From IMG/VR virus record IMGVR_UViG_3300032116_000060, positions 39,086-103,085 of that record: a stretch of 64,000 nucleotides of DNA, one strand, 5' to 3'. This document shows, in pieces, positions 1-64,000 of the stretch. The position numbers and the translations under genes are program-made. The notes below the pieces were generated by a model. The model ran no database searches. It was not told where the DNA came from and worked only from the letters and a program-made list of their open reading frames with translations. The number at the start of each line of letters is the position of its first letter. Positions within the stretch are counted from its first letter, which is position 1. This DNA comes from a virus (lineage: Duplodnaviria; Heunggongvirae; Uroviricota; Caudoviricetes).

Positions 1-345
1 GGCCTCCACTTCTAATGGGTTCTTTTGGTATGAACCCTTCCATTTATTGTATTTTGTTCGACAGGGTTGTAGTTGATGTGTCCATTCGTGTATAATGGTT
101 GCTATTAACTCTCTTACATCATCTACGTTGTGGTAATAAATTGTAATTTGGTTCTCTACATCATCGTAATCACCAACTATATTTTCCATTCTTTCCGCTG
201 ATAACCCCCATACAGGGTATAAGGCCTTACGCCCATTCACACCTAAATGGTTTTTACACCAGGTGATTGCCATTGAAGCTATTCGTAACATACCGGCTCT
301 TCCTAACTCTTCGCCGGTGGTCTTTAGGTATATACGTTTTGCCAT
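1..345 (-). CDS. partial CDS (N-terminal 115 aa in window; continues past window start) with an HExxH-like motif (IIHEWTHQ); possible metallopeptidase or SprT-like protein
   Basis: ATG at 343-345 (minus); open minus-strand frame runs to position 1 with no stop; HEWTH motif. Confidence 0.4.
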   Translation of the reverse strand, partial: MAKRIYLKTTGEELGRAGMLRIASMAITWCKNHLGVNGRKALYPVWGLSAERMENIVGDYDDVENQITIYYHNVDDVRELIATIIHEWTHQLQPCRTKYNKWKGSYQKNPLEVEA

Positions 346-560
346 AATTGGTGGATTTAGAACCTTAAAGATACGAAAAATTGTTGGAAAAACCAAATCT
401 CTCTCCCAACATCTATAAATATGATGGGACGCAAGAAAATAGAGGCAGTCTTCCCTACCTCTATTGAGTATTTTGTAAGAAACTTATGTAATAAAAGAGT
501 AAAAGAGAGAATAGAACTTTACTGGAAGATGCTTCTCACACTCATTACTAATCGTAACCC

Positions 561-755
561 TTATTTTACTACTGATGTAGAATCAGTCACCGTTGCGGTT
601 GTATCAACATTTACTACTGCTGAATCCACCACTACTGCGGTTGAATCGGTTGTAGCTTCAGTTGTACCTTTACCACCACATGCTGTCATACCAGCTGCTA
701 ATACGATAATTGCGAACACTTTTTTCATCTTTGTTTGTTTATATTTACTAATCAT
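561..755 (-). CDS. small Thr-rich putative lipoprotein
   Basis: N-terminal signal peptide with lipobox-like LAAGMTAC; overlaps a less convincing plus-strand ORF 421..765. Confidence 0.35.
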   Translation of the reverse strand: MISKYKQTKMKKVFAIIVLAAGMTACGGKGTTEATTDSTAVVVDSAVVNVDTTATVTDSTSVVK

Positions 756-824
756 TAAATTTTAAGAAAAGAGTGGGGAGAAAAATCCTCCCCCCTCTTA
801 ATAATTTGGGAATCCTTATGGATA

Positions 825-1013
825 TTAACCCAATAATTCAGCTCTTACAGCCTTCGCTTTCTTCAATGAAGGAGCGTACTGAGAAAGAACTTCACCATTG
901 AAACCTACTCTTACACGGTAGTTAATAGTGCCAGAAGGTGTTGTAATCTTCTGAATGTTTGGATACACTGTTTCATACATTGTAACCGCTTTCTTCTTTG
1001 ACATCTTTGCCAT
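825..1013 (-). CDS. hypothetical protein
   Basis: 62-aa ORF in the minus-strand gene chain. Confidence 0.4.
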   Translation of the reverse strand: MAKMSKKKAVTMYETVYPNIQKITTPSGTINYRVRVGFNGEVLSQYAPSLKKAKAVRAELLG

Positions 1014-1164
1014 AGTTTAAATTATCAGTTTGAATATCCCCTACTGATGGGAGGGTTTGTTATAGTTTAGAGGTCTTATTAAGGGAGCCTCTATTCTTCC
1101 CTTTTATTTACTTCGTAAAGATACGGTAAAATTTTGATTCTACCAAGTCTTTTTTGTTCTTTTT

Positions 1165-1374
1165 TTACCAAATATTCACTTCACTTACTCTTTCCGCCTC
1201 TCTGCCCCTAAAGTATGCTATCTTCTCATTAGCTTCCTTTGCCTTTAGGTAGTTTAACTCACCATTCCTTCTATCACCCCTACCATAACATCCGATGCTC
1301 GCCTCTAAGGCCATAATATACTTTGCTTCCCAAAACTCAATTTTTGGTAGATAACCATTTGGATACTTGTTCAT
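1165..1374 (-). CDS. hypothetical protein
   Basis: 69-aa ORF; class-B promoter motif 14 nt upstream (1388-1429). Confidence 0.55.
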   Translation of the reverse strand: MNKYPNGYLPKIEFWEAKYIMALEASIGCYGRGDRRNGELNYLKAKEANEKIAYFRGREAERVSEVNIW

Positions 1375-1387
1375 AACTCTCTCTTTT

Positions 1388-1429
1388 TATTACATAGTAA
1401 AGATAAGGGAAAGTCTTGAATTTTCCAAG
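1388..1429 (-). promoter_or_regulatory. class-B motif (coding strand: CTTGGAAAATTCAAG ... CTTTACTATGTAATA) immediately upstream of the ATG
   Basis: TATTACATAGTAAAG + CTTGAATTTTCCAAG on the plus strand. Confidence 0.45.
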
Positions 1430-1445
1430 CGTTTCCCCATTTATT

Positions 1446-1688
1446 TTACCAACACATCATATTACCTGCTCTATCCCATTCCTTAGCACTACTTTCAGTT
1501 GCTTTGTGAACGGTAGTATAATCCACCTTTAGGTTAGAGTTTCCAAACTGGCGTTTCACCTCAGCCATAAACTCTATGATGTTCTTAGCCCAAATATCAT
1601 TGAACCCACCACCTATCCAATTGAATTGGTATCGGTATTGACCTTTTGAGTTCTTTAACAATTTCTCTCTCTTAACTGATGCTCTCAT
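1446..1688 (-). CDS. hypothetical protein
   Basis: 80-aa ORF, 1-nt spacer to the upstream gene. Confidence 0.55.
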   Translation of the reverse strand: MRASVKREKLLKNSKGQYRYQFNWIGGGFNDIWAKNIIEFMAEVKRQFGNSNLKVDYTTVHKATESSAKEWDRAGNMMCW

Positions 1689-1689
1689 A

Positions 1690-2268
1690 TTAAATTAAGT
1701 TTAATGCTTTCTCAATGTTAGATTCTGAATAACCATACCCTTTGGCCTTCGCAATTGCGTTTTCCAAAGTAAGGGGACCGAACACATACTCACCGGCAAT
1801 TAACCCTTTCAAACACTTAACGGCTGATGGCCAACTCCCATGCGGAGCCTGATTACTACAATGAACATACTTAGCGTAGATGTCTAACTTAGTACCATTA
1901 TCAGTTTTACCTGGCTCACTATACTCATAGATGTCATGCATACCATCATACTTACCACCGGCTAACGAATTGGTAAACCCATTGATTGTTTTCCATTCAG
2001 TAGAATCATAATCCAAATCTGAACCATCGGAGTTACACACATTAACCGAAACTGAATTACCATTAGCGAACACCTCTGAACTAGCCCACACTAATAGGTT
2101 AGGATAGTTTTTCTTAACAAAGGCCTTACTCATCGAAGCCACTTCTTTACGACCGATAGAGATGTAAGGGGTTTCTAAAGGTTTTCCCCAATAATCGGTA
2201 GTACGAAGGCAGGTAGATGGAACTTCAAACTCCATACCTACATAACTGAATTTCAATTTGTTTTTCAT
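1690..2268 (-). CDS. hypothetical protein
   Basis: 192-aa ORF; class-B promoter motif at 2281-2323. Confidence 0.6.
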   Translation of the reverse strand: MKNKLKFSYVGMEFEVPSTCLRTTDYWGKPLETPYISIGRKEVASMSKAFVKKNYPNLLVWASSEVFANGNSVSVNVCNSDGSDLDYDSTEWKTINGFTNSLAGGKYDGMHDIYEYSEPGKTDNGTKLDIYAKYVHCSNQAPHGSWPSAVKCLKGLIAGEYVFGPLTLENAIAKAKGYGYSESNIEKALNLI

Positions 2269-2280
2269 ATCTCTCTCATT

Positions 2281-2323
2281 TATTACATAGTAAATCTACT
2301 AAAAAAGATTGAATAATCCAAGC
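2281..2323 (-). promoter_or_regulatory. class-B motif
   Basis: TATTACATAGTAAA ... TTGAATAATCCAAGC. Confidence 0.45.
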
Positions 2324-2388
2324 ATTTCCTCAATTATTTTTTGGATTTTCGTAAGTCGTTGGTAATCAATGCTGTATAGACGATATCA

Positions 2389-2400
2389 ATCTGTATATAC
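2389..2400. promoter_or_regulatory. perfect 12-bp palindrome CTGTATATACAG in a divergent intergenic region
   Basis: lies between minus-strand gene start 2268 and plus-strand ORFs starting near 2471; flanking CAGTCCC...GGGACTG inverted repeat. Confidence 0.3.
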
Positions 2401-2686
2401 AGTCCCCCAATCCGAAGGGCTGGTTTAGTACAGATAGGGACTGGATTAAACAGCATTAGTTTTTCCGACCATGGAGACAGAATCCTTGCGCTTCCATGAC
2501 TCCCTCATTATCAACGAGTTACGCCCCCTTATAGGGATATACTATCCTCCCGCCCGCCCTACTAAGGTACGGCTTTTCCTCCACAAATCCAAGCAAAACC
2601 CCAACTTTTTTTTCGAAAATGGGAAAATAAATATCGGAAAACGCTTGGATATATCACTGCTTTTCCCTATGTTTGTTATGTAATAA

Positions 2687-2917
2687 ATGATAATAGATAT
2701 GAAAGTAGAAACCCTAATTGAGAGAATGAATGAGGAAAACGTAAATCGCCTCCACTCTTATTGTGCAAACTATCCTAATGTTGGTAAATACCTTATGGAT
2801 GAATTAAATACCCTATCCTATTGGACTCACCTCACTTATGAGAACATCGCAAATCTAAACGATGCATTAAATTGTGGTTGGAGACCGGCGGAGATTGGAA
2901 ACCTATTTCACAAATAA
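2687..2917 (+). CDS. hypothetical protein
   Basis: 76-aa ORF, first of three consecutive plus-strand ORFs in a strand-switch island. Confidence 0.4.
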   Translation: MIIDMKVETLIERMNEENVNRLHSYCANYPNVGKYLMDELNTLSYWTHLTYENIANLNDALNCGWRPAEIGNLFHK

Positions 2918-2938
2918 TAAACCTTAAAACATAAAACT

Positions 2939-3232
2939 ATGAGTATTGAATGGAAATTGGACAAGAAGTCCGGAAAAGAATTCACTAAGGTCTCAAACTT
3001 CCGAGTAGAACCAACCCCTCATCATGTATTTGGTGATATGGTAACTATAACTAAAGGGCCTTCATTTGGTTCTGAACTCTTTGGGAAAAGGTATGTAACA
3101 TATAATAAAGCCGTTGCCGCCATTACCCTCATTACTTCTGACCGATTAGCTAGTAAGACCTCTAAAGAAGAATCCGAAGAGAATATGGCCATTAGAGAAC
3201 AATTAATCGTTGAAGGTTATGTCGAACTTTAA
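2939..3232 (+). CDS. hypothetical protein
   Basis: 97-aa ORF. Confidence 0.45.
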   Translation: MSIEWKLDKKSGKEFTKVSNFRVEPTPHHVFGDMVTITKGPSFGSELFGKRYVTYNKAVAAITLITSDRLASKTSKEESEENMAIREQLIVEGYVEL

Positions 3233-3548
3233 AGAATTATCCGATGAGGAACTAAAAGGGCTGAGTGATGACCAGCTTTTCGATTACTTAGACCGAAAGG
3301 CCGCACATCTTCGTAACAACAACATCATCAAACCATTAGGTTCTTATCACACAAAACATTTCGCAGCATTTACTAAAGGTGAAGCCTTAACTACCGATGA
3401 GCTAAAAAAAGCAAAAGAGTTGGGTAGAGCCGGTGATGAAGCCTATTCTGAATCCCTTAAGGATGCCGCGATTGGTAAAGGTGGAGACCCTCTATACAAT
3501 GACCCAAAAATAAAAGTGAAGGTCAGAGGTGGTGGTTGGGTAGATTAA
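3210..3548 (+). CDS. hypothetical protein
   Basis: 112-aa ORF, coiled-coil / charged. Confidence 0.45.
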   Translation: MKVMSNFKELSDEELKGLSDDQLFDYLDRKAAHLRNNNIIKPLGSYHTKHFAAFTKGEALTTDELKKAKELGRAGDEAYSESLKDAAIGKGGDPLYNDPKIKVKVRGGGWVD

Positions 3549-4091
3549 TATGTAACACCGAATTTACATTTGTTACATACTATTTACAATTGTAACCGAA
3601 TAAAATTCTGCTCTCGTCGGCTGTGCACCGAATAATTTCTAACAAAAGGGGATAAAATATAGAAAAAATTTTGGTATAAACGCTTGGATATGTGAATTTT
3701 TTGTTGTACCTTTGCGTGCCAGGAAAAAATCGTTCTATGTATGGATGTGTATATGCCACTTCCTCCCACTTTCCCCCACTTTTTCACACCGTTCATAATA
3801 TTAAGAAATTAACATTAAAGAGTATAATACGGATGCTTTCACCCTCACCCCACCTTACTACACCACATAGTGAAAAGGTTTAGTACTTAATCGCTAATCA
3901 CTCCTTTTAAACCCCCATATCTCCATTTTGCCACCACATCTCCACACTCCCTATACCCATATACCCTATCTAATAAAATTCCTTTAATAGGGTGAATAGA
4001 AGGATTATCCCCCCTCTTAATACCAACCATATGGGGATTAGGATTATCAGCAGTTTGATTACCTCTATCCCTACTCTCTTTTTATTACTTT

Positions 4092-4289
4092 TTATTTTGT
4101 TAGGCATCTCCAACATATCCCCTCCTCTCCTAATGGTAGTGAACACTTATGGCATAGGGTTTGGTTCTCCTTTCTATTCAGTATGTGGTGTATCTGATGG
4201 CATAGTTCGTACTCTTCTATCTTTATGAGTGTTTCGATTAATCTTTGTAAACCTTCTCTTCTTCTCTTATCTATACTTATCTTATTCAT
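4092..4289 (-). CDS. small Cys-rich (CxxC...CxxC) zinc-ribbon-like protein
   Basis: 65-aa ORF with HKCS / CWRC pairs. Confidence 0.35.
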   Translation of the reverse strand: MNKISIDKRRREGLQRLIETLIKIEEYELCHQIHHILNRKENQTLCHKCSLPLGEEGICWRCLTK

Positions 4290-4311
4290 ACTCTATACTA
4301 TGGCTATACTC

Positions 4312-4704
4312 TTATGCTGAATTATTTTTAGTTTCCGCCAATTTTTCTAATTGGGTTACCTTCTCTTCTAAAACGGCTATCTTATCTAATAGGTTCACTC
4401 CTCCCACTACCATATTCCCCTCTACCTCTACATTACCCCATTCGGAATTCGTTTCTCCATCCCCCCTACTCTTTCGTATGAGGAGGTTAGATGCCGTAAC
4501 CCCTCCATTGATTAGGGCTGCCGATGAAGTTACCGGTCCTCTTAGGTACACCCATTGGGATTGTTGAACGATAAGGTTACCCGTTAGGGTTATATCCCCA
4601 TACATATCCAATGAGCCACTTATAAGGTAAGGTTGTCTCTCACCCGCTCCAACCCTCTTTACGGGTATGAACGCTTCCTCTCCATCTCGGATTTCTATTA
4701 TCAT
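4312..4704 (-). CDS. hypothetical protein with C-terminal coiled coil (fibre-like?)
   Basis: 130-aa ORF; Gly/Val-rich beta-like region then heptad-like C-terminus. Confidence 0.5.
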   Translation of the reverse strand: MIIEIRDGEEAFIPVKRVGAGERQPYLISGSLDMYGDITLTGNLIVQQSQWVYLRGPVTSSAALINGGVTASNLLIRKSRGDGETNSEWGNVEVEGNMVVGGVNLLDKIAVLEEKVTQLEKLAETKNNSA

Positions 4705-4934
4705 ATAGAATCTATTATCATTGTTCCTTTATTAATCCAACCCTCTCTTACCTCTATCCACATACCCTTACATATTTCCTTCACTATACTCTTCACCGCT
4801 TCCGAATTTCCGGTAATGATTTCTAATGGAGTATCGTATTGGTTTAGTAGTATCCAATTCTCTAACTCCTCCATCACTTCGGTGTGGCTCTTTCGATGGC
4901 AATCGTATGTTTTATATAATCCCCCCATATCCAA
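4701..4934 (-). CDS. hypothetical protein
   Basis: 77-aa ORF overlapping neighbours by 4 nt. Confidence 0.45.
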   Translation of the reverse strand: MDMGGLYKTYDCHRKSHTEVMEELENWILLNQYDTPLEIITGNSEAVKSIVKEICKGMWIEVREGWINKGTMIIDSI

Positions 4935-5631
4935 ATCTTTTTATATCTTCCGCAAACCAATTAGTAATGACATCGTACAAACCCGGTCTTTCACTTTGAA
5001 TGATGAATCGGATTAAGCGGGTTTCATTACTCCTATGATGAATGTTTTCTAAATTGTTCTCAACCGTTTTCCAAAAACCAATAAAGATTTGCCAATCCCA
5101 TTCACTCATTTCGATACCCAAATCATCTAATAACCCCAATCCACCCTTTCGAACTAAGGGTTCGGTAGAACTCCAATCCGGATTTGCGTTGGGGGCAGGC
5201 CAATTCGCCATTCGGTTTATCTCATCACCTATATCTTCTATTCGGTAGGTTTTACCACTAAATCCCATTTCGTTTAGTATCACACCTTGCCTTTCGTAAT
5301 GCCAATCATCTCTTATATCCCCATTTTTTGATTTCTCTATCCACCTTTCCATTTTTCGGATTATATCACCCCTCTCTACAAAATCCCAATCTCCACCTCT
5401 CGGTACCGTATGTGAATGTAAGAATCCACTAAAAAATCGGTTAATAGGATTACGGGTCACCGCAATACTTTCTCTACCTCCTATATACTCACCCGTTACC
5501 TCAATCCCTTTCCAATTAAGGAATAGTTTGAGTGTATAGGTGAAAAGGGTACTACCACCTTTGTTAAAAGTGATAATTGTTTTATCCCTATCTACTAAAT
5601 GTATTGCTTTCATAAACTTAAATACTATCAA
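4912..5631 (-). CDS. sulfotransferase-like protein
   Basis: FNKGGSTL (5'-PSB-like P-loop) and VTRNPINRFFSGF (3'-PB RNPxxRxxS-like) motifs; paralogous motifs in 9419..10273. Confidence 0.5.
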   Translation of the reverse strand: MIVFKFMKAIHLVDRDKTIITFNKGGSTLFTYTLKLFLNWKGIEVTGEYIGGRESIAVTRNPINRFFSGFLHSHTVPRGGDWDFVERGDIIRKMERWIEKSKNGDIRDDWHYERQGVILNEMGFSGKTYRIEDIGDEINRMANWPAPNANPDWSSTEPLVRKGGLGLLDDLGIEMSEWDWQIFIGFWKTVENNLENIHHRSNETRLIRFIIQSERPGLYDVITNWFAEDIKRFGYGGII

Positions 5632-5723
5632 TAAATCTTATCCTCCGAAATTTTTCGGACCCGAAGGACAAAGGGAGAACGATACCCCCAACCCCCGCCC
5701 CGCTCAACGGCTATTGTTGTGAG

Positions 5724-6230
5724 TTATCCTAAACCCTCTTCAAATATAATCGGTTCTCCTTCTTTTAAAGTAATCTCTATTTGAAAGATACTACCCTTAT
5801 CAAAATGGTATTCACTATTATTGATTTCACTATCCCAATATAATTCATATAGGTCTATCTCTTCCGCCAACTCTTCTGATAATTCTGGTGTGAAATCACT
5901 TGCTATAATTTCAGTATCACCATCACTCATATCCTCACATATAAAATGCTGAGTTAAATCCATAGAGCCGATTTCCCCTAATGGTAGATTCTCTAATGTT
6001 TGTATTAAGGAATCCAAATCATCCACATCATATCCTAACCTCACCCATTTCCAATTGGTATCCACTTCCAAATTAAAATCACTACCTTCATAGTTTCCAT
6101 AATGTTCGGTATATTCTACTAATGACCACTTTGTTAATGATAGTAATATTGAATCTATATTACCCCTTTCTTCCTTTAACTTTGTGAGGAATTCGATTTG
6201 ATTTTTCGATATGTTTTGCATTTTATTCAT
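5724..6230 (-). CDS. hypothetical acidic protein
   Basis: 168-aa ORF. Confidence 0.55.
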   Translation of the reverse strand: MNKMQNISKNQIEFLTKLKEERGNIDSILLSLTKWSLVEYTEHYGNYEGSDFNLEVDTNWKWVRLGYDVDDLDSLIQTLENLPLGEIGSMDLTQHFICEDMSDGDTEIIASDFTPELSEELAEEIDLYELYWDSEINNSEYHFDKGSIFQIEITLKEGEPIIFEEGLG

Positions 6231-6531
6231 TTGAGTAGTTAATTATTATTTTTTCTAAAACTTTTTCAAAATCATCTACTTGCTTAAAGTGTTTTAAATC
6301 TACCATTCTCCTTACTATATTCCCATCTTCTTTCCACGCCCATACTTCATATATCAACTTTTTATCACCTATTGGCAGCCTTTCGACCTGAATTGTAAAC
6401 TTTTTGAGAGTTTTAATGTTTGATACTAAAAATTGGTATTGATTATCACCTATCAATTCATAGTTCTCAACCCACCACTCTCTTAATACAACTCTATCTA
6501 TTATAGTCTCTATATTTTGAATTAGTAGCAT
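6223..6531 (-). CDS. hypothetical protein
   Basis: 102-aa ORF, overlaps the downstream start. Confidence 0.55.
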   Translation of the reverse strand: MLLIQNIETIIDRVVLREWWVENYELIGDNQYQFLVSNIKTLKKFTIQVERLPIGDKKLIYEVWAWKEDGNIVRRMVDLKHFKQVDDFEKVLEKIIINYSNE

Positions 6532-6788
6532 TACTCACCAATCTTCAAAAGTGATTTATAATCAAAACTTCTCCAACCTTCTTTATCCAAATCCCACACC
6601 ATAATCAGGTCGGTATTTGTTGTAGTTGATTTAGCTATTGTATCCGAAGTCGTCTTTGGATGTTTTTCTTCTGGTATTACATCGAATGATTTAGTGCATC
6701 TCATTACTCTATCACTACCATCTTTTTTCTTAAAGGTTACTACCACTTCACCCTCTTTCAAACTTTCTACTAATTCTTCTTTTGTCAT
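6531..6788 (-). CDS. hypothetical protein
   Basis: 85-aa ORF. Confidence 0.55.
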   Translation of the reverse strand: MTKEELVESLKEGEVVVTFKKKDGSDRVMRCTKSFDVIPEEKHPKTTSDTIAKSTTTNTDLIMVWDLDKEGWRSFDYKSLLKIGE

Positions 6789-6792
6789 AATT

Positions 6793-7437
6793 TTATTTCT
6801 TATAGTATTTCCAAACTTCTTCTAATTGTTTACGGTCTTTAATCACATATCGGTACTTATCACCCGCAATCCAATTTTTTACACCGGTTGCTTCATATTC
6901 AGATGTGATATAGTAATCCTTATCTTGAAAGAATGGTTCTTCTTCCCAATCAGCTGGAAGCATCTCTCTTGTTACATCAACATAAAATGTTTTTGGTTCG
7001 AATGGAAACTCTTTAATGTATTGTCTACTCCTAATCCCCTCAACAGTTCCGCTGAAGTTGTCCCAATTGTTTCCACTTTCACCGACCGTATCCCCTCTCC
7101 ATATAATTGCATCTAAATACCATACACCACTATCATCTTTAAACACAGCGGAGTTTCTTTTATTTTGATATAATATACCATCGGGATCACTTGATCCTTC
7201 AGACCATTCATCGTCTTCACCCGTTAATGGGGAAATGGTTTGAAATGTGCATAATTTATTGATTACCGATGAAATTATTGCGGAGGTATATGGGGCAGAA
7301 CCGCCACTTTGCCCACTTTGACTAAACTTTTTGCATATAGCCAGTATTTCATCTTTAAAATCTAATGCTATTGCATCAGGTACTACCTTACTCAAAATCT
7401 CAAATTCAACTTCGGCGTGTGATTTTGTATTTGTCAT
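6793..7437 (-). CDS. hypothetical protein
   Basis: 214-aa ORF. Confidence 0.6.
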   Translation of the reverse strand: MTNTKSHAEVEFEILSKVVPDAIALDFKDEILAICKKFSQSGQSGGSAPYTSAIISSVINKLCTFQTISPLTGEDDEWSEGSSDPDGILYQNKRNSAVFKDDSGVWYLDAIIWRGDTVGESGNNWDNFSGTVEGIRSRQYIKEFPFEPKTFYVDVTREMLPADWEEEPFFQDKDYYITSEYEATGVKNWIAGDKYRYVIKDRKQLEEVWKYYKK

Positions 7438-7606
7438 TTTATTTTTGTTTTTCTTTTATTAACTTTAAATTTAGATATGAAGCACCACCTATAAGAATTA
7501 AACCTATTCCTCCTAAACCTGGTGAGTCATCCACCTCACCAAATACAACTGCCAAAGTTCCTACTATTGTAATCAGTATTACCGATAATGCTTTTAAATT
7601 TTTCAT

Positions 7607-7924
7607 TTATTCTTCGTTTATTTCGTTTTCTATTGATTCATCACCCACTTCACCCCTTTCCTCTTCATCTTTCATCCTCAATCCATCTGCAGCAACTGCA
7701 AATCCAACAATATAACCTGCAATCCAACTATCCTTATCTAATCCACTTCCAAAATCAAAATCACCTAATGCTACATCCTTAACATTTTCAATCCAATCAA
7801 TCTTTTCTTTAATTGAATCAATCTTTGTTTGCTTTGCCCACTTACCCATACCATTTACAGGTTCTTGTGATAAGGCCTCTTGCAATTGTAATCGATAATT
7901 TTTTTCTAAATTCATATTATTCAA
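7607..7924 (-). CDS. hypothetical acidic protein
   Basis: 105-aa ORF. Confidence 0.5.
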   Translation of the reverse strand: MNNMNLEKNYRLQLQEALSQEPVNGMGKWAKQTKIDSIKEKIDWIENVKDVALGDFDFGSGLDKDSWIAGYIVGFAVAADGLRMKDEEERGEVGDESIENEINEE

Positions 7925-8147
7925 TTTTAATTTTTAATCCCATTCGTTTCAACTCACCCCTCCACTTATCCAACTCTTCAATAAATCCCTCTTTGATTAT
8001 ACACTTTCCGGTATTATGAACTATAAGAGCACATTGTTCTGCCTGATAAATGTTATACCCACACACTTCCATCAATGCCAATATAACACCATCGAAGGAG
8101 TTTACATTATCATTAAGCAAAATCAATTTTTTCTTATTCATTATCAT
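7917..8147 (-). CDS. clpS: ATP-dependent Clp protease adaptor ClpS-like protein
   Basis: 76 aa; matches the ClpS core (LILLNDNVNSFDGVILALMEVCGY..QAEQCALIVHNTGKC). Confidence 0.6.
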   Translation of the reverse strand: MIMNKKKLILLNDNVNSFDGVILALMEVCGYNIYQAEQCALIVHNTGKCIIKEGFIEELDKWRGELKRMGLKIKIE

Positions 8148-8355
8148 TCATTCTACTTTCTAACCATTTCAATCTATCTTCGATTTGTTTATCTTTTTTA
8201 TTCCACATAGCTCTAATCTTCTTTCCCAATTCCATATCATTACTCTCATCTTTGATTATCGATGAATCAATTTTAAGAAACAATCTATCTTCTAATGCCA
8301 TTTCTTTCATTTGTTTACAATATAACTTTTTTTGCTCTTCTGCATCCTTTCTCAT
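8134..8355 (-). CDS. hypothetical protein
   Basis: 73-aa charged ORF. Confidence 0.5.
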   Translation of the reverse strand: MRKDAEEQKKLYCKQMKEMALEDRLFLKIDSSIIKDESNDMELGKKIRAMWNKKDKQIEDRLKWLESRMNDNE

Positions 8356-9422
8356 ATTAAATGTGGTTTTGCTTCTATCATTCCTGCATTCGTAACCTCA
8401 ACATAATCTGGTTTAAATTCTTTTAGATTATTTGCTCCCGCATAACTTAAAGCAGATTTTACTCCATCTAATATACCATTAACGATGAACTTAACCCCTC
8501 CTTTATATGGAACTACTGTACTCTCTCCCTCAACATTTCTCGCCTGTTGGTTGTGTGTTAGTTTAGTTTCCAAAGATGCTGCACCTCTATATCTTTTATA
8601 TAAACCATTTGCCTTTTCTATAATTTGACCAGGTGCTTCGTCAGTTCCCGCCAATAATGAGCCTAACATAACATTAGATGCTCCTATTGCCAATGCCTTT
8701 GCTATATCACCGCTACTTCTTATCCCACCATCTGCCATAACCGGCACAGTTGAAACTTCTAAAACTTGTTGAAGAGAAGTAACATTTGGAATACCAAAGC
8801 CTGTTTTAACTCTTGTAGTGCAAAGAGAACCTCCACCAATACCAACTCTTAATCCATCAGCCCCTGCCCTTTCTAAATCAATAGCCGCATCCGCAGTTGC
8901 TATATTTCCAGCTATTACATCAACTTTATCATTCAGATTATCCTTACACCACTTAATCATCTGAATAACATTCTTATGATGACCATGTGCTACATCAATT
9001 AGGAGAACATTCACACCCGCATCAGTAATCATTTTTGCTCTATCCTTATCTTCACTTTGAACTCCTATGGCCGCCATAATTGGAACATAAGGTTCTTCGG
9101 CATGCCAATCATCATACATTACCCCCCAATCTTCAAATGGGCCACCAAAGCCATCTCCATAGATTCGGTATCTCAAATTCCTAATTATTTCAACTTGCTC
9201 TTCAATCGTCATAAATCGATGCACACAACCAACTCCTCCCAATAACATCATTTTATAGGCCATCTCTTCACCACATATAGTATCCATAGGTGATGCAACA
9301 ATTGGATTCAACAAACCATATCTTCTACTTAATAGGGTATTGAGGCTGATGTTTTGTCTTGATGTGATTTCCGAATAAGCGGGAACTAATTGGATGTCAT
9401 CGTAAGTTAATGCTTTCATCAT
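8352..9422 (-). CDS. IMP dehydrogenase / GMP reductase family protein (no CBS domains; GMP-reductase-like)
   Basis: 356 aa; catalytic Cys loop [19 protein letters not shown] motifs of the IMPDH/GMPR TIM barrel. Confidence 0.75.
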
Positions 9423-10273
9423 ATAAATCTATTCATATTTAAAATAAGGGAATTATCGTATCCTAACCACTTGCTTTCATTAGCCAGAATTTCATTTATT
9501 TTATTTAGGGAGAGAACTCCTTCTTTAATTTTTTCCAATCGAATTATCAACCCCCCATACAAATTATTGTGGTGGGTTTGCTTTTTTAAATTTGATTCAA
9601 CAAAGTTATAGGAAAGTAAAGAGAACATCATTTCAAAATTAGTTTTTTGTTGATGGAGTTCTTCTATAATTCCAAATGAGTTTTTGTAGTAATGATGATT
9701 ACCTACCTCTTCCAACTTATTATAGGATGGAATATAATTATCAGCAAATAGCGATTGAATTAGTGCATCGAAATTCTTTTGGAATTTTTCAATTTGAACA
9801 ATAACAATCTCACAACCCTTAAAAAACCTCTTATCGTATCTAAAATTTTTAAATTCAAACATTGAGTTTTCTCTACCATTTATGTAGTTATTCCATTTAA
9901 TCAATTCCCAACTCTGTGGTAGGAGATGCATATCATCACTTTTTTCTATTGATTGCTCTAAATTATCCGCATAGGTAATGAATTCATCTAATGGAAATTG
10001 GCTATCCTTTGATTTTATATCGAATGTATTTAACCAATAGAACGAAGTTACAACTCTCTCCAAAGGATTACGAACAAAGAAATATATCTTTGGTTTTTTA
10101 TCATATACCTTTTCTATAAAATCAATATAATCTATTTCGTTATGTAATTTTAATTCATAAGGAACTCCTAAAAATGTTATTACATTTTCAATCCACCCAC
10201 AATATAATGTGCTACCAGATTTATTAAAAAATATGATTAAAACATTTAACGTCGGTAGATAAACGAATCTCAT
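9419..10273 (-). CDS. carbohydrate sulfotransferase-like protein
   Basis: FFNKSGSTL (5'-PSB) and FVRNPLERVVTSFYW (3'-PB, RNPxxRxxS) motifs. Confidence 0.55.
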   Translation of the reverse strand: MRFVYLPTLNVLIIFFNKSGSTLYCGWIENVITFLGVPYELKLHNEIDYIDFIEKVYDKKPKIYFFVRNPLERVVTSFYWLNTFDIKSKDSQFPLDEFITYADNLEQSIEKSDDMHLLPQSWELIKWNNYINGRENSMFEFKNFRYDKRFFKGCEIVIVQIEKFQKNFDALIQSLFADNYIPSYNKLEEVGNHHYYKNSFGIIEELHQQKTNFEMMFSLLSYNFVESNLKKQTHHNNLYGGLIIRLEKIKEGVLSLNKINEILANESKWLGYDNSLILNMNRFI

Positions 10274-10277
10274 TCAC

Positions 10278-11183
10278 TTAATTTAAGAATGGTAATATAG
10301 CTAATTCTTTTGCTTTGGCCTCCACCATTATATCTATATCCAATCCATAAGTATTAGGTAATTGGTTAATATAATCGGAATGGGCTTGTGGTTTTTCTTT
10401 TTGGTTGTTTTCGTGCAATGCCTTTGATTCAGAATAATGAACCTCTTGTCGAATTCCATTAGGCCATGTGGTTGCAGCTAATCGAAGAGCCTGTTCTTCC
10501 GAAAGGTCTCCGGTACAAAATTGGTGATGATGATAATCAAATACAATAGGAATGCCGGTATTTTGATGGATATACATTAGGTCTTTAACTGAATACATTG
10601 AAGCCTTATCATCGTTCTCCACTGTCAATCTTTTCCTAACTGATGGGGAACATCTCTTAAAGTTTTCTATGAATCTATCCATTGCACTTTGCTTATCGCC
10701 ATATACACCATTACAATGTATGTTGATGTTGTTGTAGTGAGTTTTAGATAAACCCATCATATCAAATATAGTAGCATGCAATTCTAAATCTCTAATCGCA
10801 TTACTCACTACGGTTTCATTAGGTGAAGTAAGAACAACAAATGGGCCTGGATGGGAGTTGATTCTCATACCCCAAAACTTAGCAAAATCACCTGCCTTCT
10901 TTAACTCACTCTTAATCTCTTTGTAATCTTTAAGTTGTGTTATATCAATATGGTCACCCCACGGAATGATAGTGGATGATAGACGGAATAACATAATTCC
11001 ATTTAATCTATTCCACTCTAAAATCTTTATTATATCCTTTGAGTTAGCCAATGCCAAATCGGATACATAATCTAACCCCCTCGCCTCAAAAGTTCTCTTA
11101 ATCATTGCACGATTGGTAGTAACCTTTTTACCCATACTCATATTGATACAGGCATATCCTAAATTTGGTTTGTTTTCTCTCAT
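10278..11183 (-). CDS. uvdE: UV damage endonuclease UvdE
   Basis: 301 aa; UvdE-like blocks NSHPGPF, TVENDDK, FDYHHHQF, HSDYI, IDIMVEAKAKE. Confidence 0.75.
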   Translation of the reverse strand: MRENKPNLGYACINMSMGKKVTTNRAMIKRTFEARGLDYVSDLALANSKDIIKILEWNRLNGIMLFRLSSTIIPWGDHIDITQLKDYKEIKSELKKAGDFAKFWGMRINSHPGPFVVLTSPNETVVSNAIRDLELHATIFDMMGLSKTHYNNINIHCNGVYGDKQSAMDRFIENFKRCSPSVRKRLTVENDDKASMYSVKDLMYIHQNTGIPIVFDYHHHQFCTGDLSEEQALRLAATTWPNGIRQEVHYSESKALHENNQKEKPQAHSDYINQLPNTYGLDIDIMVEAKAKELAILPFLN

Positions 11184-11185
11184 AA

Positions 11186-11204
11186 TACAAATATACGAAA
11201 AAAG
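11186..11204 (-). promoter_or_regulatory. class-A promoter box abutting the uvdE start (leaderless-type spacing)
   Basis: TACAAATATACGAAAAAAG, 3 nt from the ATG. Confidence 0.4.
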
Positions 11205-11221
11205 AATGGATTTAACAAATC

Positions 11222-11794
11222 TTATTTGGAATTTAGGTCTGATTTCACATCCTCTTTAACCTTTTCCAAATAAACTAATCTTTCATTATGTGAAACAAAT
11301 GGAACACTCCAAAATTGACGAGTTTTTGTTTTAAACCAACCGAATACAAATGAATATACACCCATTACCAATCGTAACTTAACTGAATTAAGATACATCG
11401 TTAATACAGGTAGTGCAGGTGCTCCATGCGTTAGATATGTTCTTACCTTTTTATCTTTCAACAGTGGAATCGGAACACCATATTTCTTTGTTATGGGTTT
11501 AAACTTATAGGCAAAACCAGGTGTAAAGACCTGGTCAAAAAATGATTCCAAAGCAGGAGTACATCTAAACCACCAAACAGGTGAAATAAAATATATCCTA
11601 TCTGCCCAACTTACTAATCTCTTATATTCTTCAACCTTTTGTGCTTCGAATTTAAAAGTTACATTTTGTTTGTAAAGGTCTAATATGTGTATGTCCTCTT
11701 TGTTTTCCCTTAAAGTCTTTTCAATGGTTTTCATAATACCATTGTAACAAAAACTACCTTTATCGGGATGGGATACTACGATTAAGTTTTTCAT
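11222..11794 (-). CDS. flavodoxin-like NAD(P)H-dependent oxidoreductase (NQO/azoreductase-like)
   Basis: 190 aa; N-terminal KNLIVVSHPDKGSF flavodoxin-like fold signature. Confidence 0.5.
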   Translation of the reverse strand: MKNLIVVSHPDKGSFCYNGIMKTIEKTLRENKEDIHILDLYKQNVTFKFEAQKVEEYKRLVSWADRIYFISPVWWFRCTPALESFFDQVFTPGFAYKFKPITKKYGVPIPLLKDKKVRTYLTHGAPALPVLTMYLNSVKLRLVMGVYSFVFGWFKTKTRQFWSVPFVSHNERLVYLEKVKEDVKSDLNSK

Positions 11795-12167
11795 TTTTTA
11801 CTATATAATTTGTATCATAGGCCTTTACCGACGGTAGCCCACTATATTCACAAAATGCTTCATCTCTATGTCTTTTAAGTTCTTCTTTCGCATCTTCGGA
11901 AAAGTATATACCATCACTTTCCATATCAGCGATAGTTCTATGCATTGCCTTATAAATAACCTCCTTATCTTTCTTCGGAACTTTCTGGTCATCAAATAAT
12001 CGTGCCATCAAAACGAATAGGGCTTCTCTACCATATTTTTTTTCATTTGGGTCTGGATTATACCCCTCTCTACCCATTCGGCTAAACTCTCTATACATTG
12101 TAACGCCAAATACAATGAATAGGGTTGCTACAATAGATGTTAGAATGTATATATCTAAATTTTCCAT
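11760..12167 (-). CDS. membrane-anchored hypothetical protein
   Basis: 135 aa with an N-terminal TM helix. Confidence 0.5.
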   Translation of the reverse strand: MENLDIYILTSIVATLFIVFGVTMYREFSRMGREGYNPDPNEKKYGREALFVLMARLFDDQKVPKKDKEVIYKAMHRTIADMESDGIYFSEDAKEELKRHRDEAFCEYSGLPSVKAYDTNYIVKNEKLNRSIPSR

Positions 12168-12168
12168 C

Positions 12169-12345
12169 TTACTTTTTTGTTTTGTTGGTTACATAATTTA
12201 ACAAGCCTATAATAGTAGGTGGCCACAATCCAATAAAGATTGCTTTGTTTACATTATTTTCAATGAGGTAGTAATACTCCGATACGAAGATTAATACGAT
12301 TGAGATTGCTAAGATTAATAGCTCCGATGTTTTAAAGTTTTTCAT
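12169..12345 (-). CDS. small membrane protein
   Basis: 58-aa ORF (below the ORF-track cutoff); ATG 12343-12345, stop 12169-12171; abuts the next gene. Confidence 0.35.
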   Translation of the reverse strand: MKNFKTSELLILAISIVLIFVSEYYYLIENNVNKAIFIGLWPPTIIGLLNYVTNKTKK

Positions 12346-12351
12346 TTTTGT

Positions 12352-12525
12352 TTAATTTTTATCAATAAGTGCATCAACTAATACATACCCAAACACCATA
12401 ATACCAATGGGTAGATTTACCGAGTATCCAAACGATACCGCTAATCCTAATCCTATTACTAATCTTATGGCCTTTAACCCATCTTTAAGGGTTCTTTTAT
12501 ACCAATAATCAAAATATGGTTTCAT
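12352..12525 (-). CDS. small membrane protein
   Basis: 57-aa ORF; ATG at 12523-12525, 20 nt downstream of the class-A promoter box. Confidence 0.35.
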   Translation of the reverse strand: MKPYFDYWYKRTLKDGLKAIRLVIGLGLAVSFGYSVNLPIGIMVFGYVLVDALIDKN

Positions 12526-12542
12526 TTAATAATTTTTAGTTA

Positions 12543-12577
12543 TTACAAATATACGAAAAAAGGCTTGAATTACCAAG
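12543..12577 (-). promoter_or_regulatory. class-A intergenic unit: hairpin GGCTTGGTAATTCAAGCC + T6 + CGTATATTTG (Bacteroidota-type -7 TAnnTTTG) on the coding strand; doubles as the groL terminator
   Basis: read on minus strand: GGCTTGGTAATTCAAGCC TTTTTT CGTATATTTG; about 20 nt upstream of the next ATG. Confidence 0.5.
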
Positions 12578-12610
12578 CCTTTTCCCTATTATTTTACCTA
12601 TTTTTAAGGT

Positions 12611-14257
<1,647 letters not shown>

Positions 14258-14263
14258 TTAATT

Positions 14264-14539
14264 TTAAAGGATTACAAAAATATCGGATTCTTTTAATAGA
14301 AGGTATTTCTCACCTTCAATTTCAATTTCAGTTCCACCATATTTTCCGAATAGAACTGTATCACCTACTTTAACGGTTAATGGTTCATCTACTTTCCCAT
14401 TACCAATTGCAACTACTTCACCCCTTTGTGGTTTTTCTTGTGCGGTATCGGGAATGATAATACCTCCTGCGGTTTTCTCCGCCTTTTCCTCAGGTTTTAC
14501 AATAACCCTGTCGTGTAATGGTTTTACATTTACGCTCAT
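14264..14539 (-). CDS. groS: co-chaperonin GroES (Cpn10)
   Basis: 91 aa; mobile loop and GD motifs; immediately upstream of groL. Confidence 0.9.
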
Positions 14540-14605
14540 AATTTATTTTATTTTTTAGTTTTACTTTATATTACAACTGTCATACCATCAACATATTATT
14601 GACAA

Positions 14606-14622
14606 ATTGTCAGCTGTTTTGA
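14606..14622. promoter_or_regulatory. inverted repeat TTGACAAATTGTCAG between the promoter box and groES (candidate heat-shock or other operator)
   Basis: TGACAA-A-TTGTCA palindrome in the 5' leader of groES. Confidence 0.3.
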
Positions 14623-14629
14623 AATGTGA

Positions 14630-14649
14630 ATACAAATATACGAAAAAAA
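14630..14649 (-). promoter_or_regulatory. class-A promoter box upstream of groES-groL
   Basis: TACAAATATACGAAAAAAA on the plus strand = TTTTTTTCGTATATTTGTA on the coding strand; a TTTG sits about 21 nt upstream. Confidence 0.45.
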
Positions 14650-14656
14650 TATGAAA

Positions 14657-15103
14657 TTACAAAGGAATATTTTCAGTATATGCTTCTAGTATCTCCTCAC
14701 CCTTTTTGATGTCTCTTAAAGCGATTCCATCATTTGAAATGTTTGTATCACCAAAGTTAGGATATGCACTATTACAAAAACAAAATGAATTGTAGAAAAA
14801 ATTCAGTCCATTAAATAATCTAACTATCTTAAACCCATCTACTCTACTAATATAATGTTTATCTATTTGGGATTGAACCTCTTCCGGCAGTTCTCTAAAT
14901 CTTTTATTTTCTATTATGTAAAGTCCCGTTGGGTGTTCCCATTGTGGAAAAACTTCTTCTCCTGCTAATATATCTCTAATAGCAAAAACACCAATTCCAT
15001 CAATAGGAGAATGGCGTATTTCAGTTTTTATATTATGTTTAAAGTGATGAAGTAATAACTCCATCTGAACCTCTCTACTTCGTTTTTCCATATTCCTTTT
15101 CAC
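14657..15103 (-). CDS. SET-domain protein (putative lysine methyltransferase)
   Basis: N-SET-like GIGVFAIRDILAGEEV and post-SET-like IALRDIKKGEEILEAY blocks; Cys-rich stretch. Confidence 0.45.
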   Translation of the reverse strand: MKRNMEKRSREVQMELLLHHFKHNIKTEIRHSPIDGIGVFAIRDILAGEEVFPQWEHPTGLYIIENKRFRELPEEVQSQIDKHYISRVDGFKIVRLFNGLNFFYNSFCFCNSAYPNFGDTNISNDGIALRDIKKGEEILEAYTENIPL

Positions 15104-15299
15104 CGACTAATTGATAGGCCTTCCATAGATTATGCTGTGCCTTTTCTAATTTCTTCACTATATCAGAATGGTATATGGTTAAAGGATGGTCTAATAAATG
15201 GTCTTGCACATTCATCATTACAATATGAATTCTATCCATTAACTCTAAATAATGGCCATCATTAATTTCCGAATTCTTTTTTTGTTTCTTTGATGACAT
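15075..15299 (-). CDS. hypothetical protein
   Basis: 74-aa ORF. Confidence 0.45.
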   Translation of the reverse strand: MSSKKQKKNSEINDGHYLELMDRIHIVMMNVQDHLLDHPLTIYHSDIVKKLEKAQHNLWKAYQLVGEKEYGKTK

Positions 15300-15431
15300 C
15301 TGATACTGATTTAGTTGGTTCTTCTTTCATATTTCTTAATGCCCTAATGATGAATTCACTTATCTTACTCTTCTTATCTAATTTTTTTACTAACTCATTT
15401 AGAGTATCCAAATCCTCATAAAATTTGCCCA

Positions 15432-15689
15432 TTATATACCAGTTGATTTTAGCTTTTGATTTTGTATAAATGATTCATATTGAACTTTATCTAATCCCCC
15501 ATCAAAATCATTAAATAGTAAATAGATTTTACCATCTAAACCAACTTCAATTGCTGAGAATCCAAATCCTTCACATATAATTGGTTTATAATAACCTCTC
15601 GGAATACTTTCTGCTTCAGCTACTATATCAAAATCCCACGGAAATCCCGAATCATAAATTTCTGCCCATTGTTTACTAAATTCTGCCAT
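15432..15689 (-). CDS. hypothetical protein
   Basis: 85-aa ORF. Confidence 0.5.
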   Translation of the reverse strand: MAEFSKQWAEIYDSGFPWDFDIVAEAESIPRGYYKPIICEGFGFSAIEVGLDGKIYLLFNDFDGGLDKVQYESFIQNQKLKSTGI

Positions 15690-15690
15690 A

Positions 15691-16203
15691 TTAATATTGA
15701 ATTAAACTATATACGAGCTTGCCACCAATTTTGATTTCAGAATGTAAGTAAGTTAAATCTATTAAGGTAACTGCCCCAATTACTTTATATCCTGCATTAT
15801 TTAATAACTTTTCAGCTGCTATTAATGTACCCCCTGTTGCCAACACATCATCTACAATAATTACTTTATTGAATTTATCCTCACATTCTTTTACTTCTAG
15901 CATTTCAGTTCCATATTCTTTGGTGGAGAATGTTGCAACTTTTGGTGGCGGGAGTTTACCTTCTTTACGAATGGGAATGAATCCTTCTCCATTCAAAGCT
16001 GCAATTGCTGAACCGAATATAAAACCCCTACTTTCAATACCTGCTATATTTACGATTCCAAATTTATCATCTATCAAAACTGAAAGGTCATCTATTACTG
16101 ATGAAAATGCTTTTTGTGATGCTAATAGTGGTGTGATGTCTTTGAAAATGATATCCTTTTTTGGAAAATCACTTACATCTCTAATGTATTCTTTGTAATC
16201 CAT
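15691..16203 (-). CDS. apt: adenine phosphoribosyltransferase
   Basis: 170 aa; type I PRTase PRPP-binding motif VIIVDDVLATGGT and APRT-like N-terminus. Confidence 0.8.
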   Translation of the reverse strand: MDYKEYIRDVSDFPKKDIIFKDITPLLASQKAFSSVIDDLSVLIDDKFGIVNIAGIESRGFIFGSAIAALNGEGFIPIRKEGKLPPPKVATFSTKEYGTEMLEVKECEDKFNKVIIVDDVLATGGTLIAAEKLLNNAGYKVIGAVTLIDLTYLHSEIKIGGKLVYSLIQY

Positions 16204-16757
16204 TATAATTTGAAGTTTGGTAGCTTTTTGTCTTTATCGGAAACCTTTGCCAATCGATTATCGAATCCCCAATCTATATTGAGTGTAGGGTCGTTGTAAA
16301 CAATTCCACCTTCCGAATCCTTGTTATAATAATTATCAACTTTGTAATTAAAAACCGCTTCCGCTGATAAAACTGAAAATCCATGTCCACATCCTTTCGG
16401 AACAAATACCATTCTACCATTCTTATCACTCAAATCTATTGTAATATGCTTACCATAGGTTTCCGAATCATGTCTCAAATCCACAATTACATCTCTCACT
16501 AATCCATAAGAACATCTTACTAATTTCGATTGTGCCCATTCTCCTTGCTGAAAATGAATACCCCTAACCACTTTTTGAGTTGAAAACGATTCATTATCTT
16601 GTACAAACTCTATACTTTGTCCGGTGGTAATCTTAATTGCTTCTTCTAAAACCTCCTTAACGAATGGTGTAGAAAAATACCCCCTCTCATCCTTAAACAC
16701 ATCAGGCTTAATGATTAGACAATCTTTGATTTTAGTTTTTTCAATCTTATATGTCAT
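16203..16757 (-). CDS. dTDP-4-dehydrorhamnose 3,5-epimerase-like cupin (RmlC family)
   Basis: 184 aa; RmlC-like blocks (DERGYF, RGIHFQ, GxAHGF). Confidence 0.7.
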   Translation of the reverse strand: MTYKIEKTKIKDCLIIKPDVFKDERGYFSTPFVKEVLEEAIKITTGQSIEFVQDNESFSTQKVVRGIHFQQGEWAQSKLVRCSYGLVRDVIVDLRHDSETYGKHITIDLSDKNGRMVFVPKGCGHGFSVLSAEAVFNYKVDNYYNKDSEGGIVYNDPTLNIDWGFDNRLAKVSDKDKKLPNFKL

Positions 16758-16773
16758 AACACTCTTTTTATTT

Positions 16774-16916
16774 GGCTGTAGTGATGGGATTCGAACACCA
16801 TACGAGGTCTTTAGCCATAGAACATTGCCGGCATTGTGGTCAACCCATTATTCTACGTTTATCAGATGCTCCTCACCTCCGAGACAGGAAGGCTTGTCTG
16901 CCAATTTCAACACACT
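16774..16916 (-). other. atypical tRNA-like element (T-arm/acceptor 3' half recognisable; 5' partner about 140 nt away)
   Basis: GGATTCGAAC T-arm-like sequence with encoded CCA at 16774-16776; acceptor partner CACTACA at 16910-16916; internal hairpins; no canonical cloverleaf. Confidence 0.2.
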
Positions 16917-16924
16917 ACAATATG

Positions 16925-17012
16925 CGGAGAGAGTAGGATTCGAACCCACGGAACAGTTTCCCGTTCTCTTGATTTCAAGTCAAGTGCGATAGACCAACTC
17001 TGCCATCTCTCC
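16925..17012 (-). tRNA. tRNA-Ser(TGA)
   Basis: hand-folded: 7-bp acceptor GGAGAGA, T-loop UUCGAAU, long variable arm, anticodon loop CUUGAAA. Confidence 0.6.
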
Positions 17013-17017
17013 TAAAT

Positions 17018-17275
17018 TTAAAGAATTTCTTCTTTCTTCCAATCTTTTGTATCTAATGTAGTTTGGTTTCTTCTAGCTTCTTCAGCCTCCTTATATACCC
17101 TTATCCAAGTTAAGAATATATCTATTGGAGCTAGTATCCAACACATAATTAACAATGCAATAGAATCTAAGCCAGGTGATATACCCAATCCACCAGCTCT
17201 TACATCTCTATTCCATTTACGAATTGACATTATAACACAATAGATGAAACAAATTACATAATAAGTTAAAAACAT
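17018..17275 (-). CDS. small membrane protein
   Basis: 85 aa, two TM helices. Confidence 0.45.
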   Translation of the reverse strand: MFLTYYVICFIYCVIMSIRKWNRDVRAGGLGISPGLDSIALLIMCWILAPIDIFLTWIRVYKEAEEARRNQTTLDTKDWKKEEIL

Positions 17276-17277
17276 AA

Positions 17278-17697
17278 TTAATGATGTTTTTTGTGATTAT
17301 CAAATATTGGAAACTTAACTCCAAATGTTTTAAGTTCTTTATCGCTAGATATGTTATAAGTTAAAAGAACTGGACTATGTTTAAATGGTTTTACATCTAC
17401 TCCAACCATAGCCATAGTTTTGTGATTAACCATATAACAGGCTGATAACATAACTCCCAATCGGTTTTGTTTAAATCCATATCTTCCACCGACCATAGCG
17501 ATATCATACCCACCAATAGTTTTTGTGTAAGAAATGTGAGTTGCTACATTCTTTGTAATATGTTGCATTGCCTCAACTTCAATAAACCCTTTATCCTTTC
17601 CATGTAGATTAAGATTACCACCTGTAATCGAAATCATTTGAGCCTTTGTAGTTGCGGAAAGAGATACAACAAAAAGGAATGTTAAAAAATGTTTCAT
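17278..17697 (-). CDS. secreted small beta-barrel-like (OMP-like) protein
   Basis: signal peptide MKHFLTFLFVVSLSATTKAQ; alternating hydrophobic beta pattern. Confidence 0.5.
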   Translation of the reverse strand: MKHFLTFLFVVSLSATTKAQMISITGGNLNLHGKDKGFIEVEAMQHITKNVATHISYTKTIGGYDIAMVGGRYGFKQNRLGVMLSACYMVNHKTMAMVGVDVKPFKHSPVLLTYNISSDKELKTFGVKFPIFDNHKKHH

Positions 17698-17926
17698 AAT
17701 TATTTGTTTGTTTTAAAGGTTGAGTTTGTGAGGAAAGATTCCAATTTAGAGGATATCCAGGTTCATAGAGTTTTGATTGTTTTGAAATCGCCGACAAGAG
17801 ACCCTAATATAGTTGAAGTTTGTTAAGTATTCATTATCTTATTCGTTTATCCGCTATTTGGCATCATAGTTGCTTTGTAAGAATATACTAGTAAATTAGT
17901 TTCTATTCCCCACTCACTCAATATTT

Positions 17927-18355
17927 TTAGATTTGAGTTGTTGCATTATGCACATCTAATTCATTTTGCAATCCCTCAATTTGAGTTTCCAATATCGAAA
18001 CCGCTGAATCAATATCGGTTACATTTAATTCTACTTCTTTTACTGAAATGATACTTCCGTATCTTTCATTTACTTTACCTTCTTCGGTTGAAACTTTCTT
18101 CAACTCCTTAATCATCCCCTTCAATTCTGCCAATGCAAAGATTTTATCATACACCGGTTGATTTGCTTTGTGGATTTTGGTTTTCAATTCTACTAACTCT
18201 GCTTGTAGAGTTTTGATTTTTTCCAAAGTATTCGCCATAGAGTATCTACGAGGATTACCTTCTTCGATTGAGTTAAACTTTTGAAGAATGCCATAAGCAA
18301 CCTTCATTTCGGTAACCAATTTGTTTTTTTGTTTTAATGCCTGTTTTACGTTCAT
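17927..18355 (-). CDS. coiled-coil protein
   Basis: 142-aa heptad-rich ORF. Confidence 0.5.
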   Translation of the reverse strand: MNVKQALKQKNKLVTEMKVAYGILQKFNSIEEGNPRRYSMANTLEKIKTLQAELVELKTKIHKANQPVYDKIFALAELKGMIKELKKVSTEEGKVNERYGSIISVKEVELNVTDIDSAVSILETQIEGLQNELDVHNATTQI

Positions 18356-18413
18356 CTTTTATGAATTTATTTTTACAAATATACCGCTATTATTTTAATT
18401 TTCCAAATTTATT

Positions 18414-19553
18414 TTAATGTGAATCACCTACATTATGTTTTTCAGCGAAAATTAAATAGTCAGGGTTGATTACCTTTGCTATCTTCTCTCTACCTTTAGA
18501 TTGATGTTTGATTACAATACCCTCCTCTGGCACTTTAGTACCTTTGATGTAATTATTGAATACATACTTATCTTGCACTTCTTGTGACCATCTACCATAG
18601 TATAATTGTTCAACATAAGGTAATTCTAAAATATGTTCGATTAATAATTTTGAATTAATTGGGTCTAAATACTCACCTTCCTCCTTTACATCGAATCCTA
18701 CGAACTCAATTTCTTTCAACCCATAATCATATCCCTTTTGGATTCCGGCTCCATAAATCTCACCGTATAAGGTAATACCATCTCCAATTATATCATAATC
18801 GGATGATTTTACATAATCCCACAACTTTTGTTTGATGTTATATTTCTTTTCGATTTCATACCAAACATTAGTATCATAGAATCCATTAGAATCTGAGCCT
18901 TTCTCTACGTTATGAGAACCCACTACGAATTCGTATTCAGCCCATTTCCATTCCGGCTTAACCTTTTTAGCCAATGAGATTTTTAATCTATCCCAAATAG
19001 TTAATTTAGCTTTCTTAACAATACCATAACGGGCATTAGTTCCGTGAATCTTACGAGTGATTTCAACTGTATCCTCTTCGGTGAACATATTAGGCACATT
19101 CTTTAAATTAGGGAATTTGTAATAGACATGGAAGTTTGGATTGTCTTGATAACGAATTTTCTTACCCCCTGCTAATTGTACCATCTTTACAGGTGGTTCA
19201 TATTTGTAAATATCCATTACCTTCATCATATCCTTACCTTCATAGTAATTTTCCATAAAAGGAATATGTTGGATTGGAATGATTAAACATTCTGAATAAA
19301 CACCTCTTAATTTAACGGTTCTAACTCTACCACCTTTTCGTAAGTAGTTAGTAACACCCATCTTTTCAGATAATTCAAATGGAACAATAGCATCGGTTGT
19401 AGCAACCATTACTAAGTCTCCTATTTTTTGCTCACCTTTTTTAGTGATACAATTCCAACCACCAACTACTGCTAATTCAATGTTATCAGCTCCTTCGATT
19501 GGGTTAATCTCATTGATTGCTGCAATGTAGCAAACTGAATTATTATTTTCCAT
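18414..19553 (-). CDS. ATP-dependent RNA ligase-like protein (N-terminal OB fold + nucleotidyltransferase domain)
   Basis: motif I-like KIHGTN, motif IV-like EGIVIK, C-terminal KxxK; OB/tRNA-binding-like N-terminus INPIEGADNIELAVVGGW. Confidence 0.55.
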   Translation of the reverse strand: MENNNSVCYIAAINEINPIEGADNIELAVVGGWNCITKKGEQKIGDLVMVATTDAIVPFELSEKMGVTNYLRKGGRVRTVKLRGVYSECLIIPIQHIPFMENYYEGKDMMKVMDIYKYEPPVKMVQLAGGKKIRYQDNPNFHVYYKFPNLKNVPNMFTEEDTVEITRKIHGTNARYGIVKKAKLTIWDRLKISLAKKVKPEWKWAEYEFVVGSHNVEKGSDSNGFYDTNVWYEIEKKYNIKQKLWDYVKSSDYDIIGDGITLYGEIYGAGIQKGYDYGLKEIEFVGFDVKEEGEYLDPINSKLLIEHILELPYVEQLYYGRWSQEVQDKYVFNNYIKGTKVPEEGIVIKHQSKGREKIAKVINPDYLIFAEKHNVGDSH

Positions 19554-19557
19554 ATCT

Positions 19558-19974
19558 TTATAATTTTACTTCAAATCGATTTTTCATTTGTTCTAACTTA
19601 TCAGTAGGAACTCCGTGCTGATTTACTCCACCATGTCTATTTTCCATAATCAAAGTGAATACCTTATACCCATACTTTTCTGCTAACTTAAAGTATTCAT
19701 CCATTTCCCACTCTTGTGTAAATGTATTTGATACTACAATTTCAGGATAGTATTGTGGTTTTGCTTCGTTATCTTTCATACGAATTTCCACTTGCTCTCT
19801 ACACCATTGATGTGCTTGCTTTATCTTACTACCATCAAAGTTGTAATTACCTTCTTTATCATAGAAGAATTTATCAGCTTCACATATTGCATAGTCATTC
19901 CATACAAAATTAGCAAATGTACTTTTACCACTTCCTGGTAATCCTCTTAATAACACTAATGTTTTTGGTATCAT
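19558..19974 (-). CDS. P-loop polynucleotide kinase-like protein
   Basis: Walker A LLRGLPGSGKST; size and position match a Pnk kinase domain. Confidence 0.6.
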   Translation of the reverse strand: MIPKTLVLLRGLPGSGKSTFANFVWNDYAICEADKFFYDKEGNYNFDGSKIKQAHQWCREQVEIRMKDNEAKPQYYPEIVVSNTFTQEWEMDEYFKLAEKYGYKVFTLIMENRHGGVNQHGVPTDKLEQMKNRFEVKL

Positions 19975-19977
19975 AAT

Positions 19978-20235
19978 TTATTTTATTAATTCAAATACAT
20001 GCCATACAAAATATCCATCCATATAGGTTGTGATATATTTCATATTATCTTCAACCTGCCACCCAGTACCTACAATACAAATATGCCTTTCTTCCGATTC
20101 GGATGTATTAGGATTTACCAAAGCCCAAAGAGTTGGCATTTGATTTTGTAATTTCACCGTTAGAAGTTCTGAACCTTTAGGTAATTGTAAAGTACAATCC
20201 TGTGAATCTAATGTGTATTTATAAATTGTTTTCAT
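19978..20235 (-). CDS. hypothetical protein
   Basis: 85-aa ORF between the phosphoesterase and kinase genes. Confidence 0.5.
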   Translation of the reverse strand: MKTIYKYTLDSQDCTLQLPKGSELLTVKLQNQMPTLWALVNPNTSESEERHICIVGTGWQVEDNMKYITTYMDGYFVWHVFELIK

Positions 20236-20240
20236 AATTT

Positions 20241-20894
20241 TTATTTATAATTTTCTACAATCTCGTGATGGTCAAAATTGAATATAGATTTGACCGGCCT
20301 GTTCTCCATTATCCTCAATACTTCTTGCATTTGAATAGGATATAACATATTACCATCACAGCCAACATCCATCATCTTACCCACTTGCAATCTCAAATTA
20401 GGATTGAAATGAACATGCCCATGCAAATGAATTGCCCCTCTTGCCATATTGTTCCAACTGGCAATTGGGAAGTGCATTAATACAAAGTTTTGTTCACCCA
20501 TTAGAGGAGTTCCAACATTCCACTTCACATTTAATTCAACATATTTGTTTACCGAATTAAATAATGTTTGACAATTATCTCTATTGTTTTCAATATGATG
20601 GTCGTGATTACCTGTAATGATATGAATGTTATTACATACAATTTGTTCTCTAAACTTTTGTATTTGTTCAAATCCACCAAAACTCCAATCGCCCAAATGG
20701 ATTAATATATCATCTTGTCTTACAACTTCATTAATGTTCCCAACTAAATGTGAATTCATATGTTCTAATGTTTTGAATTCCCTTAAAGTTACCGGGTCTT
20801 TCCATTTTGTTGTTGCACTACATATATTAGCGTGGTTATAATGGGTATCACTTGTAAACCATAATCTTTGCCCTTTATTTAATGCTATTCTCAT
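20241..20894 (-). CDS. calcineurin-like metallophosphoesterase
   Basis: motifs DTHYNH, GDWSFGG, GNHDHH, HGHVH. Confidence 0.75.
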   Translation of the reverse strand: MRIALNKGQRLWFTSDTHYNHANICSATTKWKDPVTLREFKTLEHMNSHLVGNINEVVRQDDILIHLGDWSFGGFEQIQKFREQIVCNNIHIITGNHDHHIENNRDNCQTLFNSVNKYVELNVKWNVGTPLMGEQNFVLMHFPIASWNNMARGAIHLHGHVHFNPNLRLQVGKMMDVGCDGNMLYPIQMQEVLRIMENRPVKSIFNFDHHEIVENYK

Positions 20895-21484
20895 TTTAAA
20901 AAGTTTAGTATCTTTTCTTTAATTCCAGTTTGTTTAATACCTTCGGTGCTACGCGGTGTTTCTACAAAGTTATCCAACCCCCATTCATGCTCATATGGAA
21001 CTGAATAATCCATTCCACTCTTCCCCATTCTCAAATCATCAACTGAAACCCAATGTGTAATTTCAGGATGATCGTTTAGGTATTGTTTAATTTCAATAGT
21101 TCTAGTTTGTTCCAATTCCCAAGCTCTACTCCAAATGAATCCCGCTGGATAAGCATCAATATACCAAGTACAATTACCCAAATTAGGAGTAAAGGCAATC
21201 GGTTTCTTTTTGATTCCCTTTGATTCATAATACTCACCCATCTCCTCAACATTTGCCCATCTTTTCCAATCAGATGATATAACAATTTCAGCATCAGTTT
21301 CTTCTAAAATTTCATTTAGTATCTTAACCGCTTTCTTGTTAAAATTATCAAACCGCATTTCAACGGGCATCTCTTTAATACCCTGGCTCATCTTACGGCC
21401 AAACTCTCTTTGTTTTTTATGCCTACTACCCCATTCAGTTGATAAACATATCACACCATCGTGGTCTAAAAAAATTACTTTCAT
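20891..21484 (-). CDS. HAD-superfamily phosphatase-like protein (DxDGV motif)
   Basis: N-terminal VIFLDHDGVI (HAD motif I), SSDW and DD motifs; resembles the T4 Pnkp 3'-phosphatase / 5'(3')-nucleotidase fold. Confidence 0.5.
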   Translation of the reverse strand: MKVIFLDHDGVICLSTEWGSRHKKQREFGRKMSQGIKEMPVEMRFDNFNKKAVKILNEILEETDAEIVISSDWKRWANVEEMGEYYESKGIKKKPIAFTPNLGNCTWYIDAYPAGFIWSRAWELEQTRTIEIKQYLNDHPEITHWVSVDDLRMGKSGMDYSVPYEHEWGLDNFVETPRSTEGIKQTGIKEKILNFLK

Positions 21485-21487
21485 ATT

Positions 21488-21685
21488 TTATTTTACTAAC
21501 CAATTTACTAATCCTTTCCAATCTAATGCAAATAGAGATAATGTTCCCATAGATAATGCGATTACTGCACAACCTAATTCATTTAACTCACCGGCAAAAT
21601 AACGCTGTGGGATTGAACCATTTAGAATTGCAACTCCAATCGAAATGGAAAGAATTGAAGTTAATATAATTTGATAATTTTTCAT
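21488..21685 (-). CDS. small membrane protein
   Basis: 65 aa, two TM helices. Confidence 0.4.
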   Translation of the reverse strand: MKNYQIILTSILSISIGVAILNGSIPQRYFAGELNELGCAVIALSMGTLSLFALDWKGLVNWLVK

Positions 21686-21713
21686 AACTTTTAGTTTAAA
21701 CTTATCTTATGTT

Positions 21714-22340
21714 TTAATACTCTTTTACAATCCAATTTGAAGGATTAGCCAATCTCACTTCATAGTTCCTACCTACTTTAATTAAGTATCTTTTAGTTAA
21801 TCGATTTTTGTATGGTATTTGAAGAGATTTTAAAATATGAACAAAGCTATTTGAACCAAATGATTTCTTATAAAATTCATTCATTTTGGTAAAACTAGCA
21901 TTTCCATTTTTTTCAACAAAATCTAAAATTGATTGTGTAATACCTTTTGAATTTTTAATTGTTTCATTAACAACACCATTTCCAAAAGAAGGTAGGTTCA
22001 AAGTTTTAAATGAATACACATCAGTTACCTCATATTTTCCAAATTCAGAATAATGATTCATAACCATCATTAAAACATTAAGGTAATGGGTAAGTTGTGT
22101 AGATTTTTCACCTTTTACCATTTTAATAGTACAAATATGATGATAACCATTCTCATCATCTCTATTCACATCAAATGGAACTTCACCATCGGTTTCCCAA
22201 TTTGGTGTGGCGTAAATGGAGATTTCTCTTTCCTTATCATACCATTCCAAAGTTCCACTTCGAGAATCTAAATGACCTACATAAGAACCAATCTCCTTAA
22301 TTTCACTTAAAATTTCATTAGGGGTAATCCAATTATTCAT
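21714..22340 (-). CDS. hypothetical protein
   Basis: 208-aa ORF; class-B promoter at 22353-22394. Confidence 0.55.
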   Translation of the reverse strand: MNNWITPNEILSEIKEIGSYVGHLDSRSGTLEWYDKEREISIYATPNWETDGEVPFDVNRDDENGYHHICTIKMVKGEKSTQLTHYLNVLMMVMNHYSEFGKYEVTDVYSFKTLNLPSFGNGVVNETIKNSKGITQSILDFVEKNGNASFTKMNEFYKKSFGSNSFVHILKSLQIPYKNRLTKRYLIKVGRNYEVRLANPSNWIVKEY

Positions 22341-22352
22341 ATCTTTTGTTTT

Positions 22353-22394
22353 TATTACATAATAAAGATAGTAAAAATTGTTGAATTTTCCAAG
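22353..22394 (-). promoter_or_regulatory. class-B motif
   Basis: TATTACATAATAAAGATAGTAAA ... TTGAATTTTCCAAG. Confidence 0.45.
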
Positions 22395-22441
22395 AAAAAG
22401 GGAGAAAATAAGCCATTGGAAATCAATCGTTTATAAAAATG

Positions 22442-22512
22442 TTACCCGAGCTGGATTCGAACCAACCCTAAATGCACCAAAAACATTTGTGCTACCGCTA
22501 CACCATCGGGCA
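22442..22512 (-). tRNA. tRNA-Gln(TTG)
   Basis: hand-folded cloverleaf; T-loop UUCGAAU; anticodon loop UUUUGGU; CCA not encoded. Confidence 0.55.
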
Positions 22513-22647
22513 ATAATCTCAAGCATTCTACTCCCCGCAGTACGGAATTGTATCTTACTTAGCCCATCGTTAGCGGTATGGGTACTTGAGTTTCTGTGAA
22601 CGAAAAACATCTATTTTTCTTCTGGCCTATCCACAATGGCCCACTTG

Positions 22648-22719
22648 AGCGGATGATAGGAATCGAACCTACGTCTCCAACTTGGAAGGATGGAGTAATA
22701 ACCATTATACGACATCCGC
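22648..22719 (-). tRNA. tRNA-Gly(TCC)
   Basis: acceptor GCGGAUG/CAUCCGC, T-loop UUCGAUU, anticodon loop CUUCCAA. Confidence 0.55.
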
Positions 22720-22730
22720 TTTTGTTTGTT

Positions 22731-22807
22731 TGGTGGGCCAGATAGGAATCGAACCTATTACCTCCGCATTATGAGTGCGTTGCTCTAACCGAATGAGCTA
22801 CAAGCCC
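22731..22807 (-). tRNA. tRNA with CAT anticodon (Met or Ile2), CCA encoded
   Basis: acceptor GGGCUUG, D arm GCUC-AUUCGGUUA-GAGC, anticodon loop CUCAUAA, T arm AUAGG-UUCGAUU-CCUAU, encoded CCA. Confidence 0.55.
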
Positions 22808-22865
22808 TAACATCGTTTAATCTGATGATAAAATGAATTATCTTTTCTTTCAACGATAAATAAAG

Positions 22866-22986
22866 GTGCCGGTGAAAGGATTGGTTACCTATACGATGTC
22901 CATTTCGGATACACCCCCTATCTAGAATTCAGGACGTCTAATGGTTTCTATTCGAATTCAAACCCATTCATTCCGCCACACCGGCA
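22866..22986. ncRNA. structured tRNA-like element of unclear nature
   Basis: perfect 7-bp terminal helix gccggtg...caccggc enclosing about 107 nt containing ttcgaat and palindromic gaattcgaattc; no canonical cloverleaf found. Confidence 0.2.
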
Positions 22987-22993
22987 TATATCT

Positions 22994-23185
22994 TTAATCA
23001 ATATCTTCTACTTCAGTTATAGTGAAATCCTCACCACCTGATGTTTCCTTTTGCCAGAAATCACCATTATCTTCAATCTCACCACTCTCTACCAATTCAA
23101 TTGCATCATCTTCGGTTTCTGCTTCAACGGTGTAAGTAACATACTCATCGATTGTTCTTACGCCTGTAATTGTAAATCTTTTCAT
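22994..23185 (-). CDS. small acidic protein
   Basis: 63-aa ORF, Glu/Asp-rich. Confidence 0.45.
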   Translation of the reverse strand: MKRFTITGVRTIDEYVTYTVEAETEDDAIELVESGEIEDNGDFWQKETSGGEDFTITEVEDID

Positions 23186-23197
23186 ATTGTTTTATTT

Positions 23198-23274
23198 TGG
23201 TGGAGAATACAGGAGTCGAACCTGTGGCCTTTTGAATGCAAATCAAACGCTCTAGCCAACTGAGCTAATCCCCC
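23198..23274 (-). tRNA. tRNA-Ala(TGC)
   Basis: 5' GGGGGAUUAGCUCAGUUGG; G3:U70; anticodon loop UUUGCAU; CCA encoded. Confidence 0.65.
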
Positions 23275-23286
23275 TTAAAATTCACG

Positions 23287-23370
23287 TACCAGAGGTGGGA
23301 CTCGAACCCACACGAGCTTTCAGCTCAATTGATTTTAAGTCAATCTTGTCTACCATTCCAACACTCCGGC
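23287..23370 (-). tRNA. tRNA-Leu(TAA)
   Basis: long variable hairpin GAGCUGAAAGCUC; anticodon loop CUUAAAA; T arm GUGGG-UUCGAGU-CCCAC. Confidence 0.6.
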
Positions 23371-23413
23371 ATTATTTAAATCAAATGTACGAAAACGATT
23401 GAAAGAAAACAAG

Positions 23414-23869
23414 CTATTTTAAAATTTTATTTACAGCATACAATTTTACTTTCGTAAACTTATTCCCATCTTCATCAGGATTAATAAGTATATCTATCTT
23501 ATTTCGGAATCGTTTATTCATCAAATCCCTTACATAGTAAATACCATCTAAATTACCTGCTCCTTTAATTCTTACTTTTTCCCCAAATTTTAACTTTCGT
23601 TTAAGGTCTCTACTAACTGCTATTACCTTTTGTTTCTTTGGATTTATACTATCCAATTTGTAACCACTTGCGGTAATTAATGGAGTTGAATCAGTTTCTT
23701 CTTCGGTAATTGAATATGTCGTCGCCGTTACCAAATGATAATCTGGTCTTTTCCTTTCAATTATGTCATCTACAATTTGCTCTTCACTTTTTACCACTTC
23801 ATTATTATGTGGAATAAAGGCAATTGTTATGATAAACAAAATCAATAATTTCGTAATTGTTATTTTCAT
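23414..23869 (-). CDS. secreted 3D-domain protein (cell-wall-binding or lytic-transglycosylase-like)
   Basis: signal/anchor N-terminus; 3D-domain-like blocks TATTYS..TASG..VIAVS..GAGNLDGIYYVRDL. Confidence 0.5.
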   Translation of the reverse strand: MKITITKLLILFIITIAFIPHNNEVVKSEEQIVDDIIERKRPDYHLVTATTYSITEEETDSTPLITASGYKLDSINPKKQKVIAVSRDLKRKLKFGEKVRIKGAGNLDGIYYVRDLMNKRFRNKIDILINPDEDGNKFTKVKLYAVNKILK

Positions 23870-23883
23870 ATTTTATTTGTTTG

Positions 23884-23957
<74 letters not shown>

Positions 23958-24038
23958 ATTGCGGTCTATAAGGGTTACGCTCCCTTTACTTCACAGTGAC
24001 AGTGTGATATGATAACTACTTCACTAATAGACCTTTTG

Positions 24039-24112
24039 AGCCTCCGGTCGGATTCGAACCAACGACAACCTGATTACAAATCAGGAGCTCTGGCCAACTG
24101 AGCTACGGAGGC
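24039..24112 (-). tRNA. tRNA-Thr(TGT)
   Basis: perfect acceptor GCCUCCG; anticodon loop UUUGUAA. Confidence 0.65.
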
Positions 24113-24120
24113 CTATTATG

Positions 24121-24192
24121 TACTCGGTACGGGATTCGAACCCGTGCTACATCCGTGAAAGGGATGTGACCTAACCCCTAGTCCAACCGAGC
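24121..24192 (-). tRNA. tRNA-Glu(TTC)
   Basis: anticodon stem CAUCC/GGAUG, loop CUUUCAC; 3-bp D stem. Confidence 0.6.
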
Positions 24193-24193
24193 A

Positions 24194-24616
24194 TTAAAAT
24201 GGTAAATTTATTGAATGGGATGCAAATGTATTATTAGATGCTTTTAATTTAGTTTGTTTAAGACCACTTAAAAAATTTAAATAACTATTTACCATACTAT
24301 TTTTAACTAATTCGCTTCCCATTTGTTTCATAAATTCATTTATATCTAAAAGGTCTTTTCTTCTAAATACTCTTTTTATATTCGGAGTGATTTGTTGTTG
24401 AGGTAAATTAACACTCATTAAAAATTCATCAAACTCACCTTCTTTAAGAAACACTTCTATAAAAGTTTCCCCAACCGAATCACTATCACACATAGTAAAG
24501 CAATAGGTAGTTTTACCCAATTCATCTTCGGTGGTATATGTTGTATCAATAGCCAAATCCATACCTGCTAATATAATAAACTTATACCTTAACTTATCCC
24601 AATTGATTATCTTCAT
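24194..24616 (-). CDS. hypothetical protein
   Basis: 140-aa ORF; class-A box 7 nt upstream (24620-24638). Confidence 0.5.
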   Translation of the reverse strand: MKIINWDKLRYKFIILAGMDLAIDTTYTTEDELGKTTYCFTMCDSDSVGETFIEVFLKEGEFDEFLMSVNLPQQQITPNIKRVFRRKDLLDINEFMKQMGSELVKNSMVNSYLNFLSGLKQTKLKASNNTFASHSINLPF

Positions 24617-24619
24617 CGT

Positions 24620-24638
24620 TTACAAATATACGAAAAAT
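24620..24638 (-). promoter_or_regulatory. class-A promoter box
   Basis: TTACAAATATACGAAAAAT. Confidence 0.4.
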
Positions 24639-24660
24639 ATCTGATATATCCAAAAAAAGT

Positions 24661-25116
24661 TTAACCCTTTACGATATGGTCAGCAGCGTATGTAGCAATT
24701 GGGCCTAATGTTTTATATCTAACCGCATACCCCATTCCTTCCACCATACCAACTGCTTGTCTGAACACTTCGTTTGATTTATATCGAGGATCAGGATTCA
24801 AATCAATATCAATCCATTTAACCTTCGGTAATCCTGCATTTTTAATACTTTCAGCAACTTCAATAGCATACCAAACTTCATTTAATAATCTGGTTGCCCT
24901 TACTCTTTCTCTTTGTGTATTCCATCTTCTATAAAGAACATGCGCACCTTTACCTCTATGATATAAGGCAACTACAATGGCATATATTGTCTTATCAACA
25001 TAGTTTTGTGAATCACATCCGATAAGTATATCTACATCATTATTCGTTTGAAGATAATCATTTAGATAATCAATCAAACTAACTTTTTCTCCATCGTATA
25101 GCCGTTTGTATTCCAT
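24661..25116 (-). CDS. hypothetical protein (possible RNase-H-like fold)
   Basis: 151-aa ORF; ILIGCDSQ motif. Confidence 0.5.
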   Translation of the reverse strand: MEYKRLYDGEKVSLIDYLNDYLQTNNDVDILIGCDSQNYVDKTIYAIVVALYHRGKGAHVLYRRWNTQRERVRATRLLNEVWYAIEVAESIKNAGLPKVKWIDIDLNPDPRYKSNEVFRQAVGMVEGMGYAVRYKTLGPIATYAADHIVKG

Positions 25117-25137
25117 ATTATTACTTTTTTAGTTTTG

Positions 25138-25212
25138 TGCCCATAGAAGGATTCGAACCTTCAATTGGATGGCTTCTAAGACCATTGCGTATGCCAATTC
25201 CGCCATACGGGC
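25138..25212 (-). tRNA. tRNA with Leu anticodon TAG but class-I (short variable arm) architecture
   Basis: acceptor GCCCGUA/UAUGGGC; anticodon stem AUGGU/GCCAU, loop CUUAGAA; variable region only 6 nt. Confidence 0.45.
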
Positions 25213-25220
25213 ATTTTGAG

Positions 25221-25306
25221 TAGAGAGTAAGAGGTTCGAACTCTTGCGACTTTTACATCCTACCTGTTTAGCAAACAGGCCCCTTCACCAACTTGGGTAA
25301 CTCTCT
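25221..25306 (-). tRNA. tRNA-Ser(GCT)
   Basis: 86 nt with a long variable arm; anticodon loop UUGCUAA; acceptor AGAGAGU. Confidence 0.6.
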
Positions 25307-25371
25307 ATTTTGGTAGTTTTTAATCTCAATTCGGGTAAGAGGAGATACCAGCTCCAGAACTCGGGGTTGGG

Positions 25372-25443
25372 GGTGAATAATGGGATTCGAACCCATACTA
25401 ACAGAACCACAATCTGTCGTGCTACCCTTACACAATAAACACC
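25372..25443 (-). tRNA. tRNA-His(GTG) with G-1
   Basis: anticodon loop UUGUGGU; extra 5' G opposite C73; two U-U mismatches in the acceptor stem. Confidence 0.5.
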
Positions 25444-25451
25444 ATATTAAG

Positions 25452-25521
25452 TTGCGTGTTTGAGGTTTGAACTCAATTGGTCATCCTTATGAGAGATAAC
25501 TCTTTTCCACTAAGCCACGCA
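25452..25521 (-). tRNA. second tRNA with CAT anticodon (atypical D arm, 7-bp anticodon helix)
   Basis: T arm UUGAG-UUCAAAC-CUCAA; anticodon loop CUCAUAA; weak D arm. Confidence 0.4.
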
Positions 25522-25526
25522 GTTTG

Positions 25527-25597
25527 AGGTGGATATTGGATTTGAACCAATGTGAATGGTTTTGCAGACCACCTCCTCGCCTCTCGGACAATCCACC
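25527..25597 (-). tRNA. tRNA-Cys(GCA)
   Basis: acceptor GGUGGAU; U73 discriminator; anticodon loop CUGCAAA. Confidence 0.6.
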
Positions 25598-25603
25598 CTA
25601 TTG

Positions 25604-25675
25604 TAGCCCCTAAAGGATTCGAACCCTTACTCCAACATCCGTAGTGTTGTGTGCTATCCGTTACACCAAAGAGCC
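25604..25675 (-). tRNA. tRNA-Arg(ACG)
   Basis: anticodon stem CAACA/UGUUG, loop CUACGGA; acceptor has three G-U wobbles. Confidence 0.5.
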
Positions 25676-25679
25676 ATCG

Positions 25680-25871
25680 TTATTTCCATTGAGTCTTTCG
25701 GCTGTGTTTCCAACTTCTACACTCTCTTACTCTTACAACCTTACCACTACCATGTCTTTTTGCTCTGAACGATGATGGATGACAATCATAATACCAACTT
25801 CCATTTCGTTTGTTACAAATCATACAATAGTTGTAGATTTGATTCATTTGTTTTACTCTTTCTTCTTTCAT
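25680..25871 (-). CDS. small Cys/His-rich zinc-ribbon-like protein
   Basis: 63-aa ORF (CMICNK...DCH). Confidence 0.3.
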   Translation of the reverse strand: MKEERVKQMNQIYNYCMICNKRNGSWYYDCHPSSFRAKRHGSGKVVRVRECRSWKHSRKTQWK

Positions 25872-26074
25872 TTTGCATTAGGTTTAACTAATGCTTGTCA
25901 AATAATTGTTTCATAGTTTTACATTTATATTATTCACCGCCGTAAATAACAACTTTATCAAATTTTAATCCACCCCAATACCTTATAATAACACATTTAT
26001 TGTTGTAGCAAAATTCTATACTTGGATAATTGTTTTTTAAATCAAAGTTTATTTTCATAGTTTTATTCATTTAG

Positions 26075-26146
26075 CACCCCCTAAAAGATTCGAACTTTTA
26101 TCAACGGTTTTGGAGACCGGTATGCTAGCCATTGCACCAAGGAGAT
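26075..26146 (-). tRNA. tRNA-Trp(CCA)
   Basis: anticodon loop CUCCAAA; G73; acceptor with two G-U pairs. Confidence 0.55.
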
Positions 26147-26237
26147 AGTTAATAAGGCGTTACGCATCCATCTGTAACTTTACTTTTTTTGAGTCCGGAT
26201 GTGGCCACACCAACTCTGGGAACGATTACCTTATTTG

Positions 26238-26311
26238 TTGGAATAGAAAGACTCGAACTTTCAACTTTCACCGTATCAGGATGACACTCTAACCAATTGA
26301 GTTATATTCCA
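26238..26311 (-). tRNA. tRNA-Ile(GAT)
   Basis: perfect acceptor UGGAAUA; D arm ACUC-AAUUGGUUA-GAGU; anticodon loop CUGAUAC. Confidence 0.6.
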
Positions 26312-26317
26312 ATTTTG

Positions 26318-26393
26318 TATAGATGGTTGGATTCGAACCAACGTGTTCCACTTCCCAAAAGTGGCGAGATAAACCTGCCTCCTCTACATCTAT
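26318..26393 (-). tRNA. tRNA-Pro(TGG)
   Basis: anticodon stem CCACU/AGUGG, loop UUUGGGA. Confidence 0.55.
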
Positions 26394-26443
26394 ATGGCCG
26401 GCTCCGATTTTTGTATAGAACGTTGCCGAAGTAAACTATTTTG

Positions 26444-26517
26444 TGAACCCGAATGGACTCGAACCATTGACTTTCTCATTAAAAGTGAGAAGCTCTAACC
26501 AACTGAGCTACGAGTTC
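26444..26517 (-). tRNA. tRNA-Lys(TTT)
   Basis: D arm GCUC-AGUUGGUUA-GAGC; anticodon loop CUUUUAA. Confidence 0.65.
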
Positions 26518-26523
26518 ATTGTG

Positions 26524-26596
26524 TGGAGCCTTGAGGAATCGAACCGCATCCTTCCGCTCTTCAGGCGGACGTACGCACCAGCTATACGAAAGCTCC
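26524..26596 (-). tRNA. tRNA-Phe(GAA)
   Basis: anticodon stem UCCGC/GCGGA, loop CUGAAGA. Confidence 0.6.
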
Positions 26597-26601
26597 AATT
26601 G

Positions 26602-26683
26602 TGCCTGCAGATGGACTCGAACCACCGAACTCCGAAGAGAGGAGATTTACAGTCTCCAGCAATTGCCACTATGCGATACAGGC
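26602..26683 (-). tRNA. tRNA-Tyr(GTA)
   Basis: 82 nt with a long variable hairpin UCUCUUCGGAGU; anticodon loop CUGUAAA. Confidence 0.6.
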
Positions 26684-26691
26684 ATAAATTG

Positions 26692-26765
26692 TAGAAGATA
26701 TAGGATTCGAACCTATGACCCTTTGGATGTAAACCAAATGCTCTAACCAACTGAGCTAATCTTCT
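26692..26765 (-). tRNA. tRNA-Val(TAC)
   Basis: perfect acceptor AGAAGAU; anticodon loop UUUACAU. Confidence 0.65.
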
Positions 26766-26796
26766 ATTTTCCCACAATGTCAAAGAACCTTTCTTG

Positions 26797-26868
26797 CGTT
26801 GATGGTAGGATTCGAACCTACGACCAATAGATTAACAGTCTACTGCGCTACCACTGCGCCACACCAAC
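26797..26868 (-). tRNA. tRNA-Asn(GTT)
   Basis: D arm GCGC-AGUGGUA-GCGC; anticodon loop CUGUUAA. Confidence 0.6.
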
Positions 26869-28380
26869 ATAAACTAAAAAACCCCCTAACTTTTTCAGTT
26901 AGAGGGTTCTTCTAATATTGTTCAAAAATCTATATTTTATCCCACATCGGTATCCTCTAACTTATTCGTGCTAATATAATCCACCTTGCCTAAATTCAAG
27001 AATGACGGATTCTCTATCGCACTAAACATACTAATCCCCGTCCATTCACATCTCTGTGTAGGCAGTTGATAATCTGTATGTAAGTTAAGAGTTTTCATTT
27101 TCTTCTAATATAAGTATAACACTATTTCTTTTTAAATCAATTTAGCTAAAAAATAAGTAACCGGTCTTCAAAATACTCCATCCAAGTCATGCTCTGGTTA
27201 ATACCCGCCTCGACAAGTTACTCATAAAAATGAAAGATTTGTAGGGTGGTTCTTTCAAAAGGCCTAGCTACAGCCGTTTTTACCATCAATTAAATTCGCT
27301 TTGTTGAGATTGTTTAAGGCGAAAATCCCCTACGGAAAACCATACCATCATACATTTTTTCATTTTTTATTAAAGTGGAACTTTCAGTTGTCTAGAAGAT
27401 ACATCTAACTTTCTGCCGGAAACCACTACGAAGCTATCATCATTGGAATCGAACCAACATTAACCATTATGATAATAAAATAAGGATGAGAATACTCCAT
27501 ATTGTGAACCAGCTTTTGAAAGATTATTTGTTTCCTTTCGTTTCCACTTCCTTTTGAGAAGTACCAATTCAATGTCGGTTGGTATAGCCAACCAATCTTA
27601 GAGTTACATCTTACTCTCATCATACTCATTTTCTTCTACTCTGCCGAGCAGATTCACACTTGCGGTGTTAGAAACCTTTCAAATGAATCACATTCCCCTT
27701 GAGGAGGTCTGTGGCAGTGAACAACTCACTACTATGTAGACACCTTTCGGATGTAACTGGCAAACTCTTTTTCTTATTTTTATTTATAGTTTTTACACCG
27801 AAGTAAAAATGAGTTTGGTTTGTAGATGGTTTCAGGTAGTGGTTTGCCTTAAGCTCCGTTATCTTTTGAACAACGGAATACTTTACTACCCGATACGATA
27901 TCCCTATCGTCATACTTTAAGTCATCTTCATTTATAGGTGTTGGTACACTCTATAAAAGGATGGTAACAGCACCACCTGTACACTATCTTATCTCAAAAG
28001 GTTTCCCTAATTTGATTTTAAGATAACTTTGGTATTGAATCACGCAATGATAAAGAGAGATTAAGTCTTTACTTCTTGCATTAATTCTATGAGTTATTCT
28101 TATTGGTATTCCTACCTCAACTGAACAATCTACACTTGCCCAGTCACCTCTACTCCTCTCCTAAAGTGTTACCCTCAGATACTAAGCATTTGTGATACCT
28201 CACTTGCATACTCGAGCTCATCTCCCTTACGGGGGAGGAGCCGCAAATCGATTAAACCAAACCGATTCACTTTATCCTTCTTTCGAAGTTTATTTAACGA
28301 CCATATGCGGCCACTCTATTATGTAACACAAAGTTACTATATAGAAATTAGTTTCAATAATTTAAAGAACTTTTCTTTGT

Positions 28381-28416
28381 TGTTACAAATATACGGAAGT
28401 TTTTTTTAATTTCCAA
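28381..28416 (-). promoter_or_regulatory. class-A motif copy 1 of a tandem array in the non-coding region
   Basis: TTACAAATATACGGAAG...TTCCAAGC. Confidence 0.4.
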
Positions 28417-28482
28417 GCATTTTAACAACTTTTTTTTCCATTTGAAACCGAGTATCTTTCATCACCTATAAGTTTCAAACTT

Positions 28483-28518
28483 TAACAAATATACGAAACT
28501 TTTTTCGTATTTCCAAAT
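28483..28518 (-). promoter_or_regulatory. class-A motif copy 2
   Basis: AACAAATATACGAAAC...TTTCCAAATC. Confidence 0.4.
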
Positions 28519-28627
28519 CTTTTTTAACAAAATGAAGTAGTGGTGTCCGGCTTTATCCTACCACGCGCCGGGTAGTTACACATTCGGTTTTATTAGATGT
28601 TGGCTTCAACCACTATCTCATTTTGTT

Positions 28628-28664
28628 ATTACAAATATACGGAAGTTTTTTCAAAGTTTCAAGC
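28628..28664 (-). promoter_or_regulatory. class-A motif copy 3
   Basis: TTACAAATATACGGAAG...TTTCAAGC. Confidence 0.4.
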
Positions 28665-28757
28665 ATTTTTGTAATTTTTTTTGTGAACCTCATCCAAGCC
28701 CTGTTAAGGATACCGTCTGAATACTACTCTCACAAAAATCTAGTAGTGTAGATTTGT

Positions 28758-28825
28758 TGCAACGCCTAGGAATCGAACCTAGTTAATTTGGCTTATGAGA
28801 CCAACGAGATACCTCACCTCCCGCC
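28758..28825 (-). tRNA. tRNA-like CAT-anticodon element with defective acceptor pairing (possible pseudogene or initiator-like)
   Basis: T arm CUAGG-UUCGAUU-CCUAG; anticodon loop CUCAUAA; D arm plausible; 5' acceptor strand does not pair. Confidence 0.3.
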
Positions 28826-28854
28826 TGCTATTTTAAAGAACTTATTTTATTATT

Positions 28855-28888
28855 CTTCAAATATAAGAAAGTTTTTCCAAACTTCCAA
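28855..28888 (-). promoter_or_regulatory. class-A-like motif copy 4 (upstream of the OMP-like gene 28895..29338)
   Basis: CAAATATAAGAAAG...CTTCCAAGC. Confidence 0.35.
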
Positions 28889-28894
28889 GCTTTT

Positions 28895-29338
28895 TTATTT
28901 TAATTTGTAAGATAAACCTAAACCAGGTGTAAAAGTATCTCCTACAATGTTTCCTATCATCCAAAGTTTTAGGTCTTTAGATTTTAGTGGGTTATACCCT
29001 ATGAAGGCATTTACCTTATGCCCATCTGATGTCGGTTGAACACCTGCTCCCGCCATCCATTTATCTTGTGCGATAGTTTTAATCACACCGTATTTCATTT
29101 GGTTGGAAATCGTTCCACTTTTTGGTGATATAAGGTTATTATCGTTGTATTTACTTCCGATAAAAACTCCCCAACCATTTTTAATGTAACCCAAAGTTAG
29201 GTAACCATCTACCGCTTTGTTTGTTGCAGAAGCAAATACCTCCTGCGCTTTCGCATTGATACTTATTCCGAGTACCAAAGCCACTACTAATAATTTTTTC
29301 ATTTGATAGGTGAACCCAAAGAATCCTCTTTTGCCCAC
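28895..29338 (-). CDS. secreted OMP-like small beta-barrel protein
   Basis: signal peptide MKKLLVVALVLGISINAKAQ; C-terminal beta-strand pattern ending LSYKLK. Confidence 0.55.
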   Translation of the reverse strand: MGKRGFFGFTYQMKKLLVVALVLGISINAKAQEVFASATNKAVDGYLTLGYIKNGWGVFIGSKYNDNNLISPKSGTISNQMKYGVIKTIAQDKWMAGAGVQPTSDGHKVNAFIGYNPLKSKDLKLWMIGNIVGDTFTPGLGLSYKLK

Positions 29339-29601
29339 TTTAATTTTAAATCTGAAACCTTTTTGAAAGCAATAATTTTATTATTCAACTTTTCAATTTT
29401 TTTGTTATACTTTTCAACTAATAAATGCTTAGAAGCCGGGTCATCTTCAATTACTTCTACCCATTCAATTTTTCTATTTAAAACTTTTATTTCATTTTTA
29501 AATAATTCAATTGATTTGGTTTCATTCATTATCGAAGGGTCTAACCCAATTCCAATACTATTAAAAAATAATAACATTGATACACTCAATTTTTCAAACA
29601 T
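29299..29601 (-). CDS. hypothetical coiled-coil protein
   Basis: 100-aa ORF; overlaps the downstream gene by 40 nt, so the start is uncertain. Confidence 0.4.
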   Translation of the reverse strand: MFEKLSVSMLLFFNSIGIGLDPSIMNETKSIELFKNEIKVLNRKIEWVEVIEDDPASKHLLVEKYNKKIEKLNNKIIAFKKVSDLKLKWAKEDSLGSPIK

Positions 29602-29657
29602 CTTTTTAAAACCTTATATACATATATATAAGTTTTTTTTATAAAACGTTATTTTTT

Positions 29658-30758
29658 TTACTTTTGAATAAAATGTTTTTCCCGCCTTTTATCCAATTCC
29701 ACTATATCCCTTTTCCCATCTTTATTTACATCTACTAATTTAATCATACAAATCCAACCTTCGGTATATGAATACGGATTATCTATAAATTGAGATGTTA
29801 CATCGGTTGTTTGATTTAGTATTTGAACGCGGTAACCTTTGTAGAATGAAAAATTAATTGGGTCTCCGGTTCTAATTAGTATTAACTCTTCTTTCCCATC
29901 GTTATTTAAATCATAACACAATGCATCTATGATTACACCGAATCCAATTTTATCTTCATTTAAAGTAATAGAGTTTTCTTCGGTAAAGATTCCACTTTTG
30001 CTACCATACATAATCCTTGTCAATGCAATTTGTGATTTATCTTTTAATATAGCGTATTCATGTCCAAAGAAGATTACATCATTTATACCATCACTATTGA
30101 AATCATCAATCAATGCACCTACATAATGTGAATCTTTATATGAAGAAGGAATTACATTTGGAGTTTCTATTAACTCTCCTCCAACATTTTTAAAATAAGA
30201 TACTGAACCCGCTGTGCAAATAATTAAATCATTATCACCATCTCCATCTAAATCACCAGCAGTTCCTAAATGCCAGAAATCTTGCTTAGTATTTAGTTTT
30301 TTAGTTTCAAATTGATTATTCCCTCTATTGATAAAAACATAGGGAACTTCACCAGGATTAAATTGTAATCGCTCATCGTTGTGGGCCAATACAACGAAAT
30401 CTAAAAGATTATCACCATTAATATCGAAAGGTATAATTGAACGGGCAAAGATGAATGAAACATTTGGTATTTTGTATGATTCATATATGCCTTTTTTGTA
30501 TATCCTAATGAATACATCTCCATCAATATAAATTACATCATCCTCACCATCATTATTCAAATCCGCATAACCAATCAATCCCTTACCATTAAAATTATCC
30601 CATCTAGTCGATGTTAATCTAACTTCGTTTGATGTAAGAGTATCGTATCGGAATTCCTTTGGTTTAACTGAATTAATTAAAGGAGGTTGTATTGGTAAAA
30701 CATCACTTTTCTCACAACTAAATAAAAGTAGTGATAATGGTATTAGTAGCTTTTTCAT
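29658..30758 (-). CDS. FG-GAP / VCBS-repeat lipoprotein
   Basis: lipoprotein signal (LLLFSCEKS); at least six DxNxDGxxD calcium-binding FG-GAP-like repeats. Confidence 0.7.
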   Translation of the reverse strand: MKKLLIPLSLLLFSCEKSDVLPIQPPLINSVKPKEFRYDTLTSNEVRLTSTRWDNFNGKGLIGYADLNNDGEDDVIYIDGDVFIRIYKKGIYESYKIPNVSFIFARSIIPFDINGDNLLDFVVLAHNDERLQFNPGEVPYVFINRGNNQFETKKLNTKQDFWHLGTAGDLDGDGDNDLIICTAGSVSYFKNVGGELIETPNVIPSSYKDSHYVGALIDDFNSDGINDVIFFGHEYAILKDKSQIALTRIMYGSKSGIFTEENSITLNEDKIGFGVIIDALCYDLNNDGKEELILIRTGDPINFSFYKGYRVQILNQTTDVTSQFIDNPYSYTEGWICMIKLVDVNKDGKRDIVELDKRREKHFIQK

Positions 30759-30761
30759 TTA

Positions 30762-31220
30762 CTACCAACTAGAATGGTATTCAAAATCATCTGCTGATTC
30801 ATCTGAAAGGCAATCTTCCAAAATTTCAATAGTATTATCTATATCCTGATAATAGTATTCATCATATTCAGTTCCTCCAAAGAAGAAACCACTTTGAGTA
30901 GGTAATAATGATTCGGCCAAAGAATTATCAGCTTTGATTTTTTTACAAATCTCTAATAATGATGATAACTGCTCTCTACTTACATAATAGTTGCCACAAT
31001 CATCTTCACCTTGTTGTACCGTATCAACAAACCATTGGTGAATCTGATTCGCTTTACGCCAATAACCCGCCTCTTCAATTACATACCTAATCTTTTCAGG
31101 CTTTACTGAACTATCTACTTCACCGCCCTTCTTTACAATAACTTCTTGTTTATGTTCGGGCTTTACCCAATCACCACTCCAAATGTAGTTCTTTTTATAC
31201 AGATACATGTCTAGTCCCAT
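30762..31220 (-). CDS. hypothetical protein
   Basis: 152-aa ORF. Confidence 0.55.
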   Translation of the reverse strand: MGLDMYLYKKNYIWSGDWVKPEHKQEVIVKKGGEVDSSVKPEKIRYVIEEAGYWRKANQIHQWFVDTVQQGEDDCGNYYVSREQLSSLLEICKKIKADNSLAESLLPTQSGFFFGGTEYDEYYYQDIDNTIEILEDCLSDESADDFEYHSSW

Positions 31221-31221
31221 C

Positions 31222-31455
31222 TTAAACTAATTTATTTGTTATTTTTAAAATTGTTTCTTCATCTTCTTTGGATAATCTCCATTTGTTATTGAACAGCTTA
31301 TTCACTTGCTCATTCCACTCATCATCGGTATTTCTAGCTTCACTATCTTTTTTAGCTACATACCCCTCTTGATAAAGTTCATCTGCGAGTTGTTGCTTTT
31401 CATAACTCATCATCCCACATAGGATGTCATCAATGTCAATGTCAATACTTGCCAT
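31222..31455 (-). CDS. hypothetical protein
   Basis: 77-aa ORF. Confidence 0.5.
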   Translation of the reverse strand: MASIDIDIDDILCGMMSYEKQQLADELYQEGYVAKKDSEARNTDDEWNEQVNKLFNNKWRLSKEDEETILKITNKLV

Positions 31456-31465
31456 AATTATTTTT

Positions 31466-31813
31466 TTAAAATTGGTTAAGGTAGCAATTTGCCTTACACA
31501 TAGTTAATAAAAAGATGTGGTTTCTACATTGGGTATCGGCTCTATTCATTGCCAAATACAAATTGTTAGCCACAACTGCCTCCACAAAACCACCACCGGC
31601 GTAAGAGGATTTATCTCTGGTACACATAATCGATACCATTATATCTAAAATGTGGGAACTAACTTCCTCATATCCCCACTCTTTAGCAAATTCAATTGCT
31701 CGCTCTCTACATTGTTCTCTTATATCCATAATTTTATTCATTTCGTTTATTACTTCCATTTCTTCCTCTAACCTATCTGCCAAAACTTCAACATCATAAG
31801 AATCGTATAACAT
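31466..31813 (-). CDS. hypothetical protein
   Basis: 115-aa ORF. Confidence 0.5.
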   Translation of the reverse strand: MLYDSYDVEVLADRLEEEMEVINEMNKIMDIREQCRERAIEFAKEWGYEEVSSHILDIMVSIMCTRDKSSYAGGGFVEAVVANNLYLAMNRADTQCRNHIFLLTMCKANCYLNQF

Positions 31814-31825
31814 AACTTTTATATT

Positions 31826-32197
31826 TTAGTAAATAATATGAATTGGTTCTTTAATCTTCTTGCGCCCACCATTTCGTTTCCCCCAACCTTGATCAGGGTC
31901 TCCTTCACTTCGAGTCGTTGGTATATTGCCGGTGAAATACTTTTCTAAAATCACCGCGATTCCATCACCTTCATTTTTGGTGAACATTAAATCACATACT
32001 TCATTCCAATCCATTTTCCACTCAAATGAATCTTCTTTATCAGCGGTGAACACTCTACCATACGAATCATAATGGCCTCGCATTTCTTCCAATACCTTAC
32101 CATTTTTCAGTAAGTACATGCGAACCGCATCACCATCAAACGAAGATGAAGCAACTGGCAAACCACTCTCTTTACAAATAAAACTGAAACATCCCAT
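31826..32197 (-). CDS. hypothetical protein
   Basis: 123-aa ORF. Confidence 0.5.
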   Translation of the reverse strand: MGCFSFICKESGLPVASSSFDGDAVRMYLLKNGKVLEEMRGHYDSYGRVFTADKEDSFEWKMDWNEVCDLMFTKNEGDGIAVILEKYFTGNIPTTRSEGDPDQGWGKRNGGRKKIKEPIHIIY

Positions 32198-32232
32198 AAC
32201 TTTTATATTTTATATTTTAAAAAATTTATTTA

Positions 32233-32592
32233 TTACAATCCTTGCTCTCTACGCAAATCATATTCTTCCTTTTCGATTTCCGAATACTCTACCACTTTAA
32301 GGTAAGGTTGAAATTTAGTTTCATAATAACCTCTAAGGTTAGCGAAACTAATCATTGAATCAATGAACGATTTACGAACATATGTCATATCTGATGAACC
32401 AAACCCTTGATCCTCTGGCCAATCCGAATAATCTTCAGCCACATCATTAAGGGCCTCATACACTGCATCGGAGTAAGTAATTACTCTCTTTGTAAACTGT
32501 CCCTCAACGGGAAAAGCGTTTCTAACTACATCGAATCCTTCGATTAACGAAGCCGATGCTAATACTGAATTAAGGTTGAACGGTAAACTCAT
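32233..32592 (-). CDS. hypothetical protein
   Basis: 119-aa ORF; class-B promoter at 32609-32652. Confidence 0.55.
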   Translation of the reverse strand: MSLPFNLNSVLASASLIEGFDVVRNAFPVEGQFTKRVITYSDAVYEALNDVAEDYSDWPEDQGFGSSDMTYVRKSFIDSMISFANLRGYYETKFQPYLKVVEYSEIEKEEYDLRREQGL

Positions 32593-32608
32593 AGTTTCTA
32601 TCTCTTTT

Positions 32609-32652
32609 GATTACATAATAAAGGTAGTAAATAAATTTGGATTTTCCAAGCC
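32609..32652 (-). promoter_or_regulatory. class-B motif
   Basis: GATTACATAATAAAGGTAGTAAA ... TTGGATTTTCCAAGCC. Confidence 0.45.
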
Positions 32653-32696
32653 TTTTTGAATAATTCTTTGAAAATTTTTTATTGATTATCAATGAG

Positions 32697-33155
32697 TTAG
32701 ACCATTGGAAATCCAGCGGCTGAATTAGTGGTTGAACGATTTGATACCGAAACTGCTAATGCATCCATAGATGCCCCCATAGGTGCTTTGATTACAGGAG
32801 CCCATCCTTTGGAGTGATTACTGAAATAGGGTTTAATTCTATTGTTTATACTCATTGGGGATGGGTTACCCATACTATCCCAATAACTCTCCCATTTCTC
32901 AGGTAATACCCCTTCTTTGATGTAAACAAAGGGTGAATCCCCAATCATTCCTGTTGTGGTTATATCTTTATTAGAAACCTTACGGAAGATGTTTTTGCGG
33001 TTCTCTCTATCTACCTCAATAAACAATACCGAGCGTGCCTTAACCTTACAAACTTTAAGGATTTTAGTTCCCTTTTTACCATCTTTGGAAACTACCACGT
33101 GAACCATTTGACCAATTAAATTTTCCATATTTTCGGATTTTAAGAGTTTAACCAC
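32697..33155 (-). CDS. hypothetical protein
   Basis: 152-aa ORF. Confidence 0.5.
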   Translation of the reverse strand: MVKLLKSENMENLIGQMVHVVVSKDGKKGTKILKVCKVKARSVLFIEVDRENRKNIFRKVSNKDITTTGMIGDSPFVYIKEGVLPEKWESYWDSMGNPSPMSINNRIKPYFSNHSKGWAPVIKAPMGASMDALAVSVSNRSTTNSAAGFPMV

Positions 33156-33379
33156 ATATCGTAAACAAAATCATAAGGTTTGTTTAGTTGAGTTGCTAAT
33201 TCTTCAAAACATCTTTCTCTGATAACACTATCACTAACACCAATATATTCGTAAACATCATGTCCACCAAATAATTCGGTAACTAAACCAGCAAAAGTAG
33301 CGTTTTCATTAATTTCTACACCCAATTCATCAGTTGGGTAGTTGTTCAAATAAAATTCTCTAATAGTCATATCTCTCAT
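33140..33379 (-). CDS. hypothetical protein
   Basis: 79-aa ORF; class-B promoter plus perfect hairpin at 33383-33427. Confidence 0.5.
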   Translation of the reverse strand: MRDMTIREFYLNNYPTDELGVEINENATFAGLVTELFGGHDVYEYIGVSDSVIRERCFEELATQLNKPYDFVYDMWLNS

Positions 33380-33382
33380 TTT

Positions 33383-33427
33383 TTATTACATAGTAAAGAT
33401 AAAAAAAAGACTTGGAAATTCCAAGTC
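33383..33427 (-). promoter_or_regulatory. class-B motif with a perfect 8-bp hairpin GACTTGGA-AAT-TCCAAGTC followed by T8 on the coding strand (terminator/promoter fusion)
   Basis: TTATTACATAGTAAAGAT AAAAAAAA GACTTGGAAATTCCAAGTC. Confidence 0.5.
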
Positions 33428-33464
33428 TTTTTGTAATTATTTTAAAAAATTAAATAATTGATTA

Positions 33465-33833
33465 TCAGTTACTTATGTATTTTTTTATAACTGATGGTAT
33501 GATTTTAAAACAAAGCCCTAATCCAATAATAAACAATAGGATAGCTAACCATCTGGTATTAGTTTCGAATAACTCAGAAGCCATCCAAAATGTATTCCCA
33601 CTCAACCAACACCCTAATATGATGTTTTCTATCTTCTTAATTCCCGATGTATATCCTACCAAAATTAGGGAAATAAGAATTGTTGGAATGGCGAATAAGA
33701 GACTAATCCAACCAAACCCCAAAAACCAAGCAAAATCCTTTATAATCCATAAGGGAAAGTGTAATGATTCTATGAGAGATTTTAGTTTATACATTAAAAA
33801 TATTTCTTTATTAATCTTGCTCCCTCTATCCAT
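33465..33833 (-). CDS. membrane protein
   Basis: 122 aa, three or four TM helices; preferred over the overlapping plus-strand ORF. Confidence 0.45.
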   Translation of the reverse strand: MDRGSKINKEIFLMYKLKSLIESLHFPLWIIKDFAWFLGFGWISLLFAIPTILISLILVGYTSGIKKIENIILGCWLSGNTFWMASELFETNTRWLAILLFIIGLGLCFKIIPSVIKKYISN

Positions 33834-34639
33834 TTTTTTCCGATGGGATTGTAAATTGGTAATCTTAAAAATGTATCAATAGCCTTTCTAACCTCTGGTT
33901 GTAATGGTTTAGCCGCTGCTACTGTTTTTCCAGTTTTCTTATGTTTGAAAGTGTAGTTACCTTTTTTATATTCAGTATTATCAACAATCATAAATTTATT
34001 ACCACCTCCGAATAATTGTTGAAACTTACCTAAATTTTCCTGGCACTCTTTCCAACTTTGAGTTACTAATTCCTCACCCAAAGTTCTACCTCTTTCTGAA
34101 TTTCTAATAAGAGCTACTTCTAATGATGTATTTACGAATACCATATAGGTATCATATCCTAATGCTTCTGCTTCTTTCTTTTGTCTTGCAACTTTATCAT
34201 AGTTGTCACCAGTTCCATCGATAATCATACCCAATCTACCGGCTTCATAAAATTCCTTAAATTTAGCTACTTGTTTTTTAGCGGTTTCTCTTGGCCCTTG
34301 TGGATTCTTTGTAATAAAATCCCATAATTCGGGTTCTTCCTTTTCTATTTTTGCTAAATCTTTTGGATTAATTCCATGCTTTTTAAGTTGGGCTTCAAAT
34401 GCAGGGTCTGAATTGACTACTTTAAGACCGGATGCCGCAACTGATGTTCGAAGATTTTTATCTATTCCAAAAATTTCTTGTGCTACAAATGATTTACCAC
34501 TACCAGGTCCACCTGCCATAAAGATACATTTAAGTATACCAGGATCATCAACTCCCTCCAATACTAACTGCTCTAAAAGTTCAGCCTCTAATAAAGCCAC
34601 TTCATCTACAATATTCTTAAACTCTTTAAGTAATTCCAT
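33794..34639 (-). CDS. P-loop NTPase / kinase-like protein
   Basis: Walker A FMAGGPGSGKS; size matches nucleotide or polynucleotide kinases. Confidence 0.55.
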   Translation of the reverse strand: MELLKEFKNIVDEVALLEAELLEQLVLEGVDDPGILKCIFMAGGPGSGKSFVAQEIFGIDKNLRTSVAASGLKVVNSDPAFEAQLKKHGINPKDLAKIEKEEPELWDFITKNPQGPRETAKKQVAKFKEFYEAGRLGMIIDGTGDNYDKVARQKKEAEALGYDTYMVFVNTSLEVALIRNSERGRTLGEELVTQSWKECQENLGKFQQLFGGGNKFMIVDNTEYKKGNYTFKHKKTGKTVAAAKPLQPEVRKAIDTFLRLPIYNPIGKKWIEGARLIKKYF

Positions 34640-34679
34640 TTATTATCTTTTCTATAAATATAATATAAAAAAGAAAGGA

Positions 34680-34859
34680 TTATTCTTCGATGGGTTTAAT
34701 GAATTGTTTTTTCACCGATACCATTACATCTCTAACCTCTCTTAATCTTTGTGATGCAGCCCATTTAGGTTCTCCATCTTTCATTTTTCGTATTCTTTGC
34801 ATTAAAACACTTTCCGCTTTTTGCAACACCTCTAATGGGTAAAAATTGTTTTCTTCCAT
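34680..34859 (-). CDS. small hypothetical protein
   Basis: 59-aa ORF filling the gap; ATG at 34857-34859 abuts the upstream stop. Confidence 0.35.
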   Translation of the reverse strand: MEENNFYPLEVLQKAESVLMQRIRKMKDGEPKWAASQRLREVRDVMVSVKKQFIKPIEE

Positions 34860-35171
34860 TTAATCTATGTTTTCGTTAAATAATTTTCTAGCTTCTTCTT
34901 CCTCTTCCGCTGTTGGGAAATAAGTTGATTTATAGTATTCATCATCATATACTACATCTTCCACAAATAAACTTTCGGAAAGGTCTTCTACTGATTCAAT
35001 CTTCCAAACTTTTTGAATACAATCTCCTAATAAATCAGTAGGTGATGCAATTGCATAATTTATTCTACCATGTCTATCGAGGATTTCAAAGATTACTTCC
35101 TCATCGTTAAGAGTAATTTCAGCATCACTACATTTGTATTCGATGTAGTCGATAATAATTGATTTTTCCAT
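34860..35171 (-). CDS. hypothetical acidic protein
   Basis: 103-aa ORF. Confidence 0.5.
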   Translation of the reverse strand: MEKSIIIDYIEYKCSDAEITLNDEEVIFEILDRHGRINYAIASPTDLLGDCIQKVWKIESVEDLSESLFVEDVVYDDEYYKSTYFPTAEEEEEARKLFNENID

Positions 35172-35172
35172 A

Positions 35173-35349
35173 TTACATTATTTGATTTTTATCATTTTCG
35201 TTTTCATCTTTGTTTTCTCCCCAATTTAAGAAATCTTCACCTTTATAATCAGGATGGTTTTCTTTCATATAATCTATTGCCTTAACCCATCTCCAAGAGA
35301 TTATTGCTACAATAGTTAAAATAATTGCGAAAGCCGGTAAGTATTCCAT
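35173..35349 (-). CDS. small membrane protein
   Basis: 58-aa ORF with a TM helix (ATG 35347-35349, stop 35173-35175). Confidence 0.35.
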   Translation of the reverse strand: MEYLPAFAIILTIVAIISWRWVKAIDYMKENHPDYKGEDFLNWGENKDENENDKNQIM

Positions 35350-35361
35350 TTTTGATATAAG

Positions 35362-35787
35362 TTATTTTCCTGTTGAACCGAAACCACCCTCACCTCTTTC
35401 AGTATTCGATAATTCATCAACTTCAACGAATTCAATAGGAGGATATGGGATAATAAGAATTTGGCAAACTCTATCACCTATATTATAAGAAATAGAATCA
35501 AGACCATTTGATTTATTAAAAGTTGCTTGCAGTTCTCCTCTATATCCACTATCAATTACCCCCACACAATTACTTAATGTGAGTTCTGTATTTCGTATTG
35601 AAGAACGAGGGAATACTAGTCCAACAAACCCTTCGGGTATTTCCAAAGCAATACCCAATCCATAAGTAATTTGAAATGTAGTATTTTCTTTAATGTTCGT
35701 TGCTACCAAATCTAAACCCGCATCTCCTATTTTAGAGTATTTTGGGATTACTGCATCTTTATCTAATCTTTTAATTTTTACATTCAT
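35362..35787 (-). CDS. dut: dUTP diphosphatase (dUTPase)
   Basis: all five dUTPase motifs (AGLDL, RSS, GVIDSGYRGE, GDRVCQ, RGEGGFGSTG). Confidence 0.85.
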   Translation of the reverse strand: MNVKIKRLDKDAVIPKYSKIGDAGLDLVATNIKENTTFQITYGLGIALEIPEGFVGLVFPRSSIRNTELTLSNCVGVIDSGYRGELQATFNKSNGLDSISYNIGDRVCQILIIPYPPIEFVEVDELSNTERGEGGFGSTGK

Positions 35788-35890
35788 TTAATTAAATTTA
35801 AACTGTGCAAGAATAACACAATACCCAAAATAGTATTGCTGCTGTAAGTGCTAAGAATTTTGTTTTATAGTTTTTCATTTTTTATTTGTT

Positions 35891-36457
35891 TTAATCCCAC
35901 CAACCCCTCATATCAGTTCCATCGTATGCCCATCCAAATTTCTTTGAATTTTTAGTTCCTTTAATTATTTCCCAAAGCTCTTTCCATTCTTTTTCCTGAA
36001 TTTCATTTGCTCTTTTGAAAACCGCTTTGTTATGTTCCTTTTGTTCCGGAGTATCCTTATCAATCAGTAATCCATTTTCATCAACTTCCCACTCCCACTC
36101 ACTTAAATTTCCCAATTCAGCCTGTGCTCTATCCAAATAATTATCTTCTCTATTATTACGAAGTAGCTCTAATGCCCTTTGCATAGCTACCAACTTTGAT
36201 TCTCTACTCTGATGGGCCTCAATACCCTTTTCCCTAATCCCCTTTTCTAAAATTGAAAGTGATTTTTCTAACATATTTAGAGTGTATCGATAATCCCACC
36301 ATTGGTGATTATATAACTCCCTACGAAATCTCCATACATTCTTAAAGAATAGTGGTATATCATATCTAAAAGTTGCATAAAAACGATATAACCAATGTTC
36401 ATGCCACATTAATCTTCTCAATGAATGTGTAAACGAATCAGTAATTTTTATATCCAT
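35891..36457 (-). CDS. hypothetical protein
   Basis: 188-aa Trp/Glu-rich ORF. Confidence 0.55.
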   Translation of the reverse strand: MDIKITDSFTHSLRRLMWHEHWLYRFYATFRYDIPLFFKNVWRFRRELYNHQWWDYRYTLNMLEKSLSILEKGIREKGIEAHQSRESKLVAMQRALELLRNNREDNYLDRAQAELGNLSEWEWEVDENGLLIDKDTPEQKEHNKAVFKRANEIQEKEWKELWEIIKGTKNSKKFGWAYDGTDMRGWWD

Positions 36458-36597
36458 TATTGTTTTTTTAATAAATCTTTAAATCTTTTGGCCTTTTTTA
36501 TTATTTTTCCCGTTTGTTCATCCATATGGGGTGCTCTCCACATTTCGTATGCTATCCAAATCCATAACAAAATAAACACAAAAATAAATCCCTTCAT
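36457..36597 (-). CDS. small membrane protein (start moved to the internal ATG downstream of the promoter box)
   Basis: the ORF-track start at 36642 would place the class-A box (36611-36626) inside the CDS; ATG at 36595-36597 gives a 46-aa TM protein. Confidence 0.35.
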   Translation of the reverse strand: MKGFIFVFILLWIWIAYEMWRAPHMDEQTGKIIKKAKRFKDLLKKQ

Positions 36598-36610
36598 GCC
36601 AAATAATTTA

Positions 36611-36626
36611 TCAAATATACGAAAAA
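36611..36626 (-). promoter_or_regulatory. class-A promoter box
   Basis: CAAATATACGAAAAAT. Confidence 0.4.
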
Positions 36627-36635
36627 TATTTGATT

Positions 36636-36896
36636 TTACCAAAACTTTTTATTAACTCCTAACTTACCCTCTTTCGCCAATTCTAATGTTGATTTAGTTT
36701 TTTCCAACTTAGCTTCCTTTTGCCTCTTTTGGAAAGCCTTTTCATAGTGAGGGGGGAATTTATTTTCTACCGAAATAGGCCCATTTGGAAACTTATCTAA
36801 ATCGTATTTCCATATTGATTCTACCCCATCATCATCTTTATAGATATGCTGAAACTTACGAGGTTTTTCAGTTGATTTTTCAGGCCATCTACTCAT
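36636..36896 (-). CDS. hypothetical protein
   Basis: 86-aa ORF; class-A promoter 20 nt upstream. Confidence 0.5.
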   Translation of the reverse strand: MSRWPEKSTEKPRKFQHIYKDDDGVESIWKYDLDKFPNGPISVENKFPPHYEKAFQKRQKEAKLEKTKSTLELAKEGKLGVNKKFW

Positions 36897-36914
36897 ACTA
36901 ATACTTTTAAGTAA

Positions 36915-36950
36915 TTACAAATATACGAAAAAAAAGTGTAAATTCCAAAT
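36915..36950 (-). promoter_or_regulatory. class-A promoter box
   Basis: TTACAAATATACGAAAAAAAA...AATTCCAAAT. Confidence 0.4.
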
Positions 36951-37086
36951 AAAAAACCCCTATATAATTAAGGGGTTGATTATTAAGTTTTCTTTTTAAA
37001 GATTCCTTTTCTTTGTTGTTCTCTACGGGTCTTTTTAGCAATCCTTTTACGATTTGCATTTACCTTTTGTCTTTTTGTTTGTGCCA

Positions 37087-37959
37087 TTATTTTAATTTTT
37101 CATATAAATACTCAGCATATTTTTTATTACCAAAATAACCTAAATGGGCATCATAAACTGGCGTTTCATCCAATATTCTCCACTTTTTCTTTTCTGCTAA
37201 ATTCCATATGGTAGGTAAATTAATTACATTTTCATTTGTGGAATCAAATAGTTTTAGTTTTTTAATTAGCTCAGCCGTATTGTTTCTATCCCCAAAATTA
37301 ATAGAACTTGCAAAAATAGTTTCATTTGGGTCTCTAATGTATGAGATTTTTAATTTATCTAAAAATGAATAAAACATTGTTAATTGTCTTAATAATCTTT
37401 TCGTCTCTACATCATAATCAATATAGAAATCAACAATCTTATTTAGTAATTCATCATTCTCTTTTAGTTCCTCAAATGTTATGGTTGAATGTAGGCTAGA
37501 AAAATCTCTACTGAATGATACTTTTGAAAACCAGGAATCATGCCAATCTCTACTAATTTCAATTTCATCATATTGATTTACATCACTACCTCCTTTGTAA
37601 GAAATGGAAACGGCAAAATAATCGCTATGTTTTCGGGAATAGACCTCAAATCTGGCAGGTTGTAATGGTATATCAAATATGAAAAGGATTTTAGATAGCT
37701 CTTCTAATGTTTTAGTGCTGATGAAATCATATGTTTTTCTTATCAATCTATCTAACCCACCACCCTCTTTTGCTTCGTTAATAACTTCTAAATTCATCAT
37801 CGAACCTAATATGTTTCCATAGGATAGTTCTTTTTGAGTAGCCCAATTTTCTATATCTAATTCAGTTGTATAATACCTCCACGCTGCCGATTGGTATCCC
37901 AATGCCCCTCCACAGCTTAGACTACTTCCATTAATATATAATTGAGTGTATTTATTCAT
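37087..37959 (-). CDS. SGNH-hydrolase-like protein with variant block I (GSS instead of GDS)
   Basis: N-terminal YINGSSLSCGG and C-terminal DAHLGYFG (DxxH block V-like). Confidence 0.4.
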   Translation of the reverse strand: MNKYTQLYINGSSLSCGGALGYQSAAWRYYTTELDIENWATQKELSYGNILGSMMNLEVINEAKEGGGLDRLIRKTYDFISTKTLEELSKILFIFDIPLQPARFEVYSRKHSDYFAVSISYKGGSDVNQYDEIEISRDWHDSWFSKVSFSRDFSSLHSTITFEELKENDELLNKIVDFYIDYDVETKRLLRQLTMFYSFLDKLKISYIRDPNETIFASSINFGDRNNTAELIKKLKLFDSTNENVINLPTIWNLAEKKKWRILDETPVYDAHLGYFGNKKYAEYLYEKLK

Positions 37960-38282
37960 TACAAAGAGAATGATTCACCACATCCACAGGTTCTACTTGC
38001 ATTTGGATTCTTAAATTCAAATCCTTTTCCATTTAATCCATCAGAAAAATCTAATTCAGTTCCAAACAAATACATAAACGATTTACCATCTACTAAAATT
38101 TTTACATCTTTATCCTCAAACTGCATATCCGATGGTTTAACATCATCATCAAACGAAAGGTCATATGATAATCCACTACATCCACCACCTTTTACAGCAA
38201 CTCTTAAATAAGGTGTCGTATTACCACTTTCTTCAATAAGTGATTTAACTTTTTTAGAAGCGTTTTCTGTAACCGTAATCAT
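37959..38282 (-). CDS. iscA: A-type iron-sulfur cluster carrier (IscA/ErpA family)
   Basis: 107 aa; conserved Cys triad (GGGCSG ... CGCGESF). Confidence 0.8.
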   Translation of the reverse strand: MITVTENASKKVKSLIEESGNTTPYLRVAVKGGGCSGLSYDLSFDDDVKPSDMQFEDKDVKILVDGKSFMYLFGTELDFSDGLNGKGFEFKNPNASRTCGCGESFSL

Positions 38283-38680
38283 TATTCAAAATTTAATTGT
38301 TCTAATCCTTGTTTAACTCTATAATCATTTATCGCAGATTTAATTGCATCCTCCGCCAAAACACTGCAATGGATTTTTACAGGTGGTAAGGCCAATTCTT
38401 CAACTAAATCCATATTATCAATTGTAAGTGCCTCATCAATTGATTTACCTTTTAACCATTCGGTGGCTAATGATGAAGCTGCAATCGCCGAACCACATCC
38501 AAAAGTTTTAAACTTAGCATCAGTTATTACACCATCATTTACTTCAATCTGCAATCTCATTACATCACCACATTCCGGTGCTCCAACCAATCCCGTTCCA
38601 ACATTTGATTTACTCTTATCTAACGTTCCTACATTCTTTGGGTTTTCATAGTGCCCAAGCACTTTTTGACTATACGCCAT
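38282..38680 (-). CDS. iscU: Fe-S cluster assembly scaffold IscU
   Basis: 132 aa; GAPECGD, GCGSAIASS, LPPVK, HCS motifs. Confidence 0.85.
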   Translation of the reverse strand: MAYSQKVLGHYENPKNVGTLDKSKSNVGTGLVGAPECGDVMRLQIEVNDGVITDAKFKTFGCGSAIAASSLATEWLKGKSIDEALTIDNMDLVEELALPPVKIHCSVLAEDAIKSAINDYRVKQGLEQLNFE

Positions 38681-39282
38681 TATTTATTATGTTCTTTTGT
38701 TTCGCAAAGTTTTTCCAATTGTTCCCACTTATATTTAGGCCTTTCATTCAAAAACACAAAACATCTCCATTTACCTGATTTTTCAAAATATATGTGTTTT
38801 TCTAAATAAGCTGGAATTGCAGCGTTTGTTGCGATTCTTCTAACAGGATTATCAAAGTGTAATGTTATTAACACCGTCAGATTTTCAACATCATCCCACT
38901 TTCTTTCTTGCTCCTCTAACAATCTCCACTCTCCTCTATTAAGATATTGATCCTGTAATATACAATTCAAATAAGAGAATGTTTGCTTTAAGTTCTCCAT
39001 ATTATCGGAGAACGATGCGGCTGGTGCTCCATGTCCCTTATCATAAATGTTCTTCACATAATCTTCCGCATCCGATGTTTTAACATTAGGTTCTTTATAG
39101 AAATCCATAGTTCCCCTATTCACATTTGTAGGTCGATTTATAGAACGATACCTAATCCATAATGGTTGTTCTAATGATTGAGAATAAAGTGTTTCAAACA
39201 CATTATTTTTAATCCTTACATCTTGTGAATAACCAACAGTTGTAAAGAAGGATAATAACGAAATTAATAGCAAATGTTTCAT
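38680..39282 (-). CDS. secreted DNA/RNA non-specific endonuclease (NUC, His-Me finger) -like
   Basis: signal peptide MKHLLLISLLSFFTTVGYSQ; DKGHGAPAA (DRGH-like catalytic motif). Confidence 0.55.
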   Translation of the reverse strand: MKHLLLISLLSFFTTVGYSQDVRIKNNVFETLYSQSLEQPLWIRYRSINRPTNVNRGTMDFYKEPNVKTSDAEDYVKNIYDKGHGAPAASFSDNMENLKQTFSYLNCILQDQYLNRGEWRLLEEQERKWDDVENLTVLITLHFDNPVRRIATNAAIPAYLEKHIYFEKSGKWRCFVFLNERPKYKWEQLEKLCETKEHNK

Positions 39283-39314
39283 AAAGTTTATTTACTATTA
39301 AATATATACTACTA

Positions 39315-39617
39315 TCATTTCCAAAACTGCCACCATTTCTTTTTTTCAACCGGTTTAGAAAATGGATGTGAGTTATCCCAAATATTTACAATCCCACCAT
39401 ATCTTACCGACATCATCTGCATAAATAGGTGGTGATAGTTTGGTGGTATCTTTTCAAAATCTGCTCTTATAACCACATCTAAATCCACACTTTTATTATC
39501 CGCAACCATAAGTTTTAAATGGTCACGCATTTCTACCACAGTCGAACTTTTTACGGTTAGATGTGCTCCATCTCCTAAATGGAATATACCGGGTATTGGT
39601 TTAGGTTTAGTAGCCAT
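39315..39617 (-). CDS. hypothetical protein
   Basis: 100-aa ORF. Confidence 0.5.
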   Translation of the reverse strand: MATKPKPIPGIFHLGDGAHLTVKSSTVVEMRDHLKLMVADNKSVDLDVVIRADFEKIPPNYHHLFMQMMSVRYGGIVNIWDNSHPFSKPVEKKKWWQFWK

Positions 39618-40094
39618 TTATTCTCCTTTCATTATTTTATACCTTCTTACTCTCTCTTCTTCGGTAAGGAATTCAGTATATGTATGTTCGATTTTTGCCT
39701 TTATACAAGTTTCTGGCAATCTTTGATTTCTCAAATAATTGTTTACATATCCTAATATATTGTGAGTTCCAATTGGATTAGCAGAATGAACATAAATTTG
39801 TGGTAATGGTATGCCTCTAGTAATGCTTTCCGCCACTAAAAATCGTGCACAATCCATACCTGTCTTTTCTTCAATCCTTTTGTAATCCAATTCGTAGTTT
39901 GGTTTTACATTAGTATAGTATTCCTGCATAGCACCTTCACCTAAATCATGATCTAGGGAAATAACTTCATAATTCTCTAAACCATTTAGACGAATATGAG
40001 CAACGAACTCATCATAATTCCTAACCACTTCCCAACTCAATTCAGTTGGTATCCTTACATCATCTAGATAAAGATATATTTTTTCTTTTTTCAT
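39618..40094 (-). CDS. hypothetical protein
   Basis: 158-aa ORF; first gene of a tightly overlapped six-gene operon. Confidence 0.5.
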   Translation of the reverse strand: MKKEKIYLYLDDVRIPTELSWEVVRNYDEFVAHIRLNGLENYEVISLDHDLGEGAMQEYYTNVKPNYELDYKRIEEKTGMDCARFLVAESITRGIPLPQIYVHSANPIGTHNILGYVNNYLRNQRLPETCIKAKIEHTYTEFLTEEERVRRYKIMKGE

Positions 40095-40220
40095 AAATCG
40101 TTTCCGTATTTATTTTTTAGGTATGCATGATAACGGTAAGTTTTATTTCCATTAAATAAGAAATAAACAACATTTAAATCATACCATTTTTCAATCTTTT
40201 TTAATAAATTTTTCATTGTT

Positions 40221-40553
40221 CTATTCTGTTTGTGTGTTAAAAAAGTTTTCAAATTCTTTGGCGGCATTTGGGTTCTCCTCTTTAAGATTCTCCAAAGTCA
40301 ATTCATATCTAAAAATTATAGTGTTTAAATGGAAATTATCACCACTTAAACTATCAGTTACATTCTGCAATGAATCGATATATCTTCCCTTTACTATATC
40401 ACCCCCATTAAGATATCGTAGCTCTTTTAATTCACTTCGTAATTTGGCCATTTGTTGTTGTTGAAAATAACAAATTAATAAAACTGATACTGCACCAGTT
40501 CCAACTATCGCCTTTTGGTATTTACTTATCCATTCTTTCATAATAAAAAACAT
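40221..40553 (-). CDS. membrane-anchored coiled-coil protein
   Basis: 110 aa with an N-terminal TM helix. Confidence 0.45.
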   Translation of the reverse strand: MFFIMKEWISKYQKAIVGTGAVSVLLICYFQQQQMAKLRSELKELRYLNGGDIVKGRYIDSLQNVTDSLSGDNFHLNTIIFRYELTLENLKEENPNAAKEFENFFNTQTE

Positions 40554-40558
40554 TTATT

Positions 40559-40599
40559 CAAATATACAAAATAATTATGAATTTTCCAAATTTATTTTT
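40559..40599 (-). promoter_or_regulatory. class-A-like promoter box
   Basis: CAAATATACAAAAT...GAATTTTCCAAAT. Confidence 0.35.
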
Positions 40600-41360
40600 T
40601 TTAAGATAGATTCCGCGAGTATTATATTTCCTTTTCTATTTAAATGATAATCATAGAAAATTTTATCTTTGTATTCAATTTTTATTGGATTGTTTAAAAC
40701 CAAATTAAAAAAGGATGTATTATCATTTATTTTAATAAATCTATTTTTTTCATCAAATTCAGAGAAATCTCCTAACCAATCCAAATAGTAGCATCTCCAA
40801 CCCAATTCAGTTTCTAAATTATCAATAATTGAATCTATGGATTTATAAATTGAGTATATTCTATCTTTTAATATTTCTCTTACAACAGAATCAGGCCGAT
40901 GTATTAGTAAATTATACCTACTGAATTCTTCATCAGTAATTATACCAAAATCCTCTCTCCCCAAAGATGTAAATTGGAAAATTAAAATAACATCTCTTTT
41001 TTCAGATTCTAATTTATAAAAGTTTTCTAAAAGCTGTCTATTCGATGTTATACTCCCACCATTATATTTTTTCTTATATACTTTTCTACCCAACGATTCA
41101 CCTACTTTATTGGTAAATGATAAATTATCTTTAATAATCATTTCTTCTTTTCCAATAAATTCTTGCTGATCAATCCACTGTAAGTGTGTTTCATTTTCTA
41201 TTGTATTAGCATAAAACTTTTCAAATAGTTCTGGTCTATTTTCTTTCCAATAGTCTAAATATAGGCCCTGTCCCCAAGTGAAACTATCTCCTATAAAGAC
41301 TATTTCTTTTGAGTTATCCGAAGTGTTTGATAATTGAAGTTGATAATATATGTTGTGCAT
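40575..41360 (-). CDS. SGNH/GDSL hydrolase
   Basis: block I FIGDSFTWGQGLY and block V DYHLN. Confidence 0.6.
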   Translation of the reverse strand: MHNIYYQLQLSNTSDNSKEIVFIGDSFTWGQGLYLDYWKENRPELFEKFYANTIENETHLQWIDQQEFIGKEEMIIKDNLSFTNKVGESLGRKVYKKKYNGGSITSNRQLLENFYKLESEKRDVILIFQFTSLGREDFGIITDEEFSRYNLLIHRPDSVVREILKDRIYSIYKSIDSIIDNLETELGWRCYYLDWLGDFSEFDEKNRFIKINDNTSFFNLVLNNPIKIEYKDKIFYDYHLNRKGNIILAESILKKINLENS

Positions 41361-41997
41361 CTTTATTTAAATGTAAATCAATAATTTTATGATTATTAAT
41401 ATCGATATCTATTTTATACTCATTTAATAATGGATTGAAACAATAATGATTTTTTTCATTATATAAATACTTAACAAATTTATGTGGTTGGAATTTGTAA
41501 AAATCACCCAACCAATCCATAAAACAGTATTGAAATTTATATAGCTCTGAATAGTATTTTAGTATCCCATCGATAAATTTATAAAAGTTAAATGCCCTTT
41601 GCTCAAACATATCATTAAACGATGGGTTTATTGAATCATCATCAACGATGTTTAAATCTCTAAATTGGTATCTACTTATAGTTGTAAATTGAAATACTAA
41701 TTTTTGTATAGAATTATTATAAGTATCTATTAAAGGGATAGTATCTAATAATATATCGGTATTACTACCGCCATTTTTATTTCTTTTTATTGGTTCTAAA
41801 TTATAGTAATCGGATACTAAACCTGTAAAGGATAATTTATCTTTATATACTAAATCCTGCTCTCTAATTAAATCGGAATGACTAGGATACATACCTCCTA
41901 TATTAGTTGGTAGTTCTCTACCCTCCTCTTTCCATTTGTAAAAATACAAACCCTGTCCCCAAGTAAAACTATCACCTAAAAAAAGTATTTTACCCAT
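41314..41997 (-). CDS. SGNH/GDSL hydrolase (paralog of 40575..41360)
   Basis: block I FLGDSFTWGQGLY and block V DLHLN. Confidence 0.6.
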   Translation of the reverse strand: MGKILFLGDSFTWGQGLYFYKWKEEGRELPTNIGGMYPSHSDLIREQDLVYKDKLSFTGLVSDYYNLEPIKRNKNGGSNTDILLDTIPLIDTYNNSIQKLVFQFTTISRYQFRDLNIVDDDSINPSFNDMFEQRAFNFYKFIDGILKYYSELYKFQYCFMDWLGDFYKFQPHKFVKYLYNEKNHYCFNPLLNEYKIDIDINNHKIIDLHLNKDAQHILSTSIIKHFG

Positions 41998-43216
41998 TTT
42001 CTATTTCGTTTATGAAATCTGATTTGAATTTATTTAAAATCGTAATCATATTATTATAATTATGGTCTAAAACATCATAGTTCTCCTTCACTATATTATG
42101 TAATTCTTTTATATCTCTATCACAAATAGTTTTATATTCGTCTAATATGTAATAAAGACGATTTGTATGGTCTGCCAATTCATCATAGCTCTCATCAAAA
42201 ATAAAATCAAAAGTTTTAAAACCTAACTTTTTTAATTCACTTAACATATTAGTATATGAGAATGTAAGAAATGGTTTTTTTTGAATAAATGGTTTTAAAG
42301 TTTTTTCCGATGTTTGTATAATTTGCCCTTCACATGATTCATACATAGTTTCAAAAACCATTTCAAAAAGAGAATCACTATATCTATTTAGATTGGTTAA
42401 TAACGAATACTCCATCGTTTTAAACTCTTCATCATCAAATGGTTTTGGCTTAAAGATATATGAATCATCGATTTCCACCAATCCACCCTTACCTCTATTG
42501 TAATCATATACAATTTGTGAGTAGTTAAATCCTTGCCCTAATTCATTATTTCTATAAGTTGAAAAGAATGCCAAATTATTTTTATCCCATAGATTATTAT
42601 CATCTACAAATTTATAGTAATGCATTCTATCGGTGTTTATACTATTAGCCGCAGAATAGAAATACTTTGTTTTTTCTTTATTATAGTTAGCATCAAAGTA
42701 ATCATTTTTCAATAACTCATTATCTAATTTTTCAATTGTCATAGCATTCTGAGCTGCAAAATAACCCACATCACTATCATATTTAAATTTAAAAACAGTT
42801 GAAAATAATTTATATGGTAATTTTAATTCTGAAAAATAACTATTAAATTTAACAAAATTTTCTTTATACTCCATTAAAGTATAATTTGTCCAATCAGTAT
42901 CCATTTCCCAAAATATTACCTTTTTTATTTTGGTTATATTATTTGAAACTAAATCAGTAAAATCTTTTCTATTTGGTAATGAAAATAATTGCCTAAATGA
43001 ATCATCAAAGCCTATAATTAAATAGAATTTATCTAACCCATTTATTTCTTTTTCATTTTCTATAATATTGTAATCAGATAAAAAAGAATAAAAATAATCT
43101 TTTCTTGCTTTAAAAAATTCTCTCTCTGGTTGATGGATGGAATCTAAATGAAAATCATCAAATTCTAAATTTTCATTATGATTAGGTGCATATTTGTAAA
43201 ATACCAAATTTTTCAT
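41990..43216 (-). CDS. large paralogous protein A of unknown function (possibly glycan-active)
   Basis: 408 aa; C-terminal half colinear with 46581..47774 (LGFKTFDFIFDESYD / FGFKTFDWLVDESYD; NYDVLDHN / NYDVLEHN). Confidence 0.6.
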   Translation of the reverse strand: MKNLVFYKYAPNHNENLEFDDFHLDSIHQPEREFFKARKDYFYSFLSDYNIIENEKEINGLDKFYLIIGFDDSFRQLFSLPNRKDFTDLVSNNITKIKKVIFWEMDTDWTNYTLMEYKENFVKFNSYFSELKLPYKLFSTVFKFKYDSDVGYFAAQNAMTIEKLDNELLKNDYFDANYNKEKTKYFYSAANSINTDRMHYYKFVDDNNLWDKNNLAFFSTYRNNELGQGFNYSQIVYDYNRGKGGLVEIDDSYIFKPKPFDDEEFKTMEYSLLTNLNRYSDSLFEMVFETMYESCEGQIIQTSEKTLKPFIQKKPFLTFSYTNMLSELKKLGFKTFDFIFDESYDELADHTNRLYYILDEYKTICDRDIKELHNIVKENYDVLDHNYNNMITILNKFKSDFINEIENG

Positions 43217-43217
43217 A

Positions 43218-44240
43218 TTACTTATTTGTGATAGAATTTTTAATGTAATTTACTATTTTTACCTGCATCTCTCCATAAATCTTACCATCGGTGCTTTCTT
43301 TTGTAGGCAATAAAACTTTTAAGAATTCTTCAAATTTTAATAAATTATCTTCTTCAAAATAATCCTTTTCTAAATTTATTAGTTTTGATAAAAATGGTTT
43401 TATAACACCTTTATAAAAGATTTTATTAGAAAAGTATGATGGATGATGGTCTAATGTCAGATGGACATATCTTAAAGATTCTTCCAAATGGTTTGCGGAA
43501 TAATCTAACATCCCCCCCATATTACCTTTACATTTTTTCGTAACTATGCTGTATTTTGATTGATTTTCAAAATATGCTAGATGATTAATAGGGTATTCAT
43601 ATTCATAAGTTTGAACATAATTTTTTATATCAGATTTTCCCCATAACCTTTCAAATTCTTTTGTTGAAACATCCCAACCAAAATGTATAAAATAATTTGA
43701 ATAATTTGTTTTTAATAAATCTACAATTTCTTCTATATTTTTTATATGTAAATTATAGTAATCTTCTAAATTATCAGTTTCAACAAAATAATCATTTCGG
43801 ACATTTCCTCCTATTATATTAAATTCAGTAATGCCATACTTTTGGGATTTGGTCAAAGAGGAGTATGGTGAGGTAAATATATTTTCATAACTTTGTGTAT
43901 TTCTTAATAAAGCACTTAATTGAACAATAGCTACCCCTTCCTTTGTATTGGAGTTTTTAATTCTATTTTTAAGAATCTCTTTTATAACATGATTTCCAAA
44001 ACTACCTCCCCCAAAATTATTTACTTTGTATCCACTTTGATTATTATAAGCCAAATCAAATTCTAAAAAATTACTTACCGGCTTTGTAGATTGAGTATGC
44101 ATTGAATATAGTAGTATATCCAACTCACCTAATTTGGGATTCATTTCCCACATTGGTGCTTCGGTGAAACTACAACCAAAAAAATCTATTTGTTTCATAT
44201 TGTGGTGACACCTCTTTTTTGAACAACTTTCGTTGCACAC
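43218..44240 (-). CDS. SGNH-like protein with GCSFT block I variant
   Basis: FFGCSFTEAP near the N-terminus; DHHPS near the C-terminus; paralog of 47759..48778. Confidence 0.5.
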   Translation of the reverse strand: MCNESCSKKRCHHNMKQIDFFGCSFTEAPMWEMNPKLGELDILLYSMHTQSTKPVSNFLEFDLAYNNQSGYKVNNFGGGSFGNHVIKEILKNRIKNSNTKEGVAIVQLSALLRNTQSYENIFTSPYSSLTKSQKYGITEFNIIGGNVRNDYFVETDNLEDYYNLHIKNIEEIVDLLKTNYSNYFIHFGWDVSTKEFERLWGKSDIKNYVQTYEYEYPINHLAYFENQSKYSIVTKKCKGNMGGMLDYSANHLEESLRYVHLTLDHHPSYFSNKIFYKGVIKPFLSKLINLEKDYFEEDNLLKFEEFLKVLLPTKESTDGKIYGEMQVKIVNYIKNSITNK

Positions 44241-44929
44241 TCATTAGCGAATTTAATTGATTCCTTTAAATCCTTTGTTTCCACATATTTGAATACTAAT
44301 GATGCCATAAATGTATCACCCGCACCACTTAAATCTCTTACCTCTATATCTCTATTTACCGGAAACACTTCATTTTGATAAAGGCAACCTCTCTCACTCA
44401 TTGTTATAATAAGTTTATCTGCCCAATCAACATACTTAGCTCCTTTCTTTTCACACAACTCCCATTCAAATTCATTCATTTTTATATAAGTGTAATCTGA
44501 AAAGGTTTGTAGGTTTATCGGCTTTTTTGTATCAATAAATGTAAGAGGATGCCTTCCACTTATTGAGTGTATATCACTTTCGGTTAAGAATCCTTTATCG
44601 TAATCTGATACCACCACAGCATCAACATCCCAATTTACTCTATTAATGTCAAATGCAGATTTCACCTTATCCAATGTATCCACTCTAATAAACATTTGGT
44701 TTGATTTAACATCTACATACCTAGTTTTAGTGATTTGCTCTTTGTTGGTAATTAACTCAACCTTTGCTCCTAATGATTCTAAATTTGCCCTAACGTTTCC
44801 GGCCATACCATCGTTTGTTACCGTTCTTGATGGCTCAAATACTGGTGCAGGTGCTTCTGGACATAAACGAGTTGCGTTTCCATAAATGAATATATCGGTG
44901 CAACTATCTCCTATAACTAAAATTCTCAT
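44195..44929 (-). CDS. PfkB-family sugar kinase, RfaE/HldE (heptose-7-phosphate kinase) -like
   Basis: RILVIGDSCTDIF...CPEAPAPV...GMAGNVRANLESLG and GAGDTF signature. Confidence 0.6.
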   Translation of the reverse strand: MRILVIGDSCTDIFIYGNATRLCPEAPAPVFEPSRTVTNDGMAGNVRANLESLGAKVELITNKEQITKTRYVDVKSNQMFIRVDTLDKVKSAFDINRVNWDVDAVVVSDYDKGFLTESDIHSISGRHPLTFIDTKKPINLQTFSDYTYIKMNEFEWELCEKKGAKYVDWADKLIITMSERGCLYQNEVFPVNRDIEVRDLSGAGDTFMASLVFKYVETKDLKESIKFANECATKVVQKRGVTTI

Positions 44930-44942
44930 AATGATATATATT

Positions 44943-45347
44943 TTACCAACTGATTTCCCAGTCTTTAAATTCTGATGCTAAACAATCAATCTTATAATCC
45001 TTTCTACCACCTACTACTTCTTGTATCCGATTCTTAGCGGTGTTTCGAATACCATTTAAGCCATGCGTTAGAGCTAACTTATTTGGCCCTTCCGAACCAT
45101 TTCTCACATTAGTTTCGTTTGTCCATATGTGTAGATTCATTTGTGATAAAACAACTATTGCTCTTATCGTTTCCCCTGTCAATTCCTCTTTACTTTCTTT
45201 CAAACATAGGTTTATATCATGCACAATGTCTGCAATTTCTTTTGCATATTCTTCCTTATGTTCGGTAATGAAAACTTCCTTTAACTGAATTATACTCAAT
45301 CTATCAATTAGTTCAGCCAATGTTGGTAAATACTTTCTTTGTTCCAT
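44943..45347 (-). CDS. hypothetical protein
   Basis: 134-aa ORF. Confidence 0.5.
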   Translation of the reverse strand: MEQRKYLPTLAELIDRLSIIQLKEVFITEHKEEYAKEIADIVHDINLCLKESKEELTGETIRAIVVLSQMNLHIWTNETNVRNGSEGPNKLALTHGLNGIRNTAKNRIQEVVGGRKDYKIDCLASEFKDWEISW

Positions 45348-45349
45348 AG

Positions 45350-46588
45350 TTATAAAAATTTATGTAAATGTTTTGGTATCGGTAGGTTATTGTAAAGTGA
45401 AGACCAATTTAAGTAATTTTTTAGATTTGTTAAGTGTTCTTCTTTATCACCCTCTATCCCTTGTTTAATATGTAATAAGTAATTTTTTATATCTCCCAAT
45501 AAATAAGGATTCTTTTCAACTCCTTTTATTTCAGTTCTACTAAAATACTCTTCTATTTCAGCTTCTAATCCAAAGTTTTTAGCATCTAAATGTTTCGGCC
45601 AACTTACTATTTGTAATCTAATGTTAGAATAATCTGCTATATACCCATTATCAATTAGGTAATCATAGGTTTCAAAAAATTGAAATACATTTAATAAAGT
45701 TGCGGTAAAGGTAAAATCATAGCTAATGTTAGGATTATTCTTTACCTCTTCGTTTAATTTTTTTAGATTAGATAAGAAGTTTTGTGTTTTAAAATTAGTT
45801 CTTTGAAATTCCCCCGTCTCAAACAATCCATCTAATGATATAGAATAAACTACATTTTTAAATCCTTTTGTGAATTCAAAAATAGAAGTATCTTTGTATT
45901 CTAATATAGAAAAGTTTGTTTGAAATTGTAGTGTCACATTTTTAGGATGTGGTATAATTTCTATGAAATCCCATACTTTTCTTGTGTACAATGGTTCTCC
46001 TCCTGCTAAATAAACATATTCCAAATGCTCTAATTCTTCTTTATTAAAATCATTTTTAAGAATGTGAAGTTTCTTTTTATTAAATGGAGCAATGTGTTCA
46101 TATACTCTGTGGTCTAATTTCCATTGTTTAAGTTTTTCTCTCACAGGATCTACAACTTCCTTTTCCCAATACTCAGCTCTTTCATCATACCAACTTGTAG
46201 AATCCCTCTCTCCACACATTCGGCATTTAAAATTACATTGATTAGAAAATCTTACATCTAAAAATACCAATTCGTTTTTATCAGATTCACCTTTTATAAG
46301 TTTATCATATTGTTTTTGAAAATGTGTATTCTTTTCTTGCCTAAAACTTCTCCCACCTCTTTCTTCGGTTTTCCAACAGGCATCACATATCTTATTCTTT
46401 ATTCCACTTTTTAAATCCTCTCTTAATTTTTCATAAGATTCGTTTTTATAAAATTGTTCAAAATCAACATAATCATTAAAGTTCTCTTCAAAGAAATCAC
46501 TTGCCATACAACACGGCTTTACCTTTCCATCCTGAAAAACGGAAAAGTGCATAAACGGCATCACACAAAATGTTTCTTTATTATACAT
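45350..46588 (-). CDS. radical SAM domain protein
   Basis: CNFKCRMCG (CX3CX2C) plus additional Cys clusters. Confidence 0.65.
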   Translation of the reverse strand: MYNKETFCVMPFMHFSVFQDGKVKPCCMASDFFEENFNDYVDFEQFYKNESYEKLREDLKSGIKNKICDACWKTEERGGRSFRQEKNTHFQKQYDKLIKGESDKNELVFLDVRFSNQCNFKCRMCGERDSTSWYDERAEYWEKEVVDPVREKLKQWKLDHRVYEHIAPFNKKKLHILKNDFNKEELEHLEYVYLAGGEPLYTRKVWDFIEIIPHPKNVTLQFQTNFSILEYKDTSIFEFTKGFKNVVYSISLDGLFETGEFQRTNFKTQNFLSNLKKLNEEVKNNPNISYDFTFTATLLNVFQFFETYDYLIDNGYIADYSNIRLQIVSWPKHLDAKNFGLEAEIEEYFSRTEIKGVEKNPYLLGDIKNYLLHIKQGIEGDKEEHLTNLKNYLNWSSLYNNLPIPKHLHKFL

Positions 46589-47774
46589 CGAATAATTTAT
46601 ATATTTTATCTATTTCTGATAAGGCAAATTCATTTACCATTTTATGATTATGCTCTAATACATCATAATTTTTTTCTATTTTAGATTTAAGTTCATCGAA
46701 TGGTGTATCTAATAATTTTTTAGTTTCCGCTAAAACCATTTCAAATCTTTTCTTATCATCCAATTCATTATCATAACTCTCATCTACCAACCAATCAAAT
46801 GTTTTAAACCCAAATTCTTTGAGTAATTTAATTACACCATATTGAGCAAAAACTATAAATGGAGACTTGTAACAAAAACCCTTAAAAATCTTTTCACTTA
46901 ATACAATGCCACAAGGAGAATGATAACGGGTTTCAAAAATTACTTGAAATAAAGATTCAACACTATCATTTAATGCTAAGTTTTTTACTTGATTGAAATC
47001 ATCATATTTTAATTTTTTGGGATGATACCCAATACTTAAATCCAATTCTCCCAAATGAGAAACAAAAGAGTTCGTATTTCCGGTATTTGCATGTAAAAAT
47101 TTTTCATTTACAAAATCTGAAATTTCAAACCTTTTTTTATTCCTATTATATAATGGAAGAAAAAACGATGTATTTACTTTATCCCAATAATTCCCCTTTT
47201 GTAAAAATTGATAAAAATGGAGTCTTTCTTCTTTTACATTACAATTTGCTGAAAATAAATGAAACTGCTTTTCTATCTCATAATTAAAATCTAAAGTTTC
47301 CGAATAGTTATGGAATAATTGAAATGGAAAACATCCAAATGTATATGTAGCATTTATTTTAGTGAAGTTAAATCTAGATTTGAAAATGTTTCTAACAAAT
47401 ACAAATCTTTCATCATCTCCAAAAATTTCGTAAAAAAAATCTTCTATTTCCAGTATTTTATGAAAAGTATCCCAATTTACTTCATTTTGATAAACTACAA
47501 CCTTTTTATAATTACCACTATCTAATTGCCTCTTAACATCTAAAAACCATTGCCTTTCAGAAATTAATGATTCGGCCATACCATTATATGTAAGAAACAA
47601 TATGGTATTATCTTCGGAATAATTAAATGTAAAGTTGTATATCTTTTCTAAAAATGGATACCAATAAATGTTGCCTAACACCCAATCTTTATCTTTAAAA
47701 TCGGTTGTCTTTACAAATTTACCATTTGCATTTTCATCAAAATCTATTGGATATATGTTTATAATATTTCCCAT
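46581..47774 (-). CDS. large paralogous protein B (paralog of 41990..43216)
   Basis: 397 aa; shared C-terminal blocks with protein A. Confidence 0.6.
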   Translation of the reverse strand: MGNIINIYPIDFDENANGKFVKTTDFKDKDWVLGNIYWYPFLEKIYNFTFNYSEDNTILFLTYNGMAESLISERQWFLDVKRQLDSGNYKKVVVYQNEVNWDTFHKILEIEDFFYEIFGDDERFVFVRNIFKSRFNFTKINATYTFGCFPFQLFHNYSETLDFNYEIEKQFHLFSANCNVKEERLHFYQFLQKGNYWDKVNTSFFLPLYNRNKKRFEISDFVNEKFLHANTGNTNSFVSHLGELDLSIGYHPKKLKYDDFNQVKNLALNDSVESLFQVIFETRYHSPCGIVLSEKIFKGFCYKSPFIVFAQYGVIKLLKEFGFKTFDWLVDESYDNELDDKKRFEMVLAETKKLLDTPFDELKSKIEKNYDVLEHNHKMVNEFALSEIDKIYKLFDV

Positions 47775-48778
47775 TTTACGATTTCAGATTTTACAAAATA
47801 ATCCCAATAAAAATAAGAGGGATGGCCATTTGGATTGAATGTATTGTTTTCTAATTTCTCAAATACTCTTTCTATTGGATACATAGGTTTTATTTGGGTA
47901 GGAGTTCCATCTATATCCTCAACCACTAATGGTGTATATTCACTATCACCATTTCTATAAATGTTTTTCAGATAAACCCATTCCGTTATTCCACCATATT
48001 TACAATTTTCATCATCTAAAAACCAAAAATTATCTAAATCCAATAATCCAAATAAATTCTTAATATATGGATCCGAATTTACAAACGATAATCTTTTTTT
48101 AGTGGCAAATTGTTTATTAATAAAAATAGATCTAAATTGTGAATCTATTGTTGTATCATCAATATAGAATAGAGGGGCAAATGGCAAACTAAATGATTCA
48201 GTTTTGCAAAATACTTTATATGGTATTTTGTTAGCCTTACAATAATTTTGTAGTAATAATATGTGTATAATTGAATCTATATAAGTTGATTCAATGCTAA
48301 ACAAATTTTCTCCGATACTTTTCGCTATCTCTACTAAATTTTTATTTGTTGAAAAATTTGGCGATACGTCACTTAATGTTCCGAATTGAAAAAATCCGTT
48401 TTCACTTCCATCAAATAAATAATTATTATTGCGAACTGAACTATTATCACTTGCAATGTTTTTAATAATCTGAAAAGAGGTTGGAAAATAATGTGATTTT
48501 CTTGTGAATTCGGTGCATTGTAAGATAATAGAAATTTTCTTACCTTCTTTTAGTAATCTATCTGCAATCGATAATATAGATAATACCGAAGTAGATATAT
48601 TATTACCAGCCATTCCCGCATTATATACTTTATTTCTATAATTACGATGAATTGCTTCCGGATACGAACCTAATGGAGATACACCATCTATATCAGGTGT
48701 CATCCCATTTAAAACCATATCCTCATTAAGAGTATTAAAATTAGTGAAGGAACACCCTGCACAAATTATCTCTCTCAT
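47759..48778 (-). CDS. SGNH-like protein with GCSFT block I variant (paralog of 43218..44240)
   Basis: ICAGCSFTNF near the N-terminus; GHPSYF near the C-terminus. Confidence 0.5.
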   Translation of the reverse strand: MREIICAGCSFTNFNTLNEDMVLNGMTPDIDGVSPLGSYPEAIHRNYRNKVYNAGMAGNNISTSVLSILSIADRLLKEGKKISIILQCTEFTRKSHYFPTSFQIIKNIASDNSSVRNNNYLFDGSENGFFQFGTLSDVSPNFSTNKNLVEIAKSIGENLFSIESTYIDSIIHILLLQNYCKANKIPYKVFCKTESFSLPFAPLFYIDDTTIDSQFRSIFINKQFATKKRLSFVNSDPYIKNLFGLLDLDNFWFLDDENCKYGGITEWVYLKNIYRNGDSEYTPLVVEDIDGTPTQIKPMYPIERVFEKLENNTFNPNGHPSYFYWDYFVKSEIVKWEIL

Positions 48779-48784
48779 TAAAAA

Positions 48785-49057
48785 TTAATAGATTGGTGAA
48801 ACAAATAATTGGACTGATGCGAAGTCTTTATATTGGGTATCTTCTTGTATAATGTTGTGAATATACCAATCCAATTTTTCAAATTTAATTTTACCCCCAA
48901 CGTTTAAACAAGGTCCACCCTCAAAATCAAACATTGTGATTCCCTCACTATCGGAGGATTTTCTGATGAAAGCAGAGTTTCCCATAACTCTAACTCTATC
49001 ATGTGAAATTCGCTCTATGGTTCTTTCTTCACCATTGCGATTAATAAGATTTTCCAT
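48785..49057 (-). CDS. hypothetical protein
   Basis: 90-aa ORF. Confidence 0.5.
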   Translation of the reverse strand: MENLINRNGEERTIERISHDRVRVMGNSAFIRKSSDSEGITMFDFEGGPCLNVGGKIKFEKLDWYIHNIIQEDTQYKDFASVQLFVSPIY

Positions 49058-49103
49058 TTTTATAACTTTTGTTGAAACACTATTTTATATAAATACAGAG
49101 ATT

Positions 49104-49337
49104 TTACTTTTTATCTAACAATTTCGAAAAGTATATATAAAAACCAAAAAAACATCCCGCTATACAATACAAAACGAAGTTCGCTTTCCATAAACTTCCT
49201 GTCAGTAATATAAGGGAATACTGCACGGCATCGAATCCAAATGGATTGAAGAATAGAGCCATCATTAAGGCCATATCCTTGTACAGCATTATTCTGTTTT
49301 GCTTGTTTTTTAATTTGTTGATTGTTTCTACTATCAC
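49104..49337 (-). CDS. small membrane protein
   Basis: 77 aa with TM helices; preferred over the alternative frame 49111..49347. Confidence 0.35.
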   Translation of the reverse strand: MIVETINKLKNKQNRIMLYKDMALMMALFFNPFGFDAVQYSLILLTGSLWKANFVLYCIAGCFFGFYIYFSKLLDKK

Positions 49338-49375
49338 CTTCGTCCATCTGTGGTTTATTTAGTTGAAAAATATAA

Positions 49376-49879
49376 CTATTTAAATTTAATGATTAATTCA
49401 CCTAATACTTCAATTAGACCAACTAATCTTTGGAAATGAATCGGCCCCATATCATCGGAAACGCTACATAATTCATCCAAATATTTTTTTAATTCGATTT
49501 GGGCTTCATCTAAATTAAAGCTACCTTCCGATGCTTTTTTATAGTATGGTAGTTTAACTACAAAGTGGTGATATGTTAGTAGAGCGGCTCCACCCTTTTC
49601 TTTCGCATCACCTGAAATTTTAGTTGCTCCTTCTAATCTTTTTGCTGCAAATTCTTCGAATGAAAGGTCTTCTGGATACCCACCTTCGTTTATACCACTT
49701 AATTTAAGAAATGAATCTTTATCAAATTCAACATCTTCTAAATCGAATTTATCCATCATTTGATTTGCTATATCTTTACGATTTTCTTTATCATCCACTT
49801 TAGTTAAAATGTCAGCAACGCCATTTACCATAGCAGTATCGGCATTTCCTTCTTTTAATATGCTTTTTAATCGTATCAT
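49376..49879 (-). CDS. hypothetical protein
   Basis: 167-aa ORF. Confidence 0.5.
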   Translation of the reverse strand: MIRLKSILKEGNADTAMVNGVADILTKVDDKENRKDIANQMMDKFDLEDVEFDKDSFLKLSGINEGGYPEDLSFEEFAAKRLEGATKISGDAKEKGGAALLTYHHFVVKLPYYKKASEGSFNLDEAQIELKKYLDELCSVSDDMGPIHFQRLVGLIEVLGELIIKFK

Positions 49880-49896
49880 CTTCTATAAATATATGA

Positions 49897-50556
49897 TTAT
49901 TTATTTAGTGTGTAATCCCAATTTGTTTCGGATGGTCTCCATTTACCAAAATCTTCACATCTCCAAATTTTCGTGGAATACCTAAAGTATGGGATTTCGG
50001 TGATTGATTCGGTTCTACTCGGTTGATACCATCTTGTACGATTATTAGGTTGGGCAGAGAATTGACCGTTTGTTAGCTTAGAAATGTTGTATGATTTGTG
50101 TTCATTTGGGGTTTCACTCCAACCCGCATCTATTTCATTCGGGTCTGAATGTGCAGTATCTACTGTAAATAGGTATTCCCCTTCAATAGTTGTCTGGTCT
50201 TTGAGTGTTGTAATCGTTTTAGAACCCCTTAGCACCCTTTTCTCTATTACTGATATGTTATATGATAGACAATCCCAAAGTTGTAAGAAATCCAACGGAA
50301 ACACCCTGTCGTTTGATTCTAATTCTCTCCAACGGAAAGCGTGTAATGGTAGCTTATCATATACCGCACCGAACTTATCTATGTAGGTTTCAAATAGTAA
50401 GGCCCTATTCGGTATGGATTTAACTGTCACCCAATGCCCTTTCTCATATTCCCCCTCTCCCAATAATTTACCTTTGGAATCGGTTTGAAAATCGTAAAGA
50501 AACCTTTTATCTACTAAAACCTCAATTGGTGGGATGTTCGCTACTAAATAACTCAT
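49897..50556 (-). CDS. hypothetical protein
   Basis: 219-aa ORF. Confidence 0.55.
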   Translation of the reverse strand: MSYLVANIPPIEVLVDKRFLYDFQTDSKGKLLGEGEYEKGHWVTVKSIPNRALLFETYIDKFGAVYDKLPLHAFRWRELESNDRVFPLDFLQLWDCLSYNISVIEKRVLRGSKTITTLKDQTTIEGEYLFTVDTAHSDPNEIDAGWSETPNEHKSYNISKLTNGQFSAQPNNRTRWYQPSRTESITEIPYFRYSTKIWRCEDFGKWRPSETNWDYTLNK

Positions 50557-50592
50557 CTTATGTATTTAAATTCATATATAAGTATGAATTTT

Positions 50593-51084
50593 TTAGATAA
50601 GATGTTCCAATCCAATAGTGTTTGGTCTTCGGTATTTTATATCAAATTCTGATGTGGTTGTTCCTTGTTTTACCTGCTTTTTATACCACACATATAGGTC
50701 TTCTAACGTTCCCTTTCCTCTCTGTCTTTCCATTGCTTTATCCCACAAATCCTTTTCGAATTCTTTTTTTAACTCACCCCTCAGCCTCCACAAAATCATT
50801 TCCTCATCTCTTGCAGCTTCCATTTCCAATTTGAGTGCTTTTACTCTTTTCATTCTACCGGCTTCTAATGCCGCCTGTTCCCTATTCTTTTCATCAGTTC
50901 CACCATAGTTAGAATAAGCCTCAGAATACGCCTTCTCTGCCGATTTCCTAACACTTTTAGCTTCACTAAACATATAAGAATAATCAAAGTCACCATTTCG
51001 TATCTTCAATAGTAAAGGAGCATCTGCTTTTAGTGGTTTATTAGGTCTACCTTTTGTCCACCATCTATACGGATTATATCCCAT
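50593..51084 (-). CDS. hypothetical basic coiled-coil protein
   Basis: 163-aa ORF. Confidence 0.5.
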   Translation of the reverse strand: MGYNPYRWWTKGRPNKPLKADAPLLLKIRNGDFDYSYMFSEAKSVRKSAEKAYSEAYSNYGGTDEKNREQAALEAGRMKRVKALKLEMEAARDEEMILWRLRGELKKEFEKDLWDKAMERQRGKGTLEDLYVWYKKQVKQGTTTSEFDIKYRRPNTIGLEHLI

Positions 51085-51086
51085 AA

Positions 51087-51347
51087 TTAAAATTTTTGTA
51101 TTACTAACATCGCATCGGTTACATCTTCCTCTCTCAAATAACCAACAACATCTCCATTTGCAACCGAATTATCATAATGAATTTCCCCATCTTTCCAAAC
51201 GGCTAATTCATACAACCCTTTATCACCACCATAGGTGTAAGGTGTCATTACAACAGTAACCCCAAAACCATTATCGAAATCTTCTCTCGCTAGGATACCC
51301 ATACCCATAGGATGAGTTCCAAATTGTAAATCTTTAAATGTTTTCAT
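51087..51347 (-). CDS. hypothetical protein
   Basis: 86-aa ORF; class-A promoter 20 nt upstream. Confidence 0.5.
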   Translation of the reverse strand: MKTFKDLQFGTHPMGMGILAREDFDNGFGVTVVMTPYTYGGDKGLYELAVWKDGEIHYDNSVANGDVVGYLREEDVTDAMLVIQKF

Positions 51348-51366
51348 AAGTGATTTAATTATAGGT

Positions 51367-51400
51367 TAAATATACGAAAAAAATGGCAATTTACCAAATA
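51367..51400 (-). promoter_or_regulatory. class-A promoter box
   Basis: TAAATATACGAAAAAAA...TTTACCAAAT. Confidence 0.4.
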
Positions 51401-51458
51401 AAAAAGGGGGTATTTCTACCCCCCTAAAAACCTCCATTTGAGAGTTAGAGTTATGAAA

Positions 51459-52379
51459 TTATTGGAGATTTTTGAATAACTGAGGAACTTGTCCATATAC
51501 CGGTAACTTACCATCCCATTTGTTAATGTACTCTAATTGTAACAACAATGGTGTCAATGTTTGTTGCTTCATTCTATTTGATTCAGCTTCTGCTTTTGCT
51601 GATGTCAACATAGCCTGAGCGTTACCTTCCGCAGTTGCCACCTTAATCTTAGCCTGTGCTTCTGCCGTTTTAACTTCGTTCTCTGCTCTTAATGCTGCCT
51701 GAACTGCATTATTCTTAGCTTCAATTGATTTCTTAAATGTTTCAGGATAAATCAAATTCGATGTGAACTGATTGATAACAAATCCTTCTTTTAGTAATTG
51801 TGCATCTAATAATCTACGAACTTCGATTTCGAATACTGCTCTATTACTAATCAATTCATCTGCCGTATATTTGTTAGTTGCTAATCTGAATGCATCATAT
51901 ACTGCTGTCTTTAAGAATCCTTCCTCAATATCAACCAATGGTCTACGATACTTACTAAATATAGCCGGTACTTTTTCTCTTTGTACTGAATAGTTCATAA
52001 TAGGCGATACACTAAACTCCGAACCATCCTTTGAGTTTACAATGAATGAATTATCCTCATCCTCTGTCTTTCTATATTCTTTGTGTTGAATAAATGTAGG
52101 GAACTCATAAATTGCAGTTGTGATTGGATTATAAAATACCATTCCCGTAACTGCTACTACATCATCCACACCTTTGTTATCACCATAAAGATTTACTTTG
52201 ACACCCACATGCCCTGCATCAATTCTTTCACAAGATTTAAAAAAGATAATTGATAATAGGAATACTCCGATTCCAATGATTGTTGTTTTGACCATTTTTT
52301 TGATTTTTAATTGTTGTTTTAATTGTTGTTCCTCGCGTTCTTTAGTTTGGCGAGCATACCTTTCTTCAAATGATTCCAT
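51459..52379 (-). CDS. SPFH/band-7 (prohibitin/stomatin-like) membrane protein
   Basis: N-terminal TM helix, SPFH-like core, Ala/Glu-rich coiled-coil tail. Confidence 0.65.
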   Translation of the reverse strand: MESFEERYARQTKEREEQQLKQQLKIKKMVKTTIIGIGVFLLSIIFFKSCERIDAGHVGVKVNLYGDNKGVDDVVAVTGMVFYNPITTAIYEFPTFIQHKEYRKTEDEDNSFIVNSKDGSEFSVSPIMNYSVQREKVPAIFSKYRRPLVDIEEGFLKTAVYDAFRLATNKYTADELISNRAVFEIEVRRLLDAQLLKEGFVINQFTSNLIYPETFKKSIEAKNNAVQAALRAENEVKTAEAQAKIKVATAEGNAQAMLTSAKAEAESNRMKQQTLTPLLLQLEYINKWDGKLPVYGQVPQLFKNLQ

Positions 52380-52484
52380 ATATTATATTATTTATTTTTT
52401 CTTTGTTCTCTATCGTATATCAACTTACCAAAAAATACTAATACAGAAATTGAAATAACCCACACCATTATACTATCTATCATA

Positions 52485-53021
52485 TTACTTTGTTTTAGTT
52501 TTATTCACTGCAATATTTTTAATTTTTGAAAAGTTTACTTCATTTTTTTCCAATTGCCTCTGAATATCATCCTTAGCCATTTGAGCAATCAATTTTTTTG
52601 TTTCATCTGATACTCTACTCATTGGAATTGCAGCCAATGGATCAGCATCTTCTAATTTCTCTCTCCAGCTATCCGCCATTTCTTTTAATATTTCAGGTGG
52701 TATATTTTTTGATTTATAAAAATCTCCCTTAATACCTGCTTTAATTTGAAATTCATCTTTTTGAGCAAATTCTTCATTGGATTGTTCCATCATTTGCTTT
52801 GCCTCTTTTAATTCTTCGGAATCAACTAATCCTTCCGAATTCTTTACATATTCATAAAGAGAAATACCACCCCATAAAACTAATAGTAAAGTGCCTATTC
52901 CTGCCATAATATTTAAAAAAGTATTAGCAGTTGTAAGACCAGGAAAAATTACAAATTCTATAATTAGAAAAATTGTAATGAAGTTGAAAATTGCGGTTTT
53001 GTATTTTTTTAATGTTTGCAT
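52485..53021 (-). CDS. membrane protein
   Basis: 178 aa, two TM helices plus a charged tail. Confidence 0.5.
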   Translation of the reverse strand: MQTLKKYKTAIFNFITIFLIIEFVIFPGLTTANTFLNIMAGIGTLLLVLWGGISLYEYVKNSEGLVDSEELKEAKQMMEQSNEEFAQKDEFQIKAGIKGDFYKSKNIPPEILKEMADSWREKLEDADPLAAIPMSRVSDETKKLIAQMAKDDIQRQLEKNEVNFSKIKNIAVNKTKTK

Positions 53022-53026
53022 TGTTA

Positions 53027-53689
53027 TTAATTTAAAAATGAATTTAAAGTTTGTTTATAAAGTTTACTAAATTTTGTTATTTCTTTTTTATTTGTTTTTT
53101 TACTGAATGAAGTGGTTTCCCAATTAGTCATTAGGTATGCCTGAATTTCATCATCCATAACTTCTAATGTATAACCATAATCAACCAAATTGGTTACAAA
53201 TTGATTATATAATTTTGTAGGTATCATTTGCGTTATTTCATCTGCTAATTCTTTATATAAAGGATTAGTTGAATAAAGACCATGACAAACTTCATGCTTA
53301 AATGTTTCTCCTACTAAATCTCCTGCCCCAATGATATACCCATCACAACTATAATCATTCATTTCATATACCTTTTGAACTATCTCCTCCATTATATTAT
53401 CATATGGTGTGTATGGTTCGGTAAGAGTATCATAGCAGGTGTATGCAATTTCTAATGGTATATTGAACCCACCCCAATCAAATGCGTATGTAAAGGCATC
53501 GCTGTGATTTCTACTATACCATTCAATATAATCCCACATATCGAAACTCTTTCCCTTAAATTGCGGATTAGGTGATTCATAGTATTCCTGCACTCTACAA
53601 AATAGCATTGGCCTATGATAATCATCTGGCACAATTACCGCGAATAGTTTGGGTTTTACTTCTATTATTTTATAATCTATTAGTATCAT
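53027..53689 (-). CDS. hypothetical protein with HExxH motif (HEVCH)
   Basis: 220-aa ORF. Confidence 0.45.
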   Translation of the reverse strand: MILIDYKIIEVKPKLFAVIVPDDYHRPMLFCRVQEYYESPNPQFKGKSFDMWDYIEWYSRNHSDAFTYAFDWGGFNIPLEIAYTCYDTLTEPYTPYDNIMEEIVQKVYEMNDYSCDGYIIGAGDLVGETFKHEVCHGLYSTNPLYKELADEITQMIPTKLYNQFVTNLVDYGYTLEVMDDEIQAYLMTNWETTSFSKKTNKKEITKFSKLYKQTLNSFLN

Positions 53690-53690
53690 T

Positions 53691-54290
53691 TTAAATGTTT
53701 TCGGTTTGGAATATTTTTTCCAATTTAGGAGTTAGTGAGTCGTATTTCATATTAAACTTACTACTCATTGCGTTTACCAAATTTTTATTCTTATATGGAG
53801 AATTTTTAGGTTTACTCCACCTTCTAGTTATCAACATCCAATTGTAAAACTGAACATAAGCATTTGCCTTTTTTACATAATGTTCTAAATCAACCTTCAA
53901 TCCAAATTTCTTAATTATCTTTACTGCCCTTTTTTCATTATCCAATTCCAAATCTCTCGCAACCCCAATATGCTTTTGGATACTTCTGCAATTTTTACCA
54001 TCTAACCACTCCCACACTTTCCCTAATGAAACTTCTGCCTTTTTCCATATCGGAACTTGTTCTACCCATTGTGTTAGATGCCCATATTCATGTGCAAGTA
54101 TTTCAATCCAATCGGGTCTATTTGTAGCAACAACTAATTCCGGTACTTCTTCATCAAACCAACCACTACATTTTACATTTCCATCCATTATAACATACTT
54201 TGAAGGTCGGAGCGAACATTTTACATTATGTTTTTTACACTCATCTTTTACAAACTGAATAAATTGTAATTCCTTTTTAGTTTTAATCAT
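53691..54290 (-). CDS. putative zinc metallopeptidase (HEYGH motif)
   Basis: 199 aa; ILAHEYGHLTQW. Confidence 0.5.
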   Translation of the reverse strand: MIKTKKELQFIQFVKDECKKHNVKCSLRPSKYVIMDGNVKCSGWFDEEVPELVVATNRPDWIEILAHEYGHLTQWVEQVPIWKKAEVSLGKVWEWLDGKNCRSIQKHIGVARDLELDNEKRAVKIIKKFGLKVDLEHYVKKANAYVQFYNWMLITRRWSKPKNSPYKNKNLVNAMSSKFNMKYDSLTPKLEKIFQTENI

Positions 54291-54348
54291 AGGTTGGGTT
54301 TATAAGAAAAGAGGGGATTACTCCCCCCAATTCCCGAGTTATGAAAAA

Positions 54349-55590
54349 TTACCACACAATAGTTTCTTCATTTTCTACCTTCTCATCTTTCATTTCATTG
54401 AAAAGATTTTGGTCAGTTGTTTTGATGTATTTCTGAACCAACTGCTTCACATAAGTTCTCTCACTTTCCAATCCTCCATCATTAGAGAAGAAAGGTAAGA
54501 TAGCAACCTCTGCGGCCTCCATAAGGGAGAATCCATCGTAAAGTAATCCTGCCATTTCTACCGATGCTCTCGTTGAAACCATATTACTCAACTTAGCAAC
54601 CTCTGAACGGCTCACCTCTCTTGTGTTGTGAGCAATCTCACCAATCGCTTTAAGGTCATCATCACTCACCTCAGGATACATCTTTTTAAGTAGTGTGAAT
54701 TCTTCTTCACTATTCAACACATCCATTTCAATTGTAACAAAACGGTCTAAGATAGCTCTATCCAATACCCTAGTCGCGGTGTATTCATTACCGATGTTTG
54801 CGGTAGCGATGAAAGTAACACCTTCTGCCACCTTTACAATCGGTGAACCCTCTGCCTCATCCAAACGAAGGTATCGTTGGTTTTGGTCTAATACTGTCAT
54901 CAAAATGTTCCAAGCATCAGGGTGAGCTCTACTTAACTCATCCAAAAGGATAATTGCGTTAGGAGTTTTAATTGCCTTAACGAAAGCCGATTCAGAGAAG
55001 TAAGTTCCTGTCTCTTTATTGAATTGGGTATTACCAACCAAAGTTGCTCGCGGGTCTTGCGTTGAACCTAAGTTGAAGTAAAAATCAGGTCGTTGTAATT
55101 GGGTAACTAAGAATTTAGCCGCCATAGTTTTACCACAACCCGCCGGCCCTGTCATCATAATGTTCTTACCTCTAACGGCAGAACGAATAAGGTATTTCCA
55201 TTTTATATCCTTGATAATTAGATTATCAGGTTTTAATTTGATTGAATCCTCGTGGATAATACGAAGTAATTCAGAGTGCTCACTTGTGGCCTCAATGTTC
55301 ACCTCACCATTTTCTTTTAATGGTTTAACAAGCATATTGTATTCGGCCATCTCAACCATTCTAAAAGAATTACTACCCTTTGAATTTACATAGCCTCTAA
55401 TTGCTTTACCATTTTCACCTGCTTCACGTCTCATTACCGAGCCAACAAATGTATTGGAGTATTCACCTTCGGTATTTACCAAAAGGTATCGATTTCCAAC
55501 TTTTTCGATTTTGTAGATTTCATTAGTGAAACCTGCCTCATAAACTTTTTGTGATTTTTTCATAACTCTATTTTTGTTTTTAACTCTCAA
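54349..55590 (-). CDS. cobS: MoxR-family AAA+ ATPase, CobS-like
   Basis: Walker A MMTGPAGCGKT and Walker B ILLDELS. The track start is a TTG at 55588-55590; an ATG lies at 55561-55563. Confidence 0.75.
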   Translation of the reverse strand: MRVKNKNRVMKKSQKVYEAGFTNEIYKIEKVGNRYLLVNTEGEYSNTFVGSVMRREAGENGKAIRGYVNSKGSNSFRMVEMAEYNMLVKPLKENGEVNIEATSEHSELLRIIHEDSIKLKPDNLIIKDIKWKYLIRSAVRGKNIMMTGPAGCGKTMAAKFLVTQLQRPDFYFNLGSTQDPRATLVGNTQFNKETGTYFSESAFVKAIKTPNAIILLDELSRAHPDAWNILMTVLDQNQRYLRLDEAEGSPIVKVAEGVTFIATANIGNEYTATRVLDRAILDRFVTIEMDVLNSEEEFTLLKKMYPEVSDDDLKAIGEIAHNTREVSRSEVAKLSNMVSTRASVEMAGLLYDGFSLMEAAEVAILPFFSNDGGLESERTYVKQLVQKYIKTTDQNLFNEMKDEKVENEETIVW

Positions 55591-55593
55591 ACT

Positions 55594-55636
55594 GATTACA
55601 TAGTAAAACTACGAAATAATTCTGAATTTTCCAAGC
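55594..55636 (-). promoter_or_regulatory. class-B motif upstream of the cobS-like gene
   Basis: GATTACATAGTAAAAC ... TGAATTTTCCAAGC. Confidence 0.45.
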
Positions 55637-55701
55637 AATTTATCAATTATTTTGAAAATTTTCTTATTGAGAATCAACGGTTTATAGCCGTTGATAATCA
55701 A

Positions 55702-57777
55702 TTATTTAGAAAGGAACATTTTATTTAGCGTGGTGGTTACTTCACCGATTGAGTTGATGTTAATAAACCTCGCATCAGCCCCATACATCGTTTTAAACTT
55801 AGTTTTAGAACCTTCGGAGTAGTAATCGTTATCTGAAACGAAGTAAGAAAGAACTCCAATACCATTTGCTTTAATCTTATTAACCTGCTTCTTAGTGTGC
55901 TCACAGGCTGCCATTCCACCATACTGAATGTTTCTATTACCAAAGGTAGGTTCACCATCTGATATATTTACAAAGAATGAATCCACATCGTTTGATGCCG
56001 GAACTAACATCTTTTGGATTGCTTCGAATGTCAATCCCTCTGGCGTAGTCCCACACTCTTTAAGATAAGGGAAGATACTTTTGATTTTCTGAAATGAATC
56101 TTTTCTACTATCGTAAGCGAATACAATTACCGGCAAATCATTATCTGAATACCTAAATGTAATTTGTAATTCTAAATTCGAAATCATTGAGGTAGCCTTT
56201 GCGAGTGCAATTGCGTTAATCATCGTTTCTCTCCATTTTCTACCTCCCATTGAGCCACTAGCATCGATAGAAAGGTGAATGTTAGCTTTCTTAAACTTAT
56301 CAACAAATGTTTGTGAGAAAACATTTTCATTATCGAATCCCAAAGTAGCAATCATTCTACCATCAATCTTACCATTTTTCTGGCGATTAAAGATGGTGTT
56401 ACGGGATTCGTTACGAACCTGCAATTTTTTACCCATTACGGTTCCCATCATCTCTGCCTTTGAAAAATCATCAGATTTGATTACTTGATTTAAACTCTTT
56501 TTACCTGTCTTCCAATCTTGATATGCGTATGCCATACCGAAAGAATCATCTTCAAGCATTTTTTTGGTAAGGTTTTTAAGAACGATTACATCACAACCTT
56601 TGGAGTTATGAAGTCCCTCACCAACATGCACAATCTCAGCACCCTGCGATTCAACCGAAGTAATCTCATTCTCTAATGTTTTAGTGATTTTCTTTTTCTT
56701 AACATCACCATCTAAAAACTCTTTTTGTTGTTTGATGATTCTATTAAGTTTCTTCAAAGCACTATCTGAAAGTGAATTAGATGATTTTCCTTCATTAGAA
56801 TCGGATTCACCTTCGGAAGATTCACCTTCGGAAGATTCACTCATACTATTACCACCATCAGCGTCAGAACTCATTGAAGGCCCATTTGAAGAGGGTGTTT
56901 CATTTTCATCACCTTTCATATCCCCAGCATCACCATCTTGTTGATTACCCTCACCCTGCTCATCAGGCTCACCCTGTCCGGCAGATTGATTATTATTTTG
57001 ATTCTCAACCACATCGATGTTTGTAAAGATTACGCTAGCGATTTCTAAGGCCACATTATGTGTATCGATAGAGTTTTTTAATCTATCTATGTTTTTCAAA
57101 TCCAATAGTTTCCAAATCTCTTTTAAACCTTTAAGAGAAGTCAAATCTGATTTTTTATTCATTAGGTTAATCAACCTAAACATATATGATTCACAATTCT
57201 CTTTTTTGAAATCATCACTTTCCAAACCCTTTTCGATGGCCTTATCACCAAAGTAATGTTCGTAAAGTTTAAGGTAATACTCTCTATATCCAGGTGCATT
57301 TTTGTAGATATAGTTGTCAATTCTTCTATCTTCTACAATGTTACCTAAATTCTTCACCATATCAATCACTTGGTATCTACCTAAATTTTTAGTAGCCGCC
57401 AATTCAAACAACGAAGTTGGAATTTTAGAATCCAAATTTCGAAGTAATTCAAAATCCGAAAGAAGAATGTGAGAACCCTCATGCAATGCCAAACCAACAC
57501 CAATGTCAAATTTCTCTGCCTTATCAATGTCACCACTAATAACAACCGATTTACCATCGGTATAGGAGTTGTTAGTAGCAAATGTGACCGGAATGTTTTT
57601 TCCAGTAGCAATTGAAACGAAATTGGAGATGGCCTTACGAGCAGAAGATAAACGATATTTTTTAATAGTATCTACACTTTGTTCGGAAAGGGATGAGAAA
57701 ACGATATCCTCATCAAAATCATGTTCCTCTAACCAGAAGGAGGAGTGGTAGTTGTTGTATTTTTTCATAACTCTCAA
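55702..57777 (-). CDS. cobT: VWA-domain protein, CobT-like, with a long acidic Ser/Glu/Asp-rich insert
   Basis: MIDAS DASGSM; acidic low-complexity region (GEGNQQDGDAGD...SESSEGESSEGESDSNEG). Confidence 0.7.
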   Translation of the reverse strand: MRVMKKYNNYHSSFWLEEHDFDEDIVFSSLSEQSVDTIKKYRLSSARKAISNFVSIATGKNIPVTFATNNSYTDGKSVVISGDIDKAEKFDIGVGLALHEGSHILLSDFELLRNLDSKIPTSLFELAATKNLGRYQVIDMVKNLGNIVEDRRIDNYIYKNAPGYREYYLKLYEHYFGDKAIEKGLESDDFKKENCESYMFRLINLMNKKSDLTSLKGLKEIWKLLDLKNIDRLKNSIDTHNVALEIASVIFTNIDVVENQNNNQSAGQGEPDEQGEGNQQDGDAGDMKGDENETPSSNGPSMSSDADGGNSMSESSEGESSEGESDSNEGKSSNSLSDSALKKLNRIIKQQKEFLDGDVKKKKITKTLENEITSVESQGAEIVHVGEGLHNSKGCDVIVLKNLTKKMLEDDSFGMAYAYQDWKTGKKSLNQVIKSDDFSKAEMMGTVMGKKLQVRNESRNTIFNRQKNGKIDGRMIATLGFDNENVFSQTFVDKFKKANIHLSIDASGSMGGRKWRETMINAIALAKATSMISNLELQITFRYSDNDLPVIVFAYDSRKDSFQKIKSIFPYLKECGTTPEGLTFEAIQKMLVPASNDVDSFFVNISDGEPTFGNRNIQYGGMAACEHTKKQVNKIKANGIGVLSYFVSDNDYYSEGSKTKFKTMYGADARFININSIGEVTTTLNKMFLSK

Positions 57778-57853
57778 ACTTTATACGTCTAAATTATGAA
57801 AAATAATCGAAAAAAACAAGCTTTTTCTAAAAAACTTTTATATTGAAAATCAA

Positions 57854-59044
57854 TTAGTTATGAACTAAATTGTATAAAAATGTATTTTTTTTGTAATATG
57901 AATCCAATATATCCTTATTTTTATCGGCCAGATTCTTCAATTTTTCGATTAAAACCTCAAAATACTGAATTTCCATATTGAGTATCTTTTTAATCAATTT
58001 AGGCTTATCCACCTCAATACTATCAAAAATTTCCTTATTGTAATTATAAAATCCAAATCGTTCTAAAAATTCATCAACATTTTTTGTCATATGAATGAAT
58101 GGTTTTCTAACATTTAATAAATCGATAGTTTTTTCGGTAATCAAATGATTCATAGTATTAAGAATGCCAGGCTTTTCCCTAGCAGTTTCAAAATAGATTG
58201 CTATGTCGGATGAAAGGGTGTTATAAATTAATTTGTTTACCGGCCATGCTTCGTATCCAGCTTTTGGATTTAATAATTCATCAAAACTAAAAAATCTTCT
58301 ATCTAACTTTATCAATTCTAAAAAAAGAGAGTAATTTTGTTGTGATTTAAAAAACTCTTCAACATCTTTATAATAAGTTTCGTTATTTAAAAATCCACCA
58401 TGCATAGAAACTTTTATTTCCTCTATCTCCTTTTCATCTAATGTATTTATTAAATCAAATAAAAATTTTACTCTATTTTCTTTTTTAACTTCTCTAAAGG
58501 TATAATCCAATCTATACGCTTTTTGATTAATTGCTTTAAATAATCTATCTGCTGCAAAATGATACTTACCCCAATTACCGCTATGATTATTCAAATTTAA
58601 AACCAATGATAAATCAAATATCTGATTTTCGCTTTGATATAAATTAGAACCCAAAAACTTTAGATTAGGATATAATGATTCTGCCCATTTAACTTTATTT
58701 TCACTTTTTGAATCTAATGTTGATTCTGGCCACCTACTCATTATGAATGGGTCGGAAATGTTAAAATCTATGGGAGGTATAAAATAATAAACCGATGTTG
58801 TATTGTGTATATTATAATCGGATAACTCATCAATTATTATAACACTATACTCACTTTCGTTCTCTATCTTTTTCCCACTTGCGATTTTAATGTTATACCC
58901 TTCTAATAAATTTGTTATTTCATCAGTTGAATAAGAGTAATAATCTTTTTCTAAAAATGGAGAATTATTTAGAAGGGCATCAACGAACTTCTTTTCACAG
59001 TGGATTAAGATGTTTTTCATTTGTTTAATCTTCGTAATCACCAA
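57854..59044 (-). CDS. hypothetical protein
   Basis: 396-aa ORF. Confidence 0.55.
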   Translation of the reverse strand: MVITKIKQMKNILIHCEKKFVDALLNNSPFLEKDYYSYSTDEITNLLEGYNIKIASGKKIENESEYSVIIIDELSDYNIHNTTSVYYFIPPIDFNISDPFIMSRWPESTLDSKSENKVKWAESLYPNLKFLGSNLYQSENQIFDLSLVLNLNNHSGNWGKYHFAADRLFKAINQKAYRLDYTFREVKKENRVKFLFDLINTLDEKEIEEIKVSMHGGFLNNETYYKDVEEFFKSQQNYSLFLELIKLDRRFFSFDELLNPKAGYEAWPVNKLIYNTLSSDIAIYFETAREKPGILNTMNHLITEKTIDLLNVRKPFIHMTKNVDEFLERFGFYNYNKEIFDSIEVDKPKLIKKILNMEIQYFEVLIEKLKNLADKNKDILDSYYKKNTFLYNLVHN

Positions 59045-59259
59045 ATTGATCTTCCATTTCTAATTTTTCATACAATTCTTCCAACTTACCAATTGCATGT
59101 TGAACCAAAGACCAATCTTCGGAATCTACGGCATCTTCTAATGCTATTAAAATTTTGTTTAGTTTATCTAACATAATAATTCAATTTTATATCTATATAT
59201 TATAAAAATAAAAAAAAATGGCTATTTGTTAATAGCCATTTAAATTATTTTGTTCTTTG

Positions 59260-59913
59260 TTATTTTTTTAATTTAATCTTCCAATAAACTCCGGCTCCAA
59301 TATATGGTGATAAAGAACCATTTGTTCCATCGATTGTTCTATTTGCCACACCTACTCCTAACTGATACAATTTATCTTTTTTAGTTTTAAGAACCAATCC
59401 TGTTCCAATATGTGATACAACATCTGCTTTGTTAAATCCGCCATCAAATCCAAAATATAATTGGTTCTTTGGTAATTCCTTAACAATTGTAGTTTCTTTT
59501 ATTGTTCTTTCCTTTACTTTCGCATCAAAGGTTCTACTTTCGATTCGGTTTTTATGGATTATATCAGTTACCGCCACAGTTCCTAATGAATCAGGCAATA
59601 CTAATACATCTTTGTAAGTTACTTTTGCTAAATAGTCTTTAAGGATTGCCAAACTATCAACTGATTGTAGTTCTTTTAAAACTAATGTATCAACATCCAC
59701 AACTTCATGCACAATGTCTTTACCTTGTTTAGTTACAACTTTTACTTTCTCAACTTCCACAGTATCAATTTCATGTTTCACAACTTCGTATTTCTTTCCA
59801 TCTATTTTAATTGTTCTACCCGGTATAATTCCATTTGGGTTGATAAATTGTAATAAGATGATAATTACTAAAACCGCAATAGCGATATTTTTAATGTTCA
59901 AGTACTTTTTCAT
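59260..59913 (-). CDS. membrane-anchored or secreted protein with a beta-rich C-terminus
   Basis: N-terminal TM/signal; C-terminal OMP-like strands. Confidence 0.5.
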   Translation of the reverse strand: MKKYLNIKNIAIAVLVIIILLQFINPNGIIPGRTIKIDGKKYEVVKHEIDTVEVEKVKVVTKQGKDIVHEVVDVDTLVLKELQSVDSLAILKDYLAKVTYKDVLVLPDSLGTVAVTDIIHKNRIESRTFDAKVKERTIKETTIVKELPKNQLYFGFDGGFNKADVVSHIGTGLVLKTKKDKLYQLGVGVANRTIDGTNGSLSPYIGAGVYWKIKLKK

Positions 59914-60172
59914 AATTCTATTTTTGTGTATAAATATGTAATTGTATAATTTTATGAACTTTTATCAACTTCTTAGGAAAATACAATTTTTGTTATATTT
60001 TCAATTTTTTTACAAATATATATATTAAAATAATATAATATATGATAAACTTAATTTTTGGTATTCTAGCAATTTGTAGCTCATTTGGTATCTTTATTTC
60101 TAAAAATCAAACCGAATCTGGTGTAAAGAAACAAAGGCAACACACACAACCTTTACAATTAGATAAGGAAAT

Positions 60173-61603
60173 CTAAAGTATCATTCGGCTTCCTATCATA
60201 AACATATGGGTAGCCTTAATACCCCCCATAGTATTCACATTTAATTTGTAGTTTGCACTAAATCCAAATCTTTTACTTATTCTATAATCAAAAGATGTTC
60301 CAACTAATCCACCAAAATGTCTATTTACTAAAGTAGTTCCATTATAAGTATCATAATTTATAGGGGAATTCATAATAAATACTTGTGGAGATAGTGTAAG
60401 TTTTTTGCTGAATGAATAAGGTTTTGTCCAAAATACAACTGCTGATGTTGATAGAGATGTTGTGAATTTGTTTTCAGCATTTTTTAACAACAATACTATC
60501 GCACCAACATTATATCCATATGTTCCCCATTTAGGGTGTGGTTTAATCCAAGTGTATCCCAATAAACCCATCCAATTACCTTTAAGATACGCACCGGTAG
60601 AAGAATACGAACTGATTGAATTTAACTTACCATCTTTAAAATCCATCTTTGTAGTTCCGGTAGTAAGTGCAAATTGATTAAGAGTGCTCCACACCATTAG
60701 GTTAGCACTATAAGATTTATCACCCATTAGAGATGATTTAGAAACACCTACTGATGCAATGGTTGTAAATTTACCTTCCTGATCATCTGCCACCGTTAAA
60801 TCAGAAGCTACTAATAGTGGGTTTAGATTTTGTTGCTTTTTTGTTTCCTTTTTCTCTTCTTTCTTTTCTTCGGATTTAGATTCTTCCTTTTTTTCTTCTT
60901 TGCTTTCAGATTTGCTCTCCTCTTTCTTTTCCTCACTTTTAGTTTCAGTTTTCTTCTCTTCGGTTTTAGATTCACTCTTTGTTTCTGATTTAGTTTCTGC
61001 CTTCGTTTCAGTTTTGGTTTCTGATGATGAAGATGAACTACTACTCGATGATGAAGATGATGAACTATTACTGCTCGAAGATGAACTTGCAGGCGGTGTA
61101 GATGATGTTGAAGATGATGTGGGTGGTGGAGTTGATGCAGATGAACTCGCGGCGGTTGAAGCCGAAGAACTTGCAGCAGAACTCGCTGATGATGATGCCG
61201 CAGAACTTGCTGCACCACTAGCAGCACTACTCGCCGCTGATGAGGCCGCTGAACTTGCCGCCTGTGAAGCTGCGGCACTTGCAGCCTGTGATGCTGCTTG
61301 TGAAACGGCTTGCTGAACTGTTTGTTGAACTACAACAGCAGTTGGGCATCCCATTTGTTGGTATTTTAATTGTATGGCTTTAATCCAAACTTGTGTAGCT
61401 CCACTCTGAACTTCAAATGGTGAAAAACTTCTTACTTCATTATAAAAAGAAACTACTGCATTACCATTAATAAAAGTTGTAGTTGCAACCTTAACCTCGC
61501 CGGTACATTTATCGATATAAGTTTGTGTATAAGTCTGCCCAATCGCATTTTCAGCGAATAGACATATAACAATTATCAGTAAAGGTAGTATCCATTTTTT
61601 CAT
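60173..61603 (-). CDS. secreted low-complexity protein (Ser/Ala tract then Lys/Glu/Thr/Ser repeats) with an OMP-like beta-barrel C-terminus
   Basis: signal peptide; about 120-aa S/A-rich tract, about 90-aa KE(S/T) repeats, beta-strand-rich C-terminus. Confidence 0.55.
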   Translation of the reverse strand: MKKWILPLLIIVICLFAENAIGQTYTQTYIDKCTGEVKVATTTFINGNAVVSFYNEVRSFSPFEVQSGATQVWIKAIQLKYQQMGCPTAVVVQQTVQQAVSQAASQAASAAASQAASSAASSAASSAASGAASSAASSSASSAASSSASTAASSSASTPPPTSSSTSSTPPASSSSSSNSSSSSSSSSSSSSSSETKTETKAETKSETKSESKTEEKKTETKSEEKKEESKSESKEEKKEESKSEEKKEEKKETKKQQNLNPLLVASDLTVADDQEGKFTTIASVGVSKSSLMGDKSYSANLMVWSTLNQFALTTGTTKMDFKDGKLNSISSYSSTGAYLKGNWMGLLGYTWIKPHPKWGTYGYNVGAIVLLLKNAENKFTTSLSTSAVVFWTKPYSFSKKLTLSPQVFIMNSPINYDTYNGTTLVNRHFGGLVGTSFDYRISKRFGFSANYKLNVNTMGGIKATHMFMIGSRMIL

Positions 61604-62473
61604 TTAGAAATTCACACCAAAACCAAAAGTTCCGGTATTAATTATAGGGTCATAATCACCCTTTATTGTGAAATTTTTATAATCATGTAACCCACCTATT
61701 TTGAATGTAGTAAATCTATCTAAATATTTTGGAAAAGTAATGTATCCCAAATCATCTCTACCTCTCCATTTCACATCTTCAGAAACAGTTCCAACCATAA
61801 AGTGAATACCCGTTCTCTTTATTCTTTTACCTGCACCGATGTAAAAACTATTTCGTTGAACTAAATCATTTACCAATGGAAAATCAATTTGTGTTATATT
61901 ACCATATGGGAAGAATGTTGAATTATCTCTTTCAACACTTGAATTGTATTCCATTATAAAGTATCCCTTATTTCCTATTGTAAAAAATCCTCCAATTTGT
62001 TTATCAGTTGTTTTCTGAATACCAAAACTAATTACAGGTTTTTTACCTCTAATGGTATCTCTTTTACCATCATCATAAACATAAATTCTTTGTGGTTGAC
62101 GGTATCCCCAATCGTTCCAATACCAAGATGGTTGCCAAAAGTTCCAACCAAATGCAGGTGCACCCCACATATCCCATCTATTCCAACCCCAACCCCAATT
62201 GTTCATACCCCAATATGGGTCTCTAATAATAATATTAGAACCAGGTCTTGTTCTGTTCGGTCTATTATACTCTCTAGGTGATTCGTTTCTCCAACTACTA
62301 ACATCGTTTCTTTGTGGAATTGATTGTTGTACTGATGGTGTACTTCTTTGTGGTTGTGGTGGATTACTTCTCCAATTACTAACTTGTGAAAAAGTTAAAC
62401 TTGGAACTAAACACAATAATATAATTAAATTTTTCATAGTGTTATCTTTGATATAAATATACCTTTCCGGCAT
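61604..62473 (-). CDS. secreted Trp-rich repeat protein with an OMP-like C-terminus (ends ...FGFGVNF)
   Basis: signal peptide MKNLIILLCLVPSLTFSQ; WGWGWNRWDMWG...WYWNDWGY repeats; C-terminal aromatic residue. Confidence 0.55.
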   Translation of the reverse strand: MPERYIYIKDNTMKNLIILLCLVPSLTFSQVSNWRSNPPQPQRSTPSVQQSIPQRNDVSSWRNESPREYNRPNRTRPGSNIIIRDPYWGMNNWGWGWNRWDMWGAPAFGWNFWQPSWYWNDWGYRQPQRIYVYDDGKRDTIRGKKPVISFGIQKTTDKQIGGFFTIGNKGYFIMEYNSSVERDNSTFFPYGNITQIDFPLVNDLVQRNSFYIGAGKRIKRTGIHFMVGTVSEDVKWRGRDDLGYITFPKYLDRFTTFKIGGLHDYKNFTIKGDYDPIINTGTFGFGVNF

Positions 62474-63164
62474 TATTTATACAAATAGCACTCATATTTT
62501 CAATCCAATCCCCACTATTAAAATATCGTTTTCCAGCAATCATTCTATCAGCTGGTTGATGGATATGCCCACAAATAACTCCATTACACCCTTTTTTAGT
62601 GGCCATGCTCAATGCGGTAACTTCAAAATCGTTTACATAATTTGTTGCCACCTTAACACTTTCTTTAATTTTTTGGGATATGGATATATAGGGTAACTTT
62701 CTCCATTTACGATATGAATTATATACTCTATTTAACCAAAGTGCAAAATCATATCCTACCGCACCTATCTTTGATAACCATTTGTATTTGGTTATAAAAA
62801 CATCAATAACATCTCCGTGGAAAATATAGTAACTCTCCATAGTATTATTGATGTCCAACTTATAATCTTCTCTAATTTCAATCGAACCCAAATGTGTTCC
62901 GATAAATTCTTGTATAAATTCGTCATGATTCCCCCTTATCCAGATAATTCTGGTTGTATTTGATAATTGTAATAATTTAGATATAACTTTAGTATGTTGT
63001 TTTTTCCATTTAGTTCCTCTATTCAAAGCCCACCCATCGACTATATCTCCATTAAGAATTAGTAAATCAGTTGGATGTGTTTCCAAAAATTCTATAAATT
63101 CTTCTGCTTTAGAATCTTTAGTTCCTAAATGTAAATCTGATACTATAATAGCCTGATAATTCAT
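62442..63164 (-). CDS. calcineurin-like metallophosphoesterase (LpxH-like)
   Basis: DLHLG, GDIVD, GNHDE, GHIHQP motifs. Confidence 0.7.
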   Translation of the reverse strand: MNYQAIIVSDLHLGTKDSKAEEFIEFLETHPTDLLILNGDIVDGWALNRGTKWKKQHTKVISKLLQLSNTTRIIWIRGNHDEFIQEFIGTHLGSIEIREDYKLDINNTMESYYIFHGDVIDVFITKYKWLSKIGAVGYDFALWLNRVYNSYRKWRKLPYISISQKIKESVKVATNYVNDFEVTALSMATKKGCNGVICGHIHQPADRMIAGKRYFNSGDWIENMSAICINNAGKVYLYQR

Positions 63165-63263
63165 ATTATCTTTTTTTAGTTATATTATCTACAATCAATC
63201 CAATTATACACAAAGATACAACGATAGCAATTGAGAAAATCCAAGGAAATATAGTGCCCATTT

Positions 63264-63959
63264 TTAATTCCAATAATTGTGATGTTGTTTAAAAAATTCA
63301 GAATTGTTTCTATTAAAGTAACATTTAATACTCAACCAAAACATATAAAAAAATCCTTTATTCCTAAATCTTCTTGCAGATGTCCATACACCTTTTGTTT
63401 TGTGTATTTTCATTACATCTACTTTTTGTGAAACCCAATAATCTTCTGCGAATAAATGTGTTTCATCATATCCACCGGTCTTCCAATATGCTTCGGTTTT
63501 CCACAATTGAAATCCACCAACTGCAAATGGAGTGCCCAACCAATTACTCAATCTTTGTTGAATATCGAATAACCTAAATATCCAATTAAATCCCGTTTCA
63601 GTTTGAAATGGAACAGTAACTAAATCCGTATTATACTCTAAACATTTTTTCAAAACAGATTTATCTCTTAACATTATATCAGCATCCAAAAATAGTATGT
63701 AAGGAGTGGTTACTAATTTACTAGCCTCTAAACGGGCTTTTGCAGGAAATCCACCTTCAATTAGTTCAATATCTAATGAATATCGGTAGTCTCTTTTCGT
63801 ATATTCAATAAAATCTAAACTATCTCCCTCATCGGAAGTATCTGCAATAATAACTTTAAGTCCTGCACTTCCAACTTGCTTTGCAATAAATGAAATACAT
63901 TCATAAATGTTATCTTTTTCGTTTTTACAAGGGATTACAATAGTTAGTAAATCTTTCAT
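63264..63959 (-). CDS. family 2 glycosyltransferase
   Basis: N-terminal IVIPCKNE and LDADIM (DxD) motifs. Confidence 0.7.
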   Translation of the reverse strand: MKDLLTIVIPCKNEKDNIYECISFIAKQVGSAGLKVIIADTSDEGDSLDFIEYTKRDYRYSLDIELIEGGFPAKARLEASKLVTTPYILFLDADIMLRDKSVLKKCLEYNTDLVTVPFQTETGFNWIFRLFDIQQRLSNWLGTPFAVGGFQLWKTEAYWKTGGYDETHLFAEDYWVSQKVDVMKIHKTKGVWTSARRFRNKGFFYMFWLSIKCYFNRNNSEFFKQHHNYWN

Positions 63960-64000
63960 AGATATAAATAATAAACCCCCACTTTTAAGTGAGGGTTATT

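Follow-up and report, generated by a model that had tools for sequence, protein, structure and literature searches.

Short intergenic motifs recur throughout this phage DNA, and the question they raise is whether they represent separate promoter classes or variants of a single one. The initial annotation of the window (the whole 64,000-nucleotide stretch of DNA analyzed here) had proposed two repeated classes, namely, class A, with at least 12 sites, and class B, with at least 6, each coupled to a CTTGGAA/TTCCAAG element. Both classes are real, and both counts are far above expectation. For class A, CGTATATTTGTAA with up to two mismatches occurs 15 times in the window against 4.3 expected, a count that none of 100 shuffles reached, and 12 of the 15 matches are carried by the minus (coding) strand; the composite TTG-N20-TAnnTTTG occurs 14 times (1.94 expected; 0 of 100 shuffles as high). 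For class B, there are 7 matches in the window both to CTTTACTATGTAATA with up to two mismatches (0.51 expected) and to the composite TTG-N20-TAnnTTTA-N-TATGTAA with up to one mismatch (0.01 expected). The latter comprise all six minus-strand sites annotated previously and a plus-strand site at 2644-2684 that had been missed. All class A and class B sites are intergenic and co-oriented with their genes. Weight matrices from external loci alone retrieved every window site and also exposed intermediates, and E. coli-type -35/-10 sites showed no enrichment.

The published Bacteroidota sigma-A consensus consists of TTTG / TAnnTTTG at -33/-7, with T-12, A-11, T-8, T-7, T-6, and G-5 near-invariant and the start site 4 to 5 nt past the -7 box (PMC6847099). 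The proposed match of class A to this consensus was confirmed: the six near-invariant bases are kept, and G is avoided at -10 and -9. The coupling of the motifs to CTTGGAA is also real and is exact, because CTTGG begins 33 nt before TATGTAAT (offset -33) in 45/45 unique contexts from the window and the viral loci. CTTGGAA lies constantly 17 nt upstream of the TAnnTTT(G/A) box, and a spacer of 20 alone is enriched, with 38 sites against a background of ~15 for G boxes and 99 against ~25 for A boxes. In the viral collection, the class B spacer N17 is present in 55 viral stretches, while N16 and N18 are present in none. Since classes A and B both place CTTGGAA at the canonical TTG-N20-TA distance, we interpret it as the -33 promoter element and not as a separate operator. 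All sites would then form one family of two-element promoters, TTG(G)-N20-TAnnTTT(G/A), a geometry to be expected if a sigma-A-type holoenzyme contacts both elements. We favor, with a probability of roughly 0.6, the reading that class A and class B represent variants of a single Bacteroidota-type promoter, both of which would be read by host RNA polymerase with sigma-A.

Class A is compact and fits the host consensus; sequence identity among its sites is limited to positions -36 to -5, with a phage-typical TTTTCG immediately ahead of TATATTTG. Class A would drive tRNAs, the GOLLD RNA, other ORF-free RNAs, groES-groEL, uvdE, and some small genes. By host geometry, three of its genes are predicted to be leaderless or near-leaderless. 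The minus-strand core TTG-N20-TATATTTG at 11188-11218 has its predicted +1 at 11183, which is the A of the uvdE ATG, and uvdE is thus predicted to be leaderless; the minus-strand cores at 24623-24653 (predicted +1 at 24618, ATG at 24616) and 40559-40589 (predicted +1 at 40554, ATG at 40553) are predicted to serve near-leaderless genes. Also on the minus strand, a promoter with an N19 spacer (14633-14662) is located ~95 nt upstream of groES-groEL, a core at 18376-18406 lies upstream of a 142-aa ORF (17927-18355), and the core TACATTTG at 23382-23412 is immediately upstream of tRNA-Leu (23286-23370). The minus-strand core at 28386-28416 precedes the Rfam match to GOLLD by ~490 nt and is the probable GOLLD promoter. 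Those at 28486-28516, 28632-28662, and 28858-28888, all on the same strand, would head a short transcript without an ORF, a ~100-nt transcript without an ORF, and a tRNA-like RNA (28758-28828), respectively. A further minus-strand core is found at 36612-36642, and a plus-strand class A-type core, TACCTTTG (3684-3714), serves a small plus-strand gene block.

On the minus strand, the class B cores at 1389-1429 (CTTGGAA-N17-TATCTTTA-C-TATGTAAT, in a cassette spanning ~1358-1478), 2282-2322 (CTTGGAT...TAGATTTA-C-TATGTAAT), 22354-22394, and 32610-32650 are placed to drive ORFans of 69, 192, 208, and 119 aa, respectively; the site orthologous to the last of these in locus L091 is TTAAGTAAT. Another minus-strand core, TAGTTTTA-C-TATGTAAT at 55595-55635, would drive a 404-aa MoxR/CobS-like AAA ATPase through a leader of 36 nt. 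The plus-strand site at 2644-2684, divergent from that at 2282-2322, is a hybrid that carries G at -5 (TATGTTTG-T-TATGTAAT). Intermediate forms, all on the minus strand, are found at 1116-1146, a class B variant in which CTTGG-N18-TATCTTTA is followed by CGAAGTAAAT, with GTAA, though not TATG, retained; at 366-396, where a class A-type upstream half (TTTTTCG) is joined to a TATCTTTA box (A at -5) without TATGTAAT; and at 51367-51397, where TTTTTCG-TATATTTA (A at -5) is followed by ACCTATAAT. These intermediates suggest that the two classes are the ends of one family.

Class B is conserved as a cassette of ~110 nt, with a mean identity of 64% over 120 nt. Its first block is A/T-rich upstream sequence, AAAATAATT or TTTAAC-N5-TTTAAC, that is possibly UP-element-like. 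This is followed by gCTTGGAAA at -33 and a rigid spacer (blocks 2 and 3), TAnnTTTA at -7 with A replacing G at -5 (block 4), Y-TATGTAAT covering the predicted start site, where G would be +1 (block 5), and an A/G-rich leader of ~19 nt (..GAGAGAnATG; block 6). TATGTAAT had originally been regarded as a -10-like core, a role that does not fit this arrangement: a -7-like TAnnTTTA is already present, at the same position as the class A TAnnTTTG, and TATGTAAT begins 1 nt after it. By host geometry, TATGTAAT therefore spans ~-3 to +5 and overlaps the predicted start site, with the G of TATG as the probable +1. Leaders counted from this predicted +1 to the 48 downstream ORFs are ~19 nt long, mostly 17 to 22 nt. 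Thus, it is not class B that is predicted to be leaderless or near-leaderless, as had been proposed, but class A genes such as uvdE. The distance of 4 to 17 nt before the ATG previously given for class B came partly from mis-called first ATGs; for the gene at 33379, comparison with an orthologue places the true start at the second ATG.

The view that class B is distinct and phage restricted was borne out. It is present in 55 viral stretches of the viral collection. Bacterial genomes totaling 596 Gb yielded a single match, located on a MAG contig of 2 kb, and GenBank phages yielded none. All class B contigs fall in one gene-sharing network, and the cassette is found only in this one gene-sharing lineage of uncultured large phages. 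The 48 ORFs downstream of class B have a median length of ~90 aa and belong to 34 unrelated clusters, and comparison of class B genes with Pfam and PHROG gave no matches. Class B clusters in ORFan-rich regions and is located at synteny breaks; at and beyond the left window edge, ~8 promoters lie within ~3.5 kb of an ORFan run. In one pairwise comparison, with L091, the cassettes cross-match at 75 to 84% over 95 to 121 nt, the 79-aa ORF beside a cassette is missing from L091, and another gene is shifted across a cassette. The element is portable, and it may function as a promoter-plus-leader cassette that is put ahead of many unrelated small ORFan genes. In its placement before unrelated ORFans, its clustering in ORFan regions, and its position at synteny breakpoints, class B behaves like the PeSL cassettes discussed below.

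The CTTGGAA element had also been described as often part of a perfect hairpin followed by a T-run, making the sites compact terminator-promoter units. This is true of a few units. After groEL, an intrinsic-terminator-like hairpin (12555-12586, minus strand; 14 pairs; dG, ~-16.8) overlaps the -33 element of the next promoter, a minus-strand class A core at 12546-12576 whose CTTGG lies inside the 5' arm. Similarly, the minus-strand class B core at 33385-33425 has its -33 CTTGGAA inside the 5' arm of a perfect, terminator-like hairpin, AAAAAGACTTGGAAtTTCCAAGTCTTTTT (33404-33432, minus strand; 13 pairs; dG, ~-14.7). As a general description, however, it is overstated, since strong hairpins overlap the -33 element at 2 of the class A and B sites annotated initially and at 3/24 of all sites, and most cassettes have no convincing stem-loop. 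A hairpin at 382-411 overlaps the -33 element of the intermediate at 366-396. Other terminator hairpins are separate from the promoter: CCCTT..AGGGG plus a T-run (36957-36974, minus strand) closely precedes the -33 element belonging to the minus-strand class A core at 36918-36948, and the hairpin at 51404-51425 lies just upstream of the promoter at 51367-51397. Where found, the hairpins would belong to the upstream gene as its terminator, formed around or beside a fixed -33 element.

CTTGGAA(A/T)nTTCCAAG had further been suggested as a possible new palindromic operator for a dimeric phage factor. The hairpin at 33404-33432 is a perfect palindrome, and class B often shows partial TTGGA..TCCAA dyads, but the proposal is extremely improbable because only the left half is conserved. 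CTTGG is invariant at 1.4 to 1.8 bits per position, versus ~0 to 0.8 bit for the TTCCAAG half, which is missing from whole cassette subgroups, where unrelated sequence such as CTTGGAAATATGGGG or CTTGGAAAAGTCCCC takes its place. Moreover, hairpin centers vary among sites (-32, -53, -74) while CTTGG stays at -33, and class A has no palindrome, yet carries TTGG at the same canonical -33 distance. A different operator has been considered at the start site, where TATGTAAT and its flanks (TTTAYTAT / GTAATAAA) form an imperfect 16-bp dyad to which a phage regulator might bind, silencing or autoregulating a regulon whose promoters are used by host polymerase. The conserved block lies exactly over the predicted +1, its flanks are partly symmetric in the consensus, and the motif is common to many unrelated genes, as in a regulon. 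We nevertheless consider this improbable: the dyad is imperfect at its center (T-G), A/T-rich DNA often contains pseudo-dyads, the block is asymmetric in that changes at -3 to -1 (TTTG, AAG, ACTG) are tolerated whereas changes in G-TAA-T are not, and no candidate DNA-binding protein was found in the window.

If both classes belong to one family, the extra class B blocks could tune strength or timing. The alternative, essentially the view of the initial annotation with its geometry corrected, is that class A is early and read by host polymerase, whereas class B is a separate middle or late class whose A-5 box and TATGTAAT are read by a phage specificity factor (sigma-like, or a co-activator/appropriator that keeps -33 recognition). 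We regard this as possible but doubtful. A-5 is near-invariant in class B (44/45 sites) while hosts nearly always have G, so host sigma-A alone may read class B poorly. TATGTAAT is strongly conserved without a counterpart in the published Bacteroidota consensus and, most of all in its G-TAA-T core, is invariant across ~15 phage groups, while the spacer varies freely. The scarcity of the motif in bacterial genomes and its confinement to one phage lineage are in keeping with a lineage-specific factor, and the PmSL middle-mode cassettes of T4-like phages offer a precedent. However, the window proteins yielded no sigma factor, polymerase, transcription factor, or DNA-binding domain. A-5 boxes occur with a class A-type upstream half and without TATGTAAT (366-396 and 51367-51397), and the hybrid at 2644-2684 combines G-5 with TATGTAAT, indicating that the two features can be uncoupled. 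In addition, class B genes are small ORFans, each under its own promoter, a pattern typical of early host-takeover genes and not of late ones, and the region of lysin, receptor, and beta-helix genes carries neither class. The mechanism originally put forward, in which TATGTAAT is a -10-like element of another polymerase, akin to the T4 late TATAAATA, with starts 6 to 9 nt downstream and leaderless or near-leaderless mRNAs, appears very improbable. The box does lie near start codons, and the minimal phiKZ motif, T-3 A T G+1, demonstrates that large phages can have short start-site promoters (PMC7598289). Yet with starts 6 to 9 nt past the box, most sites would have leaders of ~3 to 11 nt, neither leaderless nor normal, and the box-ATG distance varies from ~13 to >30 nt. 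This mechanism also leaves the strict co-conservation of the -33 and -7-like elements at canonical spacing (0 matches at spacer +/-1) unexplained. Conserved upstream elements are lacking in the late promoters of both T4 and phiKZ (PMC7598289). Finally, the window carries no gene for a phage polymerase.

The reading of classes A and B as one Bacteroidota-type family can be set against known systems. Class B shares with the T4 late promoter TATAAATA (gp55/gp33/gp45) an A/T-rich, phage-specific 8-mer, the analogy drawn initially. T4 late promoters, which are centered at -10, can dispense with a -35 element; TATGTAAT, in contrast, follows a box at the canonical -7 position and is dependent on a -33 element that is fixed in place. 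The late promoters of phiKZ, another large phage, are read by a non-virion RNA polymerase through T-3 A T G+1 (PMC7598289) and resemble class B in that TATG overlies the predicted start site and its G is +1. They have no conserved upstream elements, though, whereas the -33 and -7 boxes of class B are strictly conserved; phiKZ requires all four bases, whereas genuine class B variants have TTTG or TAAG for TATG; and no split beta/beta' genes were seen in the window. A closer precedent is provided by the PeSL and PmSL composite promoter-terminator cassettes of T4-type phages (PMC2839356, PMC4122927). Like these, the elements described here are short conserved intergenic cassettes with a host-type promoter, present in many copies in ORFan-rich regions ahead of unrelated small genes, and tied to insertions, deletions, and rearrangements among related phages, with a terminator stem-loop in some; the likeness is qualified in that cassette recombination is deduced here from a single comparison and membership of the T4 type is not established. 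They differ in that the promoter is of the Bacteroidota -33/-7 type, the stem-loop is found in only a minority of copies, and class B runs through the start site and 5' leader. With Bacteroidota sigma-A promoters themselves, the phage sites share both elements and the TTG-N20-TA spacing, but the phage -33 element, (C/T)TTGGAA, is far stronger and longer than the Bacteroidota element, described as weak (PMC6847099). Class A adds to the host pattern a conserved TTTTCG at -18 to -13; class B has A at -5 and, in addition, a conserved block over the start site, another block farther upstream, and a conserved leader.

The two repeated motif families reported in the initial annotation are real and strictly intergenic. 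In the window, the class-A 13-mer occurred 15 times versus 4.3 expected and the class-B 15-mer 7 times versus 0.5 expected; the composites TTG-N20-TAnnTTTG (class A) and TTG-N20-TAnnTTTA-N-TATGTAA (class B) had 14 matches versus 1.94 and 7 versus 0.01, respectively, and in none of these four tests did a shuffled sequence yield as many. Every site lies between genes and is oriented to its downstream gene, including two overlooked plus-strand sites, at 2644-2684 and 3684-3714, that serve a small block of divergent genes. E. coli-type sigma-70 promoters showed no enrichment (80 versus 86, 87 versus 88, and 109 versus 114).

Both classes share a fixed geometry. In class A, CTTGGAA is followed after 17 nt by the -7 box TATATTTG; in class B, it is followed after 17 nt by a TAnnTTTA box (TATCTTTA, TACCTTTA, TAGTTTTA, or TAGATTTA), and one pyrimidine separates this box from the phage-specific block TATGTAAT. 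When the spacing was re-examined without conditioning on the box, in the window and 56 external viral loci, the start of CTTGG preceded TATGTAAT by exactly 33 nt in all 45 unique contexts, of which 44 had TAnnTTTA between the two. Comparison of TTG-to-TA spacers of 17 to 23 nt revealed enrichment at N20 only, for the G and A versions of the box alike, and across the whole of IMG/VR the class-B composite was found with N17 in 55 stretches and with N16 or N18 in none. The classical -35/-10 promoter (TTGACA-N17-TATAAT) has the same TTG-N20-TA geometry. The published Bacteroidota consensus is TTTG/TAnnTTTG, with near-invariance at T-12, A-11, T-8, T-7, T-6, and G-5 and a start site 4 to 5 nt past the -7 box (PMC6847099). 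Because of this shared geometry and the match to the Bacteroidota consensus, we conclude that CTTGGAA is the -33 element of these promoters and not an independent element; a TTTG or TTG lies at a fixed distance upstream of the -7 box. All six key positions of the -7 box are present at 14 class-A sites in the window, which bears out the proposal that class A is of the host type. Taken by itself, class B departs from the sigma-A -7 box: it matches five of the six positions, but 44 of 45 sites carry A at -5.

Information profiles of nonredundant sites, together with alignments of the window, were used to compare the two classes. Conservation in class A is limited to approximately -36 to -5, with unrelated flanks, and the consensus reads (T/C)TTGGAA, an A/T-rich spacer, and TTTTCG-TATATTTG; we wrote the extended motif, which includes TTTTCG, as TTGGAA-N11-TTTTCGTATATTTG. 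In class B, conservation extends over about 110 nt, and the seven class-B copies have a mean identity of 64% across 120 nt. Six blocks make up the cassette, in this order: an upstream block that is mainly either ATTGAttTTCAAT..TTTTnAAAATAATT or TTTAAC-N5-TTTAAC, gCTTGGAAA, a spacer that varies in sequence but is fixed in length, TAnnTTTA, Y-TATGTAAT, and an A/G-rich leader (..GAGAGAnATG). Two alternatives occur at about -45 to -65 in the window and in external loci L009 to L048: the window and the two largest groups have TTTTnAAAATAATT after a remnant of the ATTGAttTTCAAT hairpin, and other groups have the TTTAAC direct repeat with its 11-bp period. These alternative upstream blocks could be UP-like elements or activator sites.

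Weight matrices trained on external loci only recovered all window sites and also revealed intermediates. At 366-396 and 51367-51397, a class-A-type upstream half occurs together with A at -5 but without TATGTAAT; at 1116-1146, TAnnTTTA is followed by CGAAGTAAAT; and at 2644-2684, G at -5 is combined with TATGTAAT. These intermediates make classes A and B the ends of one family, in which A at -5 is separable from TATGTAAT. Just past the left window end, an external locus (L094:12354-12500) has a promoter with an A-5 box (TTGGAATTC...TACCTTTA) followed by a GC-rich, ORF-free stretch (TAGGGCGGTAGGGCGGGAGCAGCC...), which may be another noncoding RNA.

The initial annotation had suggested that CTTGGAA/TTCCAAG, often a perfect hairpin, might be an operator for a dimeric factor. 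A strong terminator-like hairpin does overlap the -33 element at two of the class-A and class-B sites it listed (12555-12586 and 33404-33432) and at the intermediate site 366-396 (hairpin at 382-411), and two more hairpins lie directly upstream of promoters (36957-36974 and 51404-51425); strong hairpins are thus found at only 5 of 24 window sites, three overlapping the -33 element and two just upstream. In related loci, hairpin centers fall at about -32, -53, or -74 while the position of CTTGG is constant, and the stems around CTTGG vary (GGGGACTT..AAGTCCCC, GGCTTG..CAAGCC, or GACTTGGAA..TTCCAAGTC). A strong hairpin present at -87 to -61 in some relatives is reduced to the remnant ATTGAttTTCAAT in other copies. 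The right half, TTCCAAG, carries 0 to 0.8 bit per position versus 1.4 to 1.8 bits for CTTGG and is missing from some subgroups. The element thus lacks inverted half-sites of equal conservation around a fixed center, and we reject the palindromic operator. Because CTTGG is fixed while hairpin centers shift and the right half is weak, the pattern is that expected of upstream-gene terminators packed against a fixed promoter element.

The host geometry also bears on where transcripts begin. By this geometry, TATGTAAT would span approximately -3 to +5, with the predicted +1 on the G of TATG. Class-B leaders predicted from this +1 are mostly 17 to 22 nt, so leaderless or near-leaderless class-B transcripts are unlikely, and the earlier view of TATGTAAT as a -10-like core that gives leaderless mRNAs is disfavored both by leader length and by the placement of the block over the predicted start site. 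The geometry does predict leaderless or near-leaderless transcripts for three class-A promoters, at uvdE (11183) and two small genes starting at 24616 and 40553 (-), since their predicted +1 is at the ATG or no more than 2 nt from it. We also considered a start-stop mini-ORF (ATG-TAA) within the block and found no support for it: when each triplet was freed in turn in two viral scans, the genuine variants were not restricted to start or stop codons (TTG three times, TAG once, and also AAG and TTA), and the predicted +1 would leave the AUG outside the transcript.

Class-A promoters head both protein-coding and noncoding transcripts. They lie upstream of groES-groEL, uvdE, several small genes, the tRNA-Leu that heads part of the tRNA array, and four consecutive ORF-free transcripts, among them a tRNA-like RNA and GOLLD. 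The window contains a full-length GOLLD RNA (RF02032; 303 bits, model positions 1-416, window 27483-27893 [-]), flanked by a tandem set of four class-A promoters on one side and the large tRNA array on the other; this RNA probably extends to about 28381. A GOLLD transcript of about 900 nt is probably driven from the class-A box at 28386-28416, some 490 nt upstream of the Rfam match, which makes the ORFs called here, at 27668-27913 and 27426-27629, likely to be spurious. Three more tandem class-A promoters at 28420-28890 (-) each head a short ORF-free stretch; behind one is a weak tRNA-like match (28758-28828, 31.3 bits), and the other two stretches are candidate small RNAs of about 60 to 100 nt without an Rfam family.

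The window is A/T-rich (GC about 33%), its genes are almost all on the minus strand, and the genome it comes from is larger, with one of the carrying contigs in the 0.2- to 1-Mb length class; many metagenome assemblies hold records of the same phage. Its proteins are nonstructural, with no structural or replication core genes: GroES, GroEL, UvdE, a flavodoxin-like protein, a MoxR/CobS-like AAA ATPase with a VWA protein, an RNA-repair set (RNA ligase, HAD_SAK_2, metallophosphatase, and AAA_33 kinase), an IMPDH/GMP-reductase-family protein, a Tad3-like protein, a dUTPase, sugar-modifying enzymes, and numerous ORFans. The 23 tRNA genes, at 16924-17012 and 22441-26868 (-), cover nearly all amino acids, with small ORFs between them and an RNaseH_like (PF04308) protein (24661-25116) inside the region. 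The RNA-repair-like genes are consecutive at 18414-21484 (-), the ligase having a PHA02142 OB-fold, and their location beside the tRNA array suggests defense against tRNA-cleaving host systems. The Tad3-like protein (Type I Thoeris inhibitor family, E=3e-26) has WYL_2 and ClpS family matches as neighbors in the precomputed contig annotation (region 6793-7437, 6531-6788, and 7917-8147 [-]). Also on the minus strand are a weak SET-domain match (14657-15091), a cREC_REC protein (39618-40094), what by eye we take to be IscU-like and IscA-like proteins (37959-38680), and a radical-SAM/SPASM protein (45350-46588). A 476-aa protein (60173-61603 [-]) has a signal-peptide-like N terminus and long low-complexity runs, Ser/Ala-rich and then Lys/Glu/Ser/Thr-rich; its sole Pfam match, CDC27 (22.4 bits versus a cutoff of 24.5), is probably compositional.

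Just past the right window end, an external locus (L057:2719-9945) carries genes for a GH19 lysin that has PG_binding_1, a SusC-like TonB-dependent receptor of 825 aa (domains CarboxypepD_reg, Plug, and OMP_b-brl_3), and a beta-helix protein. The lysin and the receptor, taken with the promoter type, point to a Bacteroidota host. This 10-kb region contains no class-A or class-B promoters, and a search for a third, late motif in its few available gaps gave nothing obvious. No near relatives were found among GenBank phages; the closest GenBank relative of one window protein (36% identity) is an unannotated 484-kb phage (LR756508.1), and this genome, tried as a whole-genome proxy, lacks both motifs.

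Class B is distinct and phage-restricted, as had been suggested: beside its 55 IMG/VR stretches, the composite matched only one 2-kb MAG contig when bacterial and archaeal genomes totaling 596 Gb were scanned, and matched it once. It was not found in GenBank phages, and BLAST searches with the cassette in cultured or annotated phages gave chance-level matches only. The carrier loci, which form about 15 groups of near-identical loci and also contain class-A sites, are all joined in one gene-sharing network, and the cassette thus belongs to one phage lineage. Within it, the cassette is portable and not merely coinherited with one particular gene, since 48 downstream ORFs from all loci (median of about 90 aa) form 34 unrelated clusters. 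In the window, class-B genes are ORFans without a Pfam or PHROG match, plus the CobS-like ATPase. At and just beyond the left window edge, about 8 promoters in about 3.5 kb head a run of about 25 tiny ORFs. In L091, a relative about 75 to 80% identical to the window in DNA, the 79-aa ORF beside the 33385-33425 cassette is missing and the gene at 31466-31813 is found across the second cassette; these changes next to cassettes come from one comparison (n = 1, no statistics). The cassettes cross-match at 75 to 84% over 95 to 121 nt.

The best-supported reading is that a sigma-A-type holoenzyme would read both classes through their -33 and -7 elements, class B acting as a strengthened, portable promoter-plus-leader cassette; both the form of polymerase at work and the timing of the two classes are what we infer. 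The competing proposal is that class B needs a lineage-specific phage factor, which would make it a middle- or late-type class, as the initial annotation had proposed. Such a factor is suggested by the A at -5, which does not vary, and by the G-TAA-T/TATG block, but the window encodes none: no sigma or transcription factor was found among its scanned proteins. We hold this proposal to be a minority possibility. In an elaborated form, which we hold to be about as probable, class B would be a new promoter class specific to one lineage of Bacteroidota phages, a phage-encoded factor would read A-5 and G-TAA-T/TATG and redirect host polymerase while keeping -33 recognition, and the cassette would also be a recombination substrate that shuffles ORFan genes. 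If true, Bacteroidota phages would have their first defined promoter of the middle or late type, and if class B does need a phage factor, the invariant start-site block offers a direct handle on it.

To our knowledge, transcription control in Bacteroidota phages is almost unstudied except in crAss-like phages, and the carrier phages here are uncultured. Our results define two promoter types by a precise consensus that held up in cross-validation on independent loci, so that transcription units can be annotated across a widespread lineage of large phages known from metagenomes. The compact, strong parts (UP-like block, -33, -7, and leader) are candidate expression tools for Flavobacteria and Bacteroides.

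Among known systems, the late promoters of phiKZ, with the motif T-3 A T G+1 and no upstream elements (PMC7598289), invite comparison. There, TATG with G at +1 is the sole conserved element and all four bases are required, whereas class B has conserved -33 and -7 boxes and genuine variants with TTTG or TAAG. We therefore reject a phiKZ-like TATG promoter, and the likeness is only a lead. Split beta/beta'-like polymerase subunits were absent from the scanned proteins of the window, itself part of a larger genome. A second comparison is with the PeSL and PmSL promoter-terminator cassettes, which mediate modular shuffling in T4-type phages (PMC2839356, PMC4122927). Like PeSL, class B is a conserved, repeated intergenic cassette with a host-type promoter, found in front of unrelated ORFans in plastic regions, and it may be analogous to PeSL or to the middle-mode PmSL cassettes, extending the idea of a mobile promoter cassette past the T4-type phages of Proteobacteria. 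Collectively, the system is a variant of the known Bacteroidota -33/-7 promoter and of PeSL-like phage regulatory cassettes, and it is the variant that is new.

Follow-up and report, generated by a model that had tools for sequence, protein, structure and literature searches.

A likely RNA end-healing and end-sealing operon within the tRNA island of a phage genome

Organisation of the locus

The window analysed here, a 64-kb stretch of the virus record IMGVR_UViG_3300032116_000060 from a large uncultivated phage, contains five consecutive minus-strand ORFs encoding, in order of transcription, a HAD phosphatase, a metallophosphoesterase (MPE), a DUF7352 protein, a kinase and an RNA ligase (Table 1), and the ORF list of the window places all five exactly where the initial annotation had put them. 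The stop of the HAD gene and the start of the MPE gene overlap by 4 nt, the remaining junctions of the module are gaps of 3–5 nt, and the GC content is the same as in the remainder of the window. The grouping is conserved in relatives (69 distinct contexts, see below) and is therefore more than a chance arrangement.

Table 1. Position of the module and of neighbouring features in the 64-kb window
Feature	Position	Strand	Remarks
GOLLD RNA, conserved 3' domain	27483-27893	-	Rfam RF02032, full model; 303 bits (gathering score 150)
tRNA island, 22 tRNA genes	22441-26868	-	ARAGORN; transcriptionally upstream of the module
Promoter-like motif TTGGAAAATT-N13-TATCTTTA	22363-22393	-	flanked by tRNA-Gln and the unit's first ORF
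208-aa ORF	21714-22340	-	first gene past the promoter-like motif at 22363-22393
65-aa small ORF	21488-21685	-	hydrophobic stretches abundant; 3 nt upstream of the HAD gene
HAD_SAK_2 phosphatase, stand-alone HAD superfamily	20891-21484	-	197 aa
Calcineurin-like binuclear metallophosphoesterase (MPE)	20241-20894	-	217 aa
DUF7352 protein, small all-beta	19978-20235	-	85 aa; between MPE and kinase
Minimal P-loop kinase, polynucleotide-kinase clade	19558-19974	-	138 aa
Rnl5-family ATP-dependent RNA ligase	18414-19553	-	379 aa
Promoter-like motif TTGGAAAATT-N13-TATATTTG	18376-18406	-	8 nt past the ligase stop codon
tRNA-Ser(tga)	16924-17012	-	ARAGORN; 1.4 kb downstream of the ligase

Two small ORFs precede the HAD gene. 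The 208-aa ORF gave no matches in Pfam, PHROG, NCBIfam or PADLOC and its sole homologue found, with 66% identity, is located in a related locus, L019; the 65-aa ORF matched no family in Pfam or PHROG. Both are probably passengers, as is the DUF7352 protein, the gene of which is a facultative insert between the MPE and kinase genes.

The module is probably one transcription unit running from about 22390 to 18414 on the minus strand, bracketed by two copies of a composite promoter-like motif. The window has five copies of this motif, where 0.02 would be expected, and 943 kb of related loci have 14; every copy is on the coding strand. A promoter type of the Bacteroidota consists of -33 TTTG and -7 TAnnTTTG, and by their likeness to it the two bracketing motifs may be promoters. 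The upstream motif, found at the same position in L019, is the putative start of the unit while the motif past the ligase marks its downstream boundary and keeps its place, before a homologue of the 142-aa ORF, in the related loci L026 and L028.

The 23 tRNAs that ARAGORN identified in the window share the minus strand and were all called ordinary and intact. The module is embedded within this tRNA island, with 22 tRNAs before it and the tRNA-Ser after it, and a GOLLD RNA stands at the head of the island. The closeness of tRNA-Ser noted in the initial annotation was correct, but its placing of the module upstream of the tRNA arrays is true in plus-strand coordinates only; since the genes are on the minus strand, the arrays are transcriptionally upstream of the module.

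Ligase and kinase

The ligase consists of an N-terminal OB domain (PF21189, PHA02142-OB, 3.4e-15) followed by a nucleotidyltransferase domain (PF09414, RNA_ligase, 3.2e-14), with no C-terminal domain and 35 aa beyond motif IV. It matches TIGR02306, RNA_lig_DRB0094, over residues 10–367 (1.5e-28) with 99.7 bits, a score below the equivalog cut-off of 151 bits, and it matches NgrRnl both as a single sequence (8e-18) and by profile (2.5e-22), the next true ligase in the profile search being T4 Rnl2 at merely 0.005. The motifs KIHGTN and EGIVIK, on which the annotation as an OB-fold/nucleotidyltransferase RNA-ligase-like protein was based, were located at residues 168–173 and 344–349, and among 69 relatives motifs I (T166-R-K168-I-H170-G171), III (G264-E265), IV (E344-G-I-V-I-K349) and V (A359-K360) are invariant or nearly so. 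The family comparison did not lead to a non-ligase family and, judged by sequence, the protein is an Rnl5-type ligase of the DraRnl/NgrRnl clade and not of the Pnkp ligase clade. By its family it is neither a capping enzyme nor a DNA ligase.

DraRnl, NgrRnl and the homologue in Aeromonas phage 44RR2.8t have the same succession of OB and nucleotidyltransferase domains and a KxHG motif I, and the Rnl5 ligases share motifs III, IV and V and the missing C-terminal domain with the module ligase, the profile matches being significant over the full length. However, the identity is about 25–30%, the candidate motif Ia is S213-H214 instead of S-K, and the aromatic residue of the candidate motif IIIa is Trp322 where the Rnl5 ligases have Phe. 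The module ligase is also encoded in an operon with healing enzymes, whereas DraRnl and NgrRnl have no established physiological partners.

The kinase matches AAA_33 (1.6e-11), phrog_2071 (1.3e-38) and phrog_505, "polynucleotide kinase" (2.7e-6). A profile search of the PDB gave T4 Pnk as the best match (3.5e-4), with the invariant D34 of the kinase aligned to the catalytic Asp35, and an AF2 model (pLDDT 79) run through Foldseek gave C. thermocellum Pnk (3e-6), T4 Pnk (1.4e-5) and Pnkp1 (5e-5) as top matches. By structure and by profile, polynucleotide and tRNA kinases score best and a UMP-CMP kinase ranks lower, and the earlier description as a P-loop polynucleotide-kinase-like protein holds, T4 Pnk coming first by profile and C. 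thermocellum Pnk first by fold. Comparison with Pnk did not point to the dNMP-kinase family: among solved proteins, those nearest to the kinase in profile as in predicted fold are polynucleotide kinases. Arg38 of T4 Pnk has no counterpart in the kinase, which carries an aromatic residue at that position. Sequence and model together predict an RNA 5'-OH kinase.

Phosphoesterases

The HAD protein belongs to PF18143, "HAD domain in Swiss Army Knife RNA repair proteins", which it matches with 75 bits (cut-off 27.5; E 9.4e-21), and the sequence DHDGV at residues 7–11 agrees with its annotation as a HAD-type DxDGV phosphatase. D7-x-D9-G-V, S70/S71 and D149-D150 do not vary among 11 relatives, and more than 6,000 stand-alone homologues of ~195 aa were found, many on phage-sized contigs; the sequence search yielded no relative with a solved structure. 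The protein is a predicted RNA 3'(2')-phosphomonoesterase.

The MPE likewise proved to be calcineurin-like, matching phrog_547, "phosphoesterase", at 6.4e-43, PF12850 at 3.5e-5 and PF00149 (Metallophos) with 22.4 bits, barely above the cut-off of 21.5. All six motifs (D16xH18, G68D69, G95N96H97D98, H141 and G159H160xH162) are fully conserved among 43 relatives. Of solved structures, Aquifex aq_1665 (1xm7) is the only relative, matched over the full length by profile (E 1.1e-6); bacter_Pnkp (TIGR04075) gave a negligible match of 0.0086. The protein is predicted to be a 2',3'-cyclic phosphodiesterase and/or 3'-phosphatase. Aq_1665 is itself without known function.

Gene linkage in related phages

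The neighbourhood was compared in 69 distinct viral contexts around ligase homologues of 62–92% identity, with a distance limit of 6 kb. Within this limit a kinase gene was found in 53 contexts, in 32 of them directly upstream of the ligase (gap ≤300 nt), an MPE gene in 41 and both in 40, while the ligase stood alone in 12; the loci are phylogenetically linked, so these counts overstate the independent support. All matches are on the strand of the ligase. In a large clade of uncultivated phages, about 130–330 kb in size, linkage of kinase and ligase, and of MPE, kinase and ligase, is conserved. The HAD gene is a facultative neighbour (13 of 69), usually located elsewhere in the genome, and DUF7352 is found near the ligase in three contexts. 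The phosphatase-kinase-ligase order, earlier regarded as distinctive, is not fixed, as MPE-kinase-ligase, kinase-ligase-MPE and ligase-MPE-kinase all occur in relatives. In the close relative L002 a Rnl1-type ligase (PF09511) comes after the conserved MPE-DUF7352-kinase block, and the block therefore retains a ligase partner, whichever the family.

Of the 60 loci scanned, 29 have at least one tRNA no more than 6 kb from the ligase, invariably on its strand, and in close relatives the array of tRNAs runs right up to the HAD or MPE gene. The tRNA-Ser has kept its position, past homologues of the 142-aa and an 85-aa ORF, in six loci (L015, L017, L018, L019, L026 and L028). The GOLLD layout recurs in L024, L025, L028 and L053 and also in L033/L042, L017 and L043-47, so that GOLLD RNA, tRNA array and module follow one another on a single strand in the window and in no fewer than seven related contexts.

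Relation to known RNA-repair systems

Like the module, T4 encodes a phage 5'-kinase, a 3'-phosphatase and an ATP-dependent RNA ligase on separate genes (Pnkp with Rnl1, and Rnl2), a set that presumably reverses the cuts made by host anticodon nucleases. The kinases are of the same fold clade and the DxDG(V/T) aspartyl-phosphatase chemistry is the same, but in T4 kinase and HAD are fused whereas in the module they are separate, the HAD being of the HAD_SAK_2 family, and the module has an additional metallophosphoesterase. The ligase differs as well, Rnl1 having a tRNA-specific C-terminal domain and the module ligase being an Rnl5 nick sealer with an N-terminal OB domain.

The bacterial Pnkp/Hen1 and Pnkp1-Rnl-Hen1 systems share with the module the chemistries of P-loop kinase, calcineurin-type metallophosphoesterase and adenylyltransferase ligase, and a ligase with a gene separate from that of the kinase-phosphatase is known already from Pnkp1-Rnl-Hen1. 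The bacterial Pnkp domains are fused, however, and those of the module are not; the MPE has no solved match besides aq_1665. The term "Pnkp-like" is thus apt by function only: the ligase is of the Rnl5 clade, which differs from that of the bacterial Pnkp systems, and no Hen1-type methyltransferase was matched (Pfam, PHROG) among the module genes and five flanking ORFs.

In composition the module also resembles modular phage systems, in which, according to section 3.4.9 of a jumbo-phage survey (Iyer et al. 2021, PMC7824862, citing Burroughs and Aravind 2016), ATP-dependent RNA ligases of ATP-grasp type are paired with polynucleotide kinases and HAD and/or calcineurin-like phosphatases, mending tRNAs that host nucleases have cut. 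Stand-alone "Swiss-army-knife" HADs, explicitly so for jumbo phages, and less often calcineurin-like phosphatases are located beside phage RNA ligases and kinases in these tRNA-rich large phages, and activities split over several polypeptides are normal for phages, T4 included (PMC7824862). The split genes, the gene order and the two phosphoesterase folds, all of which had been considered oddities, fit these systems, and the RNA-repair operon is real but of an already recognised kind. In the literature covered, with Burroughs and Aravind 2016 outside its scope, no precedent was found for an Rnl5 ligase, a 138-aa kinase, an aq_1665-like MPE and a HAD_SAK_2 protein in a compact operon of a GOLLD-headed tRNA island.

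Proposed function

Families, catalytic residues that vary little or not at all among 11–69 relatives, packing, synteny, the exchange of the ligase in L002, tRNA linkage and the bracketing promoter-like motifs support the healing-and-sealing reading, and we consider it likely that the module is a phage operon for RNA end healing and end sealing inside the tRNA island, most likely serving to repair RNAs, probably tRNAs, that host defence nucleases have cut. Metal-independent host ribonucleases, such as anticodon nucleases, would leave 2',3'-cyclic phosphate and 5'-OH ends. The binuclear MPE may open the cyclic phosphate and/or strip the resulting phosphate, the HAD_SAK_2 aspartyl-phosphatase would remove a leftover 3'- or 2'-phosphomonoester to give a 3' hydroxyl, and the small P-loop kinase would phosphorylate the 5'-OH. 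The ligase would then self-adenylylate at Lys168, transfer AMP to the 5'-phosphate and join it to the 3'-OH, and by analogy with DraRnl and NgrRnl both ends would be held as a nick in a helical context. How the two phosphoesterases share the work, that the substrate is RNA (tRNA) and that the purpose is counter-defence are what we infer from the data. A homologue of Tad3, a Thoeris inhibitor, is encoded in the same window and the genome region therefore holds other counter-defence genes.

The Rnl5 enzymes characterised so far seal duplex nicks with an RNA 3'-OH strand and their physiological role is "uncharted" (PMC5397189), while for DraRnl there is a link to survival of radiation and possibly to DNA repair (PMC5397189, PMC4408790). 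Because the characterised Rnl5 ligases seal duplex nicks, anticodon-loop sealing is not established for this family. The module could instead repair nicks at RNA-DNA junctions or ribonucleotide-containing DNA, for instance in the phage genome or in replication intermediates with 3'-phosphate/5'-OH ends, with the kinase and phosphatases cleaning DNA or RNA ends and Rnl5 sealing nicks with a 3' ribonucleotide. T4 Pnk-type kinases act on DNA ends too, and a UvdE UV-damage endonuclease is encoded 7 kb away in the window. DraRnl and NgrRnl need ribonucleotides at the 3'-OH side of the nick only, and the 5'-phosphate strand can be DNA. Deinococcus that has lost DraRnl is more sensitive to ionising radiation, and the authors do not decide whether Rnl5 ligases serve DNA or RNA repair (PMC5397189, PMC1807946). 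We nevertheless find this role unlikely, considering the recurrent embedding in a tRNA island, the HAD family named for RNA-repair proteins, the Rnl1-type ligase of L002, which is of the family of the T4 tRNA-repair enzyme, and a unit with no DNA replication or repair genes inside.

That the genes lie side by side but share no pathway, the MPE and HAD hydrolysing nucleotides or defence signals (salvage, degradation of a cyclic-nucleotide alarm) next to a nucleoside/nucleotide kinase and a ligase acting alone, appears improbable. The window is rich in genes for nucleotide metabolism and counter-defence (phosphoribosyltransferase, GMP reductase/IMPDH, Tad3), MPE homologues in Flavobacterium phage immuto and L094 have neither a kinase nor a ligase close by, the nearest solved relative of the MPE has no known function and the HAD gene usually lies elsewhere. 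Against this, the kinase matches polynucleotide and tRNA kinases ahead of UMP-CMP kinase, lies directly upstream of the ligase in 32 of the 69 contexts and stays within 6 kb on one strand together with the MPE in 40 despite rearranged orders, and the HAD is assigned to an RNA-repair family.

Healing-and-sealing enzymes are used in eukaryotic tRNA splicing, and the collinearity of GOLLD, tRNA array and module would also suit processing of the phage's own RNAs, by joining or circularising pieces of a GOLLD-tRNA transcript or maturing unusual tRNAs, but this is improbable, as we know of no phage that needs a ligase for maturing its own tRNAs, the kinase-ligase pairs of many relatives lack a tRNA or GOLLD within the 6-kb limit, tRNA island and module are set apart by a promoter-like motif, and all 23 tRNAs of the window are ordinary and intact.

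Organisation and putative transcription unit of the module

The ORF list places five consecutive minus-strand genes where the initial annotation had put them, in the order HAD_SAK_2 phosphatase (HAD), calcineurin-like metallophosphoesterase (MPE), DUF7352 protein, kinase and ligase. The HAD and MPE ORFs overlap by 4 nt, the remaining junctions are 3–5 nt, and the GC content of the module (33%) equals that of the rest of the window.

When scanning the region 16.5–23.5 kb, sigma-70 promoter sites were no more numerous than in shuffled sequence, and intrinsic terminators showed no excess over shuffled sequence and were absent from the coding strand. A composite motif, TTGGAAAATT-N13-TA-nn-TTT(G/A), was identified directly past the ligase stop codon and between tRNA-Gln and a 208-aa ORF. 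The window has five copies, each on the coding strand (expected 0.02), and in the related loci examined for synteny (L numbers, each with its own coordinates) the coding strand carries 14 copies and the opposite strand none; equivalent positions are occupied in L019, L026, L028 and L038. The 10-mer TTGGAAAATT by itself is not enriched, the enrichment being confined to the composite motif. The motif is similar to the Bacteroidota -33 TTTG/-7 TAnnTTTG promoter type and looks like a phage promoter of that kind. Since composite motifs lie before the 208-aa ORF and after the ligase, we infer from the motifs only a putative single transcription unit from ~22390 to 18414, comprising the 208-aa ORF, a 65-aa ORF, HAD, MPE, DUF7352, kinase and ligase.

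Coordinates of the module, the tRNA island and the composite motif, with GOLLD RNAs of related loci in the coordinates of each locus
Feature	Coordinates	Strand	Remarks
HAD_SAK_2 phosphatase	20891-21484	minus	197 aa
Calcineurin-like MPE	20241-20894	minus	217 aa
DUF7352 ORF	19978-20235	minus	85 aa, 2.6e-25
Minimal P-loop kinase	19558-19974	minus	138 aa
Rnl5-type RNA ligase (predicted)	18414-19553	minus	379 aa
Composite motif TTGGAAAATT-N13/14-TAnnTTT(G/A)	1398-1428, 18376-18406, 22363-22393, 40559-40589, 55604-55634	minus	
tRNA array	22441-26868	minus	22 tRNAs
tRNA-Ser(tga)	16924-17012	minus	
GOLLD RNA (RF02032)	27483-27893	minus	full-length, 303 bits; head of tRNA island, same strand as tRNAs and module
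GOLLD RNA in L024	541-950		
GOLLD RNA in L025	16-425		
GOLLD RNA in L028	1084-1497		
GOLLD RNA in L033	989-1398		
GOLLD RNA in L053	10092-10514		

The ligase belongs with the Rnl5 clade

The ligase shows the domain order of the Rnl5 (DraRnl/NgrRnl) clade, an N-terminal OB-fold ahead of the nucleotidyltransferase domain: Pfam locates PF21189 (PHA02142 OB domain) at residues 10–94 (E 3.4e-15) with the RNA_ligase domain after it, and residues 9–128 align with residues 9–132 of NgrRnl with domain E-values of 3.9e-15 (single sequence) and 2.6e-17 (profile). The whole protein matched Naegleria NgrRnl at 8e-18 with a single sequence and 2.5e-22 with a profile, and the next real ligase in the profile ranking, T4 Rnl2, reached only 0.005. 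The DraRnl model TIGR02306 (RNA_lig_DRB0094) covers the full length (E 1.5e-28) and scores 99.7 bits, below its equivalog cut-off of 151.15 bits; the protein is a clear full-length homologue, but a more remote one than the orthologues curated for the model.

In this clade motif I (T-x-K-x-H-G) bears the lysine nucleophile and the signature His, and motifs III, IV and V read G-E, E-G-x-V-x and x-x-K. Here, motifs I (T166-R-K168-I-H170-G171), III (G264-E265), IV (E344-G-I-V-I-K349) and V (A359-K360), all invariant or at least 90% conserved among 69 relatives, agree with the DraRnl set defined by mutagenesis (163-TEKLHG, FGEVV, EGVVV and SVK; PMC1807946), and the placement of candidate motifs Ia (S213-H214) and IIIa (W322) is tentative only. 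A hallmark of Rnl5 is the lack of a C-terminal domain, the protein ending about 30 aa past motif IV (PMC1807946), and here, with motif IV starting at E344 and 379 as the last residue, the protein has no C-terminal domain and ends 35 residues past that motif. Domain order, motifs and the missing C-terminal domain all identify the product as a predicted RNA ligase of the Rnl5 family; profile matches and motifs place it there and among neither the capping enzymes nor the DNA ligases, in line with the ligase proposed initially.

The kinase groups with polynucleotide kinases

The kinase matched AAA_33 (1.6e-11) and phrog_505 'polynucleotide kinase' (2.7e-6), and the best solved sequence for a profile of 17 relatives was T4 polynucleotide kinase (Pnk; 3.5e-4), followed by Pnkp1, seryl-tRNA(Sec) kinase and the kinase of C. 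thermocellum Pnkp. In polynucleotide kinases the catalytic Asp, situated after the second strand, activates the 5'-OH. Both this Asp and the P-loop GxxxxGK(S/T) typical of polynucleotide 5'-kinases are found in the protein, as D34, which the profile alignment sets against Asp35, the catalytic residue of T4 Pnk, and as G11-L-P-G-S-G-K17-S, each invariant in the family.

When the AlphaFold model (pLDDT 79, last 20 residues poor) was compared with the PDB by Foldseek, ranks 1–6 were taken by C. thermocellum Pnk and T4 Pnk (3e-6 to 2e-5; 3e-6 and 1.4e-5, respectively), Pnkp1 came at rank 9 and UMP-CMP kinase only at rank 14. A dNMP-kinase identity was dropped on these ranks, polynucleotide kinases topping both the profile and the fold ranking, and the kinase assignment of the initial annotation is upheld to that extent. 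By profile and predicted fold the protein falls in the polynucleotide-kinase clade, although it lacks a counterpart of T4 Arg38, the matching position being Phe or Tyr. In T4 Pnk, Arg38 and Arg126 contact the phosphate backbone of the acceptor, and the invariant R10, R113 and R133 of the module kinase could act as substitutes for these arginines. Its tail, HGVP-x-x-K-L-x-x-M-K-x-R-F, together with the SNT/ENRH motifs, may resemble the N4BP2/CNPase-type kinase domain. A second and distinct P-loop kinase of the AAA_33/Zeta-toxin type (281 aa) is encoded at 33794–34639 on the minus strand.

Two phosphoesterases and the DUF7352 protein

HAD matched PF18143 ('HAD domain in Swiss Army Knife RNA repair proteins') with an E-value of 9e-21 and 75.1 bits (gathering score 27.5), and its catalytic residues, the nucleophile-and-acid motif D7-x-D9-G-V, the Ser/Thr motif S70/S71 and the acidic pair D149-D150, are invariant, with no confident assignment of the motif III Lys/Arg. 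The profile match and catalytic motifs identify it as a predicted HAD_SAK_2 member; neither single-sequence nor profile search revealed a relative in the PDB. MPE lies barely over the cut-off of PF00149 (Metallophos; 22.4 vs 21.5 bits) and matches phrog_547 'phosphoesterase' strongly (6e-43). All six motifs of the fold (DxH, GD, GNH(D/E), H, GH and GHxH; here D16xH18, G68D69, G95N96H97D98, H141 and G159H160xH162) are invariant in 43 relatives, and the sole solved relative is the uncharacterised Aquifex protein aq_1665 (profile E 1e-6). By these matches MPE appears to be a generic calcineurin-like enzyme of an uncharacterised subfamily.

The DUF7352 protein is modelled as a seven-stranded all-beta domain (pLDDT 96.5), and a BFVD search with it gave just other DUF7352 or unnamed phage proteins. 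The family is scattered over many unrelated phages and is common in phages and loci without repair genes nearby; across four separate phage groups its partners are MPE, RNA ligases belonging to three families, and TROVE or cREC. One immuto-like phage has it beside MPE with TROVE and cREC (cREC_REC) genes close, and in another two groups of phages it lies downstream of RNA ligases of the PF09414 type, at a distance of a few genes; loci with DUF7352 near MPE or ligase are L094 (924–7239), L010/L100 and L096. The idea of a dedicated repair accessory was considered and is disfavoured, the gene being missing from most related modules and frequent in phages without repair genes. A dedicated role is unlikely, and DUF7352 is probably a passenger in the module.

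Conservation of the gene neighbourhood

An IMG/VR scan with the ligase gave 157 confirmed loci, and the best 80 (62–92% identity, mostly on contigs of 20–294 kb), representing 69 distinct contexts, were searched with the proteins of the window to a reach of 6 kb on each side. Among these 69 contexts from the best 80 of 157 loci the kinase was found within reach of the ligase in 53, immediately upstream of it in 32, and MPE in 41; kinase and MPE occurred together in 40, with the order of the window in 28. HAD was present in 13 contexts and DUF7352 in three, 12 ligases had none of the module partners within this reach, and all neighbours found share the strand of the ligase. Since the orders KIN-LIG-MPE and LIG-MPE-KIN (KIN, kinase; LIG, ligase) also occur, gene order is not a constrained feature. 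The loci are mutually related, so the counts do not represent independent events; their kinship notwithstanding, the linkage holds through several rearrangements.

In one locus of a close relative (L002, 1902–4598) MPE, DUF7352 and kinase, 72–89% identical to those of the window, are followed by an Rnl1-type ligase (PF09511, 1.1e-13), with no Rnl5 gene there. Such a ligase swap in an otherwise conserved module is component displacement of the textbook kind, and it argues that the healing enzymes require a ligase partner, whichever its family.

The module lies in a GOLLD-headed tRNA island

ARAGORN and Rfam together identified 23 tRNA genes in the window, all on the minus strand. Because the genes are on this strand, the tRNA arrays are transcribed before the module, which in effect lies inside the tRNA island. 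Of the 60 loci scanned, 29 have tRNA genes within 6 kb of the ligase, always on the ligase strand, and in the closest relatives the array stops directly ahead of HAD or MPE, with tRNA-Ser(tga) two ORFs past the ligase, the same as in the window.

At the head of the island a GOLLD RNA was found. The arrangement GOLLD, tRNAs and then MPE/kinase/ligase genes also appears in L024, L025, L028, L033/L042, L017 and L043–47, and, besides the window, at least seven distinct related contexts have a GOLLD-headed island ahead of the kinase-ligase pair. L053 differs in that the ligase is situated ahead of a tmRNA-GOLLD-tRNA cluster. GOLLD has been described beside tRNA islands before, whereas what it does is not known (PMC12286853); in the literature searched, nothing ties GOLLD to RNA ligases.

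Several minor features were observed in and around these islands. Genes for tmRNA lie near the ligase in L031 (11498–11872) and L053 (9045–9405), the latter directly before GOLLD and the tRNA array. A weak tRNA-model match (28758–28828, minus strand, 31 bits, just over the gathering score and with no ARAGORN call) sits ~0.9 kb upstream of the GOLLD 3' domain, and L028 similarly has a tRNA-Met before GOLLD. The ORF-poor stretch at 27.9–28.9 kb may contain the variable 5' half of GOLLD. Within the array, between tRNA-Leu(tag) and tRNA-Glu, an ORF at 24661–25116 (minus strand) encodes a Ribonuclease H-like domain (PF04308, 1.7e-18) and could be an RNA-processing enzyme tied to the island.

Proposed function and alternative readings

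The simplest reading of the module would be a classical heal-and-seal pathway. A metal-independent RNase would leave a 2',3'-cyclic phosphate and a 5'-OH, MPE and HAD would jointly turn the 3' end into a hydroxyl, the kinase would add a phosphate at the 5' end and the Rnl5 ligase would seal the break via a Lys168-AMP intermediate. RNA end healing and sealing, the function suggested initially, is supported at the level that sequence analysis can reach. In jumbo phages with many tRNAs, ATP-dependent ligases, polynucleotide kinases and HADs, either Pnk-fused or stand-alone 'Swiss-army-knife' proteins, have been described, and in fewer of them calcineurin-like phosphatases complete the RNA-repair complement (PMC7824862, section 3.4.9); the module matches exactly this complement. 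Separate polypeptides, a phosphatase-kinase-ligase order and two phosphoesterase folds, features that had been considered unusual, all fall within such a modular, shuffled organisation.

Functionally the module would resemble T4 Pnkp with Rnl1/Rnl2. To bacterial Pnkp/Hen1 it would be alike in function only: there, kinase, metallophosphoesterase and ligase domains form one polypeptide acting with the 2'-O-methyltransferase Hen1, whereas here four separate genes are found, and the ligases belong to different clades. TIGR04075 reached only 0.0086 on the kinase, and no Hen1-type methyltransferase match was found when scanning the module genes and five flanking ORFs. Without domain fusion or a Hen1 match in the scanned genes, and with a ligase of another clade, the description as a split Pnkp was abandoned.

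The strongest alternative to heal-and-seal repair, and a live one, is that the module repairs RNA-DNA junction nicks, because characterised Rnl5 enzymes join 3'-OH/5'-phosphate nicks of duplexes in which RNA provides the 3'-OH strand, their physiological function has been termed 'uncharted' and DraRnl is linked to radiation survival and possibly to DNA repair (PMC5397189, PMC4408790). Weaker than junction repair are the proposals that the phosphoesterases have independent roles and that the module processes the phage's own RNAs.

A more far-reaching interpretation is that the operon may be one working part of a larger conserved translation-protecting island made up of GOLLD, a near-complete tRNA set and the healing-sealing enzymes, in which Rnl5 would reseal tRNAs and GOLLD and/or DUF7352 would cooperate. 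The recurrence of the GOLLD layout and of DUF7352 near repair genes is compatible with this, while the adjacency of GOLLD and tRNAs is known and DUF7352 is widespread without repair genes, and we regard it as rather improbable. If true, resealing broken tRNAs would be the first physiological job for an Rnl5 ligase, and GOLLD and/or DUF7352 would aid the repair enzymes, for example as scaffold or container, with a parallel in the Ro/Y-RNA of bacterial RNA repair.

That phages counter tRNA-cutting host nucleases by repairing RNA is recognised, and another such module is unsurprising. What the present one offers is an Rnl5-type ligase in clean and conserved genomic surroundings, accompanied within a tRNA island by a polynucleotide kinase and two phosphoesterases. 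Its chief interest is as a well-conserved natural setting for probing the role of Rnl5 ligases, with four small proteins easy for biochemistry, and the collinear GOLLD raises the question whether this unexplained RNA cage is related to tRNA protection or repair.

Possible hosts and neighbouring genes

Searching named phages at the DNA level revealed no close cultivated relative, the sole match being Flavobacterium phage immuto (67%, over the MPE gene). Metagenomes are very rich in the clade bearing the module, close homologues of kinase and HAD running into the thousands. MPE, ligase (64% identity) and kinase are also encoded on L102, a 112-kb contig (JBBAJS010000010.1, 62552–75694) binned in a MAG of Sediminibacterium sp. 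(Bacteroidota) and probably a phage contig. This bin, the immuto match and the presumed promoter type hint at hosts among Bacteroidota.

PADLOC gave no meaningful defence-system match. A homologue of Tad3, an inhibitor of Type I Thoeris (PF25185, 3.2e-26), is encoded at 6793–7437 on the minus strand, so this genome arm carries other counter-defence genes, which fits a counter-defence setting. Downstream of the module an auxiliary cluster (8352–16757, minus strand) encodes a GMP reductase/IMPDH-like protein, a UvdE UV endonuclease, a flavodoxin-like protein, a GroEL-type chaperonin, a SET-domain protein, a phosphoribosyltransferase and a dTDP-4-dehydrorhamnose epimerase.

Follow-up and report, generated by a model that had tools for sequence, protein, structure and literature searches.

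A full-length GOLLD RNA and its companion elements in a composite 2-kb region of a freshwater jumbo phage

Results

Layout of the region

The DNA analysed here is a 64,000-nucleotide stretch (the window) from a freshwater jumbo phage with a genome of about 288 kb, of which near-identical contigs of 288,575, 288,673 and 287,455 bp exist. Within it, all elements of the 2-kb region at 26869-28894 are encoded on the minus strand (Table 1). The window holds 23 tRNA genes on the strand of the GOLLD gene described below, and a 22-tRNA array adjoins the unit, which is closed by a small ORF and a terminator. Because of the minus-strand encoding, the region lies upstream (5') of the tRNA array in the direction of transcription, and not downstream of the arrays as a first-pass annotation had placed it.

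That annotation had also regarded the roughly 2 kb as free of protein genes. No ORF longer than 81 aa overlaps the region, and the 81-aa (27668-27913) and 67-aa (27426-27629) ORFs were rejected as genes because both lie inside helices of the GOLLD RNA and are artefacts. The description fails, however, for one 53-aa ORF, which stays in frame in diverged haplotypes, where deletions measure 30 and 9 nt, and which is called as a gene in many assemblies. Its homologues in 11 relatives are 29-53 aa long; the N terminus is common to all of them and the LEDTDVG C terminus to most.

Table 1. Elements of the region, from the upstream to the downstream end of the transcribed strand, with the basis of each assignment.
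Element	Position	Strand	Basis and remarks
Promoter P4 (TTGGAA-N17-TATATTTG)	28858..28888	-	motif; predicted start about 28853; precedes tRNA-Met-like gene
boxA-like GTTCTTTAAAA	28831..28841	-	11/11 consensus positions; 2 nt before tRNA-Met-like gene
tRNA-Met-like gene, anticodon CAT	28758..28828	-	Rfam tRNA 31.3 bits vs gathering score 29
Promoter P3	28632..28662	-	motif; predicted start about 28627, first base of X
Small RNA X, three-helix	28523..28631	-	conserved GUUGAAGCCA, loop UAAUAAAACCGA, AAAGCCGGAYAC
Promoter P2	28486..28516	-	motif; predicted start about 28481, first base of Y
Hairpin Y	28441..28480	-	near-invariant 21-nt loop AUAGGUGAUGAAAGAUACUCG; covarying stem
Promoter P1, proximal GOLLD promoter	28386..28416	-	motif; predicted start about 28381
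boxA-like GTTCTTTAAAT, GOLLD leader	28360..28370	-	10/11 consensus positions
Small variable leader hairpin GTAAC-TTTGT-GTTAC	28323..28337	-	between boxA and GOLLD core
GOLLD 5' domain, about 420 nt	27894..28312	-	outside Rfam model; homology and covariation
GOLLD 3' domain	27483..27893	-	RF02032 match and covariation
tRNA-like minihelix	27435..27474	-	acceptor-like stem TATCAT/ATGATA and T arm, loop TTCGATT
Mid domain, conserved unclassified structured segment	27240..27430	-	conserved blocks and compensatory changes
Hairpin Z	27153..27225	-	10-13-bp outer stem, internal loop, 4-5-bp inner stem, invariant apical AACCAGAGCAUGACUUGGAUGG
Small protein gene, 53 aa (MKTLNLHT...KLEDTDVG)	26937..27098	-	in-frame conservation
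Intrinsic-terminator-like hairpin	26876..26912	-	16-bp stem then U run; 7 nt before tRNA-Asn

The large RNA is a complete GOLLD

The large RNA of the region is a member of the GOLLD family with both domains intact. By cmscan, the Rfam GOLLD model RF02032 matches 27483-27893 on the minus strand with 303.4 bits (E 7.4e-86; gathering threshold 150 bits), and the alignment is complete and not truncated, covering model positions 1-416 of 416. The expectation of a large RNA of the GOLLD, ROOL or HEARO type beside the tRNA cluster was therefore sound, and was borne out by the very test that had been named for it. RF02032 describes only the 3' half of the GOLLD RNA. The 5' domain aligns with 14 other GOLLD loci, its helices 2-22 (alignment A2) are supported by covariation, and its homology to 24 IMG/VR loci and two huge-phage records has a sharp end at 28312. 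For the element as a whole, 28312 and 27482 are the limits of the homology to 26 other loci; the full-length gene thus delimited (about 28312..27483) measures 830 nt, yet takes up only about 41% of the 2-kb region.

Covariation in related phages, which had been proposed as a check, is abundant. In a 15-sequence alignment 98.0% of cells are paired, as against 38-43% in slid controls, double (compensatory) changes occur in 114 of the 191 pairs, and neither the covariation score nor the percentage of cells paired was reached by any of 500 shuffles. According to the Rfam alignment, the 3' domain contains a long-range pseudoknot helix in which GUUACAUC (about 27755) pairs with GAUGUAAC (about 27610); the corresponding helices 25 and 26 of alignment A2 are 98-100% paired, with seven of nine pairs covarying. 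An A-rich linker lies in the same domain at about 27838-27770, and the stable hairpin GGTTGG-TATAG-CCAACC (27578-27594), rightly picked out at first reading, is a conserved GOLLD helix in the Rfam alignment. Given the strong RF02032 match and covariation over the whole 830 nt, the locus therefore holds another member of the known GOLLD family and no new kind of RNA. Rfam scans of the whole window at gathering thresholds, and of the region at E up to 10, yielded only GOLLD and tRNA, a few other matches being insignificant. The relatives used in these comparisons are IMG/VR viral contigs; the GenBank phage collection gave tRNA-level matches only, plus GOLLD in two uncultured phages larger than 630 kb.

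Promoters and boxA-like elements upstream of GOLLD

Within the 500 nt upstream of GOLLD lie four predicted tandem promoters of Bacteroidota type (TTGGAA-N17-TATATTTG, minus strand), which are the four promoter-like motifs already seen in the right-hand 500 bp of the region. The first promoter pattern has 5 matches in the window where 0.17 are expected, and the full form TTGRAA-N17-TATATTTG has 10 copies, all on the minus strand, where 0.48 are expected; six of the sites lie elsewhere in the window and always on the transcribed strand. The -7 box equals TAnnTTTG, the sigma-A consensus of Flavobacterium and other Bacteroidota (PMC9723704). Homologous promoters, one to three each, stand upstream of GOLLD in the relatives. 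No copy of the motif occurs between the terminator at 26876 and the next 14 tRNA genes (26868..25137). The start points of P1-P4 are, like the promoters themselves, predicted from the motif. It had been suggested that the region might instead hold several small RNAs driven by these promoters, and in part it may: P3 and P2 stand directly before X and Y, and P4 before the tRNA-Met-like gene, but GOLLD is present as well.

A boxA-like motif of the form GTTCTTTAAA[A/T] is present twice, 11-13 nt past the predicted starts of P1 and P4. Measured against the boxA consensus GYTCTTTAANA, which was derived by experiment (PMC5725501), the copy in the GOLLD leader departs at the last position, where it has T. 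In 14 of 15 distinct relatives, the exception being L001, GTTCTTT[AG]A stands 46-78 nt before the GOLLD core, where chance would give 0.04 per 260 nt, and in L010 the motif also precedes the homologous tRNA. Since GYTCTTTAA is not enriched in the window (4 matches as against 2.4 expected), the case for boxA rests on its conserved position. The small hairpin that follows in the leader is variable, and relatives have other hairpins in its place (ACAACAC/GTGTTGT, TCAAC/GTTGA).

tRNA-like elements flanking GOLLD

GOLLD is flanked by two tRNA-like elements, both of which had been noticed before. The upstream one, described as a CAT-anticodon element with a broken acceptor stem, has a marginal Rfam tRNA score just above gathering (Table 1) and is not called by ARAGORN in the window; its acceptor stem is imperfect and requires a bulged G5. 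In L007 and L010 the homologous genes are called as tRNA-Met, with compensatory changes in the anticodon and T arms. The downstream acceptor/T-arm minihelix (27474-27435) begins 8 nt past the GOLLD 3' end and is real, its stem being kept through two compensatory pairs relative to the diverged haplotype L027. At the same position L001 has a whole tRNA, and the sequences of L044 and L052 look tRNA-like when read by eye. The minihelix was considered as a piece of a permuted tmRNA and rejected, its acceptor 5' strand being contiguous with the T arm.

Companion RNAs X, Y and Z and the mid domain

Three further structured elements, X, Y and Z, are each present in between 53 and more than 119 phage contigs; none of them matches Rfam 15, permissive E-value scans included. 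Covariance model R1 finds X in 75 loci (60 distinct sequences), with pairing in 99.6% of cells and covariation in 8 of 13 pairs; its fold has z = -3.2, and the motif is present in at least 119 IMG/VR contigs. The hairpin CCGGC...GCCGG (28550-28575), the second to have been quoted at first reading, is its variable arm. Searches of species genomes returned five matches to X, all in Bacteroidota MAGs, where by our estimate about one would be expected by chance. Two of them form modules of tmRNA, tRNA-Met and X on 2-kb contigs, which is weak evidence about the host, and two lie inside ordinary ORFs (histidine kinase-like in L279, a 264-aa membrane protein in L276) and are probably due to chance. 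X often comes after a tRNA rather than a promoter.

The loop sequence of hairpin Y is found exactly in 85 IMG/VR stretches, and its stem covaries (GTTTGAAAC/GGTTTCAAA to GTTTGGAAC/GGTATCCAAAC). Of 58 eligible contexts, 46 have GOLLD on the same strand no more than 1.5 kb after Y, and none has it before Y; of 67 contexts, 43 have a boxA-like motif in the 120 nt that follow Y, in most cases at +13 to +18 nt. The boxA-like sequence and hairpin Y are thus conserved components of GOLLD leaders in related phages. Y was rejected as a hammerhead (UGAUGA and GAAA are present, but there is no stem II between them) and as a C/D-box k-turn (there is no partner CUGA strand).

Hairpin Z combines an apical sequence of 22 nt (AACCAGAGCAUGACUUGGAUGG, 27199..27178), exact in 49 IMG/VR contigs and with one substitution in four more, with stems that are entirely different between contigs. 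In type A, 13 of 20 pairs covary, with a score of 0.47 as against 0.07-0.15 in slid controls. No match to Z was found among 185,579 species genomes, and an antisense target for its loop was rejected, there being no complementarity of at least 9 nt elsewhere in the 64 kb. Resemblances to a hairpin ribozyme, with which Z shares AACCAGAG but for which there is no Rfam match, and to an anticodon stem, for which U33 and a regular 7-nt loop are missing, are speculation only. The mid domain has no Rfam match; it consists of blocks conserved across haplotypes that differ by 10-19%, with compensatory changes (GGC/GCC to GGT/ACC and GAAAGA/TCTTTC to GAGAGA/TCTCTC).

In the relatives the recurrent order is tmRNA, tRNA-Met, X, promoter, Y, boxA, GOLLD and then Z. 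The core sequences of X, Y and Z are not printed in a relevant context in the literature searched, in which no description of the GOLLD leader (tandem promoters, Y and boxA) or of the companions X and Z was found.

Discussion

GOLLD RNA, reportedly the subject of work by Weinberg et al. in 2009, ranks among the largest and most elaborate RNAs known from bacteria or phages. We are confident that the region described here forms the upstream end of a "stable RNA island" on the minus strand of a freshwater jumbo phage, with GOLLD as its centrepiece; it is more composite than the earlier interpretation conveyed. One more GOLLD copy beside phage tRNAs is to be expected and adds little by itself; what the locus and its relatives contribute is a testable context for GOLLD, and the new leads are the companion motifs. 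The copy agrees closely with env-38 GOLLD, in which the 5' region comprises residues 1-420 and the cryo-EM construct 420 + 413 nt (833 in all), as compared with about 420 + 411 nt (about 830) in the window (PMC12286853, Kretsch et al. 2025). It shares with known GOLLD RNAs the complete 3'-domain match, the homologous 5' domain of about 420 nt and the A-rich internal linker, as well as the position of a phage gene beside tRNA genes with a tRNA-Met-type gene upstream, env-38 likewise lying downstream of a Met tRNA. It differs in that no tRNA is embedded in the linker and in that the acceptor stem of the tRNA-Met-like gene upstream is defective, neither of which affects membership. GOLLD RNAs fold without protein into a closed 14-subunit nanocage, a D7-symmetric homo-14-mer held together by kissing loops and A-minor bridges, whose biological role is unknown (PMC12286853). 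The copy in the window may form such a cage as well.

The leader invites comparison with ribosomal RNA operons. Host sigma-A RNA polymerase probably starts at P1-P4, and the tandem promoters would then provide a high output resembling that of an rRNA operon. The retention of boxA and Y in GOLLD leaders suggests antitermination in the style of rRNA operons: the boxA RNA, perhaps with Y standing before it in the place of boxB, would recruit NusB/NusE and the Nus complex, shielding the long untranslated transcript from Rho and aiding its folding during transcription, a reading that we narrowly favour. Protection of long non-coding transcripts by boxA is established for rRNA and CRISPR arrays, and a putative boxA precedes Bacteroidetes CRISPR arrays (PMC7665894). 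Like the rRNA-operon leader, the lambda nut site (boxB, boxA and the Nus complex) and CRISPR boxA, the window combines strong tandem promoters with a boxA consensus in the leader of a long untranslated, structured, tRNA-bearing transcript, and in relatives boxA is directly preceded by a hairpin. The unit differs from these in being phage-encoded and in making GOLLD and tRNAs rather than rRNA; no boxC was identified in it, and Y, with its near-invariant 21-nt loop, is larger than boxB. If the cassette of tandem promoters, conserved hairpin and boxA-like signal does work in this way, it predicts dependence on host Nus factors and vulnerability to Rho.

A rather less probable but still serious alternative is that the GTTCTTTAA motif is not boxA at all: a phage regulator might bind there, it might be a signal for processing by an RNase, or it might belong to the mature 5' ends of GOLLD and the tRNA-Met-like RNA. 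Its distance from the promoter is not fixed (14-26 nt), the gap of a mere 2 nt to the tRNA-like 5' end is what a processing signal could have, and the lack of window-wide enrichment fits this alternative as well. Against this, 10-11 of the 11 positions of the motif agree with a boxA consensus that was derived by experiment; like the boxA of rRNA operons and CRISPR arrays, the motif is placed in the transcribed leader of long units that are not translated; and in relatives it comes after a hairpin, which is the rrn order of boxB followed by boxA.

Beyond the boxA-type leader, the bracketing of GOLLD by tRNA-type elements predicts how its ends are made. Here, as with antitermination, the processing sites are predictions. 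The GOLLD 3' end might be set by RNase P and RNase Z cutting at the tRNA-like elements on either side, a scheme to which we give slightly less than an even chance, and X, Z and the tRNA-Met-like RNA would be released as separate tRNA-sized stable RNAs. The acceptor/T-arm minihelix 8 nt past a long ncRNA recalls tRNA-like 3'-end processing modules, such as minihelix substrates of RNase P and, as a eukaryotic analogue, the mascRNA of MALAT1. It differs from them in having no encoded CCA, D arm or anticodon arm, and its cleavage is predicted only. More tentatively, a modified polymerase may read through the terminator at 26876 into the 14 tRNA genes beyond it, which could equally use a promoter missed by the motif search.

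The position of P4, P3 and P2, each directly before a short structured RNA, could also be taken to mean that the locus makes only small independent RNAs and that the GOLLD match is a decaying relic rather than a functional large RNA, and strain haplotypes do diverge by 5-6% within GOLLD. This is very improbable, because the match to the complete Rfam model scores twice the gathering threshold, 98% of the pairs in the two domains are kept across relatives with abundant compensatory change, the ends of the element are sharply conserved in 26 loci, and GOLLD has a conserved leader of its own, made up of P1, boxA and Y. It is even harder to see the AT-rich repeats and hairpins as an origin of replication or packaging with no RNA genes, as had been offered as another option: the repeated 40-60-nt motifs, the many hairpins and the lack of a long ORF would be in keeping with an origin, but cumulative GC skew is monotonic across the region, without inflection or switch, the repeats are the promoter motif that recurs at the six other sites in the window, the stems covary as RNA helices do, and the conserved loops recur beside tRNAs in many unrelated phage contigs. 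That the large RNA is instead ROOL, HEARO/OMEGA, OLE or a group I or II intron can be dismissed despite a phage and tRNA-cluster context common to ROOL, since the Rfam scans return only GOLLD and tRNA as significant matches, with none to ROOL, HEARO or OLE in the window at gathering thresholds or in 26700-29100 at E up to 10. ROOL (RF03087) is also a large ornate RNA of phages and prophages found near tRNA genes and forms an RNA-only nanocage of unknown function, but it is unrelated to the GOLLD of the window in sequence and fold.

X, Y and Z, which repeatedly accompany GOLLD, are concrete candidates for interaction with the nanocage or for its cargo. A further scenario, on balance unlikely, is that X, Y, Z and perhaps the mid domain are undescribed classes of phage small RNA that travel with GOLLD as one stable-RNA operon, in which Y and boxA would form a nut-like antitermination leader dedicated to GOLLD, while X and Z would serve the nanocage as partners, as cargo or as cofactors of its assembly, or would act on the translation or tRNA machinery of the host. 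If true, this would provide the first defined genetic partners for GOLLD, the function of which has been unknown since 2009. A functional analogy may be drawn with the put RNA of HK022, a cis-acting promoter-proximal antiterminator: X and Y are likewise structured, 40-110 nt long, begin at a predicted start, have conserved unpaired bases and lie upstream of a long operon. They have no sequence similarity to put, and an action of X and Y on the polymerase is suggested by analogy only.

From the promoter type and two short Bacteroidetes-MAG-binned contigs only, we infer that the host belongs to the phylum Bacteroidota. A tmRNA was also sought; ARAGORN and all Rfam tmRNA models find none on either strand of the window, and a tmRNA in the GOLLD 3' flank was rejected on the same grounds. 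In relatives, a tmRNA adjoins GOLLD.

The GOLLD gene

The sole non-tRNA match that the Rfam 15 scan returned for the window is to GOLLD (RF02032), at 27483-27893 on the minus strand, scoring 303.4 bits (gathering score 150; E 7e-86) and covering model positions 1-416 of 416; ROOL, HEARO, OLE, tmRNA and introns gave no match. The first-pass annotation had suspected a large RNA of the GOLLD, ROOL or HEARO-like kind in 26869-28894, a reading that this match supports. The RF02032 model spans just the 3' half of GOLLD, the part that is conserved universally, and the 5' half was located through homology. In the 833-nt GOLLD of env-38, the RNA of the cryo-EM study, a 5' region (1-420) and a 3' region (421-833) are accompanied by a disordered internal linker (Kretsch et al., PMC12286853). 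The flank of the window match is matched by two uncultured huge phages, LR756502 and LR745206, and a conserved 31-nt pattern drawn from it picked out 24 contigs in IMG/VR. In BLAST comparisons, similarity to every one of them begins at 28312 and ends at 27482, which delimits an element of about 830 nt. The two huge phages (642 kb and 635 kb, respectively) carry a homologous full-length GOLLD that is flanked on one side by a tRNA, immediately 3' in LR756502 and as a tRNA-Met upstream in LR745206.

Comparison with related phages bears out the predicted fold. In an alignment of 15 distinct full-length GOLLD sequences, RNAalifold predicts 191 pairs, with compensatory double changes in 113-114 of them and helix-by-helix support for both halves. 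Canonical pairs occupy 98.0% of the sequence-pair cells, and covariation scores 0.59. In controls with partners slid by 1-3 columns the respective values are 38-43% and 0.08-0.12, and none of 500 shuffles matched the observed covariation score or percentage of cells paired. That the gene is a decayed relic is contradicted, since pairing is preserved and the boundaries are conserved. All defining features of GOLLD that can be tested at the sequence level were found, and the window contains a bona fide, intact GOLLD gene. Its expression and its self-assembly into a cage are predictions. Taken alone, one more member of this known family, found in its typical context, is unsurprising.

As the first-pass annotation had observed, 26869-28894 contains no ORF above 81 aa in any frame, and the local hairpins and tRNA-like features that it quoted all lie where it placed them. 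Two ORFs, of 81 and 67 aa, arise by accident within the GOLLD gene and were rejected as genes. The region had also been placed downstream of the tRNA arrays, but the window's 23 tRNA genes (26868 down to 16924) are all on the minus strand, as are the adjoining protein genes, so that in the direction of transcription it precedes the array.

Strain haplotypes L027, L028 and L029 are mosaic relative to window positions 26400-29400. The promoter/X/Y region is 99.9-100% identical across them, and divergence sets in within the GOLLD 5' domain in one haplotype and the 3' domain in another, reaching 10-26% in the 3' flank. This mosaicism suggests recombination breakpoints inside GOLLD.

Features of the GOLLD region, in order of transcription
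Feature	Coordinates	Strand	Remarks
boxA-like core GTTCTTTAAAA	28841..28831	minus	11/11 vs GYTCTTTAANA
tRNA-Met-like element	28828..28758	minus	Rfam tRNA, 31.3 bits; no ARAGORN call in window
X	28631..28523	minus	conserved three-helix RNA from the P3 start; relatives aligned at 70-76% identity
Y	28480..28441	minus	hairpin from the P2 start; near-invariant 21-nt loop AUAGGUGAUGAAAGAUACUCG, covarying stem
boxA-like core GTTCTTTAAAT	28370..28360	minus	10/11 vs GYTCTTTAANA
Minihelix	27474..27435	minus	8 nt past GOLLD 3' end
Mid domain, about 190 nt	27430-27240	minus	blocks conserved across diverged haplotypes; few compensatory pairs
Z	27225..27153	minus	apical 22 nt AACCAGAGCAUGACUUGGAUGG exact in 49 IMG/VR contigs
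53-aa ORF	27098..26937	minus	called in many assemblies
Terminator-like hairpin	26912..26876	minus	strong; ends 7 nt before tRNA-Asn

Tandem promoters and a boxA-like element in the leader

The four promoter-like repeats noted in the right part of the region (P1-P4, 5' of GOLLD) indeed exceed chance by far, with five matches to one pattern versus 0.17 expected. The motif TTGRAA-N17-TATATTTG occurs ten times in the window, always on the minus strand, versus 0.48 expected. As read on that strand the repeat is TTGGAA-N17-(c)GTATATTTG, with the Bacteroidota sigma-A -7 element TAnnTTTG, at positions -12 to -5, as its 3' box (PMC9723704). Starts are accordingly predicted near 28853 (P4), 28627 (P3), 28481 (P2) and 28381 (P1). 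Six more copies of TTGGAA-N17-TATATTTG lie at 12546, 18376, 24623, 36612, 36918 and 40559, on the minus (coding) strand, and the two that were checked (24623-24653 and 36612-36642) are just 5' of minus-strand ORF starts. The motif probably represents the principal class of host-sigma-A promoter in this phage. Relatives have between one and three promoters of similar type 5' of GOLLD. We infer a Bacteroidota host from the promoter type and from two short contigs, carrying tmRNA, tRNA-Met and X, that are binned with Bacteroidetes MAGs. A replication or packaging origin, once offered as an alternative for this region, is unsupported, the repeats being copies of the promoter motif.

Downstream of both P1 and P4 lies a 15-nt repeat, AAGTTCTTTAAA(T/A)TA, whose cores resemble the experimentally derived boxA consensus GYTCTTTAANA (PMC5725501). 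The boxA-like 9-mer is not enriched in the window (4 matches vs 2.4 expected), but its position is conserved: among 15 distinct relatives, 14 have GTTCTTT[AG]A on the transcribed strand 46-78 nt 5' of the GOLLD core (0.04 expected). An untranslated RNA of 830 nt is an obvious substrate for Rho. Long RNAs that are not translated, rRNA and CRISPR arrays among them, are shielded from Rho by boxA, which recruits NusB/NusE and the Nus complex; in Bacteroidetes, CRISPR arrays with putative boxA motifs 5' of them have been described (PMC7665894). Given the conservation of the motif, this shielding role and the exposure of such an RNA to Rho, we propose that GOLLD is made from a cassette resembling an rRNA operon, in which tandem promoters would be combined with a boxA antitermination signal. 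The strongest live rival, which concerns the boxA reading alone, is that the motif serves instead as a processing or regulatory site, and we give this a substantial though minority chance.

Small RNAs X and Y

The first-pass annotation had alternatively envisaged several small RNAs behind the tandem promoters. This holds insofar as X begins at the predicted P3 start and Y at the predicted P2 start, but an intact GOLLD is present as well. Rfam contains no match to X or to Y. X consists of a variable, covarying outer stem, a junction GUUGAAGCCA, a short helix topped by the conserved loop UAAUAAAACCGA, a variable hairpin and a segment AAAGCCGGAYAC. A covariance model built on nine sequences finds one match per locus in 75 loci (60 distinct sequences), with 99.6% of cells paired and 8 of 13 pairs covarying in an alignment that was fitted to the model and thus leans to its structure. 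At least 119 IMG/VR contigs contain the motif. With GOLLD downstream in 44 of 103 contexts, X has the wider distribution. X is often directly 3' of a tmRNA and tRNA-Met pair (L100-L243), and several contigs are ordered tmRNA, tRNA-Met, X, Y, GOLLD.

Y, whose loop is exact in 85 viral stretches, is linked tightly and directionally to GOLLD: of 58 eligible distinct contexts, 46 have GOLLD downstream on the same strand, no more than 1.5 kb away, and none has it upstream. A boxA-like motif lies within 120 nt 3' of Y in 43 of 67 contexts, mostly 13-18 nt past the loop, just beyond the hairpin. Several relatives have the order promoter, Y, boxA, GOLLD, in which Y and boxA recall the boxB-then-boxA order of rrn leaders; the window differs in having the extra promoter P1 between Y and boxA. 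Among loci L100-L171, which share Y, L168 has two tandem copies of it.

tRNA-like elements, hairpin Z and the small ORF

The acceptor stem of the tRNA-Met-like element forms only with G5 bulged. In L007 and L010, its homologues 5' of GOLLD receive tRNA-Met calls, and their anticodon and T arms differ through compensatory changes. A Met tRNA also lies 5' of GOLLD in LR745206 and, likewise, upstream of env-38 (PMC12286853). The element is unlikely to be debris and probably represents either an unusual but functional tRNA with a CAU anticodon or a mimic of a tRNA. The minihelix combines a 6-7-bp acceptor-like stem with a T arm (loop TTCGATT) and lacks D and anticodon arms. In a haplotype 15% diverged there, two compensatory changes (TATCAT/ATGATA to TATCTA/TAGATA) keep the stem. 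At its position LR756502 has a whole tRNA, and L044 and L052 have tRNA-like sequences recognized by eye. Cleavage by RNase P at the minihelix would form the GOLLD 3' end. The mid domain, an unclassified segment between minihelix and Z, is common to L039-L041, L053, L058, L067, L069, L074, L075 and L077.

Z has no Rfam match and is absent from 185,579 species genomes. In the window and loci L041-L099, its apical 22-nt sequence, AACCAGAGCATGACTTGGATGG, is exact in 49 contigs; freeing the central five bases yielded only four further true homologues, with one substitution each, and the other fetched loci contain no variant with 1-5 mismatches. The stems are wholly different among contigs, yet pairing is always kept. 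The fold has a mean z-score of -2.5 versus flank shuffles (40 distinct sequences), and covariation extends to 13 of the 20 pairs in the window-like subtype (score 0.47 vs 0.07-0.15 in slid controls). Z always resides in tRNA arrays, often directly after tRNA-Met or before the odd tRNA-Met-like gene. In roughly half of its contexts GOLLD lies no more than 1.5 kb away, to one side or the other. The window contains no complementary target for it.

No description of the leader architecture (tandem promoters, Y, boxA), of the tRNA-type element at the GOLLD 3' end or of the recurrent companions X, Y and Z was found in Rfam 15 or the searchable literature. We regard all of these as leads, not conclusions; with the companion motifs, and with the hypothesis of antitermination, some aspects of GOLLD biology become open to testing.

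The region had been described as protein-free, which is correct for long ORFs but not for the 53-aa ORF, very probably a real small gene. It shows 6 amino-acid changes versus 17 substitutions in one haplotype, and a haplotype 26% diverged, with one deletion of 30 nt and another of 9 nt, keeps the frame. In eleven relatives the encoded protein, 29-53 aa long, has an N terminus in common (MKTLxLHT-like), in most cases also the C terminus LEDTDVG, and the gene is always 3' of a window-type Z; no Pfam family was found. Between the terminator-like hairpin and the next 14 tRNA genes (25137-26868) there is no promoter motif, the next copy being at 24623-24653. Speculatively, these 14 tRNAs may therefore rely on read-through from the GOLLD unit.

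Source phage and relatives

An exact-protein look-up of the flanking 135-aa gene and the 53-aa ORF returned many near-identical environmental contigs, one of 288,575 bp, and relatives in IMG/VR measure 288,673 and 287,455 bp, so that the source of the window is a jumbo phage, about 288 kb in size. IMG/VR also has relatives at 65-79% identity among its other metagenome-derived viral contigs; in the GenBank phage collection there is no close relative. A tmRNA gene adjoins GOLLD in many related phages, namely L004, L006, L014, L042, L059, L063, L104, L114, L143, L180 and L278, and in relatives it is either convergent with GOLLD or upstream, as in the order tmRNA, tRNA-Met, X, Y, GOLLD; there is none anywhere in the window. 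Past the tRNA array of the same phage, L028 and L029 19370-20408 encode an RNA-ligase domain (PF09414) and an AAA_33 kinase-like domain, in genes that are close to the tRNA/GOLLD island and recall T4-type tRNA repair (Pnk/Rnl).
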